Below, in pieces: positions 1-64,000 of a DNA stretch of 64,000 nt. This DNA comes from Candidatus Poribacteria bacterium (GTDB lineage: Bacteria; Poribacteria; WGA-4E; WGA-3G): assembly GCA_965218285.1 (NCBI GenBank), contig OZ244616.1:1255827-1319826 (forward strand), in the 5' to 3' direction. How positions within the stretch are numbered: the stretch's first letter is position 1; every line of letters starts with the position of its first letter. The notes under the pieces were generated by a model. It searched no databases, had not been told where the DNA came from, and saw nothing but the letters and a program-made list of their open reading frames with translations. The position numbers were made by a program, and so were the translations under genes.

Positions 1-1250
1 GAGATTACTTTACCCGCTCTGTCAATAAGCCACGGTGATGGAATACCTTTTACCTTATACTGTTTCCGAATTGGGGTTTCCCATCCTTCACTTGTGAAAA
101 TTTGTCGCCAAGGAAGGTTACAAACTTTTAGAAATTTGTTTAGTTCTGCTTCATCAGTGTCAAGGCTAATCCCAATGACATCAAATCCCATATCTTTATA
201 GGTATCGTAAACCTTTTTCACGTTCGGCATTTCCCCGATACACGGTCCACATGTGGTTGACCAAAAATCGAGTAGGACAACTTTCCCATGATAATCCTTA
301 AGTGAAATCGGATTGCCATCCATGTCTTTTGTAGAGAAATCTGGCGCAGGCTTTCCAATCATCTCCAACCTTGAATCAGCTTTGAGAAAATACGCTTTTG
401 CAAGTTTAGCGTTGCCTTTTTCTTCATGAATCATGGCGATTTCCCTGAAGATACTTGTTATAAAATAGTTTTCCTGTTCGGTATTTTCAAGGTGTTGTAG
501 AAGTTGAAGTGCCTCCTCATGCCTGCCGATCATTTTTAGCATGTCAACAAGGGTCCAATAGTCTCGAAACCGCATGATGTCCTCATCTGGTTTCATGACA
601 GATTTGAAACTATCTATGAGATTTTTAGCATCTTTATCCCGTTCTGCTTCTACATAGAGGCGAATTAGTTCAGAATAGAGTTTGAAAAAATCAGGATTTT
701 CAGGGACCAGTTGAAGTGCTCTTTCATACGCTGTGATGGCTGCTTCAAGGCTTCCGTACATTTTTACAGGATGCTTGTCCCAAAAAGCGTCTGATAAGTA
801 AATATTGTTGGAATAACTTAAATTCAGATAAAGATTTGAGATTAAAGTAGAATCTATATCATGGTTGGCATGGTGCTTGCATCGGACGATTGGATTGGCA
901 TCACCATATACGCGGCGTTCTTCGTTTATCCATTCACGATAGTCAGGGTCAAACTCGTTGTAATAACTTACTGGTAGATCAGGGTCTGTGTTATAGTGTA
1001 TAGTTGGTATGCCTTGATCTTCATCTGCGGGACAGATCAGAGCATCTGCGTCACTCAAATACTTAGGATGAAGTTCAGATAGCCACTCTGGAAAATCAGC
1101 ATGTTCCTTTTCATAAGCTTGTAACGCTTTACCAATTTCCTCCAAGTTCCCAGCGCATTTATTTAGATTTTTTGCATCCACTTCCTTTAATATGGATTCA
1201 TCTTCCGTCACTGCAGAAATAGCGGAAACTAACAACTTACTCAAATTCAT
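1..1250 (-). CDS. TPR-containing TlpA/redoxin-family protein, 3' end outside the window
   Basis: Manual translation from ATG 1250 (GAGGA upstream): MNLSKLL...PAPDFSTKDMDGNPISLKDYHGKVVLLDFWSTTCGPCIGEMP...GIPSPWLIDRAGKV; CxxC thioredoxin fold preceded by TPR-like helices; not in the ORF track. Confidence 0.85.
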   Translation of the reverse strand, partial: MNLSKLLVSAISAVTEDESILKEVDAKNLNKCAGNLEEIGKALQAYEKEHADFPEWLSELHPKYLSDADALICPADEDQGIPTIHYNTDPDLPVSYYNEFDPDYREWINEERRVYGDANPIVRCKHHANHDIDSTLISNLYLNLSYSNNIYLSDAFWDKHPVKMYGSLEAAITAYERALQLVPENPDFFKLYSELIRLYVEAERDKDAKNLIDSFKSVMKPDEDIMRFRDYWTLVDMLKMIGRHEEALQLLQHLENTEQENYFITSIFREIAMIHEEKGNAKLAKAYFLKADSRLEMIGKPAPDFSTKDMDGNPISLKDYHGKVVLLDFWSTTCGPCIGEMPNVKKVYDTYKDMGFDVIGISLDTDEAELNKFLKVCNLPWRQIFTSEGWETPIRKQYKVKGIPSPWLIDRAGKVI

Positions 1251-1453
1251 TCAATTCCTCCGTTATACTATGTGTTAGATTTCAATATCAAAATGTATAC
1301 AAGTTCGTTGTTACACATTTATGGATGCAGTTCTGGAGAAAAGGAAGAGGCATTAAGACCTATTGTTGTAGGTGCGGAAATCGTGTAGGTATAAAAATAG
1401 TGGAAGGCTTTGTAGCCTTCCACCTTGATGATCACTTATTTCAGAGGAATAGA

Positions 1454-4036
1454 TTATTTCAGGATCAACATTTTACGGGTAGCAGAAAAATCACCTGCAG
1501 TGAATGTATAAAAATAGACACCGCTTGCTACGGATTCACCTAAGGTGTTCATACCATCCCAATATGCAGCACGAGAACGACTCTCATAAAGTCCTGCAGA
1601 TTGATGTCCTATTACCAAAGTTCGGACAATTGTGCTGTCTGCAGCGTAGATAGAGATGCTAACATCAGCTGGAGCTGCCAACTGATACGGTATCCACGTC
1701 TCCGGGTTGAACGGATTCGGATAGTTGGCAAGTAGGACTGTCTCTTTTGGAGCCAAGGTTTGCCAAATTTGTTCCAAAACCTGAATTCCTCGTTGATATG
1801 TTCGCGGATCCACTTTTGAGGTTTGAATAGTTTGTGATGGGCCCTGCTTAGCAAGTTTCAACCACTCCTGTACCTGTGCTGCAGTGAGCTGCTCTTTTGA
1901 AAGCGATTGCATAGAAGGTGCCGATTCAATATTGTTCAATGCATTCGCAAGTAAATAGAGATCCGAAAGATTGACAATGCCGTCACCGTTGAGGTCTGCG
2001 GGACTGTCTCCAGTTTCTCCGAAACTTGACGCAACCAGCACTATATCCAGTATATTCAAAACACCGTCGTTGTTCACATCTGCGAATACCGTGAGAACTT
2101 GTGATACACTCATTGGAAGTGGGAATGCCCACAAAAGGACAGTTCCATCAAAACTGCCGCTTGCAATTATGCTTCCATTAGGACTTACGGCAACACTCGT
2201 GATAGAATATGTGTGACCTTCAAGTGTATGAAGTTGTTCTCCTGTGGCAATGTCCCACAAGCGGATAGTTGCGTCATAACTGCCACTAACAAGGACTTTA
2301 CCATCTGGACTAAAAACAATACTTGTAGCATTCGCAGGAAGATCTGTGGGTACATCTTCGGTCAATTCTTCCGGCGTGCCTACTGGAATTTCGCGATCAA
2401 TCGGTCTGCGGAATGTCTGAAGAAGATCCGCTGTTTGAACATCCCATAAGGAGACCTTGTCACCACCACCACTGGCAAGCATTTTACCATCCGGACCGAA
2501 TGCAACTGCCCAAACATCATCCTCATGTTCGCTGATAGTGTGTATAACATCGCGTGTTTCCATATCCCATAAGATAATTTTATCGTCACGACTACCACTG
2601 GCAAGCATGGTGCCGTCAGGACTAAAAGCCAATGTTTCAACACCCGCTTCATGCTCCCATAACCCTCCGATATATCGACCTGTGGAGACATTCCACAGAC
2701 GGATGCTGTCGTCCTCACTGCCACTTGCGAGTATACTACCATCAGGACTGAATGCGAGGCTTATCAGATAGGAATAGTGTCCTCTGAGCGTTTTGATGTG
2801 TTTACCTGTCATAGCATCCCATAAACGGACGGTGTTGTCTTGGCTACCACTTGCGAGTGTTCTGCCATCAGGACTGAACACAACAATGTCAACATCATCT
2901 TGGTGACCGATGAGGGTATGCCGAAGTTGACCCGTATCAGCATCCCAAAGGCGTATGGTTTTATCCCAACTCCGAGTGGCAAGGATGGTGCCATCAGCAC
3001 TGAACGTGACGCTCACAACAGCATCAGTATGTCCAGTGATAGTTTCCAAATGTTCGCCTGTAACAGGGTCCCATGAACGTATTGAGGCATCCCACGCGCC
3101 ACTTGTGAGCACGGTGCCATCCGGCGTGAAAGCAAGTCCGTAGATATCAGCGGTATGATCGACAAGTGTGTTTAAGTGATCGCCTGTGGCTGCGTCCCAC
3201 AATCGGACGGTGTCATCTTCACCTGCACTCGCCAAAATACTTCCATCTGGACTAAATTTCATGTCATAGATATGAGACGTATGTCCGATAAGGGTGTCCT
3301 TGATCGTCCATGTTGTCGTATCCCATAGGTGGATAATAGCATTCAAATCTCCACTGGCAAGCGTTTTCCCATCAGGACTGACGACAACACTGTCAACATT
3401 ATCTCGATGTTCTTCAAGCGTTTGCAGCGGTGCTCCTGATTCAACATCCCAAATTCTGATAGTATCATCTCGACTGCCGCTGATGATGGTGCTGCCATCA
3501 GCACTGAAAGCAACGGTGTTGATACCATCCGTATGTCCTTTTAGGGTGTGTAGCAGTTCGCCTGTTTCAAGATTCCACAGTCGAATAGTTCTGTCTCTAC
3601 TACCACTTGCGAGTACAGAGCCATCAGGACTGTATACGAGGCTACGGATACTTGCCCAATGTCGATCGAGTGTCTGTAGGATTTCACCGGTTTCAGGATC
3701 CCATAAACGTATAACCCCATCCGCGCTGCCACCTGCGAGAATGCTCCCATCAGGGGAATATGAAAGTGCAGAAATGGCATATCCATATCCAGTCAATAGC
3801 GAGATTTCTTCATCGGTTGCGGTGTCATAAATCCAAATACCGAGGGAACCCGCAGCTGCAAGTCGTGTGCCATCCGGTGAGTACTGGATTTCATATAGCC
3901 AACCTTTGCCGAGACGCGCTGTTGCACCTTCAGGTAGATGCCATTGTGGCGAATCCTGAGCGAAAACGTTGGGTTGATAGAACGTTGAAACACAAAATAG
4001 TGTCAAAAATATAGAAAACAAACTTTTTTTCACCAT
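1454..4036 (-). CDS. Secreted WD40-repeat protein with dockerin-like EF-hand and C-terminal FlgD/T9SS-like domain
   Basis: Signal peptide, many GH...SPDG...IRLWD repeats, DVNNDGVLNILD, NYPNPFNPETWIPY...TRKMLILK. Confidence 0.93.
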   Translation of the reverse strand: MVKKSLFSIFLTLFCVSTFYQPNVFAQDSPQWHLPEGATARLGKGWLYEIQYSPDGTRLAAAGSLGIWIYDTATDEEISLLTGYGYAISALSYSPDGSILAGGSADGVIRLWDPETGEILQTLDRHWASIRSLVYSPDGSVLASGSRDRTIRLWNLETGELLHTLKGHTDGINTVAFSADGSTIISGSRDDTIRIWDVESGAPLQTLEEHRDNVDSVVVSPDGKTLASGDLNAIIHLWDTTTWTIKDTLIGHTSHIYDMKFSPDGSILASAGEDDTVRLWDAATGDHLNTLVDHTADIYGLAFTPDGTVLTSGAWDASIRSWDPVTGEHLETITGHTDAVVSVTFSADGTILATRSWDKTIRLWDADTGQLRHTLIGHQDDVDIVVFSPDGRTLASGSQDNTVRLWDAMTGKHIKTLRGHYSYLISLAFSPDGSILASGSEDDSIRLWNVSTGRYIGGLWEHEAGVETLAFSPDGTMLASGSRDDKIILWDMETRDVIHTISEHEDDVWAVAFGPDGKMLASGGGDKVSLWDVQTADLLQTFRRPIDREIPVGTPEELTEDVPTDLPANATSIVFSPDGKVLVSGSYDATIRLWDIATGEQLHTLEGHTYSITSVAVSPNGSIIASGSFDGTVLLWAFPLPMSVSQVLTVFADVNNDGVLNILDIVLVASSFGETGDSPADLNGDGIVNLSDLYLLANALNNIESAPSMQSLSKEQLTAAQVQEWLKLAKQGPSQTIQTSKVDPRTYQRGIQVLEQIWQTLAPKETVLLANYPNPFNPETWIPYQLAAPADVSISIYAADSTIVRTLVIGHQSAGLYESRSRAAYWDGMNTLGESVASGVYFYTFTAGDFSATRKMLILK

Positions 4037-4048
4037 AAAATTCTCCTT

Positions 4049-6717
4049 TTATTTTTTTATTAACATTTTACGCGTAGCAGTCTTCTGAGTATGAGCTTGT
4101 GAGCTGCGCCCTACATCCCCCGCTGTGAGTGTATAAAAGTAGATACCACTCGCAACAGATTCAGCTTGAGCGTTTTTACCATCCCAATACGCAGCACGGC
4201 TACGAGATTCATAGACACCAACAGGTTGATGTCCTAAGTTAAGCATCCGAACCAACTTCCCATCTACAGCATAGATGGAGATGCTAACATTGCTAGGCTT
4301 TGCCAACTGATACGGTATCCACGTCTCCGGGTTGAACGGATTTGGATAGTTAGGCAATAACACCGTTTCCTTTGGTGTCAATGCACCCAAAAGTTGTTCC
4401 AAAACCAAAATGCCACGTTGAAAAGCGGGATCTGTAAAGTTAATCTGCCGCGCTTCATGTAGCCAAGCTTCTACCTCTGCCCGTGTAGGCATAGTGTCCA
4501 GTTTGAGACTCAAGATATCAGGAGCAGAAGCCGTATTTCCTAACGCCCCTGCAACTAATATCAGATCCAAAATATTTACAATACCATCACCGTTAATATC
4601 CGCTACTGATTCACTTGTCTCTCCAAATTGTTGTGCAACGAGGACTAAATCCTGAATGTTAATGACACCGTCAGTGTTGACATCCTCTGGAGGATATATC
4701 GCTTTTGGTGATATAAGTGTGTAATCCCACACCAACACTGTGCCATCAATACTTCCACTTGCAAGTGTTGAACCATCCTGACTAAAAGCTAAACTGTTGA
4801 CGTAATGGGCATGCCCAGAGAGTGTGTGATATACTTTACCTGTATTAACATCCCATAAACGGATGGTGTTCCTATTGCTACTTGCAATTGTTCGTCCTTC
4901 CGGACCAAAAGATACACTCTCAATAGATATAGGTTGTTCTCTGAGAGTGTGATTGAGTTTACCGGTTTTCACATCCCATAAACCGATTTTGCTCCAGCTG
5001 CTACCAGCGATTGTTTGACCATCCGGACTAAAAGATAGGCTCCTGATGTTTTCTGTATGTCCAGTGAGGGTGCGGATGAGTTCATGAGTATTCGCATCCC
5101 ACAGACGAATCACTCCCCAACTTCCACTTGCGATAGTCTGTCCATCAGGACTATATTCAACATCATACACAACTTTCCTATGACCAATTAGGGAATGGTA
5201 CAGATTTCCTGTGTCTACATCCCAGAGATGGATTTGCTTCTCACTTGCACTTACGATGGTTTGTCCATCTGCACTGAATGAGATGCTAAATATCTTCTCA
5301 TTATTCCCGTTTTCTGTTAGCATACGCTTTTGTTCACTGGTTATAACATCCCATAGACTGATGACATTATCAAGCCCCACACTTGCAAGTGTCTTCCCGT
5401 CTGGGCTGAAAGATACGTTTTTTACCACATCCATATCCTCTGTGAGTGATCGGAGGCGTTCACCTATAGTCACGTCCCATAGGGTGGCACCATCCCAACC
5501 GGCACTTGCAAGCACCTGTCCATCTTGACTGAATGCAATACCGTTGACCCTATACGTGTGTTGTGATGTGAGTGCGCGAAGATGTGTGCCGTTATTTGTA
5601 TTCCATAAACGGATACTCCCATCACCACTGGCAGTAGCGAGTGTTTGACCATCAGAACTAAATGATACGCTTCCGACATACCATGTATGCTCATTTAGTA
5701 TTTCAATAGGTTCACCCGTAACCGCATCCCATAAAATAACAACTCCAGTCCAACCTCCAGCGGTCGCCAGCAGACCATTTGAGCTATATGCTATACTAAC
5801 GTGAGCTCGGTGTAAGAAATAACGTGAGTTTTGGTATAGATAGGAGGGTGTTTTTACCTGTTTTTACCTCCTAAACCCCTTAAACAGGGGAAATTAGTGG
5901 AAAAAACCTGCGAATTCGTGAAAGTAGGCTTATACCGAGCTCACGTTATACTATGTACATTTCCTGTATGCTGCTCAAGTAACCGCGTCTGTTCCGCTGT
6001 CTCAACATCCCAAAGATATATGGTAATGTCTCCTCCGCTGGCAAGCGTTTTGCCATCCGGACTAAACGCTACACTTTTGACCCCAGACCGATGTTTTATA
6101 ATCGTGTGGATGTTTTCGCCTGTGTACACATCCCATAAACGAATGGTATTATCCTCACTACCGGTTGCGATTGTCTCTCCATCCGGACTAAATGCTACGC
6201 TTATTACGGCAGCAGTATGACCGGGGAGTGTGTGTAGGAGTTCACAAGTATTCACATCCCATAAATGAATGGTATGGTCATAACTTCCACTTGCGATTGT
6301 CTTTCCATCCGGACTGAATGAGACACTGATTACTTCATCCGAATGTCCTGTGAATGTGTGAATAAGGTCCCCCGTGTTAGCATTCCATATCCGAATGGTT
6401 CGATCACTGCTACCACTTACGATTGTCTGACCATCTGGACTGAATGAGATGCTATTAACCTCACCTGTATGTCCCGTAAACAGATCAAGTTCATCGCCAG
6501 TTTGTGTATCGTAAATCCAAATACCGATAGAACTCGCGACAGCTAACCGTATGTCATTTGGAAAGTAGGCAATTTGGTTGATTCTACCTTTACCGAGACG
6601 CGCTATTGCGCCATCGGGCAAACTCCATTTGGTGTAATCTTGGGCGAAACTGGTTGGTAGATATAAGGTTGAAACAACAAGTAGTGTCAAAAATATAAAA
6701 AACAAACTTTTTTTCAC
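4049..6717 (-). pseudogene. WD40-repeat/dockerin/FlgD protein interrupted by a MITE at 5799-5946
   Basis: ORFs 5941-6717 and 4049-5515 join in frame (837 aa, ...HTGNVHSI-AYSSNGLLATAGGW...) when the 148-bp insert plus one 7-bp duplication is removed. Confidence 0.9.
5799..5946. mobile_element. MITE with (TA)ACGTGAG-type inverted ends
   Basis: ACGTGAGCTCGGTGTAAG ... CTTATACCGAGCTCACGT inverted ends; TATACTA directly repeated at 5792-5798 and 5947-5953. Confidence 0.9.
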
Positions 6718-6732
6718 AATAAAATTCTCCTT

Positions 6733-8889
6733 TTATTTTTTAATTAACATTTTACGCGTAGCAGTGTATTTCTCTGCTGTGAGCGTATAGAAATAGATAC
6801 CACTTGCAACAGGTTCACCAACTTCATTTTTACCATCCCAATACGCCGCACGACTACGACTTTGATACAACCCCGCTGGTTGCTGTCCAAGTGCCAACCT
6901 CCGCACCAAAGTGCCGTTCACAGCATAAATATGCAGTGTGACCTCCGCATCTTTTGCCAAGTCATAGGGAATCCACGTCTCAGGATTGAACGGGTTCGGA
7001 TAGTTTGGCAAAAGTGCTGTTTCTTTAAGTGTTAATGCTGCAAGCATCTGTTCTAGTATCAGAATCCCACGTTGAAAATCAGGGGTAGTTAGGTTGACTT
7101 CCCGTGCTTCACGCAACCATCGTTGAACATCGGCAGCAGAGACCGCCTCCTCAAATCCATCTAGTAGGAAGGACACCGATCCGTTGCCAGCAGAAGGTGC
7201 TGCTACCATATCCCCAAATGTTGCGAAGGCCATAATCAAATCAAATATATTAACAACCCCATCCCCGTTGAAATCCGCAACGTTATCGCCTTCTTGTTCG
7301 AAGTTTGAGGCAATCACAAGAAAGTCTAAAATATTGACAACTCCATCTTTGTTAATGTCTCCAGGGAGTATCGGGAATTCTGTTATCTTGGCATATTCTA
7401 CGCGTAGTTGTGAAACCGCCCCTGTGCTATTGGTCAACTCCACATCAGATAAACTTAAGGTGGAAGTTTTCGCTGCAACAACCTCAAAGGTAACTGTGGC
7501 GAGTGTCTCAGCACCGTTGCGTCCTGCAGCTGTAGACGTGGCACTAAGTGTCACAGTATTACCTTCAACAAGTGGTGCAGCAAAGGACGCACCTATAGGT
7601 AGATAATCTCCGTTGGCACTTCCCACATAGCGGAGTGCAGTCGGATCAAACTTTATGGTTGACTTATATTCCACGATATCTACTCCAGCTTCAATAGTAA
7701 GAGCCAGTGTGAGTCGTTCTCCGACATCCGGTGATACCGTTGGAGATGGAGATAACTTGACAGAAGTCATTGTCGGATCAGTTGGCAGAATCTCAACGCC
7801 GTAGTCGTATATAGGTTGCGCAAATTTAGTCTTAACTGTGACGAGATTCTGTTGGTTTTGTCCGTTTAAGTTAGCACACCGGATATGATCACTCGGGGCT
7901 AAAGTTTCGGATGCCTTCCAAAAAATTTTTCCACGAGCACTGTCCACGACAATATCCCGTAATAGTAAGAAAATACCATTCCTTGTGAGAATCTTTTGTT
8001 GGTTTTGTCCGTTAGGGTCCGCAGACCATATTACAAACAATCCAGTCTCATATTCATATTTTAACCAATAGATTTTATCAGAAGCGTTGTCCACGACAAG
8101 GGAAAATAGTCCATCTGAAATATTACCTTCAACAAGAACTTGTTGATTTTGTCCATTAAGGTCGGCACACCAAATGGTATCCGAATCCGTAAACCAGTCG
8201 TACTCAATCCAATACATTTTTCCATTGTTGCTGTCAACAACGAGTTCGGATAGTTCCTCAACTTCATCACCTTTTGTGACAAGGGTTTGTTGGTTTTGTC
8301 CATCAAAGTCCGCACACCGGATACTTCCTATTTCTTCGCCCCAATCGTAACTTGTCCAATATATTTTTCCATTGTTGCTGTCTATAACAAGGTCGGATAG
8401 TTCCTCATCTTCATTACCTATGAAGAGAGTTTGTTGGTTTTGTCCGTTGAGGTCCGCAGACCAAATGTTTTCCAGGTATGTATCCTGATCGGAGCTTGTC
8501 CAATATATTTTTCCATTGTTGCTATCTACAGTGAGGTTGAATAGGGATTCATTTTCACTGCCTATGACAAGGTTTTGCTGGTTTTGTCTGTCAAAGTCCG
8601 CACACCGGATACTATAGATTGTCTTATCAGTATCGGAGGCAATCCAATAGAGTTTTCCACTAACACCGTCCACAACAAGGTCGTTTGCCCTGCCCTCCAT
8701 TGTGACAAGGGTTTGTCGGTTTTGCCTATTAAGCTCGTCAGACTCAATGCTATAAGCTGTTCTGTCATCGTTGGAGGCAATCCAATAGATTTTGGAGTCT
8801 CCATAGGTAACGCTTTGGGCAATAACGGTTAACAATGTTAGAACTAAAGAAAACATAAATTTTTTTATATTGAAATTTTGATTTTTCAT
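6733..8889 (-). CDS. Secreted YWTD/LDL-receptor-like beta-propeller protein with cohesin-like, dockerin-like and FlgD/T9SS-like domains
   Basis: Repeats L.VD...GKIYW...I.CAD.DGQNQQ; FDPTALRYV cohesin-like segment; GDINKDGVVNILD; PNYPNPFNPETWIPY. Confidence 0.88.
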   Translation of the reverse strand: MKNQNFNIKKFMFSLVLTLLTVIAQSVTYGDSKIYWIASNDDRTAYSIESDELNRQNRQTLVTMEGRANDLVVDGVSGKLYWIASDTDKTIYSIRCADFDRQNQQNLVIGSENESLFNLTVDSNNGKIYWTSSDQDTYLENIWSADLNGQNQQTLFIGNEDEELSDLVIDSNNGKIYWTSYDWGEEIGSIRCADFDGQNQQTLVTKGDEVEELSELVVDSNNGKMYWIEYDWFTDSDTIWCADLNGQNQQVLVEGNISDGLFSLVVDNASDKIYWLKYEYETGLFVIWSADPNGQNQQKILTRNGIFLLLRDIVVDSARGKIFWKASETLAPSDHIRCANLNGQNQQNLVTVKTKFAQPIYDYGVEILPTDPTMTSVKLSPSPTVSPDVGERLTLALTIEAGVDIVEYKSTIKFDPTALRYVGSANGDYLPIGASFAAPLVEGNTVTLSATSTAAGRNGAETLATVTFEVVAAKTSTLSLSDVELTNSTGAVSQLRVEYAKITEFPILPGDINKDGVVNILDFLVIASNFEQEGDNVADFNGDGVVNIFDLIMAFATFGDMVAAPSAGNGSVSFLLDGFEEAVSAADVQRWLREAREVNLTTPDFQRGILILEQMLAALTLKETALLPNYPNPFNPETWIPYDLAKDAEVTLHIYAVNGTLVRRLALGQQPAGLYQSRSRAAYWDGKNEVGEPVASGIYFYTLTAEKYTATRKMLIKK

Positions 8890-8914
8890 CTGATTTTCCT
8901 TTGTGATAGTATTT

Positions 8915-9125
8915 ATATCAAATTAACTTGATTCGACGTTTTCTGATGAAGTCAGGCATTGTGAGGAGGACTCAGAGACCTTGCACTACAAATCGCGTTA
9001 ATTTAGTATTATATCAAATTAACTTGATTTATCTCATTTTTCTTGGGACTAGGTGCGGTTAGAAACCGCACCTACCGGACCTGGGGAAATCGGGATTACC
9101 GATTTAAATACTTAATCTTCATGAA
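8915..9125. repeat. Two adjacent ATAYCAAATTAAC-type REP-carrying elements
   Basis: ATATCAAATTAAC...GTTAATTTAGTAT (8915-9009), then a second left end at 9011 with a GGTGCGGTT/AACCGCACC hairpin. Confidence 0.7.
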
Positions 9126-9141
9126 AGCGCGCCTACCCGTG

Positions 9142-9400
9142 AATATAAGAGGCGCAATGAATTGCGCGACTACAAACAAATATAAGAGGCACAATGAATT
9201 ACGCGACTACAAACAAATATAAGAGGCGCAATGAATTGCGCGACTACAAACAAATATAAGAGGCGCAATGAATTGCGCGACTACAAACAAATATAAGAGG
9301 CGCAATGAATTGCGCGACTACAAACGAACATAAGAGGCGCAATGAATTGCGCGCCTACCCGTGAATATAAGAGGCGCAATGAATTGCGCGACTACAAACG
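9142..9400. repeat. Tandem array of 7 x 37-bp REP units
   Basis: AATATAAGAGGCGCAATGAATTGCGCGACTACAAACA starting at 9142, 9179, 9216, 9253, 9290, 9327, 9364. Confidence 0.95.
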
Positions 9401-9459
9401 GGTTTTTTGTTAATGTGATGCCATCATTCAGAAATGGTATTATGTATTTGAAAAAACTG

Positions 9460-10518
9460 CTAAAATTGCCCAGAGACAGAGATACGTTGTGAACCGCCGA
9501 GGGTGTGCGTGTTGAAAGCGTAATCAACAAAAAACGTCATAGTGCTAACACGCAATTGGAGTCCAGTTCCAGCAGAAAATCCATGCCCATTCCAACCGCA
9601 GCGCAAAGCAAGTGTGTTGAAGAGCCAATATTCCGCCCCAGTGCGAAAGACAACTCCTCCCCCTGAATCAGTTCCTTCTTCTAAATCACCTTGGTCAGTT
9701 TCAAAGTCTGCGCTGATGCTGCCTTTGCCGAAACTTGGAAAGGTAAATTGGTATGCACCGCCAAATCGTAGACGGCGATTGCGAGTGAATGTTGGTTTAT
9801 CTGCTGTATCCCACCGAATTTGCGTGCCAGTGGCATCAAGCAACATTGTGCCGAATCGTAGACCTTTGTAAGGAGTTAGAATAATACCGATGTCAATACC
9901 GAATCCGTTTCCACTGTATTCAAAAATAGATTGGTTGAGAAGTTTGAGGTTGCCGCCAACAGCAACAATTGGGTGTATTTGACGTGCATAAGAGATTAGC
10001 AATGCATTGTCTGTATTACTGAAATATTCCGCAACTGTGGGTCTGTCAATATAGAGTTCGCCTTCATCTTTAGTACCGTTGCCATTTATGTCTTGAAAAT
10101 CACCAAGATTGCCGTTATTATCAATGTCAATGAACGTAGTGCGCGGTATATCGTCAATTCCGAGTCGAATCCAACTCAGCCCAAGGCTGCCGATACCCTC
10201 AATCTGATGAACATAGTTAACGAAATTGTAGTTGACCAAACCTTTGCCAAGAAAACTCCCGTCTCCAGTGCTAAAGGTGTCGGAATACATTGCTGAAAAA
10301 CTGTGTTTTTTGACTTTCGTCAATCCAGCGGGATTCCAGTAAGTAGCAGTTGGATCGTCAGCGATGGCGACAAATGCACTTCCCATTCCGAGTGCACGCG
10401 CACCCACGCCGTGGCTAAGAAAATCGGCTGCGTGCGACCCTTCATCAGCTGCGAAAGCGATTATGGGTAGGATGAGACATAGTATGAGTAAAGAGAAAAA
10501 GATTTTTGATATTTTCAT
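9460..10518 (-). CDS. PorV/PorQ-family outer-membrane protein
   Basis: Signal peptide from MKISKIFF; ADFLSHGVGARALGMGSAFVAIADDPTATYWNPAGL motif; beta-strand C-terminus ending in F. Confidence 0.8.
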   Translation of the reverse strand: MKISKIFFSLLILCLILPIIAFAADEGSHAADFLSHGVGARALGMGSAFVAIADDPTATYWNPAGLTKVKKHSFSAMYSDTFSTGDGSFLGKGLVNYNFVNYVHQIEGIGSLGLSWIRLGIDDIPRTTFIDIDNNGNLGDFQDINGNGTKDEGELYIDRPTVAEYFSNTDNALLISYARQIHPIVAVGGNLKLLNQSIFEYSGNGFGIDIGIILTPYKGLRFGTMLLDATGTQIRWDTADKPTFTRNRRLRFGGAYQFTFPSFGKGSISADFETDQGDLEEGTDSGGGVVFRTGAEYWLFNTLALRCGWNGHGFSAGTGLQLRVSTMTFFVDYAFNTHTLGGSQRISVSGQF

Positions 10519-10525
10519 AATGTTT

Positions 10526-12487
10526 TTAACCCGGTGCAAAATCGTAGATCGGTTCACGGATAATGACACTTAAGACACTCCAGAACGCGCCTACACAGTA
10601 TTCACCAAGGATAACTCCAAAGAAGAAGAAGATCATTCTTCGATATGTTGTGGGACCACCAAATCTGAGTGCCATCCACTTTAGAAATGTACTGATTACG
10701 AGACAACTCCAAAAATACCCCACACCGAATGTCATGGAAATAGGATAGCCTGCAGGGTGTAGGGGCCACCAAATAAAACGCATCCGCATAAACATGAGTA
10801 AAAAGGTAAATCCCATACCGCCTGCCATGAAACTCATAGCTGGGACGTTCGGATCGCGCGGAAAAGCGAAAAGACCGGATAACCATCCGAATTGACCGAT
10901 ATGACCAACTGATGGACCTATTCCACCCCCTGCCCCTGTGATTGCTCCGCCAAGACGGTAAAGTTCACTAAGCGTTGCCCAAAATGCTGATATTGAACCC
11001 AGCACAACAGCAATTAACATCGCCAATACTAAACGTTTCGTGTTCATATTTGCCCGTTCTGCCATCTTAAATGCTTCGAGTTGATGCGGCATGATATGTT
11101 CACGATACCCGCGTCCACTGAAAAACCAAAAGTATGGGAAAACTGTTAGATTGTTCGGACCAATGCGGCGTGTTCCAAGGATATTAACTAAGAATTGTTG
11201 TGCATTACACATCCCCGCCATCTCATGTGCCGGGGGACCCAGTTCAGCGCGCACTCGTGTAATAGCGATTGAGATAGCATAGAAAAATCCGAAGAAGGGA
11301 AGGATAATTGGTAACGTCATGCCTGCTTTCATACAGAACCAGATAATATACAGACTTGCTATGATAATCAATAGGAATGCAGTGCGATATCGGATCGGTT
11401 CCTCTGAATCGTCAATACCTCCCTTCATCCCCATTATAGTTCGGACGACTCGGACAAGATGTCTGCGCGTTACCAATAGCGCGATGACAAAAATCGCCAT
11501 CCAACCCCCTATGGACTGTTCACTGCTATATGGGAAGGGGGCAGGGAACCCGACCGCACTGCCGAAAACGCGTTGAATCTTTTCGAACAGATAGAAGAAC
11601 CATAACGAGAAAGATAGATCAAGTGGTAAAAGGAAACCTAACCCGATTACAAAGGGGTAGAGTGGAACAGGAATATTGCCCACAGCGTTCCAAGGTTTTT
11701 CGGTGAAAAACGTCCCCCAATTCCGAGCATTATGTCGAACGCTGAAATCGGGTAAAATTGGGAAAAAGTGCGCTAACCCGTGCCAAACGTTCAGTAGCGC
11801 GGCGATGATAAATCCATACCATAGGAGTCGGTTTCGGAAGAGCTGCGCTCTGCCGCCACCTTCAGTAATCGCCATCGGGAGCTGGATTATGGGATATGCC
11901 AGTTTTTCGTTTTCAGTCCACTGTTTACGAATGAAGACATTTAGACAAATCATGATGGCACCAAGAGCAAGTATAAATGATGTCCACCACAAGGTTGGCA
12001 ATATCCACGCACCACCAATCTGTGCGTTATAAAACGGGGTATCTCCTTCATAAAATCCGCGCAGTATTTCTTTGTCGGATACAACGAGGTGTTGTGGGAT
12101 ATAACTGTGGAATGTGCCAGCCCAATCGTTCTCTATAGTAGCAAACCAAAACGCATGTGGAAGTGCGGGGATAGTTAAAGCCAACATATCGTGTCCTGCC
12201 AAACCAGAGGCGATCGAAAGCATCGCATATATGGTTATCATCTCACCCTGTTTCAATGCATGTCTTGGTGCTACTCGTTTTATGAAAAGATTTATCAGGA
12301 TTAAGAAAAAGATGTTGAGAACGACATTCCAGAAAAGTGATATAGTGGTTGGATGCCCGGAGTGCCAAACACATTCAACTTCTACAATCCAAAACACGTT
12401 GGGTGGGATTAGGAAAATGGCAATGAGTATGGCACGCCATGTTACACCGAAATCATGACGTTCGTTTTGTTGGCTAAGATTTTGCAC
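10526..12487 (-). CDS. Polytopic membrane protein, putative transporter (DUF6785-like)
   Basis: 653 aa, many TM helices, RKQWTENEKLAYPI, TRVRAELG and WWPLHPAGY motifs. Confidence 0.7.
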   Translation of the reverse strand: MQNLSQQNERHDFGVTWRAILIAIFLIPPNVFWIVEVECVWHSGHPTTISLFWNVVLNIFFLILINLFIKRVAPRHALKQGEMITIYAMLSIASGLAGHDMLALTIPALPHAFWFATIENDWAGTFHSYIPQHLVVSDKEILRGFYEGDTPFYNAQIGGAWILPTLWWTSFILALGAIMICLNVFIRKQWTENEKLAYPIIQLPMAITEGGGRAQLFRNRLLWYGFIIAALLNVWHGLAHFFPILPDFSVRHNARNWGTFFTEKPWNAVGNIPVPLYPFVIGLGFLLPLDLSFSLWFFYLFEKIQRVFGSAVGFPAPFPYSSEQSIGGWMAIFVIALLVTRRHLVRVVRTIMGMKGGIDDSEEPIRYRTAFLLIIIASLYIIWFCMKAGMTLPIILPFFGFFYAISIAITRVRAELGPPAHEMAGMCNAQQFLVNILGTRRIGPNNLTVFPYFWFFSGRGYREHIMPHQLEAFKMAERANMNTKRLVLAMLIAVVLGSISAFWATLSELYRLGGAITGAGGGIGPSVGHIGQFGWLSGLFAFPRDPNVPAMSFMAGGMGFTFLLMFMRMRFIWWPLHPAGYPISMTFGVGYFWSCLVISTFLKWMALRFGGPTTYRRMIFFFFGVILGEYCVGAFWSVLSVIIREPIYDFAPG

Positions 12488-12601
12488 AGTTGATTTCCAA
12501 TATTGGTATACTAATTCGGGTAATCAGAATCTTTGATAAGAATTCCCTCGTGATATAAGGATACATAATTTATGTTGCCTAACAATCCAATATTCTTCAA
12601 G

Positions 12602-14074
12602 TTAAAAATGAGTCAGCGGTTCGTTCTCTTTCAATTCCCATACGCAATGACCAAATTCATGAGCACCGGATGAAGAACCACTAAAGGTTGTCGTTGCTAT
12701 ACCCCATGCTAATTTATAGGCAGAGAGAATTTGTGTCAAAGAGGTTGAGACATCCCCATAGCAGAGCAATGCAACAGTGCCGCCACCGCCACCACCGGTA
12801 ATTTTCGCACCATAGATGCCGCCATGTTCGCCAATTTTTTGTGCTATATTGACGAGTCCATCTATTTCGGGAGAACCAAGTCCAGCCAAATCGCGATAAC
12901 TTGCATTCGATTCATACATAAGGTTGCCTGCTTCTTTGAGATAAACATGGGCGCGATCAGGGTATTGATGGACATTTTTGATGGCTGATATAAATTGCTT
13001 CACACGTTCGTTTTCATAAATCGGATGTTTTACTCGATCCTTGATGGCATATACCTTCTCAGGTTCTACTTGTGTGACAGTATCAACGGTTTCTCCGTAT
13101 TTTTCGAGAAATTCACTACCTTGCATCTGTTCAGGTAACAGCGGTTTGCAATGTTCCTGAAATTCTTGAACAGACAGGTTACATAGATAGTTATCTTTTA
13201 ACTTTTCCCAACCGAGTTCTTTTTTCAAAATCGTTAAACCCATGAACGCTGCGGTGCGCGTGTCAATATAGGCAGTGCTTTTTGTACTTCGAGGTGCTTT
13301 GGTGTGAATGCCAATTATGCTAACATTAGGTGGGCGTTCAATGAATTCAAGGATTTTATCGGGTTGACACAGAATTGAGAGAATTTTGTTCCTCGTCCCA
13401 AGGACAGAAGTCACCTGGTCCATAATACCACAAGGTGCCCCCACGACACGATTTTCAACAATTTGTCCCAACCGTGCAATTTCCATCGCCTTTAATTTCA
13501 AATCGTAGAGATGATTGAGTGCAGTCAAGGTTGCAACTTCAATCGCTGCAGATGAAGCGATACCTGCCCCCATCGGAATATCACTCTTGATAACAGTCAC
13601 TGCACCGTGCGCGAACTTATCAATCTTTTCTTCCTTCAGCAGTGTAAAAAAACAACCGAGTACGTATCCTGCCCACGTTGTTCGTTGTTCTCTGCTGAAA
13701 AGATTACGGATCTGTGTATACGATTTGAGAGTACCTTCAACATAAAAATCATCAAGCGACATCTGAAAACTCGGTTTTAACTGGCTATCAGCTTCAAGCG
13801 TGAGCGCATAGAGATTATTATCTTCCCTTACTTGGCATGCTACGGCAGCCGCGCGGTGGAGCGTCATTTCAAAGACGTTTGATCCGCAATAGTCCGCGAT
13901 GCCTCCCATAATGTCAAGTCTTGCTGGCGCACGTGTAACGATGATCTTCCCCTCCTTCTGTAAGCCATACGGACGGAAGACTTCTGGGGAGTCGCATTGT
14001 AAAAGATATTCAAGTTCATAAACCTGAAGCGATTTTTCTTGGGGACCGTGAAGCTGCTCAACTGTGATACTCAC
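12602..14074 (-). CDS. GHMP sugar kinase (galactokinase/L-arabinokinase-like); original 5' end probably displaced by the tnpB element
   Basis: RAPARLDIMGGIADY, PMGAGIASSAA, CGIMDQ, GAKITGGGGGG motifs; the annotated GTG lies inside the IS right end. Confidence 0.85.
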   Translation of the reverse strand: MSITVEQLHGPQEKSLQVYELEYLLQCDSPEVFRPYGLQKEGKIIVTRAPARLDIMGGIADYCGSNVFEMTLHRAAAVACQVREDNNLYALTLEADSQLKPSFQMSLDDFYVEGTLKSYTQIRNLFSREQRTTWAGYVLGCFFTLLKEEKIDKFAHGAVTVIKSDIPMGAGIASSAAIEVATLTALNHLYDLKLKAMEIARLGQIVENRVVGAPCGIMDQVTSVLGTRNKILSILCQPDKILEFIERPPNVSIIGIHTKAPRSTKSTAYIDTRTAAFMGLTILKKELGWEKLKDNYLCNLSVQEFQEHCKPLLPEQMQGSEFLEKYGETVDTVTQVEPEKVYAIKDRVKHPIYENERVKQFISAIKNVHQYPDRAHVYLKEAGNLMYESNASYRDLAGLGSPEIDGLVNIAQKIGEHGGIYGAKITGGGGGGTVALLCYGDVSTSLTQILSAYKLAWGIATTTFSGSSSGAHEFGHCVWELKENEPLTHF

Positions 14075-14210
14075 GACGGCTAAAGCCGTGTGCTTCTTTT
14101 AGCACACAACCCTCCTCTGTGATTCCTGCTTCCGTCTCTCGTGCCTCCGAATGAGGTCTTACTTGGACTCCACAGGCGTTTAGACTCTCTGTCTATCCGA
14201 CAGCGAGGTG
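14064..14210 (-). ncRNA. TnpB omegaRNA/reRNA scaffold
   Basis: CGCCTGTGGAG...GTAAGAC...GAAGCAGGAA followed by the right-end hairpin, the usual layout downstream of tnpB; boundaries approximate. Confidence 0.7.
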
Positions 14211-15269
14211 TTTTAGGTTTATTGCAGCGTTGACATCTCTATCTATTTGATAGTCGCATTGACTGCAATGATACGTTCTTTCTGATAGTTTTAGTTCTTT
14301 TTTCTTATGTCCGCACTTGCTACAGGTTTTGCTACTTGCAAAGAATTGAGGTGCTTCTGTAACAGGTATTTCCAGTGTTTCCGATTTTGTTTTGAGTTTA
14401 GAAAGGAACCCACCTAATGCACTATCAGATAACGCCTTTGCAAGTTTTCTATTCTTTAGCATGTTCGTTACTTTTAGCGTTTCTATCGCGATACCACTTG
14501 CGCGGTTGACAATATCCGTTGTCCCTTTGTGGTGTGCATCGTTTCTGATACAAGCAATACGATAGTGTGTTCGTGCAATCTTTGCTTTTTGCTTAAACCA
14601 GTTTTTAGACTTGAAAATGCGCCGACTTAACTTGCGTTGTTCTCGTTTTAGTTTTCGCTCATAGCGTTTTAGCGGTCTCGGATTATCATATTTCGTGCCA
14701 TCGCTTAAGGTGGCAAGTGTGTTGATGCCTACATCTATACCGATAACAGGGTGCGTTGAGTTATCAACTGCTTCGGTGTCCTCTGTTTCAACGGTGATAG
14801 ATACAAACCAACGATGTGCTGTCCTTGAAATCGTAACCTTGATAATCTTGCCAACAAAACGCAACTCTTGAAACATTTTTATCCAACCGATTTTGGGCAA
14901 CTTTATTTTCTTGCCTTCAACTCTAACAGCTTGCGCGTCTGTTGTGAAACTTTGTTTATGTCCACGCCCTTTAAACTTCGGAAATTTCGCACGCTTGGAT
15001 ACCCAATTCGCAATGCCTTGACCCAGATTTTTAATAGCATATAACGCAGCACGCTGATCTTGTGAACTTGTCCAATCGTAGCCTTGCTTCGTTTTATTGA
15101 AGTTGTTGTTTAGCGTTTGCCACGACTGGAAGTTATCAGTATCTAATCCTACCTTAAAATCTGATAAGGCTTGATTGTAGGCAAACCTTGCGTAGCCACA
15201 TTGCTGGGAAAACCAACGACTCTGTTTAAAAGTCGGATCTAATGTTATCTTATGTGTTCTGTATGGCAT
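14193..15269 (-). CDS. tnpB: RNA-guided endonuclease TnpB
   Basis: GYARFAYN, VIGIDVG (D), IAIETL (E), SSKTCSKCG/CSQC zinc finger, DRDVNAAINL (D). Confidence 0.95.
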   Translation of the reverse strand: MPYRTHKITLDPTFKQSRWFSQQCGYARFAYNQALSDFKVGLDTDNFQSWQTLNNNFNKTKQGYDWTSSQDQRAALYAIKNLGQGIANWVSKRAKFPKFKGRGHKQSFTTDAQAVRVEGKKIKLPKIGWIKMFQELRFVGKIIKVTISRTAHRWFVSITVETEDTEAVDNSTHPVIGIDVGINTLATLSDGTKYDNPRPLKRYERKLKREQRKLSRRIFKSKNWFKQKAKIARTHYRIACIRNDAHHKGTTDIVNRASGIAIETLKVTNMLKNRKLAKALSDSALGGFLSKLKTKSETLEIPVTEAPQFFASSKTCSKCGHKKKELKLSERTYHCSQCDYQIDRDVNAAINLKHLAVG

Positions 15270-15350
15270 AGTCTGACTCCTGTAGGTTTCTGACTCTCAT
15301 TGACAGTGGTGTGCAGATACTGTCAATATCTGCACTGAGTCAGTCTTATC

Positions 15351-15380
15351 ATTATATCACAAAATATCTCTAAATGTCAA
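15351..15380 (-). promoter_or_regulatory. sigma70 promoter for tnpB
   Basis: TTGACA-18 bp-TATAAT with extended TGn. Confidence 0.75.
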
Positions 15381-15504
15381 GCGTTTTTGGACCCACAGCT
15401 AAAGCAGTGGGATTATCAGTTAATTCCCTTCATTTTTTATATCTATTTTCTGAAAGGTGTTGAATTTGGTATCAGCAATCAATAACAGTTATGTATTTAG
15501 GCTT

Positions 15505-15862
15505 ATACCAATTCTAATTATATACCTCTCTTTTGTAGCACAAACTTTTAGTTTGTGCTGTCCTGAACCGCATTTCATAAAAACCGGTAATGCGACAGGT
15601 ATTTTCAGAAATGGTATTATACCAAATTAACTTGATTTGAAGTTTTCTGATAAAGTCAGGCATTGTGAGGCACGGGGACCTCGCGCTACAGATCAGGTTA
15701 ATTGGGTATTATACCAATATGGTATTATAACGTGAGCTCGGTGTCCGAGATATGAAGTTCTTAATGCTTGAATTCGGACTCTCATAACCGCACCTACCAG
15801 GTTGGAGCTAAGCGGTTACAAACCGCACCTACCGGGTTAGGGACTGCTAAATTGACGCCAAT
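15505..15862. repeat. Cluster of REP-carrying elements
   Basis: ATACCAATTCT...TTCAGAAATGGTAT (15505-15617), ATACCAAATTAAC...GTTAATTGGGTAT (15619-15709), an ACGTGAGCTCGG end near 15730, AACCGCACCTAC REPs and a CTAAATTGACGCC end. Confidence 0.75.
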
Positions 15863-15868
15863 GTTGCC

Positions 15869-17476
15869 TTAAGGATTGACAACCGTGACATTTTCCCCAA
15901 CTTTGAGAGAATGTTGCCCTGCTATGACAACAGATTCTCCTTCATTCAATCCATTGACGACTTCAACCTCACCGCCACGTGAAAGCCCTATTTCTACAGG
16001 ACGGCGTTGACTCACCCCTGCTTCAACAACAAAAACATTCTGTGTTTTCGTCATAGCATCTTCAATAAGTGATGTTCGGGGAACCAGAATAGTATCTTTT
16101 CGCACTTCAATAGGAACGGTAACTTTGGCAAACATACCAGGCTTTAGAGTGCCTGTGGAGTTATCAATACGAAATTCAACGGTTGCGGTGCGCTGCATTG
16201 GTCGTAATGTCGGACTAATGTATGTGATCGTGCCCGATATTGGCGTATTGATCCCATCAATATTAATTAAAGCCTGTTGATTCAATTTTAATTGACTCAA
16301 CTGCGATTCGATGACATCTGTCGTCGCTTTGACTGTATCAATATCCACAATTTCAAATAACGGTGCTGTTGGCATAGCCATGCCACCTAAATCTAAGAAA
16401 CGTTGTGAAACAACACCTGCAATGGGTGCTTCAATTGTGGCATCTCTACGTCGTTTTTTAGCAAGTTTGACCGCAATACTTGCTTGTGTGCGTGCGGTTT
16501 TCGCTATCGTAATTTCCGCTTCCCAACTTTTTGCTTTCTCTAAGGCATGGGTGGATGTAAATCCAGCCTGTGCTGTTTCAACTTGAGATTGCGCGAGGGC
16601 AATGTCTTTTTCCCATGTTTTAGTGGATGCTTGTGCTTGTACGAGTCTTAGCGCAGCCTTTGCCTGTTCAACTTGTGCTTCCATCGCTTGAATATCTTCC
16701 TCACGCGCACCGTTATCAATCAGTTGAACTTGTTCTTTAGCAATTTTATGTTGTGCAGTAACAACATCTAACTGCGTCTGGCTATTTTCCAAAGATTGTT
16801 GACTTATCGCACCGTTTTCAAAGAGTTTTTCCATACGGGCATAGTTATTTTGCGCGTTGACGAGGTTAGCTTTTGCCTGATTCAATCCTGCTTCAGCTTG
16901 CCGCCGGTCTTCATCGCGAGCACCTGTTTTTATTTTTTCCAAATTTGCTACGAGAGATTTTAACCCTGCTTCGGCTTGATCAATTTGCGTGGTTGTGCGA
17001 ATTTTAGCAAGTTCTTTCACCTGTTGTAGCGAAACTTCAGCAGCCTTCAGTTGTGCCTTTGCTTGTGCTACCTGAGAATGGACTTTGACTTTAGCGAGTT
17101 GTTGTGCTTGATAATATCCAGTTTCAGCAGATTCAAGGGTTGCCTCTGCTTGTTGAACTGCAAGTTCTAACTCTTCATGCTCAACGATAGCAAGCGTGTC
17201 TCCTTTTTTAACCTTGTCTCCTTTTTTTACAGAGATGGAAATGATGCGACCAGATATTTTGGGAATTACGTTTACACGAGATTCCGCTTCAATTGTCCCA
17301 GACAACTGAAGTTCTGAACGAATTTCACCGCGTTTGGCTTTCACGATTTCTACAGGTTTAGAAATCTCGGTTTCTGCTTCTTGATCTATTACAGGTTTTG
17401 GAGGTTTCAAAAATCGGAACATTGCGATAGCCGCTATGACTGCAATTAAAATAATGCCAATCCAAATTTTCTTCAA
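15869..17476 (-). CDS. Efflux RND periplasmic adaptor (membrane fusion protein)
   Basis: N-terminal TM helix, VKKGDKVKKGD, long coiled coil, LKPGMFA, GLNEGESVV. Confidence 0.9.
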   Translation of the reverse strand: MKKIWIGIILIAVIAAIAMFRFLKPPKPVIDQEAETEISKPVEIVKAKRGEIRSELQLSGTIEAESRVNVIPKISGRIISISVKKGDKVKKGDTLAIVEHEELELAVQQAEATLESAETGYYQAQQLAKVKVHSQVAQAKAQLKAAEVSLQQVKELAKIRTTTQIDQAEAGLKSLVANLEKIKTGARDEDRRQAEAGLNQAKANLVNAQNNYARMEKLFENGAISQQSLENSQTQLDVVTAQHKIAKEQVQLIDNGAREEDIQAMEAQVEQAKAALRLVQAQASTKTWEKDIALAQSQVETAQAGFTSTHALEKAKSWEAEITIAKTARTQASIAVKLAKKRRRDATIEAPIAGVVSQRFLDLGGMAMPTAPLFEIVDIDTVKATTDVIESQLSQLKLNQQALINIDGINTPISGTITYISPTLRPMQRTATVEFRIDNSTGTLKPGMFAKVTVPIEVRKDTILVPRTSLIEDAMTKTQNVFVVEAGVSQRRPVEIGLSRGGEVEVVNGLNEGESVVIAGQHSLKVGENVTVVNP

Positions 17477-17520
17477 TTGTTTAATTCTCCTTCAGTGAGT
17501 AAGTCAATAGTCCTTCTTTA

Positions 17521-17921
17521 ACGTAAGTTTGATATATAGCAAGTTCTAAACATAAACGGACATTTTCATAGGGGTTAGGTTACCTAACCCCATAGGCGTC
17601 AATTTAGTGGTCCCCAACCCGGTAGGTGCGGTTTCTAACTGCACCTTTTTGTATCAACATCTCAAATAACGCAAAGGACGAGAATATCAGTGTTCGTAGT
17701 CGCGCAATTCATAGCGCCTCTTTTCTTTGAATGTAAGAGGCGCTATGAATTGCGCGACTACAAACGAGTTCTTTCCTTAAATTGACGCTTATGGGGTTAG
17801 GTTACCTAACCCCTACGGGCGAGAACGGACATTTTCATAGGGGTTAGGTTACCTAACCCCTACGGGCGAGAAGACCTCGCCCCTACGAGAAGCCCGACAT
17901 CTTGTTTTATCAAACTCACGT
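17521..17921. repeat. Composite ACGTRAG-type element with nested REP modules
   Basis: ACGTAAGTTTGATA...TATCAAACTCACGT ends; GGGGTTAGGTTACCTAACCCC hairpins; internal GGCGTCAATTTA...TAAATTGACGC module; related to 24052-24184. Confidence 0.75.
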
Positions 17922-17961
17922 CTTCTTTAGATTAAATATCTTCTTTTTAGGTAAAAGTCGT

Positions 17962-19350
17962 CTATTGTATTTTTTGTCCTATTGCTTTTTCGAGTCGTGC
18001 CAGACCGATGACATAATCATGTTGGGCTTGCAGACGGTTGACTTTTGATTGTATTAATGCAAGTTGTGTGTCTGTAAGTTCAACAGTGGTAATCATACCG
18101 TTCTCAAATCGAATTGTTGCAATCCGGACACTCTCTTGTGCCTGCGCCACGGTTTCACGCTGTACATCAATTAGGGTTTTCGCTTCCAGTAAGGCAAGGT
18201 AAGCATTCCGGACCTCAGTCTCAACAACGGACATCACTTGTTCGGTCCCTATCTGGAGCTGCTTTAGAACTGATTCGCTCTGTTTTACTGCTGCACGGGA
18301 TGCAAATCCATCAAAAATTGGGACATTTATTTGCAATCCTAAACTCCAAATACGGTTCATCTCAGTGAGTCTTTCACTATGAGATATCTGATAGTTAGAG
18401 AAAAAAGCGAAGTCAGGAAGGTTTCTGGTCTTCGCAACACTGAGTTGTTTTTGACCGGCTTGTTCGTTGAGTTGTGATCGTGTAATTTCGGGACGTTTTT
18501 CAAGTGCCTGTTTTATTAATTCGTCAAGTTTAATTTTGACTTCGGGTATCTCAAAAGAACCCTCTACTGAAATATCATCAGCGAGGGGTAAGTTAAGTAA
18601 TGTTTTGTAGGCATTTTTTGCTATTTTGACACCATTTTTGGCTCGAATCACTTGTGATTTTGCATTTGCGAGTTGGACTTTCGCACGAAGTACATCAAAG
18701 TTGGTAGCCGCGCCAGCATCAAAGGATGTTTGTGCAATACCGAGTTGCTTTTCAACGAGTTCCACACTTTGTTCAGCAACTTTCACAAATTCTTGTGCGA
18801 TTAACACGCGATAGAATGCCTCATATACATTCAAACGAAGTTTTTCATAGGCAGCAGTTAGTTCTTTTTGTGCTGCTTCGTATCCGAGTTTTGCGGCTTG
18901 GTAACTGTAATAGTAGCGTCCCCAAGCAAAGATAGGTTGCGATAAACTCACAGTGCCTTGAAGATTGTGATGTGCTCCAAACTCCAATTCAATCAGTTCA
19001 GCTTCATTATCTACACTGGGTGTTGACATGTCATTCATCTCTTCACCGGGTATGGGAAATCCGAAACCACCTTCTGCCTGAATAACCGATTTCTGTACGT
19101 CTTTAAAATAGGTATAATTACCACTTGCTGAAATTCGTGGCATCAGTGCAGAACGTGCAACACTAATTTGTGCCTCAGCAGATTTTAGCTTTTGTTCTGC
19201 CGCCAGAATTGTTAGGTTGCTCTGTTTAGCAATTTGTAAACTTTGTTCAAGGTTTAATAACTTAGGTTCTTCCGCGGATATGGATGAGGTTATCAAAAGT
19301 AGCAAAAAGGTTCCTACCCAACTTGAGTAATGGAACCGTGAGAAATTCAT
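17962..19350 (-). CDS. TolC-family outer-membrane efflux protein
   Basis: GGAGG before MNFSRF; ALMPRIS, PIFAWG, PIFDGF, RFENGMIT motifs. Confidence 0.9.
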   Translation of the reverse strand: MNFSRFHYSSWVGTFLLLLITSSISAEEPKLLNLEQSLQIAKQSNLTILAAEQKLKSAEAQISVARSALMPRISASGNYTYFKDVQKSVIQAEGGFGFPIPGEEMNDMSTPSVDNEAELIELEFGAHHNLQGTVSLSQPIFAWGRYYYSYQAAKLGYEAAQKELTAAYEKLRLNVYEAFYRVLIAQEFVKVAEQSVELVEKQLGIAQTSFDAGAATNFDVLRAKVQLANAKSQVIRAKNGVKIAKNAYKTLLNLPLADDISVEGSFEIPEVKIKLDELIKQALEKRPEITRSQLNEQAGQKQLSVAKTRNLPDFAFFSNYQISHSERLTEMNRIWSLGLQINVPIFDGFASRAAVKQSESVLKQLQIGTEQVMSVVETEVRNAYLALLEAKTLIDVQRETVAQAQESVRIATIRFENGMITTVELTDTQLALIQSKVNRLQAQHDYVIGLARLEKAIGQKIQ

Positions 19351-19521
19351 GTGTATTTTTTCCTCCAAATGAGTGCAATATTGTATCTCGCGTCTCACCT
19401 TCAGATCAGGACTATTTAGTTTTAGACTTTTTGTCCATTTTAGACGAAAAGTCGCGATGCGGAGAGTCTTAAATAGAAAATCTAATTAACTTGATTAGAA
19501 GTCTTTTGATATAGCACACGG

Positions 19522-20373
19522 TTGCGAGGCACGGGGACCTCGCACTACAAATCCTGCTAATTTAGTATAAGAGGCGCAATGAATTGCGCGACTACAAACC
19601 CGTTTTTTTGTTTATGAAAAGTCATCATTCAGAAATGGTATAATTCAGCATTGCAAGGCACGGGGACCTTGCACTACAAATCCTGCTAATTTAGTATAAG
19701 AGGCGCAATGAATTGCGCGACTACAAACCCGTTTTTTGTTTATGAAAAGTCATCATTCAGAAATGGTATAATTCAGCATTGTGAGGCACGGGGACCTCAC
19801 ACTACAAATCCTGCTAATTTAGTATAAGAGGCGCAATGAATTGCGCGACTACAAACCCGTTTTTTGTTTATGAAAAGTCATCATTCAGAAATGGTATAAT
19901 TCAGCATTGCAAGGCACGGGGACCTCACACTACAAATCCTGCTAATTTAGTATAAGAGGCGCAATGAATTGCGCGACTACAAACCCGTTTTTTGTTTATG
20001 AAAAGTCATCATTCAGAAATGGTATAATTCAGCATTGCAAGGCACGGGGACCTTGCACTACAAATCGGTTAATTTAGTATAAGAGGCGCGTGAATTGCGC
20101 GACTACAAACCCGTTTTTTGTTTATGAAAAGTCATCATTCAGAAATGGTATAATTCAGCATTGTGAGGCACGGGGACCTTGCACTACAAATCCTGCTAAT
20201 TTAGTATAAGAGGCGCGTGAATTGCGCGACTACAAACCCGTTTTTTGTTTATGAAAAGTCATCATTCAGAAATGGTATAATTCAGCATTGTGAGGCACGG
20301 GGACCTCACACTACAAATCCTGCTAATTTAGTATAAGAGGCGCGTGAATTGCGCGACTACAAACCCGTTTTTT
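19522..20373. repeat. Tandem array of ~6.7 x 126-129-bp units, each with two different REP hairpins
   Basis: Unit starts 19522, 19651, 19779, 19907, 20035, 20161, 20288. Confidence 0.95.
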
Positions 20374-20392
20374 GCTGGTGTAAAGATAGATT

Positions 20393-22276
20393 TTAGTAGC
20401 GAAGAATTGTAGTAGAATCACCAACGATCCATAGAGTTCCGTTCGGAGTTTTTATAATATCTCTCAGATTGTTTGAAGTTGGTGAACTATATTTCAACCA
20501 TGTGACACCCCCATCAGAAGTTTGCAGAATTATACCTTTGTCTCCAACAGCCCATCCCTCTTTTTCATTTACAAAGAGGATGGCGTTTAGGTTTTCTTCA
20601 GTGGGAACTGTTTGATCAATCCACGTTTCTCCACCATCAGTGGTAATCATGATTGCACCTTGACTGCCAGCAGCCCATGCAGTTTTTGGGTCAATTGCAT
20701 AGATGTCTTGCAATTCGACATACCCGCCGGTAACGCTCCAAGTTTCGCCGCCATCAACTGTGCTTGCAATCGTGCCAGCCGTACCGACAATCCAACCGAC
20801 TTTTTCATCAAGGAAATGAACACCGAACAGATTGTTAAATCCAGCACCTGTAAAACCTGGATCAATATTCACACCTACCCATGTTTCTCCACCATCGTTG
20901 GTACGCATGACTTTCCCTATTTCACCGACTGCCCATGCGTGTCCTGGCGCGATATAACTCATAGCATAACATGCCATAGCACTTTTCCAATCGAACATTT
21001 CATCATCAAATTTAATTCTTGCGGCTCTACCGTGTCCTTCATCGCTTGCATCACTAACACTTTTCCATGTTTTTCCGCCATCAAGTGTTTCAAGCAAGGC
21101 AGCGTTACTACCAACTATGTAACCTTTTTTATCATTCACAAAACCGACACCGAACAGTTCAAAAACATCGCCGCTATTTTGAGGTTTCCATGTCTTACCG
21201 CCATCGTTCGTGTGTAGAACACTTCCTGCTAAACCGACTGCCCAGCCAAGTTTATCGCCTCGAAAATGGACAGCGCGTAGATCGTTTGTATTAGATACGA
21301 CTTCCCAAGTTGCCCCACCATCGGTTGTGTGGAGAATAGTCGCCTTATCGCCAACTATCCATGCTTCGGTTGGACTCATCATGTAGACACCTTGAAGACG
21401 TGCTGCAACAGGACGAGGTTCGATAGGTTTCCAAGTAATACCGCCATCCATCGTACTGAGGATAACACCGAATTCCGCTGCTGCGAAACCAACATTTCTA
21501 TCAGCGAAGTGAACATCCCAAATCGGTTCAGGCATTCCGTTGGAATTAGGCACATTACTCTGTTGAACATCCCAGTTAATTCCATCAACTGTTCCTACAA
21601 CAGCACCACTAGCACCAACTGCCCACCCTGTTGTTCCATCAAGCATGGAAATTGCATCAAACGTGTTGCCCGTTGCAATGGTTTGAAACTGCCACGTATT
21701 GCCACCGTCTGTTGTATGAAGTAGTGTCCCGCCACTTCCAGCTGCCCATCCGACTTGAGGACTTACAAAGTGGATTCCCTCAATTGTGTTATTCGTTCCA
21801 ACATCCTGCTGAATCCAGGTAACGCCACCGTCATTGGTATGCATCACGAACCCGCCATCACCACAAGCCCATCCATGCTGTTTATCAACAAATGAAACAC
21901 CTAACAAGGCAACACGGTTTCCGGTGGATAGTTTTGTCCACTCCTGCCCGCCATCAAGTGTTTTTAACACAGTTCCGTTATCACCCACAACCCAGCCCAT
22001 TTTAGGGCTGATAAACCGAACCTTCTTGAATTCAATTTTAAAGGGTAAAGGTTGCCTCGGTTGTTGTTGCCAAGTCTTACCGCCATCAGTGGTATTTAAA
22101 ATGGTTGAATTGCTCCCAACTATCCAACCGTTCAGGGTGTCTACGAAAAAGACATCAGAAAATGTTGCTTGCCATTCAGATTCGCTGACCTTAACCCATT
22201 CTTTTTGAGCCATAACAAACTGTGTTGTGCTAAGCAACAAAGTCAATACGATTAAAAATAAAATTCCTCGTTTCAT
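20393..22276 (-). CDS. YCF48-like/BNR-repeat beta-propeller secreted protein
   Basis: Repeated V.F.....GW.VG..G..L.T.DGG.TW; signal peptide MKRGILF. Confidence 0.9.
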   Translation of the reverse strand: MKRGILFLIVLTLLLSTTQFVMAQKEWVKVSESEWQATFSDVFFVDTLNGWIVGSNSTILNTTDGGKTWQQQPRQPLPFKIEFKKVRFISPKMGWVVGDNGTVLKTLDGGQEWTKLSTGNRVALLGVSFVDKQHGWACGDGGFVMHTNDGGVTWIQQDVGTNNTIEGIHFVSPQVGWAAGSGGTLLHTTDGGNTWQFQTIATGNTFDAISMLDGTTGWAVGASGAVVGTVDGINWDVQQSNVPNSNGMPEPIWDVHFADRNVGFAAAEFGVILSTMDGGITWKPIEPRPVAARLQGVYMMSPTEAWIVGDKATILHTTDGGATWEVVSNTNDLRAVHFRGDKLGWAVGLAGSVLHTNDGGKTWKPQNSGDVFELFGVGFVNDKKGYIVGSNAALLETLDGGKTWKSVSDASDEGHGRAARIKFDDEMFDWKSAMACYAMSYIAPGHAWAVGEIGKVMRTNDGGETWVGVNIDPGFTGAGFNNLFGVHFLDEKVGWIVGTAGTIASTVDGGETWSVTGGYVELQDIYAIDPKTAWAAGSQGAIMITTDGGETWIDQTVPTEENLNAILFVNEKEGWAVGDKGIILQTSDGGVTWLKYSSPTSNNLRDIIKTPNGTLWIVGDSTTILRY

Positions 22277-22690
22277 CACTCTTCGGGCTGGAGACCCCTC
22301 GCCTTTAGGCAGGGGAGGAAAGCCCGCCTCCTATTATAGTTATAATTTGTCCCCAAAAGGGGGAGTGCTGTTTTATCTCCACCTGCACACTGGGAGTCTG
22401 GATTCAGTTGTGCTGCTTCGTTCAGTGAGACTGTCACTACTCGCTTACTTGACCTGACACGATGTCTTTACCAGAAAATAATGGCTATAAGCCCACGCTC
22501 TCGCGGTATATGTTTCCCCATCGACATCACGGGATCAGAGCGGATACAGACTTGGGGAGCATCCGTAACATCTTGTTGCCTGCCACGACAAGACCCGCGA
22601 TATATCGTCTAGTCAACCGTTTAACTTGTGGAGTGGACGCTTGGCATGCGCTTCGCACAAGCCCCGATGCTTTAGCGCGGGGTTATTGAC
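22277..22690 (-). mobile_element. Non-autonomous IscB/IsrB-type IS200/IS605 element carrying an omegaRNA-like scaffold (copy 1)
   Basis: Near-identical inverted copy at 48531-48949; terminal hairpins; TTCAT flank and TTGAC end; no credible ORF. Confidence 0.8.
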
Positions 22691-22723
22691 TCTTCTCCTC
22701 CTACTATTAATCTGATCAATCTT

Positions 22724-22914
22724 ATACCAAACTAACGCGATTTGAAGTCTTCTGATAAAGTCAGCATTGCAAGGCACGGGGACCTCGCGCTACGAATCGG
22801 GTTAATTTAGTATTACTCAAATTTGTTTTTGAAGTCTTCTGATAAAGTCAGCATTGCAAGGCACGGGGACCTCGCGCTACGAATCGGGTTAATTTAGTAT
22901 TACTCAAATTTGTT
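22724..22914. repeat. Two tandem REP-carrying units
   Basis: TTTGAAGTCTTCTGATAAAGTCAGCATTGCAAGGCACGGGGACCTCGCGCTACGAATCGGGTTAATTTAGTATTACTCAAATTTGTT repeated twice. Confidence 0.85.
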
Positions 22915-23101
22915 AGTGCGTGCTTCGGTGATACACCATCTATATTCTGAAATAACATCTATAAATCCGTTAAAGTATATCACTTTTTAGATTAAACGTC
23001 AACGTGAAATTGGGGTGGTTTAATCAAAATCTACTTGTAATATATCCGATGATATTGTAAAATACGCATAAGTAATATAAAATATCAGGAGAACCTCTAA
23101 A

Positions 23102-24052
23102 ATGCTAAAAGCTGGATTTATCGGTGCAGGGGGACGCAGCCAAGGCGCGCATTATCCAAGTGTCAACCGTCTTGAAGACGATGTTGAGATGTCCGCAGCT
23201 TGTGAACTTGACGAAGGAAAACTTGCACAAGTTGCACAAAAATATGAGTTCCCACACACCTTTACTGACCACCGTAAGATGTTGGATACACTTGATTTAG
23301 ATGTAGTTTATTGTGTGATGAACGAAAAGTGGATTTTACAACCTGCCCTGGATTGCCTCAACGCAGGAAAACATATTTTTATTGAAAAACCTCCCGGCGC
23401 AACGAGTGATGAAACACAACAATTGTTGGAAGCAGCAGTTGCCAATGATGTATACTGTATGGTTGGGTTTCAACGTAGGTTTGCCGCTGTTACACGCGAA
23501 GCAATGCGTAGGGTCTCAGAAAAAGGTCCCGTTTCCTTAGCAGTTACAACATTTAACAAGCAGGTGCTCGGCAGTAACAGAGAATTCACAACGACGCTTT
23601 GGAATGATGTCTGTCACGTTGTTGATCTGCTCCGCTATATGGCAGGTGGAGAACCCGTTGAAGTCACAGCACATCGCGACATGTTTGGCTCGGAACAGCG
23701 TAACTTCTATACCGCTTTCGTGCGTTTTGATAATAATGTCACTGGGGTTGTTTTTGGTAATCGTGCATCGGGGGGACGCGTGCTAAGGTCTGAATTACAC
23801 GGTGTCGGTATAGGATGTTACATGAAAATCCCTGAAGAAATCGAAATATATGAGAACAACCAAAGGAATGTTATGGGAGGTTGGGAAGTAGATGGTGTTG
23901 ACGAACGCGATTCTGCAAGTTACGAAGGTGTGCTTACAATGCATCAACACTTTGTAGACTGTGTGCGAAATAAAAAAGTTCCACTTACCGACCTACGCGA
24001 TGTTATCCATTCTATTCACCTTGTTGACCAAATAGAAGGTCCTTTATCTTAA
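23102..24052 (+). CDS. Gfo/Idh/MocA-family oxidoreductase
   Basis: GFIGAGG, AGKHIFIEKP, VGFQRRF, HVVDL. Confidence 0.92.
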   Translation: MLKAGFIGAGGRSQGAHYPSVNRLEDDVEMSAACELDEGKLAQVAQKYEFPHTFTDHRKMLDTLDLDVVYCVMNEKWILQPALDCLNAGKHIFIEKPPGATSDETQQLLEAAVANDVYCMVGFQRRFAAVTREAMRRVSEKGPVSLAVTTFNKQVLGSNREFTTTLWNDVCHVVDLLRYMAGGEPVEVTAHRDMFGSEQRNFYTAFVRFDNNVTGVVFGNRASGGRVLRSELHGVGIGCYMKIPEEIEIYENNQRNVMGGWEVDGVDERDSASYEGVLTMHQHFVDCVRNKKVPLTDLRDVIHSIHLVDQIEGPLS

Positions 24053-24184
24053 CGTGAGTTTGATATGTGGCAAATTCTAAAAATATGCGGACATCTTCGT
24101 AGGGGTTAGGTTGCCTAACCCCTACGGGCGAGGGGATCTCGCCCCTACGAGCAGCACGAAGTCTCGTTTTTACCAAACTCACGT
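24052..24184. mobile_element. ACGTGAG-type MITE with two REP hairpins
   Basis: TAACGTGAGTTTG...CAAACTCACGTTA; GTAGGGGTTAGGTTGCCTAACCCCTAC and GGGCGAGGGGATCTCGCCCCTAC inside. Confidence 0.75.
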
Positions 24185-24543
24185 TATTCGAACAGAACGA
24201 TCCGATTCGTCAACAACTCCTTGGCGGTGGGACGAATGCCAACGGTCATTTTTCTCCGAAGGATGTTGATGTGCCTTTGAAGGTATGGCTTGAAGATAAT
24301 AGTGCTATTTCAAGGTGACTGTCGCGAGTTTATTGAAAGTACAATCTCTTTTCTAACTTTTATTGCTAATTGATCTGATATTTCTCATACTGGTCTTGAA
24401 CCTAATAATAATCAATAGAAACAAGGTCCAACGCCATGAAAATGCGTTAATGAGTTTAGAGAACCGACACGGTGTGCATACGAACTTAGGTGTAAAAGTT
24501 TTGATAAATATCAGTATATTTAGGTTCCAAATGGAGACAACTA

Positions 24544-25431
24544 ATGTCAGAAAGAAAGCACAATTTGGAAAGTATAGATCTTACGAAAGAACGAAAAGTA
24601 AGGGATCGAAAACAGAAAGAAGAAACCCGCGGTAAGCATTATTATGCAAATGCCAATAGTTTTAGTCGGGAAAATAATCGGTTACCTGATGAGTTTACTA
24701 ATAAGATTGTCTGTGGTGACTCAAAACTCGTCCTTCAGGAATTACCGGATAATTGCATTGATCTTATCTTCACTTCACCCCCATATAACTTTGGGCTGGA
24801 TTACGAACAGACCGAAGACGCATTCGCGTGGGATTCCTACTTCAAGGTGTTATTTGGTATTTTTGATGAGTGCATCAGAATTCTGAAGTATGGAGGACGT
24901 ATTATCGTAAACGTCCAACCTCTTTTTTCAGATTATATCCCAACGCATCATTTTATTTCACAATACTTTATGCGTAAAAAACTTATCTGGAAAGGTGAGA
25001 TTTTATGGGAAAAAAACCACTACAATTGCAAGTATACAGCTTGGGGTAGTTGGAAGAGTCCATCAAGTCCGTATCTCAAATATACGTGGGAATTTTTAGA
25101 AATCTTTTGCAAAGGTTCGTTGAAAAAAACGGGTGATTCAAAAAATGCCGATATTGACGCAGAATCATTCAAGAATTGGGTCTCGGCTAAATGGACAATA
25201 GCACCTGAGCATAAAATGAAGGAATTTGGACATCCAGCAATGTTTCCTGAAGAATTAGCAAATCGAGTACTGAAGTTGTTTAGTTTTAAAGGAGATGTTA
25301 TTCTTGATCCTTTTGCGGGTGTTGGAACAACTTGTCTCTCAGCACATATAAATCAGCGTCTCTATTTGGGAATTGACATTTCGCCTGAGTATTGCCAAAC
25401 AGCAGAAGATCGATTGCGCCTTTTATTCTGA
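24544..25431 (+). CDS. Site-specific DNA methyltransferase (N4-C/N6-A, beta class)
   Basis: TSPPY before HPAMFP and DPFAGVGTT. Confidence 0.93.
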   Translation: MSERKHNLESIDLTKERKVRDRKQKEETRGKHYYANANSFSRENNRLPDEFTNKIVCGDSKLVLQELPDNCIDLIFTSPPYNFGLDYEQTEDAFAWDSYFKVLFGIFDECIRILKYGGRIIVNVQPLFSDYIPTHHFISQYFMRKKLIWKGEILWEKNHYNCKYTAWGSWKSPSSPYLKYTWEFLEIFCKGSLKKTGDSKNADIDAESFKNWVSAKWTIAPEHKMKEFGHPAMFPEELANRVLKLFSFKGDVILDPFAGVGTTCLSAHINQRLYLGIDISPEYCQTAEDRLRLLF

Positions 25432-25475
25432 ATAGTCTTTATTTATAACGCTTCTTGTAAAGATGGGATAAATCA

Positions 25476-26174
25476 ATGCCAAATGAACTCGATTACCCAG
25501 ACTGCGAGTCAATTGTAGAATTGTATACGAAAAGTGTCCAGTCAATGTTTGGCAAGAAACCTGGAGAGATACGTGGACAAAAAGGCGCACTTGTAGAGAA
25601 TATTATTGATGCTATCACACTTCTTGCATGGAAAGAAATAGGCGGTGAATTGCCCCGCTTTAATGTAAAGAAGCAATCCGAAAGAATTGTTATTAACGAT
25701 GCTTATGTCAAAAATCTGCCAGATGAATATATTAAGTTACATATTCAAAGGAATAAAGGTAAATATATTTGCAAGGTAGAACTTGATCGGGCGATTGAAA
25801 TAGATGGTAAGTTGGTTATTGGTATCGAATGCAAGTCTTATATTGAAAATGCGATGCTCAAAAGGACTTTGAAAGATTTTGAGTTAATCGAAAAACTCCT
25901 CTATCCACAACTTATTTTTTGTGTGTTTCAATTTGAAAATGGCTTAGGAGGAGATTACGGAGAAGTAAGTAAACAGGTTCAGTTAGGTAGTGAACCAACT
26001 CATACTTTACTATCTCATACTCCAACAGTAAGGTTAGAAATCATAACCCTCCTTGATGGAAATAGAAAATCAAATAGGGAAATACATAAGCCACAATATT
26101 TTAAGGAATTGCCAGTTGAGAATGTAGTTATTTGTGTTGGTAAATTTCGGGAAATACTTGAGCCCTTTGTTTAG
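25476..26174 (+). CDS. Putative type II restriction endonuclease
   Basis: Directly after the methyltransferase; E...LD...IECKSY PD-(D/E)xK-like motif. Confidence 0.65.
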   Translation: MPNELDYPDCESIVELYTKSVQSMFGKKPGEIRGQKGALVENIIDAITLLAWKEIGGELPRFNVKKQSERIVINDAYVKNLPDEYIKLHIQRNKGKYICKVELDRAIEIDGKLVIGIECKSYIENAMLKRTLKDFELIEKLLYPQLIFCVFQFENGLGGDYGEVSKQVQLGSEPTHTLLSHTPTVRLEIITLLDGNRKSNREIHKPQYFKELPVENVVICVGKFREILEPFV

Positions 26175-26263
26175 TAAAGATCACTCCCAGACACAGGAAT
26201 TATTGTAAATAAGTAAGATGTGGAAACATAATTAAGATATTGATATTAATAACGGAGGAAGTT

Positions 26264-26512
26264 GTGTTAACCAAAATCCAGAAATCAGAGAACAGCGATG
26301 ACATCTACTTAACAAAGAATATGTTGCTGGCAGCACAAATGAACGTAGGAGATGATGTCCAGGTTACGATTCAAAACGGTAGGATAATCGTTGAAACCGT
26401 TGCCCAAGCGCGTAGACGAACTGATTTGCAAGCATTACTTGCCAAAATGCCAGAAGATTATCAACCAGAAGAAATAGATTGGAATAAGCCTGTTAGTAAA
26501 GAGGAATGGTAG
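26264..26512 (+). CDS. mazE: MazE/AbrB-family antitoxin, no toxin partner
   Basis: GGAGG + GTG; TKIQK...VGDDV...GRIIVE...LLAKMP...EEIDWNKPVSKEEW. Confidence 0.8.
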   Translation: MLTKIQKSENSDDIYLTKNMLLAAQMNVGDDVQVTIQNGRIIVETVAQARRRTDLQALLAKMPEDYQPEEIDWNKPVSKEEW

Positions 26513-28107
26513 AGCAAATTAAATCTGTTAAGAACATGAAATATAGAAAGTTTCATCGTCCATATCTAATATATTCACTTCTCATCCACATTGTCCTGCT
26601 GCTGGGTGTGTGGTGGCTTGCTTCAAAGGATGAATCTCCGTTGCCATTCATAGATGAGATTATCGGGGACTTTGTACTGATGCCTCGTTCTGCTGTATTG
26701 AAGCCGCCAGAACCGATTGAACCACCACTAGTTAAAACTGATATTCCTATTGAAGAGGCCAAGAAATCGCCTGCTCCACCGAAACCGACAGTTGATTTGA
26801 ACGCCGAGTGGCTAACAAGTGATAGTAATCAGGAAAGTATCCCTACAGTTGGGATTCGTAGACAAGAAAACCTTGATGGTCAACGAAAATCGAATGACAC
26901 TTTTACAGGTGGCACACACAATGTTCGGAATACTAATATTGGACAAAAAATAGACATTCAAACTACAAGTGTTAAAATTAATAGAGATCTGTTTGCTTTG
27001 TCAACAACCTCTGCAGATCCACAAGCAGAAACAAATCCGATAGAGTTAGACACAAGTGACACCTTAAATGGTGTTTCGCCAACTGTAGGTGCTCCTAAGA
27101 TACATTACGGAAGTCAACGTGGGGATGCGCTGCGAGCAACAGGAATGAGCAATGCATGGGGAGGCGGCGGTTACTCGGGTGGTGGCAAAGTCGGCGGAAA
27201 CTATATTGAAATGATGAAGGATATTGCTCAAGAACTGACTGCAGCAACGACATCTGAAAAGGTTGATATCGTTTTTATTATTGATGAAACCGCAAGTATG
27301 GTTGACAATATACGCGGAATTCGGGCGTATTTTGAATACTTCTATGAGGTCTTCCAACGAGAGGGACTCAATGCCAACTATGGATTGGTAACCTTTACAG
27401 ATAAAACAAAAATGCATGGACAAACAGATGATCTCGGTAAATTCAGAAATTGGCTTTTCAAGATAGATGTAGATCACGGTGGAGACATCTCAGAGGCAGG
27501 ATTAGATGCCCTGATGACTGCTGTTAAAAAGATTAAATTTCGCCGAAACGCACAACGTTTCTTTATTTTCGCAAGTGATGCAGCATTCCATGACGCAGAT
27601 TATGATGGTCGGTCTGTCCATAGCCTGGATGAAGTTATCGCAACCTTGCAAAAGGAACAGATTCGCGTTGAAGTGATTGGTATTGACTATTTGCCTATCA
27701 AACAGATTGCAATGGCAACAGGTGGTACGTGGCGCGCAATTCCGGGTAAAGGCTATCTTGAATATGTGCCGCCAATAACTCTAACTGCTAAAATGTTGTC
27801 AAAATTGGGCACACTCAGTATTGATGGTGGTACTGTTGGTGATAAAATTACTGTGTATGTCAATAACCCACCACGTCCAAAGCGGTTGACGTTGACGTGG
27901 AAGGTTCTTAACCCGTTAGGTGAGAGATGCTACGGTCCCTTCAAGGAAAAAATAGAAATTCCAGATGATACTTCAACGAAAATAGAATTGACGCCTGCTC
28001 TTGATAGTACTGCATTTCAGACTATCCCCGGTATTTACACCGTTATTTATCGTCTTGAAAATGATCGAGGACACAAAAGCATTCTCCGCAGAACATTAAC
28101 ATATTAA
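26506..28107 (+). CDS. Membrane-anchored VWA-domain protein
   Basis: SLLIH TM anchor, Pro-rich linker, DIVFIIDETASM, GGDISEA, SDAAFH; start may be 26536. Confidence 0.85.
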   Translation: MVEQIKSVKNMKYRKFHRPYLIYSLLIHIVLLLGVWWLASKDESPLPFIDEIIGDFVLMPRSAVLKPPEPIEPPLVKTDIPIEEAKKSPAPPKPTVDLNAEWLTSDSNQESIPTVGIRRQENLDGQRKSNDTFTGGTHNVRNTNIGQKIDIQTTSVKINRDLFALSTTSADPQAETNPIELDTSDTLNGVSPTVGAPKIHYGSQRGDALRATGMSNAWGGGGYSGGGKVGGNYIEMMKDIAQELTAATTSEKVDIVFIIDETASMVDNIRGIRAYFEYFYEVFQREGLNANYGLVTFTDKTKMHGQTDDLGKFRNWLFKIDVDHGGDISEAGLDALMTAVKKIKFRRNAQRFFIFASDAAFHDADYDGRSVHSLDEVIATLQKEQIRVEVIGIDYLPIKQIAMATGGTWRAIPGKGYLEYVPPITLTAKMLSKLGTLSIDGGTVGDKITVYVNNPPRPKRLTLTWKVLNPLGERCYGPFKEKIEIPDDTSTKIELTPALDSTAFQTIPGIYTVIYRLENDRGHKSILRRTLTY

Positions 28108-28171
28108 TTTCAGTAGACACGTCCCGAAATGTCATAACCTATATATAAACACACTCTAATGCCGAGAAAAT

Positions 28172-29341
28172 ATGAAAAACCTTATTTTTGAACAGTGTCA
28201 TCATCACTTTAACGATATTGTCGCTATACGCCGCGACATACACCAACATCCTGAACTTGAATTTGATGTTGAACGTACAGCCGGTATTGCTGCAGATGCG
28301 CTTGACGCACTTGGCATGGAAGTCAAAACAGGTATAGGAAGAACTGGGGTTATCGGTGATCTTGAAGTTTCAGGTGCAACAAAACGTATCGCGTTGCGCG
28401 CGGATATGGATGCTCTCCCAATTCAGGAACAGACTGATGTTCCCTATAAATCAACAATAGATGGCAAAGCGCACTTATGTGGACACGACGCACACACTGC
28501 GATGCTCATCGGCACAGCAAGAATACTATCTTATTTCAAAAGTAGTCTCAAGGCAAATATCCGATTTATCTTTCAACCGTGTGAAGAGGCGTTCCCCGGT
28601 GGTGCGCTATCAATGATTGCGGATGGCGCGATAGAAGACGTTGACGAAATCTACGGCATACATGTCTTTCCGCTGTATCCTGTCGGTCAGTATGCGACAT
28701 GCCCCGGTCCGATGCTTGCGCAATCGGACACCTTTGAGATTACAATAACAGGGAAAGGTGGACATGCTGCATTTCCACACCTCACTGTTGACCCGATTAT
28801 CGTTGGTACACAGTTTGTAAACGCAGCACAATCAGTTGTTTCAAGAAATGTGAATCCGTTAGACTCCGCTGTTGTCAGCATTACACAGTTTCACGGTGGA
28901 GATGCCAAAAACGTAATTCCTGCCTCTATAACACTTGGGGGTACGGTTCGGACTCTGGACAAAACGGTTCAGACAAGTATTAGGACACAGTTGGAAAACC
29001 TACTTGCTGGCATCGCGAATGCACACGATGCAACTTACACATTTGATTATCAAAAGGGATGTCCGGTAACATATAACCATGAACCTTGTGTTGACGTTGT
29101 TCTATCATCAGCGCAAACGTTAGTCGGGAATGATAATGTCATATATCCTATATCTCCAATACTTGGGGGAGAAGATTTCGCATGCTATTCGCAGAAGGTT
29201 CCTGCTTGTTTTGTAATGGTTGGTGCTGGAAATGAGCAGGAAGGTATCGCCAATATGTGCCATCACCCACAGTTTGATATAGATGAAACTTGTATGATAT
29301 ACGGCATGGCACTTACTGTGAGTTTGGGTTTAATAGAATAA
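28172..29341 (+). CDS. M20D amidohydrolase
   Basis: RRDIHQHPEL, LRADMDAL, CGHDAH, FQPCEE, GKGGHAA, EDF, HHPQF. Confidence 0.93.
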   Translation: MKNLIFEQCHHHFNDIVAIRRDIHQHPELEFDVERTAGIAADALDALGMEVKTGIGRTGVIGDLEVSGATKRIALRADMDALPIQEQTDVPYKSTIDGKAHLCGHDAHTAMLIGTARILSYFKSSLKANIRFIFQPCEEAFPGGALSMIADGAIEDVDEIYGIHVFPLYPVGQYATCPGPMLAQSDTFEITITGKGGHAAFPHLTVDPIIVGTQFVNAAQSVVSRNVNPLDSAVVSITQFHGGDAKNVIPASITLGGTVRTLDKTVQTSIRTQLENLLAGIANAHDATYTFDYQKGCPVTYNHEPCVDVVLSSAQTLVGNDNVIYPISPILGGEDFACYSQKVPACFVMVGAGNEQEGIANMCHHPQFDIDETCMIYGMALTVSLGLIE

Positions 29342-29349
29342 CAGGATTT

Positions 29350-31668
29350 ATGAAACAGAAATTGGAGATATTAATGTTACAATCAATCGCATTTTGGAAG
29401 CGAATTTCAATATCTGTGACAATGATAGCATTACTTCTTTTTAGCGTCACTGATATCTTCGCGCAGGGGCAAACTAAAAATGACCAAACTACAAGAATCC
29501 AAACAATAAGGGCTATTCAAGAAGCGAACGATCACTATTACGAAAAACGTTACGCAGATGCGATTAAAGCGTATCAAGCTTTGCTAAAAAACGAACTTGA
29601 GCAGTCTCAAAAGGATTCCATGCGGCTTATGCTCGGACAGAGCCATGCAAAACTTGGCGAAGACAAGGCAGCGCGCCGGATATTTAAGGAGATTATAGAT
29701 GAAAATCCTGATGGTTCTTACGCAACTCAGGCTGTCCATCAACTTTCTAATCTCTATAGTCTACGTTACCAATATACAGAGGGTATAGTACTATGCAAGC
29801 AGATACTGAGACAACATCCTGATACTGGTGCTGCTGCTATTGCTGCCTACCTGATTGCATACTATCAATATGTAGATGGCAAACATGATGATGCTATAGC
29901 GAGTTACAAGTATTTCCTTGATAAATTTCCGAATTCCATCTATCGCTCTGCTGCAATAAGTAGTCTTGTTCGCTTGTATACAGAAAATAAACGGTATGCA
30001 GATGCAGAAAAACTCATCAAGGAACGGATGAAACTAAATCCAACTGACACAACCCTTTTAGAGGCACTTGCAAACTTATATCATCAACAAGGAAAATCTC
30101 AAAAAGCATTGGAACTCTATAAAGGTGTACTTGAGAAAGATCCGACAAACACATCTATCCGAAAAAAACTTGGTTCACTTTATGCTGAACTTGGTAACAA
30201 GGAGCAAGCAATAGCCGAATGGAAGAAATTGGTAACGGGTGATTCTAATCAACACCAGCAACTTGGTTCAATTTATCTTTCTCACAAAATGTATAAGGAA
30301 GCGAGTGAGTCGTTTCAACAAGCGATAAATGCAAATCCAAGGTATGGCTACCTCTATACGCAGCTTGCGGCAGTATATAATATTCAGGGAAATATTGAAA
30401 AAGCTGCTGCTACCTATCTTGATGGCTTACAAAGTATCGGTCCGAGTGGCAGCCAACGCGAATCAATATGGCAGGCAATGCTTGAAATTTATCAGGGTGA
30501 CAGGCAAAAACCGCTTCGTGAAAAGTTGATAGCACAATATCAAAAAGTCCATCAGGCTGCCCCGACAAATCTCAACAACGGGTTGGCTTTGGGTGAACTT
30601 TATTTTTACGCAGGGCAATATGACAACGCCCTCAAAATATTCACAAAACTCCACCGAAGTTACTCGACATCCATTGATTCAACATTGGAAAGATTTGGAA
30701 GTTATTTAGAGCGTAACCAAAATTTGGCAGCAATTGATTTTTACAAGACACTTTTGCAGCGAACAAGGGATCAAAGACAACTCACAAATACACGGTATAA
30801 ACTTGCAACACTTTACCAAAAGGCTGAGCGGTTTGATGAGGCGGTTGATATATTGAAAGAATTGGACAGTAAAAGCACTGCATCCATTGGTAGCCAATTC
30901 CTTCTTGCACAGATTCAACTGTACGGTCTTCATGACCCCAAAGCCGCACAAATGACTCTCCGACCGTTACTCGCTAAACGTTTGGTTTCCAGTCAAAATG
31001 TGGAAGCACAATTGATGCTTGGAGAATGCCATCTCCTCCTAAAAAGATACACCCTTGCAAGACAGGTCTTGACACCTCTAACCAGTACTACCAGCCGCTT
31101 AAGCACAACTGCACGAAAACTCCTTGGAGACTCATACTTCTTCGCAGCAGAATTCGATAACGCGGTCAGGGAATATAGAGAGGTGATCCGTCTTTCAAAA
31201 TCGGATAAACTCACGAACGATGCACTTGAACGAATTTCTCTGATGCAAGACAATTCAGACTATCTCACGATTCCCCTCACAGACTATGCGAACACACTAC
31301 AACTCCACCTGAGTGGAGACACTGAAGCAGCGATAACACAGTGTGAAGACACGATATCACTTTATCCTAAATCCGTAATCGTTGACGATGTGTGGATGCT
31401 TCTTGGGTCAATATATCGTTCTCAACATGCTCATGGAGATGCTATTCATTCATATCGACAAGTAGTTGCGCAAGACAGTCCATTAGCAGCGGAGGCTCTA
31501 ACACAGATCGCAGATATTTACCAAAAGAAGAGAGATTTCACGAACGCGATGGATACCTACACGACTTTACTCACGACATATCCTGACAATAGCATTGTTC
31601 CACATGCCCGTCAGCAGTTAGACGAAATAACAAAGTTGATGAATAGCACAGAACTCAATACACCGTGA
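29350..31668 (+). CDS. Secreted tetratricopeptide-repeat protein
   Basis: Signal peptide and many TPR helices; start uncertain (29290/29350/29374). Confidence 0.85.
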   Translation: MKQKLEILMLQSIAFWKRISISVTMIALLLFSVTDIFAQGQTKNDQTTRIQTIRAIQEANDHYYEKRYADAIKAYQALLKNELEQSQKDSMRLMLGQSHAKLGEDKAARRIFKEIIDENPDGSYATQAVHQLSNLYSLRYQYTEGIVLCKQILRQHPDTGAAAIAAYLIAYYQYVDGKHDDAIASYKYFLDKFPNSIYRSAAISSLVRLYTENKRYADAEKLIKERMKLNPTDTTLLEALANLYHQQGKSQKALELYKGVLEKDPTNTSIRKKLGSLYAELGNKEQAIAEWKKLVTGDSNQHQQLGSIYLSHKMYKEASESFQQAINANPRYGYLYTQLAAVYNIQGNIEKAAATYLDGLQSIGPSGSQRESIWQAMLEIYQGDRQKPLREKLIAQYQKVHQAAPTNLNNGLALGELYFYAGQYDNALKIFTKLHRSYSTSIDSTLERFGSYLERNQNLAAIDFYKTLLQRTRDQRQLTNTRYKLATLYQKAERFDEAVDILKELDSKSTASIGSQFLLAQIQLYGLHDPKAAQMTLRPLLAKRLVSSQNVEAQLMLGECHLLLKRYTLARQVLTPLTSTTSRLSTTARKLLGDSYFFAAEFDNAVREYREVIRLSKSDKLTNDALERISLMQDNSDYLTIPLTDYANTLQLHLSGDTEAAITQCEDTISLYPKSVIVDDVWMLLGSIYRSQHAHGDAIHSYRQVVAQDSPLAAEALTQIADIYQKKRDFTNAMDTYTTLLTTYPDNSIVPHARQQLDEITKLMNSTELNTP

Positions 31669-33362
31669 TAGCACACGACACAATTGATATATTTGCGATG
31701 GAAAATACTTCTTATCTACTATTCATTTGTGTGCTATTCTGCACTTGTCTCCTGCAGATAAGCGTGGATGAAACAGTTATTCATTTTACCGAACAAACCG
31801 ATGCAGCTGGGATACGTTTTAGACACATCAACGGTGTATCTGAACATAAATATCTACCTGAAACGATGGGGTCTGGATGCCTCTTTTTTGACTACGATAA
31901 CGACGGTTACCTTGACATTTTCTTTGTCAATAGTGGTCGTTCTTGTGAAAATGCTTCTCAACCCCGTAGCCATTCGGACGAAATGAACGCACTTTATCGT
32001 AATAATGGCGATGGAACGTTCACAGATGTAACCGCACAATCAGGGTTTCAGAAAAATATCGGCTACGGAATGGGATGTCTCTCCGCTGATTACGATAACG
32101 ATGGCGATGCAGATCTTTACCTCACTAACTTCGGGAGAAACCAACTCTACCGCAACAATGGTGACGGCACTTTCACTGATGTTACAACCCAGGCGGGTGT
32201 TGGAGATTCACATTGGAGTGTCAGTGCATCCTTCGGAGATTACGACCTTGATGGATACCTTGATCTCTATGTTGTGAACTACTTGGATTATCAGGTTGAA
32301 ACAGCACACGCTTGTTCACTTGAAGGTGTTCATATCTACTGCGGACCACACGAATACCCCGGTGCATCCGATACGTTTTACCGTAACAACGGTGATGGAA
32401 CATTTACAGAGGTCACTGCCCAGTCAGGTGTGCACAATGTTGGAAAAGGATTAGGTGTCCTCTTTACAGATTACAACAACGATGGCTATCCCGATATTTT
32501 CGTGGCAAACGATGCTGTCCAAGATTATCTTTATCGCAATAACGGCGATGGCACATTTACGGATGTTGCGACCACTGCAGGAATAGCCTATAATTCTGAG
32601 GGACGCGCTACGGCGAGTATGGGTATTGCAAATGGGGATTACGATAACGACGGGGCTTTAGACCTATTCGTTACAAACTTCTCGTTGGAAGTCAACAGCC
32701 TCTTCCAAAATGATGGAGAAGGGTTCTACACGATGACTACGTTTGAAACAGGTCTTGCAGAACCCAGTTTTTCTCAACTTGGGTTTGGCACACAATTTCT
32801 TGATGCGGACAATAACGGCACTTTGGACCTCTTCGTCGCAAACGGACATGTATGGGACAACGTCGCGCAAATCACACCTTCTCTCTCCTACAAACAAACG
32901 TGCCAATTCTTTCATAACACCGGAACAGGTAATTTCAAGAATATATCTAAGGTCGCAGGTGAGTTTTTCAGACGTCCGGTTGTTGGACGTGGCACTGCTA
33001 TCGGTGACTACGATAATGATGGAGATATAGATATACTCATCACGACCTGTGGCGGAAAACCTGTACTTCTACGTAACGACTCCAAAACAGAAAATAAATG
33101 GTTGAAAATCAAATTGATTGGTACCAAGAGCAATCGTGATGGAATTGGCGCGAAAGTTTATGTGAAAACAGATCGCACAACACAAGTTAGGGAAGCCACT
33201 AGCGGCGGCAGCTACGCATCTGGAAGCGATCACACTCTTCTTTTCGGACTTGGCACGCAAGCGAAAGTGCAATCCGTTGAAGTGAAATGGCAAAGAGGGC
33301 ATATACAAAAGCTTGTAAATCTTGCTGCTAATCAAGTTATTCGTCTTAAAGAAAATCGCTGA
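31665..33362 (+). CDS. CRTAC1/FG-GAP-repeat protein with ASPIC/UnbV domain
   Basis: DYDNDG.LD and LYRNNGDGTFTDVT repeats; SNRDGIGAKV, FGLG. Confidence 0.9.
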   Translation: MIAHDTIDIFAMENTSYLLFICVLFCTCLLQISVDETVIHFTEQTDAAGIRFRHINGVSEHKYLPETMGSGCLFFDYDNDGYLDIFFVNSGRSCENASQPRSHSDEMNALYRNNGDGTFTDVTAQSGFQKNIGYGMGCLSADYDNDGDADLYLTNFGRNQLYRNNGDGTFTDVTTQAGVGDSHWSVSASFGDYDLDGYLDLYVVNYLDYQVETAHACSLEGVHIYCGPHEYPGASDTFYRNNGDGTFTEVTAQSGVHNVGKGLGVLFTDYNNDGYPDIFVANDAVQDYLYRNNGDGTFTDVATTAGIAYNSEGRATASMGIANGDYDNDGALDLFVTNFSLEVNSLFQNDGEGFYTMTTFETGLAEPSFSQLGFGTQFLDADNNGTLDLFVANGHVWDNVAQITPSLSYKQTCQFFHNTGTGNFKNISKVAGEFFRRPVVGRGTAIGDYDNDGDIDILITTCGGKPVLLRNDSKTENKWLKIKLIGTKSNRDGIGAKVYVKTDRTTQVREATSGGSYASGSDHTLLFGLGTQAKVQSVEVKWQRGHIQKLVNLAANQVIRLKENR

Positions 33363-33459
33363 GTTCTTGAGGAAACCCCGCTGTTATCCTTAAATCCACT
33401 ATGCTATGTTGTAGTGCGATGTCTTTGTACCGTATTCCATTTATGGGTAGACACCAATA

Positions 33460-33553
33460 ATACCAAATTAACTTGATTCAAAGTTTTCCGATAAAGGAGG
33501 TCTCCATTGTGAGGCACGGGGACCTCGCTCTACAAATCGGGTTAATTTGATAT
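33460..33553. repeat. ATACCAAATTAAC-type REP-carrying element
   Basis: ATACCAAATTAAC...GAGGCACGGGGACCTC...GTTAATTTGATAT. Confidence 0.8.
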
Positions 33554-33567
33554 AAATTCAATTTATG

Positions 33568-33597
33568 TTGACAAACCTCAGCAACCTATTTTATAAT
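33568..33597 (+). promoter_or_regulatory. sigma70 promoter
   Basis: TTGACA-18 bp-TATAAT upstream of AGGAGG and ATG 33622; degenerate copy precedes the next paralog. Confidence 0.65.
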
Positions 33598-33621
33598 TGT
33601 AAGATAGGAGGAGATATATTT

Positions 33622-34368
33622 ATGAAAAAACGAAACTATTGGAAAATTGTTGGTTATAGTGCTATCGTCTGTTTGTTCACGACGATGTCTTTATGTGTGC
33701 AAGATATCCACGCTGCAGAATCATTTGGTGATCCATTTGCGGGTGGCAAATTGCAGAATCCTAATTGGAAATGGCAAAACGAACCGCCTACATGGGATGT
33801 TGGTAAAACCCGCGAAGGTTTTTTATACATTGAATGTGAACCAAACCCTTCTTGGTGGACATTGGAGAGCTCAAATTTCCTATATCAAGAAACCGAGTCC
33901 GACACATTTGATGTACAAACTCGTTTTTTTACAAAATGGAAAGCAACTTCCGGTTTAAATGGAATTCTTGTATCAAGTCCTGCTGACGACAATTGGATAT
34001 CCATTCGGTATTGGGCGCGTAATGACACAGGACAAATCCAATTTCGAAGTAAAAGAACTGGATTGGTACTAGATCCAGCATGGAGATCGAAATCTACTGA
34101 AACTGAATTATACTTAAGGCTTAAAAAGAATAGAAACCAAATCTCTGCATTGTACAAGACCAAAAAACCTGATAAATGGATTCAAGTGGGTATTTCCGAT
34201 ATGGAACTTACTCCTCCACTTCAACTCGGTATTTTTGCTGGTTTAGACACATCAGATGGCAAACTTGAGGTGGTATACGATTATTTCGGTGATAATACAG
34301 ACCTTTTCCCTGTTGAACCCGATGGGAAAGCGACAACCACTTGGGGAGAAGTTAAAACCAGATATTAA
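33622..34368 (+). CDS. Secreted concanavalin-like (DUF1349-like) protein, paralog 1
   Basis: AGGAGG RBS, signal peptide, LRLKK...LQLGIFAG, C-terminal VEPDGKATTTWGEVKTRY. Confidence 0.8.
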   Translation: MKKRNYWKIVGYSAIVCLFTTMSLCVQDIHAAESFGDPFAGGKLQNPNWKWQNEPPTWDVGKTREGFLYIECEPNPSWWTLESSNFLYQETESDTFDVQTRFFTKWKATSGLNGILVSSPADDNWISIRYWARNDTGQIQFRSKRTGLVLDPAWRSKSTETELYLRLKKNRNQISALYKTKKPDKWIQVGISDMELTPPLQLGIFAGLDTSDGKLEVVYDYFGDNTDLFPVEPDGKATTTWGEVKTRY

Positions 34369-34446
34369 CAATTCGACAGATGCAATGTGATATTCACAAA
34401 CTTCAGCAATCTATTTTACAATTGTAAGATAGGAGGAGATATATTT

Positions 34447-35202
34447 ATGAAAAAACGAAACTATTGGAAAATTGTTGGTTATAGTATGATCGTCTGTTTG
34501 TTCACGGCGATATCAATATGTGTACAAAACGTAAACGCAGAATCATTTGGGGATTCATTTGACGGTGGCGAATTGCAGAATCCTAATTGGAAATGGCAAA
34601 ACGAACCGCCTACATGGGATATTGGTAAAACCCGCGAAGGTTTCCTATACATTGACTGTGAACCCAACCGAAATGTATGGGCATCGGACGCGTCTCATTT
34701 TCTGTATCAGGAAACTGATACTGACATGTTCGATGTTGAAACTCATTTTTTCGCCAAATGGGATACCAATTCTGGGGTTAATGGACTCCTTGTGAAAAGT
34801 CCTTCTGACGATAACTGGGTAACCATTAAATTCTGGTCTCGAAATGCAACCGACAGAGGACATATCCAGTATCAAACCAAGCAAGCCGGGCTGGAACCGT
34901 CTGATATCCAATGGAGATTTGGTGATTGGGGTGACATCCAAATGTCTCTCCGACTGAAAAAAGAGGGGGATACATACACTGCATGGTATAAAGCAATGGA
35001 TGATACGGATTGGGTAGATATCGGACAAGATAGTTTTGCCCTGACTCCGCCGCTTCAACTCGGTATTTTTGCTGGAGTTGCTGATCCAACTGGTAATCTT
35101 GAGGTTGAATACGAATATTTCGGAGATAATCTGAATGTTACTGATGTTCAACCTGATGGGAAAGTTGCAACAACCTGGGGTGCGGTAAAATCCCGCTATT
35201 AG
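34447..35202 (+). CDS. Secreted concanavalin-like (DUF1349-like) protein, paralog 2
   Basis: Same N-terminus as paralog 1; ends VQPDGKVATTWGAVKSRY. Confidence 0.8.
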   Translation: MKKRNYWKIVGYSMIVCLFTAISICVQNVNAESFGDSFDGGELQNPNWKWQNEPPTWDIGKTREGFLYIDCEPNRNVWASDASHFLYQETDTDMFDVETHFFAKWDTNSGVNGLLVKSPSDDNWVTIKFWSRNATDRGHIQYQTKQAGLEPSDIQWRFGDWGDIQMSLRLKKEGDTYTAWYKAMDDTDWVDIGQDSFALTPPLQLGIFAGVADPTGNLEVEYEYFGDNLNVTDVQPDGKVATTWGAVKSRY

Positions 35203-35210
35203 TTATGTAG

Positions 35211-35236
35211 ATGAGACAGACCCCTGGTCTGTCTCA
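35211..35236 (+). terminator. Hairpin after paralog 2
   Basis: TGAGACAGACC-CCT-GGTCTGTCTCA inverted repeat; no clear U-tract. Confidence 0.4.
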
Positions 35237-35254
35237 CCGCACGTTTACCAAAAC

Positions 35255-35404
35255 GTGCGGTGTTTCATCCCCGCCTCTCAAGGTAGGGATGAAGCACCGC
35301 AAATAAACTTGACTTTTCTCAAGAAATGTGGCATCCTATATTCAACCGTTGGATCGGATGAGCCTCTAAAGAAAACCCTATCCTTTAGGGTGGGAAGTTG
35401 TCAC
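35255..35404 (+). mobile_element. Possible miniature IS200/IS605-derived element
   Basis: GCGGTGTTTCATCCC...GGGATGAAGCACCGC hairpin, internal TTGACT promoter-like box, CCTATCCTTTAGGGTGGG hairpin ending in GTCAC. Confidence 0.45.
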
Positions 35405-35456
35405 CTTGACAATTTCCACAATTAATTTTAAAATCAGAATTAGAGGAAGTAAACTT

Positions 35457-36212
35457 ATGAAAAATCGGAACTATTGGAAAATTGTTGGTTATAGTATGAT
35501 CGTCTGTTTGTTCACGGCGATGTCTTTATGGGTACAAAACGTAAACGCAGAATCATTTGGTGATTCATTTGACGGTGGCGAATTGCAGAATCCTAATTGG
35601 GAATGGCAAAACGAACCGCCTACATGGGATGTTGGTAAAACACGTGAAGGTTTCCTATACATTGACTGTGAACCGAATCGAAATCTATGGGCATCGGACG
35701 CATCTCATTTTCTATATCAGGAAACTGAGACCGATATGTTTGATGTTGAGACTCATTTCTCCGCCAAATGGGATACCAATTCTGGGGTTAATGGACTCCT
35801 TGTGAAAAGTCCTACTGACAATAACTGGGTAACTATTAAATTCTGGTCTCGAAATGCAGCCGACAGAGGGCATATCCAGTATCAAACCAGGGAAGCCGGG
35901 CTGGAACCGTCTGATATCCAATGGAGATTTGGTGATTGGGGTGACATCCAAATGTCTCTCCGACTGAAAAAAGAGGGGGATACATACACTGCATGGTATA
36001 AAGCAATGGATGATACGGATTGGGTAGATATCGGACAAGATAGTTTTGCCCTGACTCCGCCGCTTCAACTCGGTATTTATGCTGGTGTTGCTGATCCAGC
36101 TGGTAATCTTGAGGTTGAGTACGAATATTTCAGAGACAATATGAACCCTTTCCCTGTTGAACCGGGTGGAAAAGTGACAACAACCTGGGGTGCAGTTAAA
36201 ACTCGATATTAA
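35457..36212 (+). CDS. Secreted concanavalin-like (DUF1349-like) protein, paralog 3
   Basis: Nearly identical to paralog 2; ends VEPGGKVTTTWGAVKTRY. Confidence 0.8.
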   Translation: MKNRNYWKIVGYSMIVCLFTAMSLWVQNVNAESFGDSFDGGELQNPNWEWQNEPPTWDVGKTREGFLYIDCEPNRNLWASDASHFLYQETETDMFDVETHFSAKWDTNSGVNGLLVKSPTDNNWVTIKFWSRNAADRGHIQYQTREAGLEPSDIQWRFGDWGDIQMSLRLKKEGDTYTAWYKAMDDTDWVDIGQDSFALTPPLQLGIYAGVADPAGNLEVEYEYFRDNMNPFPVEPGGKVTTTWGAVKTRY

Positions 36213-36234
36213 ATATTAAGGATGGACAGATACA

Positions 36235-38118
36235 ATGCGATACAGTTTAATCATATTTCTCTGTTTCTGTGTCGTTTCTCCTCTAATGGCTGAGACTTTC
36301 ACAGATGTTAGTCAAGCCGCTGGGGTTCATCAGCGAGAAACTCCAGTTGATGTGAATTCCGGGGCTTGGATGGGTCCCGGAACCGCCGCTGTTGATTACG
36401 ATAACGATGGCTGCTGGATGGACATTTTCGTTGTCGGAGACGGTGGTTTACCTAACGCGCTATACCACAATAACGGTGATGGAACATTCATGGAGATAGC
36501 CGACAAAGCAGGAATTGCTAACACGCCAAACGGACGCGGATGTGTCTGGTTTGACTATAATAATGACGGTTGGCGCGACCTCTATGTAACCTGTGTGGGA
36601 CCAAACTATCTCTTTATGAATAATGGAGATTGTACCTTCACAGACGTAAGCGAGCAAGCAGGGATTGCGGACGAACAGCACGGCACCAGTATTGCAGTTG
36701 CCGATTATGACCACGATGGATGGCTTGATATCTATGTTTCAAACTGGGGACGGCCGGTTTCTCTTTTAGTCTCTAATCCCGCACCAAAAATCAACGTTCT
36801 ATACCGAAACAAGGGTGATGGAACTTTTGAAGAGGTTACACATTCTGCTGGAGTCGCTGATGATGGAATTGCTTGGGGTGCTATTTTCTTTGACTACGAT
36901 GGCGATACTTGGGCAGATTTGTTCGTTGCAAATGACCACGGACCTGATAAACTTTATCAAAATAGAGGGGATGGTACCTTCGCAGATGTTTCAGAGCAAT
37001 CTGGGATAGTTACGTTAATCGCTGGAAAACCGACAGGTGCGATGGGACTATGTGTCGGAGACTACGATAACGATGCTGACCTTGATCTATTCGTTACTAA
37101 TTATGATGCCGATCTGCTATGGCGAAATAACGGGAATGGCACTTTCACTAACGTCGCTGAAGCAGTTGGCGTAGCAAACGAAGGTGTAGGGTGGTATGCC
37201 AGTTTCGTTGACTTTGACAACGATGGGTATCGTGACCTTTACGTTGTCAACGGTGATGTAGATAATTCACAAAAAACTAACCGCAACCGTCTTTATCATA
37301 ATGATAGAAATGGCAAGTTTGTAGATCGTTCCGATCAGTTTAACACAACTGCTGATGTTGTCGGACGCGGGGCAACCTCAGGTGACTTTGATAACGATGG
37401 CGATGTTGATTTCTTTGTCGTCAATAACACTGGCAATACACTTCTTTTAAACGATCTTGATCCTCCCTTTCGAAGCAATGAACCTGCCTCCCGGCGCAAC
37501 TTAGCTAAGAATCAACGCATCCAATTTCGTTTGCGTGGTACAAAGAGTAACCGTGACGGCATCGGGACACGGGTATCAGTAAAGATAGGCAACTTCGTCC
37601 AGACACAAGAATTAATCTGCGGTACCGGTTTTTTGGGTAGCGATAGTTTGGAACTCGAATTTGGACTTGCAGGTGCTAGTAGCATCGATTCTATTACTTT
37701 GACGTGGCCCTCAGGAATTGTTGAAACCTATGAAGACCTATATGCAGCAAATATGTTTATTTTTACTGAAGGCGAAAAAGAAAAATTTGTCGTAGCAGTT
37801 GAACCAAAAGGGAAGCAGTCTATAACGTGGGGAAGGGTAAAAACTGCTGAGGTGTTTCAAAATTATCCTAACCCGTTTAACCCTGAAACGTGGATACCGT
37901 ATAATCTTTTTGAATCCAGTGATGTGAAATTCACTATCTACGCTCCAAGTGGTGAATTAGTGCAAGAATTTAAACTTGGACAGCAGGCACGTGGTGATAA
38001 AAAGTTATATTGGAATGGTAAAAACGCTGATGGCGAAACTGTTGCCAGTGGAATCTATTTCTATCAGTTTGAGGCAGGTAATACCCGAAGTGTGCGGAAA
38101 ATGTGGTTATTGAAGTAA
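36235..38118 (+). CDS. CRTAC1/FG-GAP + ASPIC/UnbV protein with C-terminal FlgD/T9SS-like domain
   Basis: DYDNDG repeats, SNRDGIG, VEPKGKQSITWGRVK then QNYPNPFNPETWIPY. Confidence 0.9.
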   Translation: MRYSLIIFLCFCVVSPLMAETFTDVSQAAGVHQRETPVDVNSGAWMGPGTAAVDYDNDGCWMDIFVVGDGGLPNALYHNNGDGTFMEIADKAGIANTPNGRGCVWFDYNNDGWRDLYVTCVGPNYLFMNNGDCTFTDVSEQAGIADEQHGTSIAVADYDHDGWLDIYVSNWGRPVSLLVSNPAPKINVLYRNKGDGTFEEVTHSAGVADDGIAWGAIFFDYDGDTWADLFVANDHGPDKLYQNRGDGTFADVSEQSGIVTLIAGKPTGAMGLCVGDYDNDADLDLFVTNYDADLLWRNNGNGTFTNVAEAVGVANEGVGWYASFVDFDNDGYRDLYVVNGDVDNSQKTNRNRLYHNDRNGKFVDRSDQFNTTADVVGRGATSGDFDNDGDVDFFVVNNTGNTLLLNDLDPPFRSNEPASRRNLAKNQRIQFRLRGTKSNRDGIGTRVSVKIGNFVQTQELICGTGFLGSDSLELEFGLAGASSIDSITLTWPSGIVETYEDLYAANMFIFTEGEKEKFVVAVEPKGKQSITWGRVKTAEVFQNYPNPFNPETWIPYNLFESSDVKFTIYAPSGELVQEFKLGQQARGDKKLYWNGKNADGETVASGIYFYQFEAGNTRSVRKMWLLK

Positions 38119-38176
38119 ATTTGATCCTACAAAAAATGCTCACCAAAGCACACGGATTAAGAAATAGGAGTAAAAA

Positions 38177-38446
38177 ATGGATTTAATAATAGAACAAGGC
38201 GAGATAAACAATGGCGGCATTGTTTTATCTAAGCCTTTGTCGTTGCCTGAAGGCACTAAAGTCCGTATACAAATAGAACCGATTGACACTGATGATAGCA
38301 AAAGCACGACACCTGATCAGAATGAAGACTTTGCCAATTTGCCCTTCTTTGGAATGTGGGCAGACCGAGAGGATATGCGCGACAGTGTTGCATGGGTTCG
38401 AAAGCAGAGAGAGAAATGGATAGAACGAATTACACGGATGGAGTAA
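38177..38446 (+). CDS. Antitoxin-like protein (DUF104/AF2212-like)
   Basis: G.I..G.I.L..PL.LPEGTKVRI and PFFGMWADREDM..S..WV...R; AGGAG RBS. Confidence 0.65.
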   Translation: MDLIIEQGEINNGGIVLSKPLSLPEGTKVRIQIEPIDTDDSKSTTPDQNEDFANLPFFGMWADREDMRDSVAWVRKQREKWIERITRME

Positions 38447-38625
38447 TTGATACGATTCAAGTTAACTTTCCTAAATTTATGCGCCCACGGGACCCTCTTG
38501 TGAATAAACATCCTTCAGTGATAAATCAACCCCTACTTCTTGCAACAAACAGATAGGTATTAAATCTTTCCTTAACGAATCTACTTTACAAAATCCATCC
38601 TACAAAAATTAGGAGAGCAATTATT

Positions 38626-39648
38626 GTGTCATCATCTTCTAATGTTCGCGTTGCTTTCTACGGCTGCGGAAATTTTGCTAAAGGCACGCGAATTCCGAAC
38701 CTTTTGCAGTTGGATTACGTTACTATAGTAGCAGCGTGTGATAGTAACGTGAAAGCGGCGCAGGAAACAGTAGAACGTTTCAATATCCCTCGCGCATACC
38801 ACAGTGAAAATGGTGGCGCATACAAAATGCTGAATGCTGAAGATTTTGACGTGCTATACTCCATTGTGCCTGCGTATGTACGGACTGATGTTGAAGTAAT
38901 CGCTGCAGAAAAAGGTATCCATATCTTTAGTGAAAAGCCGCAAGCAATCACAATGCAGGTCGCCAATCGGATTGACAAAGCGATTCGGGAAACTGGGGTT
39001 ATCAGTACTGTCGGGTTTCGCGAACGGTATCGTCCAATTTTTCAAAAAGCACGCGAATTTTTGGCTGACAAAAAGGTTGTACATGTCCGCTTCCAGAGTT
39101 ACGGTGGACTTCCTCCTACAGCAGGAAGTGAAGCAAAAACGTGGTGGGCAGATATGAAGAAATCCGGTGGTCGTGCGCTTGATTGGGGTGTTCATGCGAC
39201 AGATTATAGCAGGTTTATGACAGGCTTGAACGTTGCCAAAGCGCAAGCATTCTATTGTGAACGGTCAGCATATACGAATCCGCTGTCGTCTATATTTAGT
39301 TATTACTTCGAAAATAGTGCTACGATGACGCTGAGTTTTGTTTCTGCCGGTACGAGTCCGAAAGACGAACCGTGGTTTACGGTTTATTACGAAGGTGGAT
39401 ACCTCGCAATTTACCGATACGATAGGATTGAGGTAAACGGTGAGAAGATTTATCAGGCGGAAGAATTTAATCCGTGGTTAGAACAGGATAAAACTTTTAT
39501 TTGTGCTGTTCAGACAGGAGATGCAAGTATATTACAAAGTGATTATAACGACGGTCTCTTCTCTTTAGCACCTGTTTTGGCAGGTTGGAATTCTGCACGC
39601 CGCAATGGAGAATGTATTGATCTGGATTCATTCATGGATGTGTCTTAG
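38626..39648 (+). CDS. Gfo/Idh/MocA-family oxidoreductase
   Basis: FYGCGNFA, HIFSEKP, SGGRALDWGVHATD. Confidence 0.9.
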   Translation: MSSSSNVRVAFYGCGNFAKGTRIPNLLQLDYVTIVAACDSNVKAAQETVERFNIPRAYHSENGGAYKMLNAEDFDVLYSIVPAYVRTDVEVIAAEKGIHIFSEKPQAITMQVANRIDKAIRETGVISTVGFRERYRPIFQKAREFLADKKVVHVRFQSYGGLPPTAGSEAKTWWADMKKSGGRALDWGVHATDYSRFMTGLNVAKAQAFYCERSAYTNPLSSIFSYYFENSATMTLSFVSAGTSPKDEPWFTVYYEGGYLAIYRYDRIEVNGEKIYQAEEFNPWLEQDKTFICAVQTGDASILQSDYNDGLFSLAPVLAGWNSARRNGECIDLDSFMDVS

Positions 39649-39750
39649 GTGTAAGTGATACAGTCATTAGATTCCACAAGAAACAACTGTTTAGACAGAT
39701 AATACGATAATTCATAACATTTTAGATTTAATTTGGAGGATTCATATATA

Positions 39751-39966
39751 ATGGATGCAAAATTGAAAAAGATACAAATAACCCCGATGAAGTTTGACAA
39801 AGATGGGGACGTGCAAAAAGAGGAATTTTCAACCCTCACAATAGAGATTCCGATGGATAGTGCGGGGCAACGTGAAGCAATTGTGGCAATGCTACAACTT
39901 CTCAGTCAAGAGTGGGTTATCCTACACGTTGAAGGCAAAACACCCGGAGCCGTAGGAACCGCTTAG
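39751..39966 (+). CDS. Small hypothetical protein
   Basis: GGAGG RBS before MDAKLKK; abuts the next gene. Confidence 0.65.
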   Translation: MDAKLKKIQITPMKFDKDGDVQKEEFSTLTIEIPMDSAGQREAIVAMLQLLSQEWVILHVEGKTPGAVGTA

Positions 39967-39973
39967 GGCGATC

Positions 39974-41125
39974 ATGAAAAAAAATTATCTCTTTACGCCA
40001 GGTCCAACGCCAATTCCGCCAGAAGCGTTGTTAGCAATGGCACAGCCAATTGACTACCACCGAAGTGAAGATGCTATAGCGTTAATTAAAGACGTTTTGG
40101 AAAAACTTAAACACGTTTTTCAAACTGACAATGACGTTCTCTTCTTGACATCGTCTGGAACAGGTGCAATGGACGGAGCAGTTGCTAATCTATTGTGCCG
40201 AGGTGATAAAGTTATAGTTATTCGAAGCGGCAAATTTGGTGAACGGTGGGCAGAAATCTGTGAGGCTTATGAGATTGAAGTTATCCCTATTGATGTTGCA
40301 TGGGGAGATTCAGTTGCACCTGAAGCAGTGGAAGCACAGTTAACTGCGAATCCCGATGTAAAAGCAGTTTTCGCTACACTTTGTGAAACGTCTACAGGTG
40401 CTTTGCACGATATTGAGGCACTCGCGGGTTTGACACAATCCAGTCCGACACTGCTTGTTGTTGATGCGGTTAGCGCGCTCGGTGCGGACGATTTACAGAT
40501 GGACAATTGGGGTGTGGATGTTGTCGTGTCCTGTTCACAAAAAGGTTTGATGACGCCTCCGGGACTCGCTTTTGCTGCCCTCAATCGTCGCGCGTGGGAA
40601 GCAGCAGAGCAGTCAAACCTACCGAAATATTACTTTGACTTCCGAAAAGCACATCAGCGCGGACTTGAAGGATCAGTACCCTACACACCCGCCATCACGC
40701 TCCTCACAGCACTGCAGTGTGCCTTAAACCACATCTGTGTTGAAGGCATTCGTAATACCATTGCACGTCATAAACGTTTAGCGTTAGCAACACGAAGTGC
40801 TATAAAAGCGATGGGACTTCCTCTGTTTGCTACATCTCCTGCAAATACGCTTACTTCAATCCGTTTACCGGAAGAAATTGATGGAAAAGCGTTTATCAAG
40901 TTGATGCGCGAAAAGCATGGCATTACGTATGCGGGTGGACAGGGTGATTTGAGTGGGAGGATCCTCCGAATTGCACACCTCGGTTGGATGAATGAAAACG
41001 ATGTTATCGTTGCTATTTCTGCCTTTGAGAGAGGTTTAGCAGAAATCGGATATGATGTTTTACTTGGCGCGGGTGTCACTGCTGCTCAAAAAGTATTTAA
41101 TAAGATGACCAATCAAGAAGGATGA
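39974..41125 (+). CDS. Class V aminotransferase (serine/alanine-glyoxylate aminotransferase family)
   Basis: FTPGPT, SSGTGAM, CETSTG, VDAVS, SQKGLMTPPG. Confidence 0.93.
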   Translation: MKKNYLFTPGPTPIPPEALLAMAQPIDYHRSEDAIALIKDVLEKLKHVFQTDNDVLFLTSSGTGAMDGAVANLLCRGDKVIVIRSGKFGERWAEICEAYEIEVIPIDVAWGDSVAPEAVEAQLTANPDVKAVFATLCETSTGALHDIEALAGLTQSSPTLLVVDAVSALGADDLQMDNWGVDVVVSCSQKGLMTPPGLAFAALNRRAWEAAEQSNLPKYYFDFRKAHQRGLEGSVPYTPAITLLTALQCALNHICVEGIRNTIARHKRLALATRSAIKAMGLPLFATSPANTLTSIRLPEEIDGKAFIKLMREKHGITYAGGQGDLSGRILRIAHLGWMNENDVIVAISAFERGLAEIGYDVLLGAGVTAAQKVFNKMTNQEG

Positions 41126-41185
41126 AGAATAGAAGGAAGGGCATCAGTTCGTACATTGGTAAACTTCCATCTTTCTGAAAACAAT

Positions 41186-42460
41186 ATGTCTGAAACCACA
41201 CTTTTTGATGTTTCGTATGAACAACGAAAAAAACCGCTACTGAGTAAAACCTTAGAACGACTCCATCCCATCTACAGCAAGTCAGAACTCAATGTCTTAC
41301 GGATTGACAGCACAAGCCGAGAAGGGTTATCGCAACGTTCAGGACGCGGGTTTGTCAATCGGGATATTCTGGAAACCGTTCTCGGTAATCTGCTGGAATG
41401 CGTTGCACCAGGTTCCCACAATGCGCCACATCTCCAGAACCAAAAACGTGAACTCTCGGAAGCGATCGAAGAGGTTGCCGATCAGTTATATGCGATGGTT
41501 GCACAATCATTTTTGGCAGTAGCAGATGAAACACACCTCGGTGCTGCCCTTGAAACAGTCTTTTCGCTTCTTTGGGAACTACCTCGGTTAAAAAGCCGTG
41601 CGCTCTGGAATCGCTTCGCATCACTCAAAGACCCTGCTGTATGGGATGCGTATCTGCTACATAACGGCATCTCTCGCGAAAAACTTGCAGCCCTTGATTT
41701 GCGATCCCAAATTGACAACGCAATTAGGGAACGTACATTTGAACCTTACGAAGATTTTCTTGGTACTTTGAATCTTGCCACAGTATTGAATTATCAACTT
41801 CAACTGGTCGTCAGTACCTATCCGGGTTGGCGTGTGCTTTTCTACCACGATGTGGCACACGCTTTGACGCGAAGCGAACCACCTGAAGAGAATCCAGACC
41901 TCCATAGAGTTCCAGTACCGCTGTTGCCTCGCGCTATTTCTGAACTCGGTGGTCGTTACTACCAAGCGGATTTGCATCCTGAAACACAAATAGGCGATGC
42001 TAACTTATTAGAACATCCGCATCGTGGTGTGACAACTGGACAGACAGGTATTATCGGTTCAGGATGTATAATCTACCCTTGTACACTTGGCGGCTTGAGC
42101 GTCAAAGTGAAACAACGTCATCCTGTCATTGGCGATTTTGTTGAGATAGGCACTGACACGAGCCTTCTCGGTCCAGTCCAAGTTGCTGATTACTCAACGG
42201 TCGGAACAAACACTGAGATTTACGGGTTTGTTGAGATAGAACAAAAGTGTCGCATCGGTTCATCTGTAATTATTGGAACTATCCGTGGCGCGGCAGAACA
42301 TCCGGGTAAAATTATGATTGGAGATGGGGTGCGCATTGGTGATGGTACGGTTATAGAAAATACCTCTGAAATGGATCTTATTATACCGACGCGCGCACAG
42401 ATTCCTGCGCGGAGCCACGTGGCAAATGATGGGTTTGGATTTCCCAGATATGTGACATAG
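41186..42460 (+). CDS. Serine O-acetyltransferase-like hexapeptide-repeat protein with long N-terminal extension
   Basis: DLHPETQIG...EHPHRGV...CTLGG...QRHPVIGD resembles the CysE beta-helix; start uncertain. Confidence 0.65.
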   Translation: MSETTLFDVSYEQRKKPLLSKTLERLHPIYSKSELNVLRIDSTSREGLSQRSGRGFVNRDILETVLGNLLECVAPGSHNAPHLQNQKRELSEAIEEVADQLYAMVAQSFLAVADETHLGAALETVFSLLWELPRLKSRALWNRFASLKDPAVWDAYLLHNGISREKLAALDLRSQIDNAIRERTFEPYEDFLGTLNLATVLNYQLQLVVSTYPGWRVLFYHDVAHALTRSEPPEENPDLHRVPVPLLPRAISELGGRYYQADLHPETQIGDANLLEHPHRGVTTGQTGIIGSGCIIYPCTLGGLSVKVKQRHPVIGDFVEIGTDTSLLGPVQVADYSTVGTNTEIYGFVEIEQKCRIGSSVIIGTIRGAAEHPGKIMIGDGVRIGDGTVIENTSEMDLIIPTRAQIPARSHVANDGFGFPRYVT

Positions 42461-42518
42461 AATGGTAAACGGTAGTTTATAATTTCCCACCAAGAAACAA
42501 AACGGAATATATGAAAAC

Positions 42519-44081
42519 ATGAAAAAAAATGAGCGCGCACTCATCAGCACTTATGACAAAACGGATCTCATAGAGATTGCAAATATCCTTGTGCAATACG
42601 GTGTTGAAATACTTTCCACAGGTGGCACAGCCAGACACCTTCGTGAAGCTGGAATTGAACTCATGGATGTCTCTGACTACACAGGTTTTCCTGAGATGTT
42701 AGATGGCAGAGTTAAGACACTCCATCCAAAAATTCATGGTGGATTGCTTGCACAATGGGATAATTCAGAATATGCAGCGCAAGCCAATGACAACGGAATA
42801 AGCCCAATTGACATGGTGATTTGTAACCTATATCCATTTGAGGCAACCATTGCCAAACCTGCTGTCACTCTTGAAGAGGCAATTGAGAATATCGATATTG
42901 GTGGACCAACAATGATTCGCGCAGCAGCAAAGAATTATAAACATGTCGCTGTCCTTACAAATCCTAACCAATACTCACAAATTATTGATGATTTAGATGC
43001 AAACGATGGATGTCTATCTGAAGAGACTCGATTTGAATTGGCAAAAACAGCGTTCCACCATACCGCACACTATGATGGCGCAATTTCCACTTATCTCGCC
43101 AATTTAGAATCTGAAGATGATTTCGCGGATAGTTTAACACTCCGATTCCAAAAAGCAGACTCACTAAGATATGGTGAAAATCCACATCAACGTGCTGCTT
43201 TCTATAGAACTGAAACTTCGCAAGTACCCTGCGCTGCTTGGGCGAAACAACTGAATGGATCACCGCTATCGTTCAACAACATTCTTGATTTAGATGCCGC
43301 CTTAGAGATTGTCAAAGATTTCACAACTCCCGCGTGTGCAATCATCAAGCATAATAACCCGTGTGGACTTGCAACTGATGACAACCTACAGGATGCCTTC
43401 ACAAACGCGCTGGAATGCGATAGGACTTCAGCTTTCGGTTCAATTGTGGGTTTAAATCGCAAAGTTACTATTCAGACAGCGAATACTATTCGAGATGCTG
43501 CAAAATCGGGTGTAAAAATAGAAGCGATAATCGCGCCGAGTTATACCGAAAAAGCACTACGTGCCTTATCCCGTGTTGAAAGTCGACGGATACTTGAAGT
43601 AGGATCGCTTTCAGATTCGGAACCAACTATGCAATTCCGTAATGTTATTGGTGGCGTGCTTGTTCAAGAACAGGATGTACATAACATTGAAAAGGATGAA
43701 CTAAAGGTTGTCACTAAGCAGAAACCTACGCATGAAGATATTGAATCTCTGCTTTTTGCATGGAAGGCATGTAAACATGTCAAATCTAACTGTATCCTGC
43801 TGGCACAAGGTACGCAGACGGTCGGTATAGGCGCGGGACAGATGAGTCGTGTAGATGCTGCTATTATCGCTGTCCGTAAGTCAGGTGGAAAAGCGAATGG
43901 ATCCGTATTAGCCTCTGATGCCTTCTTTCCATTCCCTGACGGTGTTGAAATTGCTGGTGATGCTGGTATACGAGCAATTATTCAACCCGGTGGCTCAGTA
44001 AACGATGCGGCTGTGATTGAGACTGCGGACGCTTATGGTATGGCGATGGTGTTGACAGGTGTTAGACATTTTAGACACTAA
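42519..44081 (+). CDS. purH: Bifunctional AICAR transformylase/IMP cyclohydrolase
   Basis: STGGT, GRVKTLHPKIHGG, IDIGGP, LRYGENPHQ, KHNNPCG, ASDAFFPF, RHFRH. Confidence 0.98.
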   Translation: MKKNERALISTYDKTDLIEIANILVQYGVEILSTGGTARHLREAGIELMDVSDYTGFPEMLDGRVKTLHPKIHGGLLAQWDNSEYAAQANDNGISPIDMVICNLYPFEATIAKPAVTLEEAIENIDIGGPTMIRAAAKNYKHVAVLTNPNQYSQIIDDLDANDGCLSEETRFELAKTAFHHTAHYDGAISTYLANLESEDDFADSLTLRFQKADSLRYGENPHQRAAFYRTETSQVPCAAWAKQLNGSPLSFNNILDLDAALEIVKDFTTPACAIIKHNNPCGLATDDNLQDAFTNALECDRTSAFGSIVGLNRKVTIQTANTIRDAAKSGVKIEAIIAPSYTEKALRALSRVESRRILEVGSLSDSEPTMQFRNVIGGVLVQEQDVHNIEKDELKVVTKQKPTHEDIESLLFAWKACKHVKSNCILLAQGTQTVGIGAGQMSRVDAAIIAVRKSGGKANGSVLASDAFFPFPDGVEIAGDAGIRAIIQPGGSVNDAAVIETADAYGMAMVLTGVRHFRH

Positions 44082-44091
44082 TTCCGAAAAT

Positions 44092-44120
44092 TTGACGGTA
44101 AGTCTATTTTGTGGTATACT
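44092..44120 (+). promoter_or_regulatory. sigma70 promoter
   Basis: TTGACG-17 bp-TATACT upstream of AGGAGG. Confidence 0.65.
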
Positions 44121-44139
44121 TCTTAAGCAGGAGGAACAC

Positions 44140-44409
44140 ATGAAAACGTATTCATTTCAAGTTGTGTTAGAAAAAGACAAATGGCCCGATGAACCAGATG
44201 AGAACGCTGTCTGGCGCGCTTATATCCCAGCGTTAGTACATCAAGGTGCTGCGAGTTGGGGATATACACGAAAAGAGGCATTAAAGAATTTGCAGGATGC
44301 TGTTGATTTACTTGCGGAATGTTTATTAGAACAAGGAGAAGAACTCCCTTCTGAACCCTACCCACAGATTCAGGTCAGTGATGTTCCCTTAATCGTTGTA
44401 AATGCTTAA
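44140..44409 (+). CDS. hicB: HicB-like antitoxin, no toxin partner
   Basis: F.VVLE...W.A..P.L..GA.SWG.T..EAL.N..DA...GEELP. Confidence 0.85.
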   Translation: MKTYSFQVVLEKDKWPDEPDENAVWRAYIPALVHQGAASWGYTRKEALKNLQDAVDLLAECLLEQGEELPSEPYPQIQVSDVPLIVVNA

Positions 44410-44429
44410 TTCGCTCAGGAAAATGAAAA

Positions 44430-45602
44430 TTGCCTACCACATTCTCAATCCCTCCCACAGTAATTACCGGTGCCGGTGTATCCGAAAAAGTCGGTGAACA
44501 AGCCAAACGTCTTGGTGCCACGAACGCACTTATCATAACAGATCCAGGTATTGCCAAAATTGGATATGCCGACCAAATTGCCAAACACTTACATAACAAT
44601 GGAGTAGCCAGCTCTATCTTTTCTGATGTTACACCCGATCCAACTTTACAAAATGTTACTGATGGACTAAAGCAATACCTTACCGAAAGCTGCGATGTGA
44701 TAATTAGTATCGGCGGCGGAAGCGCGATTGACTGTGGTAAAGGCATCGCCATCAAACTCACGAACGATGGCGAATTCGCTGATTATATGGGTGTAGACAA
44801 AATCCCGAATCCGGGTGCTCCCTCAATTGCTATTCCTACAACTGGTGGCACAGGAAGCGAAGTCTCTAAAGTCACTGTTATCACCGACACAGAACGTAAT
44901 GTCAAAATGATGTTGAGTAGTGCTTGTTTACTTGCATCTGTCGCTTTAGTTGATCCACTGCTATCCGTTACTACCCCACCTCACCTTACTGCAGCTGTCG
45001 GTGTTGATGCGTTGACGCATGCAATAGAGGCGTATATCTCTAAACGTGCTCAACCGATTACAGATGCACTCGCTTTGAAAGCCATTGGGTTGATTTCAGG
45101 TTCACTACGTCAGGCGTGGGCAGATGGTGGAAACATTCCTGCACGCACAGATATGATGCTTGGTGCGTCAATTGCTGGTATGGCGTTCAGTAATTCATCG
45201 GTGGCATTAGTCCACGGTATGTCCCGACCGATCGGAGCATACTTTCATATCCATCACGGCTTATCAAATGCAGTGCTGCTGCTTGATGTAATGGAATTTA
45301 GCGTTGTTGGTGCGCCGCAGCGTTTTGCTGATATTGCAAAAGCGATGGGTGAATTGATTGATGGGTTGCCCCTAATGCAGCAAGCAGACGCATCCATATC
45401 TGCTGTGGAACGTCTGGTCAACGATGTTCAGATGCCGCGTCTCGGAGAAATTGATATTGATAAGGATAAGTTTGAGCAGATATTAGATCAGATGGCAGCT
45501 GATGCTATTGCAAGTGGCAGTCCCGCAAATAATCCTCGACAAGCAACCCAGGAAGAGATAGTATCACTATACAGAAAATGCTTTTCTCGACGAAGTAGAT
45601 AG
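44430..45602 (+). CDS. Iron-containing alcohol dehydrogenase
   Basis: GGGSAID.GK, PTTGGTGSE, DALTHAIE, HGMS, HGLSNA. Confidence 0.93.
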   Translation: MPTTFSIPPTVITGAGVSEKVGEQAKRLGATNALIITDPGIAKIGYADQIAKHLHNNGVASSIFSDVTPDPTLQNVTDGLKQYLTESCDVIISIGGGSAIDCGKGIAIKLTNDGEFADYMGVDKIPNPGAPSIAIPTTGGTGSEVSKVTVITDTERNVKMMLSSACLLASVALVDPLLSVTTPPHLTAAVGVDALTHAIEAYISKRAQPITDALALKAIGLISGSLRQAWADGGNIPARTDMMLGASIAGMAFSNSSVALVHGMSRPIGAYFHIHHGLSNAVLLLDVMEFSVVGAPQRFADIAKAMGELIDGLPLMQQADASISAVERLVNDVQMPRLGEIDIDKDKFEQILDQMAADAIASGSPANNPRQATQEEIVSLYRKCFSRRSR

Positions 45603-45615
45603 CCAAATATAACTA

Positions 45616-45705
45616 ATACCAAATTAACTTGATTCGACGTCTTCTGATAAAGTCGGCATTGCGAGGCACGGGGACCTCGCGCTACAAATCGGGGTAATTG
45701 GGTAT
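45616..45705. repeat. ATACCAAATTAAC-type REP-carrying element
   Basis: Inverted ends around GCGAGGCACGGGGACCTCGCGCTAC. Confidence 0.8.
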
Positions 45706-45742
45706 AATATAAAATTAAAAGGTAGTCCTGAGATAAAACAAG

Positions 45743-46381
45743 ATGCCACGCGATGTCTTAAACAGAAATCAAATCTTACAACTCGCCACAATCGTACGGA
45801 AGATAACCATAACGCTTCTGTTATCCCTTTCAATAGCAGCTTGTGGTACATCCAAAATCCTAATTAATGATAGTGCCGCACCCATCTATTATGGCACAAT
45901 TGAGAACATTGACAAAGTTTATGATGGTGATACAATCCAAGATGTTTCTATCCGGATCTATCCGTTCAATAATTTTATACCGAACGTTAGTGAGATGCCG
46001 TTGACCATCTGGCCCGGTGTTGAAAGACGACAAGATGGAATTTATAGTCTGATAGATATTAGAATCTCGGGAATCGATGCTCCAGAAAAACGTCCAGTGC
46101 GTGGCGATCGTTCTGAAGAATCAATTCAAAGAGAAAAGGCTCGTGCTGAAGCGGCAACAAATTTTCTCAAGCAGTTAATCCTTGAAAACAGTGAAGCGGA
46201 TGGAGAACTCGGATTTTACATTCAAAATCCTGAATTTGGGACATACGCTGGTAGAATTGTCGCGGATATTTTCTTTTTCAATGGTGGCATTTCAATCAGT
46301 ATTGCAGATGAATTGATTGATAATGGGCACGCTGTTGCGTATAGTGGTGGGACAAAAACGCACGATTGGGGGGCAGAATGA
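45743..46381 (+). CDS. Thermonuclease (SNase)-family lipoprotein
   Basis: Lipobox IAAC, VYDGDT, IRISGIDAPE, YAGRIVAD, GHAVAY. Confidence 0.8.
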   Translation: MPRDVLNRNQILQLATIVRKITITLLLSLSIAACGTSKILINDSAAPIYYGTIENIDKVYDGDTIQDVSIRIYPFNNFIPNVSEMPLTIWPGVERRQDGIYSLIDIRISGIDAPEKRPVRGDRSEESIQREKARAEAATNFLKQLILENSEADGELGFYIQNPEFGTYAGRIVADIFFFNGGISISIADELIDNGHAVAYSGGTKTHDWGAE

Positions 46382-46470
46382 ACGTGAACAAGATAGAAGG
46401 ATAGAGCAATTAACTCAGGAAATTGAATCACTCAAGCAACAACGCATTGTAAATCCCTAAATAAACTCAA

Positions 46471-47319
46471 ATGATTATTGATTCTCATACACACGCATGG
46501 CCACGGTGGCCCTACCAACTTCCTGTTCCTGATGATGAAAGCCGCGGAAAGGTTGAACAACTCCTCCACGAGATGGATTTGCACGACGTTGATCAGGCAG
46601 TTCTTATCTGTGCGCGGATTGAAAGAAATCCCGATAATAACGACTACGCTGCAGCGTGTGTTGAACGTTACTCGGATCGGCTTATTCAGTTCGCAGATGT
46701 TGATTGTTCATGGACAGAAACATACCACACCGACGGTGCAGCCGAGAGACTAAAAACCGCAGCAGAGAAATACAAACTCAAAGGATATACTCACTACCTC
46801 AGAGGCGATGATGATGGCAGTTGGTTCTTTTCGGAAGAGGGACAACGTTTCTTTCAAACAACCGCAGAACTTAAGCTCATCGCAAGCATAGCGATGGGAA
46901 GTCATCAACACGTCCCACTCCAAAAGTTAGCAGCACAGTTTCCCACGGTTCCGTTTCTGTGTCATCACATGGCTGGTGCGCGTGCTGGAGAAGCACATCC
47001 CTACCCACAACTTAAAGAGGTACTCGCTTCCGCAAATGTCCCGAATATTCATGTGAAGATGTCAGGATTTGCCTACGTCTCACAGGTCTCATGGGATTAT
47101 CCATATTCTGATACACACAGGGTTGTTCGTGTGCTTTACGAACATTTCGGTCCTGGTAGACTTTGCTGGGGTTCAGATTATCCGGTCGTTCGTAACTTTA
47201 TGACCTACCAACACGCCCTTGAAGCGTTCCGCACACACTGCACTTTTATCCCAGATACCGACAAAGCGGAAATCTTGGGAGGTACCCTCCACAGATTGTT
47301 ATCTGAAGCAGGATTATAG
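46471..47319 (+). CDS. Amidohydrolase_2-family protein
   Basis: IIDSHTH, CHHMA, WGSDYP. Confidence 0.9.
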   Translation: MIIDSHTHAWPRWPYQLPVPDDESRGKVEQLLHEMDLHDVDQAVLICARIERNPDNNDYAAACVERYSDRLIQFADVDCSWTETYHTDGAAERLKTAAEKYKLKGYTHYLRGDDDGSWFFSEEGQRFFQTTAELKLIASIAMGSHQHVPLQKLAAQFPTVPFLCHHMAGARAGEAHPYPQLKEVLASANVPNIHVKMSGFAYVSQVSWDYPYSDTHRVVRVLYEHFGPGRLCWGSDYPVVRNFMTYQHALEAFRTHCTFIPDTDKAEILGGTLHRLLSEAGL

Positions 47320-47327
47320 TCACCTTG

Positions 47328-47449
47328 CAGGGTTATTTAGTTTTAGGCTTTTTGTCCATTTTATCCGAAAAGTCGCGATTCGGAGATCGCTCGGACAGGG
47401 GAAAGTCTTAGATTGAAAATCTAAATATTCGGAAAACTAAATAGCCCTG
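47328..47449. mobile_element. MITE with CAGGGYTATTTAGTTTT inverted ends and 9-bp TSD
   Basis: CAGGGTTATTTAGTTTT...AAAACTAAATAGCCCTG; GTCACCTTG at 47319-47327 and 47450-47458. Confidence 0.88.
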
Positions 47450-47552
47450 GTCACCTTGATTATTTACTCACAATCTGTTATAATGATATTTAATGAGCAA
47501 TTTCATTTTGCATTTAGAAAGGTCAATCTGAAATAAGAAGGGAGAAATTGAG

Positions 47553-48206
47553 ATGAAAAGAATCATTGTTTTTACAACCTTGACACTTATGCTAATATCT
47601 GGGTTAGCGTTTGCGACAGAAACCCAGATTGTGCAAGGTGAGTATATTGAAGCTCGGTCAGCAAGCGTTTATGTTGGCGCATGCCATTTCGGTGCTGAAT
47701 TTGTTGAAGGTGGAAAAGAAGCTACACTCATTTGGAACATCCATAGTGGAAGTTGGAACGACGTTTCATTAGATGGCTTAACCGTTGTTGCTGTCGTCAG
47801 TGCCAAAAACAACCTGGCGATTGATACGAAAACACGCAAGAGTGTCCTGTATGTGGATGTTAAAGCCACGCCAGAACAACGTGCAGCAATTAGCAGCATG
47901 CTTGCTACAAAACGCATGGATGTTCTCGGTAAAGTCGTTACGACACAAACCGCACCAATTTCATTCGCGAAAAAAGGCACGAAATACGATGTGACAGTAG
48001 GAAAAGTTTTGGCACTGTCTGCAAATCGCTATCCGTGTGAGAAATGCACACAACCCCATCAAATTTGGTATGAACCGCTGACAAAAGTTCAAAATCCGAT
48101 TGTTGGTAAATCTGAAATCTATCGCTATAAAGACTCTTACCTTCCGGTGAATTGGCAGCAAGGTGATGCAGCTAACAACGTTTTTGTAGGTAATTTTTCG
48201 ATGTAA
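47553..48206 (+). CDS. Secreted DUF1326-like protein
   Basis: Signal peptide, GEYIEAR...VGACH, LYVD..ATPEQRAA. Confidence 0.65.
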   Translation: MKRIIVFTTLTLMLISGLAFATETQIVQGEYIEARSASVYVGACHFGAEFVEGGKEATLIWNIHSGSWNDVSLDGLTVVAVVSAKNNLAIDTKTRKSVLYVDVKATPEQRAAISSMLATKRMDVLGKVVTTQTAPISFAKKGTKYDVTVGKVLALSANRYPCEKCTQPHQIWYEPLTKVQNPIVGKSEIYRYKDSYLPVNWQQGDAANNVFVGNFSM

Positions 48207-48213
48207 TCATTAA

Positions 48214-48247
48214 TGTCTGTAGTTACCTCTCGTTGTAACTACAGACA
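48214..48247 (+). terminator. Hairpin after the DUF1326-like gene
   Basis: TGTCTGTAGTTAC...GTAACTACAGACA. Confidence 0.5.
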
Positions 48248-48397
48248 CGACTCTTCTCACTCTATCCCTTCCTGTTTAACTTCTCCTATAGATTCAGTTG
48301 ATTTTTCTTGAATTTTTTTGTTCAATATGCTATCGTTTTTACAAACAAATACAATGCTATGCCTTATCAGTTTTCCCGATACCGTAGACCATAAGTT

Positions 48398-48524
48398 ATA
48401 CCAATTCTGAAAAATAAAATACCATTACGGAGATGTCCGACATTTTGAATGTGAGAGGCGCAATGAATTGCGCGAGGACAAACGCGTTTTTTGTTAATGT
48501 GATGCCATCATTCAGAAATGGTAT
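48398..48524. repeat. ATACCAATTCTGAA-type REP-carrying element
   Basis: ATACCAATTCTGAA...GGCGCAATGAATTGCGCG...TTCAGAAATGGTAT. Confidence 0.75.
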
Positions 48525-48530
48525 TAGGAG

Positions 48531-48745
48531 GTCAATAACCCCGCGCTAAAGCATCGGGGCTTGTGCGAAGCGCATGCCAAGCGTCCACTCCACAAGTTAA
48601 ACGGTTGACTAGACGATATATCGCGGGTCTTGTCGTGGCAGGAAACCACAAGATGTTACGGATGCTCCCCAAGTCTGTATCCTCTCTGATTCCGTGATGT
48701 CGATGGGGAAACATATACCGCGAGAGCGTGGGCTTATAGCCATTA
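48531..48745 (+). ncRNA. omegaRNA/HEARO-like RNA (second copy on the minus strand at ~22480-22690)
   Basis: GTCAA/GTTGAC pairing, CTAGAC, GGATGCTCCCCAAGTCT hairpin whose loop complements GTCGATGGGGA, terminal GGCTTATAGCC. Confidence 0.65.
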
Positions 48746-48949
48746 TTTTCTGGTAAAGACATCGTGTCAGGTCAAGTAAGCGAGTAGTGACAGTCTCACT
48801 GAACGAAGCAGCACAACTGAATCCAGACTCCCAGTGTGCAGGTGGAGATAAAACAGCACTCCCCCTTTTGGGGACAAATTATAACTATAATAGGAGGCGG
48901 GCTTTCCTCCCCTGCCTAAAGGCGAGGGGTCTCCAGCCCGAAGATTTTG
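48531..48949 (+). mobile_element. Non-autonomous IscB/IsrB-type element with omegaRNA-like scaffold (copy 2)
   Basis: GTCAATAACCCCGCGCTAAAGCATCGGGG ... CCCCTGCCTAAAGGCGAGGGG; followed by ATGAA. Confidence 0.8.
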
Positions 48950-49324
48950 ATGAAAAATAAATTAAACTTTTCCTAAAAGATTACGTCTAAATAAGCAGTA
49001 TAAGGTTGCGGGTTAAGTGGCTGTTTCACTATCTCCGTGTGCAACTCGTGTAAAACTGCAGCACAATACGGAAAAGAAACAAATAGAGGCAACATATTGG
49101 AGTTTTAGGAAAAGACGCGTAATGGCGAATTCCATTTTCTCTTTTTTAGAGAGACTCCTCAAAAACAAATAGACACTTCGGTGTGGGGTTGGGATAGCAA
49201 CCCTTGAAGGAGAAGGTGTAAGTCTTTCGCAAGAAAGCAACCTTTGTTGATAACACAAATGCTTCTACAGTTTTTTGTAGAAGCCTCGCCCTTCAGGTTC
49301 AACTCACAAACCTCAGGTGAATAT

Positions 49325-51070
49325 ATGCGAAAATCCTTATACATACTTGGAATTGTAGCGATACTTGTCCTATACCTTGCAATGAGTGCTACAACCACTG
49401 CCCAAAAACCCAATTTCCCGGAACGAATGCCTATTGTTGAACGTCCGTTCTCAGACGATCCAGACAAGTTTACTTTCGCAATCATTGGTGATAAAACCGG
49501 TGGTGGATTAGACAAGTGGCCCGTGTTTGATCGCGCAATTGATGAAATCAATACGTTGAACCCTGACTTTGCCATCATGGTTGGCGACTTAATACAGGGT
49601 GACACGACAGACCCATCCAAACTCGCAGCAGAATGGAAGGAATTTTGGGAACATCAATCCAATTTAAATGTTGCATTTCTTCCTTTACCCGGAAATCACG
49701 ACATTACTAATCGAGTAATGTATGACTATTGGAAGGACAACATTGGACTAACTTATTCTGCATTTACATACAAAGATTGTTTATTTCTCATGCTCAATAC
49801 TGAGGAGTGGCATGTAAACAGTGGTGAGTGGACAAACTGGTTTGGAGCGGAACAGATAAAATATGTGAAATCTCAATTGACACAACACAAGGATGTACGG
49901 CATACATTTGTTATGTTGCACAGACCCCTATGGCTTCAGAAACACTCCGGTTGGGAAGAAATAGAAGCAGCACTCGGTGAACGTCCATACACAGTCTTTG
50001 CAGGACACTACCATAACCTCACACTTCATACACGTAACGACAGACGATATTTCGTACTTGGAGCCACTGGTGGTGGATTTACACTTCAGCCAGTGCGAGA
50101 ATATGGTGCATTTGATCACTACAGTCTCGTGACCGTTGACAATGAAGAAGTCAACATCGCAATTATCGAACCCGGCAATATCCATCCAGCGGACATTTCA
50201 ACGGCTGCGTTCAAAAACAAGGTCTCAAAACTGCTTACATTCAAGACTCATTTTACGCATATTAAGGATGATCTTTCTTCCAGTGGAAGTCTTGAAATCT
50301 CATTGGAAAACACACTTGAAAAGCCTTTGAAAGTTGAATTAGTTTTTGGACCAAGTCAGAATTGGCAGATCTCCCCACACCAACTATCTATTCAAGCCAA
50401 GCCGGGGAAAACTACAAAAACGTCTGTCAATATTACCGTTCCATCGGATGCCTTAGTTCCTTTACCAATCTACAAATATTCTATGTTGTATGGTGGTGAA
50501 CAACTGGTAAGCGGCAGGAAGTTATATCACCCAATTGACAGAGAACACATGCGTGTTCTGAAAAACTGGATGCTTCTCGGTCCCTTTGATCTCGGTGTTA
50601 AAAAAGCACCCGCTGACTCGAAAGACATTCCGCCAAGTTTTATCAGTATATTATTACCAAAATTCAATGTTGATATGGTCTATCAAGGGAAAGCAGGAGA
50701 AATCACTTGGAAAGAACATAACTCAGATCAGGAACGTATTAAGTTAGATGAGGAGTTCGGAAATGCTGAGTTGGCTTACGGTTTTGGCATGACCTATATC
50801 AAGAGTCCTGATGCACGACGTGTTTTTGCACAGATGGGTTGGGGAAGCAATCTTGGCAGACTCTATCTTAACGGCGTTGAGATTCCTGATGCTGTTATTC
50901 CCGGCAAACATCTATTTTCATGGTGGGCACACTTCGAATTGCCTTTGAAGGAAGGTTGGAATACTTTGATGATCCTATCAGGAGATTATAATGGATGGTG
51001 GGATTATCGGATGGAAGTGGCAGACCCCGATAATGCTCTCCAGTTTGGGGTGAACAAGGTTTCAAAATAG
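49325..51070 (+). CDS. Secreted calcineurin-like metallophosphoesterase with C-terminal beta-sandwich domain
   Basis: IIGD, VGDL, PGNHD, HRP, FAGHYH. Confidence 0.88.
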   Translation: MRKSLYILGIVAILVLYLAMSATTTAQKPNFPERMPIVERPFSDDPDKFTFAIIGDKTGGGLDKWPVFDRAIDEINTLNPDFAIMVGDLIQGDTTDPSKLAAEWKEFWEHQSNLNVAFLPLPGNHDITNRVMYDYWKDNIGLTYSAFTYKDCLFLMLNTEEWHVNSGEWTNWFGAEQIKYVKSQLTQHKDVRHTFVMLHRPLWLQKHSGWEEIEAALGERPYTVFAGHYHNLTLHTRNDRRYFVLGATGGGFTLQPVREYGAFDHYSLVTVDNEEVNIAIIEPGNIHPADISTAAFKNKVSKLLTFKTHFTHIKDDLSSSGSLEISLENTLEKPLKVELVFGPSQNWQISPHQLSIQAKPGKTTKTSVNITVPSDALVPLPIYKYSMLYGGEQLVSGRKLYHPIDREHMRVLKNWMLLGPFDLGVKKAPADSKDIPPSFISILLPKFNVDMVYQGKAGEITWKEHNSDQERIKLDEEFGNAELAYGFGMTYIKSPDARRVFAQMGWGSNLGRLYLNGVEIPDAVIPGKHLFSWWAHFELPLKEGWNTLMILSGDYNGWWDYRMEVADPDNALQFGVNKVSK

Positions 51071-51199
51071 TTATAGAACATGATAATTCACGTTCATCAG
51101 ATACATACATCACTAACCTTCAAATTGTCAAATTGACATTTAAAGTGAAAGACAAAATATATGCCTTTTTCTCACAGTATTATTCAAAATCGTCTTTAT

Positions 51200-51658
51200 C
51201 ACTCTTCCCGCCAAAACCCCATGCTTTAACTTGGGGGATGTAGGCGGGCTATTGTTTTTATCGTAAAAAAGATTTGACATTTAGTGTAAAATGTGGTATA
51301 ACTACAACAACTTGCTGGATAGGAATTCCAACGCTGCTTCTTGGCAGTGTCCTATCCTAACCTTTGGAATGGTTTGTAGCAAGTTGCAATTGAGACCTTG
51401 TCCAACATCATCGGTAGCAGTCCATAAGTTTCGGAGGCAGGGTGAAAGCTGCCACGCAGATCGCTGCTACCACCCTTTTTCTATTTTGCAGGCAGGGATA
51501 GCCGTGAAAGTTTTTCGCACGATATGCCCTCTATCCACTTTTTCAGGATATAGGGGAATTGCCTGCTGGTGGAGCGATAATAAGACAGTTGACTCTTTGA
51601 GAAGACCGCAGTTGCTATGAAGCCGAAGCCCCATGCTTTAGCTTGTGGGTGCTATCAC
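51200..51658 (+). mobile_element. Non-autonomous IS605/tnpB-type element
   Basis: TTTAT flank, left hairpin with AAAA foot, right hairpin with GAAG foot ending TCAC, internal TTGACA-17-TATAAC promoter, reRNA-like 3' part. Confidence 0.75.
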
Positions 51659-51693
51659 TGATTGTATTGCTAATTGTCGCATATTTGTTTCTA

Positions 51694-51952
51694 ATACTAA
51701 ATTAACTTGATTCCAATCTATCGGTGCGGTTTCTAACCGCACCTTTTTGTATCAACATCTCAAATAACGCAAAGGACGAGAATATCAGCGTTCATAGTCG
51801 CGCAATTCATTGCGCCTCTTATATTCAAAGAAAAGAGGCGCAATGAATTGCGCGACTACAAACGAGTTCTTTCCTTAAATTGACGCTTATGGTGCGGTTA
51901 GGAAACCGCACCTACCGGCCGGAAAATAGGACAAATCCCGTTAATTGGGTAT
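51694..51952. repeat. Composite REP element containing an inverted REP pair
   Basis: ATACTAAATTAAC...GTTAATTGGGTAT; ~170 bp shared with 17625-17792. Confidence 0.8.
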
Positions 51953-51958
51953 TAGGTA

Positions 51959-52921
51959 TTATTCTTGTATCTTGAAATCAAATTGGATTTCGACCAAGCG
52001 TGCAATTGCAGTACCATTCTTCTTCGCTGGTATATACCTACTCTTTTTCAATGTTTCAACAGCTGCTTCCTCAAGACCATAACCAAGTTTTGTTAGCACC
52101 GTAATCTCTTTTGGGATCCCATCTGTATCAATATTCGCACGTAATATCACCGTGCCTTCCTTTTTTAGCAATTTTGCCATCTTTGGATAAGCAGGTTTCA
52201 ATATAGGTGCTATCTGCAACGGCATCGTCTCTGTGCCAACAAGGTCAAGCGGATCAATCAAACCGTGACCTGCATCTGGCTCAGTCTGTGTCAGTTCGTC
52301 AAACGAAGTATTTGGTGATGTCGACTTTTCAATTATGAGAATAGGTGTTAGTTTTAAAATTTCCTGATCTGATGGGAAGGATACGTCTCGTCTCATTTCA
52401 AAAGATTTCGCTCCGTTCACCGTTGAATTCTCTGATATTTCAACAATCGAGACATCTGAATCCGACAGTTTGATTGTGTCCTGTGTCTTTAGAGAATCAG
52501 TTGGAGTCGCCACCGGTTCCTGCTGAATCCTAACTGCTTGTGGGTGTAGAGACCTCCCAGAATATCTCGGTGGATGAGGCGGACAAACATGCGGAGGTCT
52601 CGGCTTTATGACAAAAAACTCTAAACGTAACACATTATCCTCATCTACCATTCGTTCTGCTATACAAAAAACACCGATGAGGATTGCCAGAATCGCGTGA
52701 AACCCTATAGAGAATATGAAGGCAGACGAGTTTCGAGATCCCGTCTTCTTCAGAGTGATTGTTGGTGTCTTACGCCATCGTGCAACAGATAAGGCACTTT
52801 TCTGATTTTCATTCAGGTCAAACGTCTTTAAAATGACAGGAGTTTTCGGTTTCTTCCGATCAAGACGAATCTGCTGAATCTGGACAAGAATATCAGTACT
52901 TCTATCCATCTTTTTCCTCAT
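51959..52921 (-). CDS. TonB-family energy transducer
   Basis: SIGFH TM anchor, Pro-rich linker, PAYP.MA....EGTV...GYGLEEAA...PAKKNG. Confidence 0.85.
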   Translation of the reverse strand: MRKKMDRSTDILVQIQQIRLDRKKPKTPVILKTFDLNENQKSALSVARWRKTPTITLKKTGSRNSSAFIFSIGFHAILAILIGVFCIAERMVDEDNVLRLEFFVIKPRPPHVCPPHPPRYSGRSLHPQAVRIQQEPVATPTDSLKTQDTIKLSDSDVSIVEISENSTVNGAKSFEMRRDVSFPSDQEILKLTPILIIEKSTSPNTSFDELTQTEPDAGHGLIDPLDLVGTETMPLQIAPILKPAYPKMAKLLKKEGTVILRANIDTDGIPKEITVLTKLGYGLEEAAVETLKKSRYIPAKKNGTAIARLVEIQFDFKIQE

Positions 52922-52940
52922 TTGCGATAGAGATGCTTTA

Positions 52941-53465
52941 ATATCAAATTAACTTGATTTATCTCATTTTTCTTGGTATTAGGTGCGGTTAAGCAAGTTT
53001 CAATATTAAATTTATGTTTTTGATCTTCAGACCCGTTGGAAGATTGGAAGTATGGAAGTTGGGAAGATAACGAACACAGCGTTTCTTCCAGTTTTCCTTT
53101 TTTCTACCCTTCCTCAAAACCTAAAATGTATATTTAATATTGCTTAGATGAAGATTAAAAAATTAATTCGGTAATTTTCTAACCATAGACATCTTGTTTT
53201 ATGTTTTTCTTGTGTGAGGTCTATTATCTGGTTGTCTGAATCGCGGCGGGCACGGAGGACACAGAAGACGCGGAAAATGCTTTTGTGTCTCGGACATTTC
53301 CTTTCGCCAGAGACGGGTCGGTAACAAAGAATCTCTTAATTCCGCGTAATCCGCGTTCTCTGCGATAATCCGCGATTCAGACAGAAAAGAGATCAGAATT
53401 ACCGAACTAATAAATTAATCTTCATGAAACCGCACCTACCGGGTGGGATTAAGTTAATTGGGTAT
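52941..53465. repeat. Nested composite of three inverted-repeat elements
   Basis: Outer ATATCAAATTAAC...GTTAATTGGGTAT; REP GGTGCGGTT/AACCGCACC split by two inserts. Confidence 0.7.
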
Positions 53466-53529
53466 AAGTCAATAGTATAACGTATTTCCACTAACAAGCA
53501 AAGTTATTTTCAACTATGCAACTTGTCTC

Positions 53530-53618
53530 ATACCAAATTAACTTGATTCGACGTCTTTTGATATAGTACACCGTTGCGAGGCACGGGGACCTCGCGCTAC
53601 AAATCCCGTTAATTGGGT
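53530..53618. repeat. ATACCAAATTAAC-type REP-carrying element
   Basis: Same ends and GCGAGG/CCTCGC hairpin. Confidence 0.8.
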
Positions 53619-53686
53619 CTCACTACAATTCTCTGCTGAGAACTTCTGTAGAAGTGTATTCTATGTTGAATAGTGCATAACTGTAC

Positions 53687-54904
53687 CTAATAATTTCCGC
53701 GCAGGGTTAAACTCACAATACTATGATTGTAGTTGAGAAAATCGAGTATCGGATTTATTTCGTTTGTTTGGTTATTGGTAAGTTGATAGTCAGCACTCAC
53801 CGTTAGATAGGATGTGAATTTCCAGTTTACCTGTGCTGTCAAACCATATTGTGTATCACTTCGATTATCAGCATCTTCCAGCATCATACCTGTCTCATCC
53901 TGAATCTGTCTATCATCAAACTGCACCCAAAGTCGAGAAAACCGCAGTCGACCCCATCGTTCTGTATCAAACCTATAAAATGTGCTCAACGCTGCTTCAG
54001 TGCTGGTAAAGTTGAAGAAATCGACGTTAGAACGGTTTAGAAATAGGTTGACTTCTTGTTGAAAAACGAAACGTTCCGATGCAGTCTGTATCAATTTTGC
54101 AGTCACGAAATGTCTCAAATCGATTCTGCGTTCATCTTCTTCAAGTCCAGTTCTTCCTAAGATAAGATTGTTCAGATTGGTTTGGTAACTTCCATGTTCA
54201 ACTGCATATTCTACTTTACCCAACATCTGTTTGAGCAATCCAAGTTGAAACCGCGTAGTTGCTTTATGGCTTGTGGAACCGATAAGTAGGAAATCTTCTC
54301 TAAGTTGAGATTCATCGTCAAATCGGTGAATTCTCAGATTATATTCTAAAATACGTCCAAAACGGAGACCCATCCGCCGTTCAGCGTTGTTATAAACATC
54401 CAGTGTTCGCGTCAACCGTTGAAACTGATGAGAGGCTACAAATTCGGGTAGACTTGAGAACGGGCGAAAACTCAGTTCTGTTGATGAAATATCAGAGAAC
54501 GCATCAAATTCATTGAGTTTTCCTGCTGCGCCGGTGTAGTTTTCAAGTTGAGGAAAGTATTGCAGCTTGAGTCTGAGTTTATCACCCACTATCGGCAAGT
54601 CACCGTGCATGTTCACGCCTAATCTGTTAATCAAACCTTCAAGTTGTGGGCTCTCCTGTCCAGCGAGGCTGCTGGTGTAAGGGTCAACACTTAATCCAAG
54701 TTCAATATGATTATTAAAGGTGTTGGAGAGATGTGCGTCAATTGTTAGTTTTGCCGGATCGGTTTTGGGTGGTTCAGGTGGAAGTTGTAGCAGCTCAGGA
54801 TCAAATCCGTTCTGAAATTGTGCAAAAGCGGGTTGCAATTGTCCTGCTACCAATAAGGTACAGATAAACACACCTATCCAAAAAGAGAATTTTATTTTTT
54901 TCAC
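53687..54904 (-). CDS. Secreted protein, probable outer-membrane beta-barrel
   Basis: GGAG + GTG, signal peptide VKKIKFSF...AFA, alternating beta strands, ends SLTLRGNY. Confidence 0.7.
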   Translation of the reverse strand: MKKIKFSFWIGVFICTLLVAGQLQPAFAQFQNGFDPELLQLPPEPPKTDPAKLTIDAHLSNTFNNHIELGLSVDPYTSSLAGQESPQLEGLINRLGVNMHGDLPIVGDKLRLKLQYFPQLENYTGAAGKLNEFDAFSDISSTELSFRPFSSLPEFVASHQFQRLTRTLDVYNNAERRMGLRFGRILEYNLRIHRFDDESQLREDFLLIGSTSHKATTRFQLGLLKQMLGKVEYAVEHGSYQTNLNNLILGRTGLEEDERRIDLRHFVTAKLIQTASERFVFQQEVNLFLNRSNVDFFNFTSTEAALSTFYRFDTERWGRLRFSRLWVQFDDRQIQDETGMMLEDADNRSDTQYGLTAQVNWKFTSYLTVSADYQLTNNQTNEINPILDFLNYNHSIVSLTLRGNY

Positions 54905-55032
54905 ACGTCGTCTCCAATACTTGGAATTATCAATCAAAAGTGCAATTATTTTGACAGACTCAACTTGATTAATACATAAAATACAACAGTCCATCAACAT
55001 TTCTAATATTATTCCAAAACCCAATCCATAAA

Positions 55033-55521
55033 CTAACTATATTTTCTCTGATATTCCTTGCCCGTTGCCTCATGTATAATTCCTTCTATATCAAGTTCAG
55101 ATAGTTTATTGGGTTCAATGGCGTAAATACCAGTTTCTTGTGAGCATAGTTGGATGAAACGAGGCATGCCAGCAATGGTTAGTTTTTCAACAAGTATTCT
55201 GAGTCCGGCTTCATGAAGTTCCATATCTGTCATTTTTGGGATATGCAGTGCTGATGGGTTTTTGTTACGTGATGAATCAGTTTGAATTGTCGTTGTGATT
55301 TGGGTAGACTGTTCTGCTTCACGTGCCTGCTGTATTTCCTCTATAATTGTGTCGATATCTGGAAAATCGTCAAGCCATTCATGCCTTTCAACAGTATAAT
55401 CTCCCTTACACGGACCACACAAATTGAGAAACCGGTGTACTCCTTTAGTGCCAAGTTTGCTTGCGAGAGCTTCAATTCCAAGCCGATATATTTCGTTATC
55501 TGTCATTTTTCTAATACTCAT
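55033..55521 (-). CDS. Internally duplicated small protein resembling PIN-associated antitoxins
   Basis: KMTDNEIYRLGIEAL..KL...G..RF and KMTDMELHEAGLRIL..KL...G..RF; GDYTVERHEWL. Confidence 0.6.
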   Translation of the reverse strand: MSIRKMTDNEIYRLGIEALASKLGTKGVHRFLNLCGPCKGDYTVERHEWLDDFPDIDTIIEEIQQAREAEQSTQITTTIQTDSSRNKNPSALHIPKMTDMELHEAGLRILVEKLTIAGMPRFIQLCSQETGIYAIEPNKLSELDIEGIIHEATGKEYQRKYS

Positions 55522-55614
55522 CAAGATGTTTTGATTCGCTCTATCCATAAGCAATTTAATTCGATCGCGTTGAATCCAATCCTTGTTTTTGTTGACTTCG
55601 GTTACTAATACCTC

Positions 55615-55705
55615 ATACCAAATTAACGGGATTAGAAGTTTCCTAATAGCGGTTAGCATTGCGAGGCACGGGGACCTCGCGCTACAGATCGGGTTAATTT
55701 GGTAT
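55615..55705. repeat. Single copy of the 91-bp unit that forms the 61.1-kb array
   Basis: ATACCAAATTAACGGGATTAGAAG...GTTAATTTGGTAT. Confidence 0.85.
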
Positions 55706-55802
55706 AACTTGTCTGGCAAGCAACCCTTGTTGATACCACAATCTGCAAGTCTAAGCCTTGGGATCCTAAAGCTTAGACTTGGAATATGTCAATTCTGTGA
55801 CA

Positions 55803-56660
55803 CTACCTTTTAAAAAACAATCTACGTTTACAATATTGCCCAAACCTTAGTTGTGGCAACAAGTTAGCTTTAATAGCGCGCTTTGAGCGCACCCAAACCG
55901 TTGGAAGCTTGCCAGCTGCTTGAACAGCAAAAAACATATCCGGTGTGCACTCATCAGCCGTATCGCAAATCTTCCAATTGTCAAATGATACAACCGTAAG
56001 CCCAGGCGGACCGCTGCTTGAGCCGCCGTTTAGACCCACTTGACCACTTTTCGGTCTAAGATCTCCAAAATTCAGTGCGCTATTAAGGAGCCAATCTTTC
56101 GGTTCTGCTTCGCCATTTTTCCAGATTTTGCCCGTAAGACCACCGTCTGATATTTCAGCCTTCATCCAGTACCAAGTGCCGATTTCTACTGCACCGAACG
56201 GAGGATTAGTATCATTATCTTTCCAAGCACGATGGTCATTGAGGTATTCCATATTATTCAGAAACTGATGAATAAGAAACGCGTAACCCGCGCCATCGCC
56301 TGGATCAAGACGGAATCCCATTCCACAACGCGCATGGTCATGCTCTCCCCACTTATCAACGCGGATCATCACCAACCCAGTATGCGGCTCCTCAAATTCG
56401 CCATTCAGAACGAGATACGTGTGGTCACCAGGGTTTTCCTTGGTCTGACTGATAACGCCGCCCTCTTCTACCCATGCACCTTGATTGTTTTTGAACTCAT
56501 ATTTCGCATCAATTATCCCATCTTCAAAATCGTCATAATATAAAACCTCACCAGAACTACTTGAAGTCCATGTAAAAATGGCGGCATATACCAGTATAAA
56601 GAAGAAATACTTGTGGGTTGCTAAATTTTTAAAAATATTCATAAAACGAACCTCCTTCAA
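55803..56660 (-). CDS. Secreted concanavalin/3-keto-disaccharide-hydrolase-like protein with frameshifted C-terminal motif
   Basis: Signal peptide, DDFEDG, GTWYWMK, GQVGL, FDNWKI; AVQAAGKLPTVW then the motif continues in another frame. Confidence 0.7.
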   Translation of the reverse strand: MKEVRFMNIFKNLATHKYFFFILVYAAIFTWTSSSSGEVLYYDDFEDGIIDAKYEFKNNQGAWVEEGGVISQTKENPGDHTYLVLNGEFEEPHTGLVMIRVDKWGEHDHARCGMGFRLDPGDGAGYAFLIHQFLNNMEYLNDHRAWKDNDTNPPFGAVEIGTWYWMKAEISDGGLTGKIWKNGEAEPKDWLLNSALNFGDLRPKSGQVGLNGGSSSGPPGLTVVSFDNWKICDTADECTPDMFFAVQAAGKLPTVWVRSKRAIKANLLPQLRFGQYCKRRLFFKR

Positions 56661-56890
56661 AACTATTCGTAATCAATTTGCCTCAGCATCGGATGATAAC
56701 ATCTCGCCCATAGGGATTCTGTTATTCTTATGGTGCGACACGTTGATTGACACCATCCGTATAAAAGGCAAGAATTTTATCTAACTAATGGTATTACAGA
56801 AGCGGTGGAAACACTTAACCACGCCCCTGCAATCAATGGTAAAAGTATACTAAAATTTTCCAAAATAAGCAAGAAAATTTTAATCTTACG

Positions 56891-57103
56891 CAAGGTTATT
56901 TAGTTTTAGGCTTTTTGCCCATTTTAGATGAAAAGTCGCGACCGGGAGGTCGCTCGGACAGCGGAGGGTCTTAAAGCGAGAATCTAAATATTCGGTAAAC
57001 TAAATAGTCCTGTACCAGGGGTATTCACATATTTTAGATTGGACTATAAACATTAACGTTTGTGGATAAAGGACGCCCAAAAATCGAAAACTAAATAGCC
57101 CTG
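56891..57103. repeat. CAGGGYTATTTAG-type MITE plus an extra right end
   Basis: CAAGGTTATTTAGTTT...AAACTAAATAGTCCTG (56891-57012) and AAAACTAAATAGCCCTG ending at 57103. Confidence 0.7.
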
Positions 57104-57131
57104 ATGTTTGGTTTAGGATACCATTGACACC

Positions 57132-57902
57132 TTACTCAATTATTCTGTCTTGTGGACTTGAGGCAGACGCGTAGAGTTTGCGTGGAATACGTCCTGCTAA
57201 GTACGCGGCTCTACCTGCTTCAACAGCTTTCTTCATCGCTTCTGCCATCAGCACCGGACGATGTGCCTTTGCAACTGCGGTGTTGAGCAAAACACCATCA
57301 CAACCCAACTCCATTGCAATTGCTGCATCAGAAGCAGTTCCGACACCCGCATCTACGATGAGCGGCACCTTAACATTATCTCTGATAATCTGGATATTAT
57401 ACGGATTGCGTATCCCCATTCCTGAACCGATCGGTGCACCTAATGGCATCACGGCTGCACAACCAATATCTTCCAATTTCTTACAAGTGATTGGATCGTC
57501 GTTGCAATACGGTAGCACAGTGAACCCATCTTTCACAAGCACTTCAGCCGCGCTAAGAAGCTGCTCTACATCCGGAAATAGAGTCTGCTCATCACCGATA
57601 ACTTCAAGTTTAATAAGCGATGTTGCAAGTGCTTCACGTGCAAGTTGTGCTGTTAGAATAGCATCCTTTGCAGTGAAACAGCCTGCGGTATTAGGAAGAA
57701 TTGTTATGCCCCGTTCACGTAGGAGCGCGAACAGATTCTCACCAGATGTATCCGTAAATTTCACACGACGCATTGAGACAGTAGCGATTTCGGCACCACT
57801 TGTCGCAATAGCCTCTGTCATAATATGAAAATTCGGATACCCTGCAGTTCCGATAAGTAGTCTTGATGTGTATGTTTGATCTGCGATTTTGAGTTCTTGC
57901 AT
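57132..57902 (-). CDS. thiG: Thiazole synthase
   Basis: [35 protein letters not shown]. Confidence 0.97.
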
Positions 57903-58022
57903 TTATTCACTTTCTAACAGCACGTCTATTTTTTTAGTATAACAGATTCCAAACTTCTATATCAAATACATTTCTTAATTCAAGATTCTTATTTATGCTC
58001 TATTAGCATTTCGAATCCACTT

Positions 58023-58229
58023 TTAACCACCCTGAACAGCACGGATAATTTCAATCTCGCTATCTTCGCGAAGTTCTGTGTCTTTCCACACCGTTCTCGG
58101 AATGACCTCTCTGTCCACTGCAACCGCGATCCCAGACTGCTCTGGACTCAATTCTAAGTCAATCAGTAACTCATAGATATTCAAATTGTGACGCACTTCT
58201 CTATCTTCACCATTTACGCTTATCTTCAT
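58023..58229 (-). CDS. thiS: Sulfur carrier protein
   Basis: MKISVNGE...IAVAV...EIIRAVQGG. Confidence 0.95.
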   Translation of the reverse strand: MKISVNGEDREVRHNLNIYELLIDLELSPEQSGIAVAVDREVIPRTVWKDTELREDSEIEIIRAVQGG

Positions 58230-58242
58230 TTAGCAACTCCAT

Positions 58243-59379
58243 CTATGCAATAAACCTACCTAACTGAAACGGTGCAAGTGTGTCCGATGTCTCACCGGTC
58301 AAAATCAGTTTAGCAATCTCGTAAGCCGTAATAGGAGTTAGCAGAATGCCATTCCGATAATGACCAGTAGCATATATTAGATTCTCAATAGGTGTTTTGC
58401 CAAGTATAGGAGCATTGTCTCGGCTTCCGGGACGCAATCCTGTCCAAGTCTCCAGGATTGGCAGCTCATAAACACCCGGCACCACTTCCCATGCCCCGCG
58501 AAGCAACTCAAACATACCACCCGCAGTTAATCGTGTGTCAAATCCCATATCTTCACTCGTTGCGCCGATGATGAGTCTCCCATCAGATCGTGGCACAAGA
58601 TATACTGAGGTAGGATATTTTGCACGTACGGTGCGGATGACTGTTTTTATATCAATACCTTCTTCCATCTGCAACGCCAACATCTGTCCTTTCACGGGAC
58701 GTACAGGTGGAATTATAGCATCAGGTAATCCTTCAATTTGTGCTGACCAGCATCCTGCCGAAAGGACAACGACATCTGCAGCTTGGAATCCTTCATGTGT
58801 CTGAACACCGGTTGTAATACCATTTTCTATGACAATTCTCTCGACTGCACAATTTTCATGCAACATACTACCACACGCATGATAGGCGTGCTGCAGTGCC
58901 TTAACCATCAACCTGTTGTCAACCTGATAGTCGGTGGCACAGTGAATTGCAGCGGTGACACGTGGCGAGAGTGCAGGTTCAATGTCCCGCGCTTCTTGTC
59001 CGTTCAACCACTGCACATCCAACCCTAACTGCTGTTGTGCCGTGTAAAGGTGCCGAAGTTGATGCGTATCATCAGGCTCCAATCCTACAACAAGCGTGCC
59101 TTCTACCCGATATCCTATAGATACTCCAGTGTCTGCTTCTAATTCGTCAACCCAATGTGGATAACGTGCTAAACTTTCACTACCTAACTTCAGGAGTTCT
59201 GGTTCTTCCGTGTGCGCTTCGGCAAGGGGGGCAAGCATCCCAGCGGCTGCCCAAGAGGCAGCACGTCCTGCTTGGTCACGTTCATAGATGGTGACTGAAG
59301 CACCCGACTTCGCAAGTTGCCACCCGATACCGAGACCAATCACACCACCACCGATGATGATTATGTTTCTATTTGACAT
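58243..59379 (-). CDS. thiO: Glycine oxidase
   Basis: GGGVIG, ASWAAAGML, PVKGQ, GLRP, GHYRNGILL. Confidence 0.95.
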   Translation of the reverse strand: MSNRNIIIIGGGVIGLGIGWQLAKSGASVTIYERDQAGRAASWAAAGMLAPLAEAHTEEPELLKLGSESLARYPHWVDELEADTGVSIGYRVEGTLVVGLEPDDTHQLRHLYTAQQQLGLDVQWLNGQEARDIEPALSPRVTAAIHCATDYQVDNRLMVKALQHAYHACGSMLHENCAVERIVIENGITTGVQTHEGFQAADVVVLSAGCWSAQIEGLPDAIIPPVRPVKGQMLALQMEEGIDIKTVIRTVRAKYPTSVYLVPRSDGRLIIGATSEDMGFDTRLTAGGMFELLRGAWEVVPGVYELPILETWTGLRPGSRDNAPILGKTPIENLIYATGHYRNGILLTPITAYEIAKLILTGETSDTLAPFQLGRFIA

Positions 59380-60950
59380 TATTTCTCAGGTGAAGAAGGT
59401 TTTTCTTCTTCTAACAAATTGACGAAGAGATCTTCCACCTTAACTTTTTTGGAGATTAACTTTTTTTCATAAGCGAATTTCGCAAAAGCTTCCCACTTCT
59501 CTGCAGATTGTATCTGCGTTGTGGCAAATAGATCCACCGTATCCTTAAAAGCGAGTTTTTCTAATTCTTTGCTGGCATCAGGGTTTGCCTTAAAAAAGAG
59601 TTGTAGCGCGGTATCAGGATTCTTCTTCGTAAATTTAATTGCTTCCTGAATCGCCATCATCAGTTTTTTCGCAGTTTCAGGATGTTTCTCCAAATAAGAG
59701 TCATTCGTGATAATGACTAACTCATAATAATCCGGAATACCGTGTTTCTCAAGTGGGAAATAATCTGCTTCTGCGCCTTCAAGTTTTAGCATGTTTATCT
59801 CGTAATTCCGAAAAGGTCCGATAACTGCGTCAATCTGACCAGTCAGGAGAGGTGCCATAATGTTCGCACCTATGTTTATCAGTTCATAATCATCTTCTGA
59901 TAATCCAGCATTTGCAGCTATAGCATTAAACAGAAGTACATCCAACGGTGCGACCGTGTATCCGATCTTTTTTCCTTTGAAATCCGCAGGAGTTTTAATG
60001 CCACTCTTCTTCAGAAAACTGATTGTGTTTAGCGGATGTTCAACAAGTAACCCAATTGATTTAACCGGTAAAGCCTCTTCGCTTGCGCGTGCAATTGTTA
60101 CACTCTGTTGGTAACTTACTGCAAATGGTGCTTGTCCAGCTGCTACAAATTTCAACGGGGCATTCGGATCACCACCCCATCGCAATTCGACCTCTAACCC
60201 ATGTTTGGCAAAAGTTTTATTCTGTTGCGCAACATAAAGAGGAGCATGATCAATATTTGGAAGCCAATCCAGAAGCAACGTAACCTTCTCCATTTCGGAC
60301 AGTGGAGCTTTATAGATTGCTTTTACATCGGCATTCACACCGACGAACATACTCCAATTTCCCCAAGCTTGACTTACCTTTACCAACAACAAGTTATTAC
60401 CCTGTTTTAGGTTAACTTGAAATGTATCTTGATAGCCCCCTGAGCCTCGGTCGACTGGGTTTTTATGAACCACCTCTCCGTTGAGCCACACTTTTACAGA
60501 GTCATCACTGCCAACTCTCATCGTCACACCATTCCGAGCAAGCGTAGATTCAAGCGTAATCAAAGCGTAAGCTGAATGATCGAACACTTCACCATCTGCC
60601 CACCCCAATTTATCGAAAAGATCCGTAAGATTATCAATTTCACCGACGAAATTATAGGTGTTTCCAATGCCATTAAAGCGAAGTTTATCGAGCGTCCACG
60701 CATAATTGCCGACGAAGTCTCCGGCATGTGCCCCGTTAGTCGCAACATCTATCTCTGTGATGTCGCCGTCAGTGGCAACTGCAAGTGAATCCACATCGGT
60801 GGAAGCCGCGCCCCCCTGATCTGGTTCGGTTGGGGCGATCATCCAAAGCCATGGACCGGTAATATACTCTTGGGCGATGCAAGGAGATAGATAGGACATT
60901 GAAAGCAAAAACAGTGTAAAGAGAAGAATCGAACATAAATTCATTTTCAT
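59379..60950 (-). CDS. NMT1/ThiY-like ABC substrate-binding protein fused to an N-terminal beta-sandwich domain
   Basis: LLLDWLPNIDHAPLYVA...DFKGKKIGY...PDYYEL after a GPWLW...GSDDSVKVWLNG domain. Confidence 0.85.
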   Translation of the reverse strand: MKMNLCSILLFTLFLLSMSYLSPCIAQEYITGPWLWMIAPTEPDQGGAASTDVDSLAVATDGDITEIDVATNGAHAGDFVGNYAWTLDKLRFNGIGNTYNFVGEIDNLTDLFDKLGWADGEVFDHSAYALITLESTLARNGVTMRVGSDDSVKVWLNGEVVHKNPVDRGSGGYQDTFQVNLKQGNNLLLVKVSQAWGNWSMFVGVNADVKAIYKAPLSEMEKVTLLLDWLPNIDHAPLYVAQQNKTFAKHGLEVELRWGGDPNAPLKFVAAGQAPFAVSYQQSVTIARASEEALPVKSIGLLVEHPLNTISFLKKSGIKTPADFKGKKIGYTVAPLDVLLFNAIAANAGLSEDDYELINIGANIMAPLLTGQIDAVIGPFRNYEINMLKLEGAEADYFPLEKHGIPDYYELVIITNDSYLEKHPETAKKLMMAIQEAIKFTKKNPDTALQLFFKANPDASKELEKLAFKDTVDLFATTQIQSAEKWEAFAKFAYEKKLISKKVKVEDLFVNLLEEEKPSSPEK

Positions 60951-61073
60951 CAGAAATCCCTCCTATTTTCGGGAGTGAGAATTCAGTTTCTGACAGGTTG
61001 TGTGACTGCATTCTGAAACCGAACTTCAATTATTGAATTTCACAGTTTTATAAAAAATCCAAAACTTTGTATT

Positions 61074-61624
61074 ATACCAAATTAACGGGATTAGAAGTTT
61101 TCTAATAGCGGTTAGCATTGCGAGGCACGGGGACCTCGCACTACAAATGGGGTTAATTTGGTATTATACCAAATTAACGGGATTAGAAGTTTTCTAATAG
61201 CGGTTAGCATTGCGAGGCACGGGGACCTCGCACTACAAATGGGGTTAATTTGGTATTATACCAAATTAACGGGATTAGAAGTTTTCTAATAGCGGTTAGC
61301 ATTGCGAGGCACGGGGACCTCGCACTACAAATGGGGTTAATTTGGTATTATACCAAATTAACGGGATTAGAAGTTTTCTAATAGCGGTTAGCATTGCGAG
61401 GCACGGGGACCTCGCACTACAAATGGGGTTAATTTGGTATTATACCAAATTAACGGGATTAGAAGTTTTCTAATAGCGGTTAGCATTGCGAGGCACGGGG
61501 ACCTCACACTACAAATGGGGTTAATTTGGTATTATACCAAATTAACGGGATTAGAAGTTTTCTAATAGCGGTTAGCATTGCGAGGCACGGGGACCTCACA
61601 CTACAAATGGGGTTAATTTGGTAT
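61074..61624. repeat. Tandem array of 6 complete 91-bp TIR-bounded REP elements (period 92)
   Basis: Unit starts 61074, 61166, 61258, 61350, 61442, 61534. Confidence 0.97.
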
Positions 61625-61670
61625 TATACCATTTCTATGATAGATTTTACAATTAACAATATACTACAAA

Positions 61671-61862
61671 CAGGGTTATTTAGTTTTAAAAATTATCAGT
61701 TGATGAGTGTTACTCATAGTTTATTTCGTAGGTCGGGTAGAGCGGTAGTGAAACCCGACAGGAACTAAGCGTGTCGGGTTTCGCAAACTCTACCCGACGG
61801 ACAGGTAGTTATATAGAAATGTGAAAAAATATAGCAGAAATACCGAAAACCAAATAACTCTA
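61671..61862. repeat. CAGGGTTATTTAG-type element with an inverted REP pair
   Basis: GTAGGTCGGGTAGAG...GAAACCCGAC / GTCGGGTTTC...CTCTACCCGAC inside degenerate TIRs. Confidence 0.7.
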
Positions 61863-61901
61863 CACTACAAATGAAATTTCTCCGCAGTGATTTGAATACA
61901 C

Positions 61902-62726
61902 TTATCGGACATCTGATATATTATTCTGATGCTGTCGCCACGGCATTACGAAACGTTCCAGCAGCGTCATTATTGCAAAGAGACCTAAACCTAATACAGT
62001 TAGACATAAAATAGCCGCGAATACGAGTGAAGTGCGGAGTTGTGCATTCGCATACAACATAAGATAGCCAAGTCCAGCACTCGCTCCAAGCCATTCACCT
62101 ATCACCGCACCAATCGTAGAGATTGATATGCCTATTTTTGCGCCTGAGAAGATAAACGGCAACGCTGATGGGATGCGTACTTTCCAAAGTATCTGCCAAC
62201 GAGATGCCCGTAATATCCTAAATAGATTCACCGTATCAGGGTCGGTAGACTTCAAACCATCCAATGTATTCAGCACAATCGCGAAAAATACGATGATTGC
62301 TGCCATCACGACTTTTGAGGCAATCCCGAATTTAAACCACATCACTAACAAAGGTGCAATCGCAAAGACCGGCACCGTTTGTGAACCAATGACATACGGA
62401 TAGAAGGCTTTCTCCAGAATAGGAAACTCAAACATCAATATAGCTAATGGAACACCGATGCTAATGGCAAGTGCAAATCCAAGTACCATTTCCTGAAGCG
62501 TCACGAACGAATGTTTCAGTAGCAGTTCGCGTTTTACGAATAGTGTCACCACAATTTTTGAGGGTGGCGGGAGAATAAAATGGGGTGTATTTCTAATATA
62601 CACACCTGCTTCCCATATCCCCAATACAGCTAACAAAATAAACATAGGTAGCACGAGTTTAGTGAACATCTGCATCAATTCTCTTAACAGCAAAAAGCCA
62701 TCTTCCATTTTTGGTATAGGGAACAT
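61902..62726 (-). CDS. ABC transporter permease (ThiX/SsuC-like)
   Basis: ILPPPS, PVFAIAPL, IPSALP.IFSG, GAVIGEW..A..GLG; true start may be 62675 or 62669. Confidence 0.9.
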   Translation of the reverse strand: MFPIPKMEDGFLLLRELMQMFTKLVLPMFILLAVLGIWEAGVYIRNTPHFILPPPSKIVVTLFVKRELLLKHSFVTLQEMVLGFALAISIGVPLAILMFEFPILEKAFYPYVIGSQTVPVFAIAPLLVMWFKFGIASKVVMAAIIVFFAIVLNTLDGLKSTDPDTVNLFRILRASRWQILWKVRIPSALPFIFSGAKIGISISTIGAVIGEWLGASAGLGYLMLYANAQLRTSLVFAAILCLTVLGLGLFAIMTLLERFVMPWRQHQNNISDVR

Positions 62727-62805
62727 GCCAATAGTTCTATCTACTGCCTAAGCAGTACCAAAAAAGAAGCGGCTAAATACCTCATATTGGAGGTGCGCAA
62801 TCTCG

Positions 62806-62895
62806 TTTTGTATTTCCCTACGCTGGCATGACCCAGATCAGGTTCAAAGGGTGTTTTCTCAGCTCTTAATGATGTAAGAGCACCCCATAATATCA
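62806..62895 (-). promoter_or_regulatory. TPP riboswitch
   Basis: GGGGTGC...GCTGAGA...ACCCTTTGAACCTGATCTGGGTCATGCCAGCGTAGGGAA upstream of the thiamine genes. Confidence 0.95.
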
Positions 62896-63075
62896 TTCCA
62901 ATTGTATTATATCATATTCTGAATATTTAATGCAAGATTTTTGGACGACTGGTTTACCCCCAGTTTTTAATAGCACTTATTTTGTATATTTTTCTTTAGT
63001 TGTTGTGCCAAAGCGTTTTGTCTGCTAAACTACTTTCAAGTTTTATTTTATAGTGCATTTTTTGGAGGTTTTCCA

Positions 63076-64000
63076 TTGAAACGTTTTGCACCGAACAAAG
63101 TGAATACGCGTGCGCTCATCCCAAAAGTAAAGCAAGGGTTCAAAATAGTATTGAAACGTCCTGCGCTCAGAAATCTGATTTTGGTCATATTTGCGAGTGT
63201 TCGCGCACCTACTTTTCGGATAAACACGCTTGCGGCGCACTTACCTGTGTTAGTAGCGCATTATAAAACGAAGCAAAAGCGGTTGCTCCGTTTTATCAAC
63301 TCAAACTTTCCGACAGATATTGCGTTAGTGGCGTGGTGTCGTTTTGTCTTATGCTGGCTATATGACAAGATCGGTCAGGCACCACGCATCGTGCTCGTTG
63401 ATGAGACCGACATTCTTGAACACTATAGAGTGATCGTCATGGCAGTGCCATTTCGCAAACGGGCTATTCCGATCTATTGGAAAATCTACCGAAAAGACGC
63501 TTTTGACAAAATGGTCTACCGTAGTCATAATGCGCTTGTTCAAGAGTTTTGTTGTGAGTTCATTAAGCATTTTGAAAACGCTTTGCCGAATGTCCGGAGA
63601 CCGATTTTGGTGTTTGATAGAGGATTTGCTCGCGCAAAATATCTCATGAAACCTTTTATGGAAGCCGGTATTGAGTTTGTTATACGCGTTTGCAAAAATA
63701 CTTGTTTTTATCACAACAACCAACGCATCAAACTTGAAACGCTGCAAAAGACAGGAGCCTATCCTGACATATCTTATCACAGCACGGAGAAACTCAAACT
63801 AAACCTTTATGTTTTCAAAGATGCACGCCATAAAGAACCGCTTTATCTTGTTTCAAATAGTTTGCGCAATACACAACTCTATCTCACCTATAGACAGCGG
63901 ATGCAAATAGAAGAATGTTTTCGTGATATAAAGACACTTTTCGGATTTCGGCAGCTACGATTGAAACAGCAAAAACTGCCACGCGTCGCATTGTTATGGT
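63076..64000 (+). CDS. IS4-family DDE transposase, 3' end outside the window
   Basis: Manual translation from GGAGG + TTG: KQKRLLRF, VLVDET, RAIPIYW, VFDRGF, FVIRV, YRQRMQIEECFRDIK. Confidence 0.88.
   Translation, partial: MKRFAPNKVNTRALIPKVKQGFKIVLKRPALRNLILVIFASVRAPTFRINTLAAHLPVLVAHYKTKQKRLLRFINSNFPTDIALVAWCRFVLCWLYDKIGQAPRIVLVDETDILEHYRVIVMAVPFRKRAIPIYWKIYRKDAFDKMVYRSHNALVQEFCCEFIKHFENALPNVRRPILVFDRGFARAKYLMKPFMEAGIEFVIRVCKNTCFYHNNQRIKLETLQKTGAYPDISYHSTEKLKLNLYVFKDARHKEPLYLVSNSLRNTQLYLTYRQRMQIEECFRDIKTLFGFRQLRLKQQKLPRVALLW

Follow-up and report, generated by a model that had tools for sequence, protein, structure and literature searches.

Two inverted elements in the window

The window, by which we mean the whole 64,000-nucleotide stretch of Poribacteria DNA that was analyzed, holds two inverted, near-identical elements without an open reading frame (ORF-less), copy A at 22277 to 22690 on the minus strand and copy B at 48531 to 48949 on the plus strand. 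Inverted repeats at these positions had been described in an earlier note on this DNA and were recovered by both a repeat finder and pairwise alignment: the arms 22280 to 22576 and 48648 to 48944 (297 nt) and the arms 22575 to 22690 and 48531 to 48646 (116 nt) were each 99% identical, and the bodies of the two copies differed by three substitutions and one 3-nt indel, in addition to a variant end (CACTC in copy A versus CAAAATC in copy B). A protein-coding gene was absent, as the note had also held: the short ORFs changed frame and length among subfamilies, and none of the three tried matched Pfam at an E value of ≤1. At gathering thresholds, an Rfam search of the window returned a TPP riboswitch only.

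Read on the minus strand, copy A opens with an IsrB-type omega-RNA scaffold (22483 to 22690; element positions 1 to 208), assigned by its similarity to the region upstream of isrB, a subthreshold match to the Rfam family HEARO, and consensus pairs. The motifs named earlier (GTCAA...TTGAC, GCTCCCCA with TGGGGA, and GGGCTTATAGCC) were present in the copies, and the scaffold of copy A comprises, in order, GTCAATAAC, a putative pseudoknot of GCUCCCCA with UGGGGA, a GAGA-loop hairpin (CGC-GAGA-GCG), and a GGGCUUAUAGCC hairpin. Past the last hairpin lies a U-rich linker (AUUAUUUUCUGGUAAAGAC; 22464 to 22482), where the omega RNA may have its 3' terminus, and then a conserved region of ~115 nt (22344 to 22463), for which covariation predicts a structured RNA module and which lacks an Rfam match. 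The element closes with what is in TnpA terms the transposon left end (22277 to 22343) and on the omega strand the 3' end. This part shares 90% identity with the final 58 nt of isrB elements, carries nested hairpins (GGAGG..CCUCC and CCCCUGCCUAAAGGCGAGGGG), terminates in ...CCCGAAGAGTG, and is of a type common to all families of elements. The adjoining flank and an empty site in a sister genome mark ATGA (22273 to 22276, minus strand) as the target site and TAM; its ATG is the start codon of a 627-codon ORF reaching 20393, and copy A is placed exactly between the ribosome-binding site and the ATG of this gene. The 20 nt of flank directly 5' of the scaffold (...TAATAGTAGGAGGAGAAGA; 22691 to 22710, minus strand) would be the guide, a role assigned from IsrB and IscB biology, and include GGAGG, the Shine-Dalgarno sequence of the host gene.

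Copy B has the same parts on the plus strand. By alignment and repeat finder, its scaffold (48531 to 48741) has a 3-nt insertion relative to that of copy A, its module (48761 to 48880; converted from genome positions 1304587 to 1304706) is 100% identical to the copy A module, and its left end (48881 to 48949) is a variant ending in ...CCCGAAGATTTTG. The target site or TAM, again recognized from the adjoining flank and a sister-genome empty site, is ATGA at 48950 to 48953, where no long ORF begins. The candidate guide (...TTCAGAAATGGTATTAGGAG; 48511 to 48530), taken as the flank 5' of the scaffold, falls in the end of another repeat family (48446 to 48526); another copy of that family (9362 to 9442), examined as a possible paralogous empty site, continues differently from the copy B site.

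Copy number, mobility, and candidate partner genes

The two copies belong to a far larger set. Whole-genome blastn (6.07 Mb; 173 high-scoring pairs, 40 of them ≥380 nt at 93 to 100% identity) gave ~41 copies of an ORF-less element of 409 to 419 nt, 93 to 100% identical and with exactly shared ends, so that the "two copies" of the note hold for the window and not for the genome; the repeat is far beyond chance. Among the 41 copies of ≥370 nt, 40 start exactly with GTCAATAAC and 38 have the other end intact, which is followed by ATGA in 37 cases and by GTGA in 1; another insertion interrupts 3 of the 41. A TAM of ATGAA had been proposed, of which ATGA stood and the fifth base did not: in a census of 91 elements this base was A in 60, T in 19, G in 10, and C in 2. 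The census located ends by a pattern that requires [AG]TGA, and the count of 37 out of 38 intact copies is the independent measure of the flank. The 20-nt 5' flanks were all different (91/91). Full-length scaffolds numbered 97 in the genome, namely, 63 in ORF-less elements (<600 nt), 24 in elements of IsrB size, 4 in interrupted elements, and 6 for which no end was found; an internal-deletion intermediate of 510 nt retains both termini of the ORF. A promoter scan of the element found 1 site (0.8 expected), which was antisense.

Imperfect, related subterminal hairpins (CCCC..CTAAAG..GGGG) occur at both ends of the element, which lacks terminal inverted repeats. The note had read these ends by the guide/cleavage pairing rule of IS608. 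The foot tetranucleotides GAGA and CAAG, like their cleavage sites TCAT and TGAC, stand where the note had put them, and at both places where one foot departs from the other (positions 1 and 4), the sites depart from each other in a complementary manner. Five copies in which the presumed left-end DNA guide has changed from GAGA to GAGC nevertheless lie at ATGA sites, a misfit with a simple pairing rule, and several copies exist, too, of subfamilies whose foot reads GAGC or bears a 3-nt insert.

Recent mobility, likewise proposed in the note, was borne out in a sister genome (G049) that lacks both window copies. Its empty sites read ...TAGTAGGAGGAAAACAA|ATGAAGCGAGG for copy A and ...AACTTAGTCA|ATGAAAAATAAATT for copy B, and since both copies are missing at matching sites, they are recent insertions. 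Conversely, two G049 copies (L069 and L083) have flanks that are 0 nt apart in the genome studied here, and three insertions (L067, L079, and L085) are common to both genomes. The sister-genome flanks abut directly, without a target-site duplication. These comparisons show that the element inserts without target duplication directly 5' of ATGA and is polymorphic between sister genomes.

A cognate nuclease with matching ends, as the note had envisaged, is present in the genome, which has 28 matches to PF14239. Approximately 24 elements are of IsrB size (1,265 nt, coding for an IsrB of 342 amino acids), with the ORF intact in 20 of 24. The protein shows the features of its class, being close to ~350 amino acids in size, with an N-terminal RRXRR/PLMP region and RuvC motifs, and having PF14239 (E = 3.7e-30) as its sole Pfam domain, without an HNH insert; its best solved relative is DtIsrB (8dmb; E = 1.4e-36, residues 3 to 316), the NCBIfam model guided_IscB matches residues 5 to 156 only and below cutoff, and the motifs DPG, VED, and DAHCVD are visible by eye. 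Y1 transposase (PF01797) has three matches in the genome (best E = 7.1e-40). We infer that a candidate TnpA of 137 amino acids (genome positions 582016 to 582369) mobilizes the ORF-less elements; it has a related hairpin upstream and lies within an IS605-type remnant, the end of which is only similar to that of the element (22-nt match, E = 0.12) and the flank of which is TTAT, versus TCAT at the element.

The omega-RNA scaffold and the RNA module

Compared with isrB elements, the ORF-less element is 83% identical over positions 1 to 186 and 90% identical over positions 357 to 414 (the last 58 nt). A covariance-model check on copy A yielded a HEARO match (RF02033; 22573 to 22690; 32.5 bits, E = 8.2e-5) that stayed below the gathering score of 83; in this genome, the scaffolds that immediately precede intact isrB genes scored no better (28.7 and 28.4 bits). 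The model is poor for this clade. RNAalifold on 19 scaffold sequences predicted 37 pairs; compensatory changes occurred in 22 of these, and all 37 were canonical in copy A. With 12 pairs added by hand, 49 of 49 were canonical whether the scaffold was ORF-less or IsrB-linked; 10 pairs differed between the two, all still paired and 4 by double changes. These results show that the scaffold retains the predicted consensus RNA structure, although the compensatory changes may predate ORF loss. The letters of the pseudoknot are nearly invariant, which places it beyond a covariation test, and a single-sequence fold of the whole element was no better than shuffles (z = −0.30). The scaffold lies at the transposon end, with the putative guide in the unique flank outside the element; the effector gene is encoded only elsewhere in the genome.

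Between scaffold and left end, the note had seen ~150 nt of conserved, unexplained noncoding cargo. It is conserved and ORF-less, and in extent it resolves to ~115 nt; by covariation, the cargo is an RNA module with predicted helices that include a pseudoknot, in which an extended hairpin, with GUGACAG as its loop, precedes conserved GAACGAAGCAGC and then an H-type pseudoknot with an A-rich linker. In alignments A3 to A5, hairpin C of the module is off by one column in the X/Y-type rows, which lowers this helix to 70 to 74% paired cells; the shifted register in these rows was read by eye.

A search of Rfam with the module alone at E ≤ 10 returned matches at chance level (best E = 1.3), which speaks against a known ribozyme, riboswitch (including preQ1), or small RNA family. 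The module pattern matched 47 stretches, all in records titled Poribacteria, with a full scaffold just upstream in 41 of the 47, and tblastn with IsrB on the 8-kb loci around the module gave no match (0/47); the module was found only within ORF-less omega elements of Poribacteria records. No account of such a module was found in Rfam or in the paper texts searched.

In RNA libraries, the hint consists of assembled contigs, which carry no strand or transcript ends and are no proof of transcription: in three RNA runs from three studies, the scaffold contig was 15.8-, 3.1-, and 10.5-fold deeper than the module contig, versus near-equal depth of the family-specific contigs in a DNA-like run (402 for scaffold and 378 for module). 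Contig depth dropped between element positions ~200 and ~280 in the three RNA runs, a weak hint. One RNA-library contig bypasses copy A (22276 to 22693) with 26 other letters in its place.

Interpretation and comparison with known systems

Both copies are very probably nonautonomous, protein-less transposons of the IS200/IS605 superfamily, PATE-like and of the ISC1/IsrB type, for which TnpA and IsrB would serve in trans. As part of this explanation, and with equally high confidence, we read the element as an omega-RNA scaffold (positions 1 to ~208), the ~115-nt module at the place of isrB, and the second hairpin end. Excision and insertion, as single-stranded DNA, would be the work of a Y1 transposase encoded at another locus. 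Transcription would come from outside, often via the promoter of the gene whose 5' untranslated region (5' UTR) hosts the element, a route for a promoter-less guide RNA that is suggested by how often, and in how precise an orientation, insertions fall between a ribosome-binding site and its start codon. The resulting omega RNA would have ~20 nt of flanking sequence as guide. Full-length elements would provide the IsrB, which would load this RNA in trans and, after excision, nick the empty site (guide plus ATGA), favoring re-copying of the element; the occupied site would be spared because the element start, GTCA, differs from NTGA at one position.

It is unlikely, in our estimate, that the copies are instead plain parasites of TnpA of the MITE or PATE type, with scaffold and module as inherited baggage and IsrB uninvolved in their spread. 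The ends do suffice: a family of 216 to 220 nt that retains just ~85 nt at the start and ~70 nt at the end has copies at five different sites, so the scaffold is dispensable for transposition. A copy can also persist without IsrB, since a congener (G041; 95% complete, one contig) has a module-bearing ORF-less element and no PF14239 match, and selection on single copies is not visible because the family copies, at 93 to 100% identity, are too young to reveal it. Dispensability for transposition, however, means that some other cause must maintain the scaffold in ORF-less lines, and compensatory changes have preserved both scaffold and module in ORF-less families 17 to 30% divergent and in many Poribacteria records. 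The G-U pairs of the module, moreover, tie its structure to the omega strand, whereas TnpA acts on the other strand, and scaffold contigs are overrepresented in the three RNA runs.

The least probable reading is that the host has co-opted the elements as 5'-UTR regulatory RNAs controlling downstream transcription or translation. In its favor, an ORF of at least 100 codons begins at the flanking ATG in 39 of 87 elements (versus 14% of random ATGA sites), always in the orientation of the element; a Shine-Dalgarno-like word also stands in the 5' flank in 24 of 87 (versus 2.6%); and AGGAGG comes directly after the pseudoknot, with its A-rich linker, that closes the module. Against it, the ATGA target and loss of in-gene insertions explain the site preference, gene-start sites are equally frequent in module-bearing and module-less elements (23/46 versus 16/41; Fisher P = 0.39), the insertions are of very recent date and vary between sister genomes, and AGGAGG can pair with CCUCC of the end hairpin. 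On the same grounds, we rejected a tie between the module and gene-start insertion and dropped AGGAGG as a substitute ribosome-binding site near the ATG.

Within the preferred reading of elements served in trans, the module most likely works as RNA of the omega strand, with a part in processing or stability or in some further accessory task. More tentatively, and with considerable doubt on our part, it might represent a new structured-RNA class that replaces isrB in long-lived, Poribacteria-wide guide-RNA-only transposons and gives them a function of their own, beyond that of decayed copies; candidate roles would then be release of the omega RNA from the host transcript or its stabilization, recruitment of IsrB encoded elsewhere, and sensing of a signal via the pseudoknot with its A-rich linker. 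If the module does aid an omega RNA without its own nuclease gene, it would show a survival route of guide-only elements and could be of use for trans-supplied guides of small IsrB nickases; failing all this, the elements simply add another well-documented example to a known class.

With regard to that class, ISC1 elements (Kapitonov, Makarova, and Koonin 2016, PMC4810608; e.g., ISC1-1_MA of Microcystis) are described in the text cited as having a 5'-GTCA terminus, subterminal hairpins, insertion at N|ATGA without target duplication, and empty sites in related genomes, all of which recur here; ISC1 encodes IsrB, and the present element is a protein-less derivative lineage. For DtIsrB (8dmb; Hirano et al. 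2022), the account in PMC9581776 gives IsrB TAMs of NTGA or NTG, which ATGA fits, and the partner IsrB is homologous (E = 1.4e-36); the omega RNA there has 284 nt including the guide, in contrast to a scaffold of ~205 nt before the isrB start codon here. In the alignment to HEARO (RF02033), the matching parts are the 5' stem GUCAA...UUGAC, the hairpins CCCC..GGGG and CUUG..CAAG nested in it, and the loop GGAUGC..CCCCAAG; by its score (32.5 bits, below the gathering value of 83), the scaffold stands apart from a model built on IscB-type RNAs. Stand-alone omega RNAs of OMEGA systems were reported by Altae-Tran et al. 2021, as summarized in PMC9581776 and PMC10691335, the latter of which calls their biological role unknown; PATE-like IS200/IS605 elements "often encode omega RNAs," in the words of Meers et al. 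2023 (bioRxiv 10.1101/2023.03.14.532601). As the elements are portrayed in these sources, ours share with them the lack of an effector or transposase gene, evident mobilization, a flank-derived guide, and the presence, within one genome, of effector loci with matching ends. Unlike them, the ORF-less lines here outnumber the isrB elements (63 versus 24), form several old families found in many Poribacteria records, and mostly carry the ~115-nt module in the gene's stead, which makes for a rich natural case. Stand-alone omega RNAs working in trans are already in print, and what is new here is the conserved, folded RNA module.

Repeat family, ends and isrB-bearing relatives

The boundaries claimed in the earlier note for copy A (22277-22690, minus strand) and copy B (48531-48949, plus strand) were borne out by a repeat finder, which returned two inverted arms, 22280-22576/48648-48944 (297 nt) and 22575-22690/48531-48646 (116 nt), each 99% identical. 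In pairwise alignment, the copies differed by three substitutions, one 3-nt indel and a variant end. Two copies are what the window holds, but genome-wide the family counts 41 copies of at least 370 nt: blastn with copy A as the query against the 6,066,756-base single-contig genome (G000) gave 173 HSPs, 40 of which were at least 380 nt long (93 to 100% identity). The element start was exactly GTCAATAAC in 40 of the 41 copies, preceded by a different flank each time, and the other end, ...CCCGAAGA(GTG or TTTTG), was intact in 38. ATGA followed in 37 of these and GTGA in the remaining 1, so that the ATGA part of the claimed target flank motif (TAM), ATGAA, stands. Three of the 41 copies were interrupted by a second insertion; in several family members (G000 4300313, 4450993, 1939858 and 3545707) the break lay near the left end (the element 3' end) and held one shared foreign stretch (...GCTTACTATTACCCATAAG...), which is presumably a different insertion sequence. 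The repeat had been said to contain no credible ORF; indeed, no ORF was kept between subfamilies, and a Pfam search of three of its short ORFs gave 0 matches.

Genome-wide, the check for iscB or isrB genes with the same ends yielded 24 IsrB-size elements with a common start and end. PF14239 (RRXRR, the IsrB Pfam family) matched 28 times in G000, in elements of 1264 to 1267 nt, and the 342-aa ORF was intact in 20 of the 24 isrB-size elements. PF14239 was the sole Pfam family in this protein, the best solved relative was IsrB of PDB 8dmb (E 1.4e-36, residues 3-316), and the match to IscB structures was limited to its N-terminal part. The isrB elements start with GTCAATAAC and end in ...GAAGAGTG|ATGA, both as in the ORF-less family; compared with copy A, their first 186 nt were 83% identical and their last 58 nt 90% identical. 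The isrB start codon is at element position 210, and its ribosome-binding site (AAGGAG) coincides with the 3' strand of the final hairpin of the scaffold, the IsrB-type omega-RNA part (element positions 1 to ~208).

An nhmmer census of G000 with a scaffold profile gave 115 matches, of which 97 were full length: 37 in ORF-less elements of 409 to 419 nt (the family of copies A and B), 13 in ORF-less elements of 337 to 344 nt, 13 in ORF-less elements of 432 to 547 nt, 24 of IsrB size, 4 interrupted and 6 with an end not located by the end pattern used. ORF-less elements shorter than 600 nt numbered 63. One 510-nt copy, which retains the start and end of the isrB ORF, is by its sequence a plain internal deletion of an isrB element. 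Falling outside the 97 was a 216- to 220-nt family of five copies (G000 1412129, 2276546, 2405890, 4461089 and 5646074; ATGA flank in 5/5), composed of the first ~85 nt of the scaffold (outer stem and two hairpins), unrelated filler and the last ~70 nt, which roughly marks the minimal ends for transposition. Because this family lacks most of the scaffold, the scaffold is dispensable for transposition, yet it has long been kept in ORF-less lines, which argues for a function as RNA.

Insertion sites and candidate transposase

Insertion was precise, duplication-free and 5' of ATGA, as judged from empty sites, mapped flanks and an element-skipping contig. In the sister genome G049, whose flanks are 96 to 97% identical to those of the window, both window copies were absent, and the sites read ...GATTAATAGTAGGAGGAAAACAA|ATGAAGCGAGG (copy A) and ...AACTTAGTCA|ATGAAAAATAAATT (copy B). 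G049 has family copies of its own (9 matches of at least ~400 nt, 92 to 99% identity). When the flanks of 30 G049 elements were mapped onto G000, the gap was 0 at loci L069 and L083 and 2 to 3 nt at L093 and L089; several insertions were common to both genomes (L067, L079 and L085). A contig from RNA-library run X19 (related strain) jumps from 22276 to 22693 without copy A and has 26 other letters there. These letters resemble a tandem duplication of the stretch from the Shine-Dalgarno (SD) sequence to the ATG. From a related strain, an RNA-library contig agrees with the window as far as position 23076 and then reads GTCAATAACCCCAAGC, which indicates that this strain holds an element inserted there, before ATAA instead of ATGA.

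At some sites with identical flanks, the two genomes carried different members: a 1265-nt isrB element (G000 5651941-5650677) versus a 446-nt ORF-less element (G049, L077), 432 nt (G000 2168379) versus 340 nt (G049, L095), and an isrB element (G000 1054539) versus 337 nt (G049, L080). This suggests in-place exchange of family members, perhaps with gene conversion acting via their common ends, rather than independent strikes on the same one of ~53,000 ATGA sites.

Elements of all families often lay exactly between SD and ATG and were co-oriented with the gene, the case in the window being copy A (22273-22710). The flanking ATG opened an ORF of at least 100 codons in 39 of 87 elements, compared to 14% of random ATGA sites (binomial p 4e-12), and an SD-like word was also present in the 5' flank in 24 of the 87 (versus 2.6%). 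This placement may result from the ATGA target combined with loss of insertions within genes, and it would allow a guide RNA that lacks its own promoter to be transcribed from one of the host.

PF01797 matched three times in G000, best in a 137-aa IS200/IS605 TnpA (tnpA 582016-582369), which is followed by a truncated tnpB-like ORF. About 100 nt upstream of this tnpA is TCAAATCTTCCGCTAC...CCTCGCCTTTTAAGGCGGGG, similar to the element end CAAAATCTTCGGGCTGG...CCCCTCGCCTTTAGGCAGGGG; we infer that this TnpA moves the family. The hairpin upstream of the candidate gene (ATCAAATCTTCCGCTACAAAACCTCGCC...GGGGATGTAGTAG) recurs in solitary form in G049 (stretch L170, ~1410-1475), ~30 nt upstream of the empty site of copy B. 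The exact guide/cleavage pairing scheme of IS608 is the rule behind the comparison of hairpin feet with cleavage sites. The claimed bases were seen as the four bases immediately 5' of the feet (GAGA at the left end, CAAG at the right end), and the cleavage sites are TCAT and TGAC; the feet differ at positions 1 and 4, complementary to the two differences between the sites. Subfamilies in which the foot reads GAGC or bears a 3-nt insert are likewise present in several copies. The principle of DNA guides at transposon ends is described by Meers et al. (bioRxiv 10.1101/2023.03.14.532601).

Copies A and B each abut other short repeats, in which the window is dense (15612-15723, 19471-20374, 22722-22914, 45608-45719, 53523-53660, 55608-55719 and 60971-61706; in a second group, 9090-9442, 17692-17808, 48446-48526 and 51788-51906). 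One family consists of a unit of ~90 nt whose core is GAGGCACGGGGACCTCGCGCTAC, occurring singly or as tandem arrays with at most seven units; a second, with the core GAGGCGCAATGAATTGCGCG, forms 37- and 128-nt arrays. A TPP riboswitch is located at 62799-62897 on the minus strand (67.7 bits, gathering score 54.3).

RNA structure of scaffold and module

The Rfam omega-RNA model HEARO matched the copy A scaffold (22573-22690, minus strand) at 32.5 bits, far below the gathering score of 83, and scaffolds that immediately precede an intact isrB gene scored no better (28.7 and 28.4 bits); the shortfall is therefore due to the model and not to the ORF-less copies. RNAalifold on 19 non-redundant scaffolds from G000 and congeners predicted 37 pairs, with compensatory changes in 22, and 12 pairs were added by hand (a CUUGUG/CACAAG stem, two loop-hairpin extension pairs and a CCCC/GGGG pseudoknot). 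All were canonical in the ORF-less scaffold and in one isrB-linked scaffold; ten pairs differed between these two, and 10/10 were still paired, four by two-sided change. The letters of the pseudoknot are near-invariant, so covariation cannot test it.

The ~150 nt that the earlier note had called conserved non-coding cargo are both conserved and non-coding, and comprise a ~115-nt pseudoknotted RNA module (element ~228-347 in copy A, window 22344-22463, minus strand). The module is common, at 72 to 100% identity, to this family and several other ORF-less families of 440 to 463 nt; in the latter, scaffolds diverge more strongly, and some have a 38-nt insert. A module profile gave 59 matches in G000, 54 within census elements and 5 in truncated elements outside the census, always with scaffold upstream on the same strand; set against the census, 0 were found in isrB elements or 337- to 344-nt elements.

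The module helices were tested on 22 matches (19 distinct) with five helices, 500 shuffles and slid-partner controls. Paired cells amounted to 91.8% (shuffles, 81.9%; 0/500 reached the observed value), 10 of 20 pairs had changed on both sides (shuffle mean, 5.1; 0/500), and the covariation score was 0.311 (at most 0.081 with partners slid). The fifth, suspected pseudoknot helix, left out of the covariance model of the module (R1; 11 sequences, four helices), was 97.3% paired, with two-sided change in 3/4 pairs. In a divergent copy (L122), three module helices are swapped for unrelated yet complementary sequences: a hairpin stem (GUCCA/UGGAC versus GUGAG/CUCAC), a second hairpin (CGGC/GCCG versus CGCC/GGCG) and the pseudoknot (CAGAC/GUCUG versus CGUGU/ACACG). 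Among 42 matches (37 distinct, many records), 87.7% of cells in the four R1 helices were paired and the covariation score was 0.352 (slid controls, at most 0.083), in alignments that were fitted to R1 and hence lean towards it. Because G-U pairs are frequent, the structure is assigned to the omega strand (read 5' to 3' from the scaffold), opposite the working strand of TnpA. In topology, an extended hairpin with conserved loops precedes an H-type pseudoknot whose linker is A-rich. Such a layout would fit a role in protein binding, processing, stabilisation or sensing. Nothing in Rfam resembled the module.

Expression data were assembled contigs, from which strand, ends and level are not readable. 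In a DNA-like run, family-specific contigs had depths of 378 in the module/end region and 402 in the scaffold, ~30x the flank depth. In three RNA libraries, representing three studies, scaffold exceeded module/end 15.8-fold (3476 versus 220), 3.1-fold (4437 versus 1417) and 10.5-fold (5062 versus 483), with the flanking gene at depths of 6 to 53, a hint of a stable scaffold RNA ending near or within the module start.

Spread, proposed working and known systems

A strict module pattern matched 47 stretches in a one-genome-per-species collection, all in Poribacteria-titled records. A full scaffold was just upstream in 41 of the 47, element length was 399 to 487 nt where the end pattern matched, and tblastn for IsrB gave 0 matches in the 47 8-kb module loci. 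Given these Poribacteria stretches with no IsrB nearby, the combination of scaffold and module forms a protein-less lineage that is old and has diversified, and did not arise by a recent deletion.

Around the observed anatomy, precise ATGA-adjacent insertion, sister-genome polymorphism, isrB-element kinship and conserved RNA structures, the following working is proposed. TnpA, supplied in trans, would mobilise the ORF-less element; transcription would enter from outside, so that the RNA begins in the flank; IsrB from full-length elements would load this RNA; and IsrB would nick the vacated site (guide plus ATGA) and so favour renewed copying of the element, a role that has been proposed for IS200/IS605 nucleases. 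In the congener G041 (95% complete, one contig), one ~435-nt scaffold-plus-module element (L098, 1435-1865, minus strand) lies immediately 5' of the ATG that opens a 373-aa ORF. PF14239 had no match in this genome despite the module-bearing element, which makes the latter an orphan guide element in a genome without a nuclease gene and counts against IsrB acting in trans.

The insertion behaviour is like that published for ISC1, with its 5'-GTCA terminus and N|ATGA target (PMC4810608). The ATGA flank agrees with the TAMs given for IsrB, NTGA and NTG (PMC9581776), and the element's own first bases, GTCA, are one position off NTGA. What is new here is the identification of the cargo as a conserved, pseudoknotted RNA module marking a Poribacteria-wide protein-less lineage; searches of Rfam and the literature, whose scope excluded supplements and the HEARO and 2021 OMEGA papers, turned up no account of a comparable module. 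The class of element is already known, PATEs being stated to "often encode omega RNAs" (Meers et al., bioRxiv 10.1101/2023.03.14.532601); to it are added the family census, the empty sites of both window copies in a sister genome and a scaffold structure test against isrB-linked relatives.
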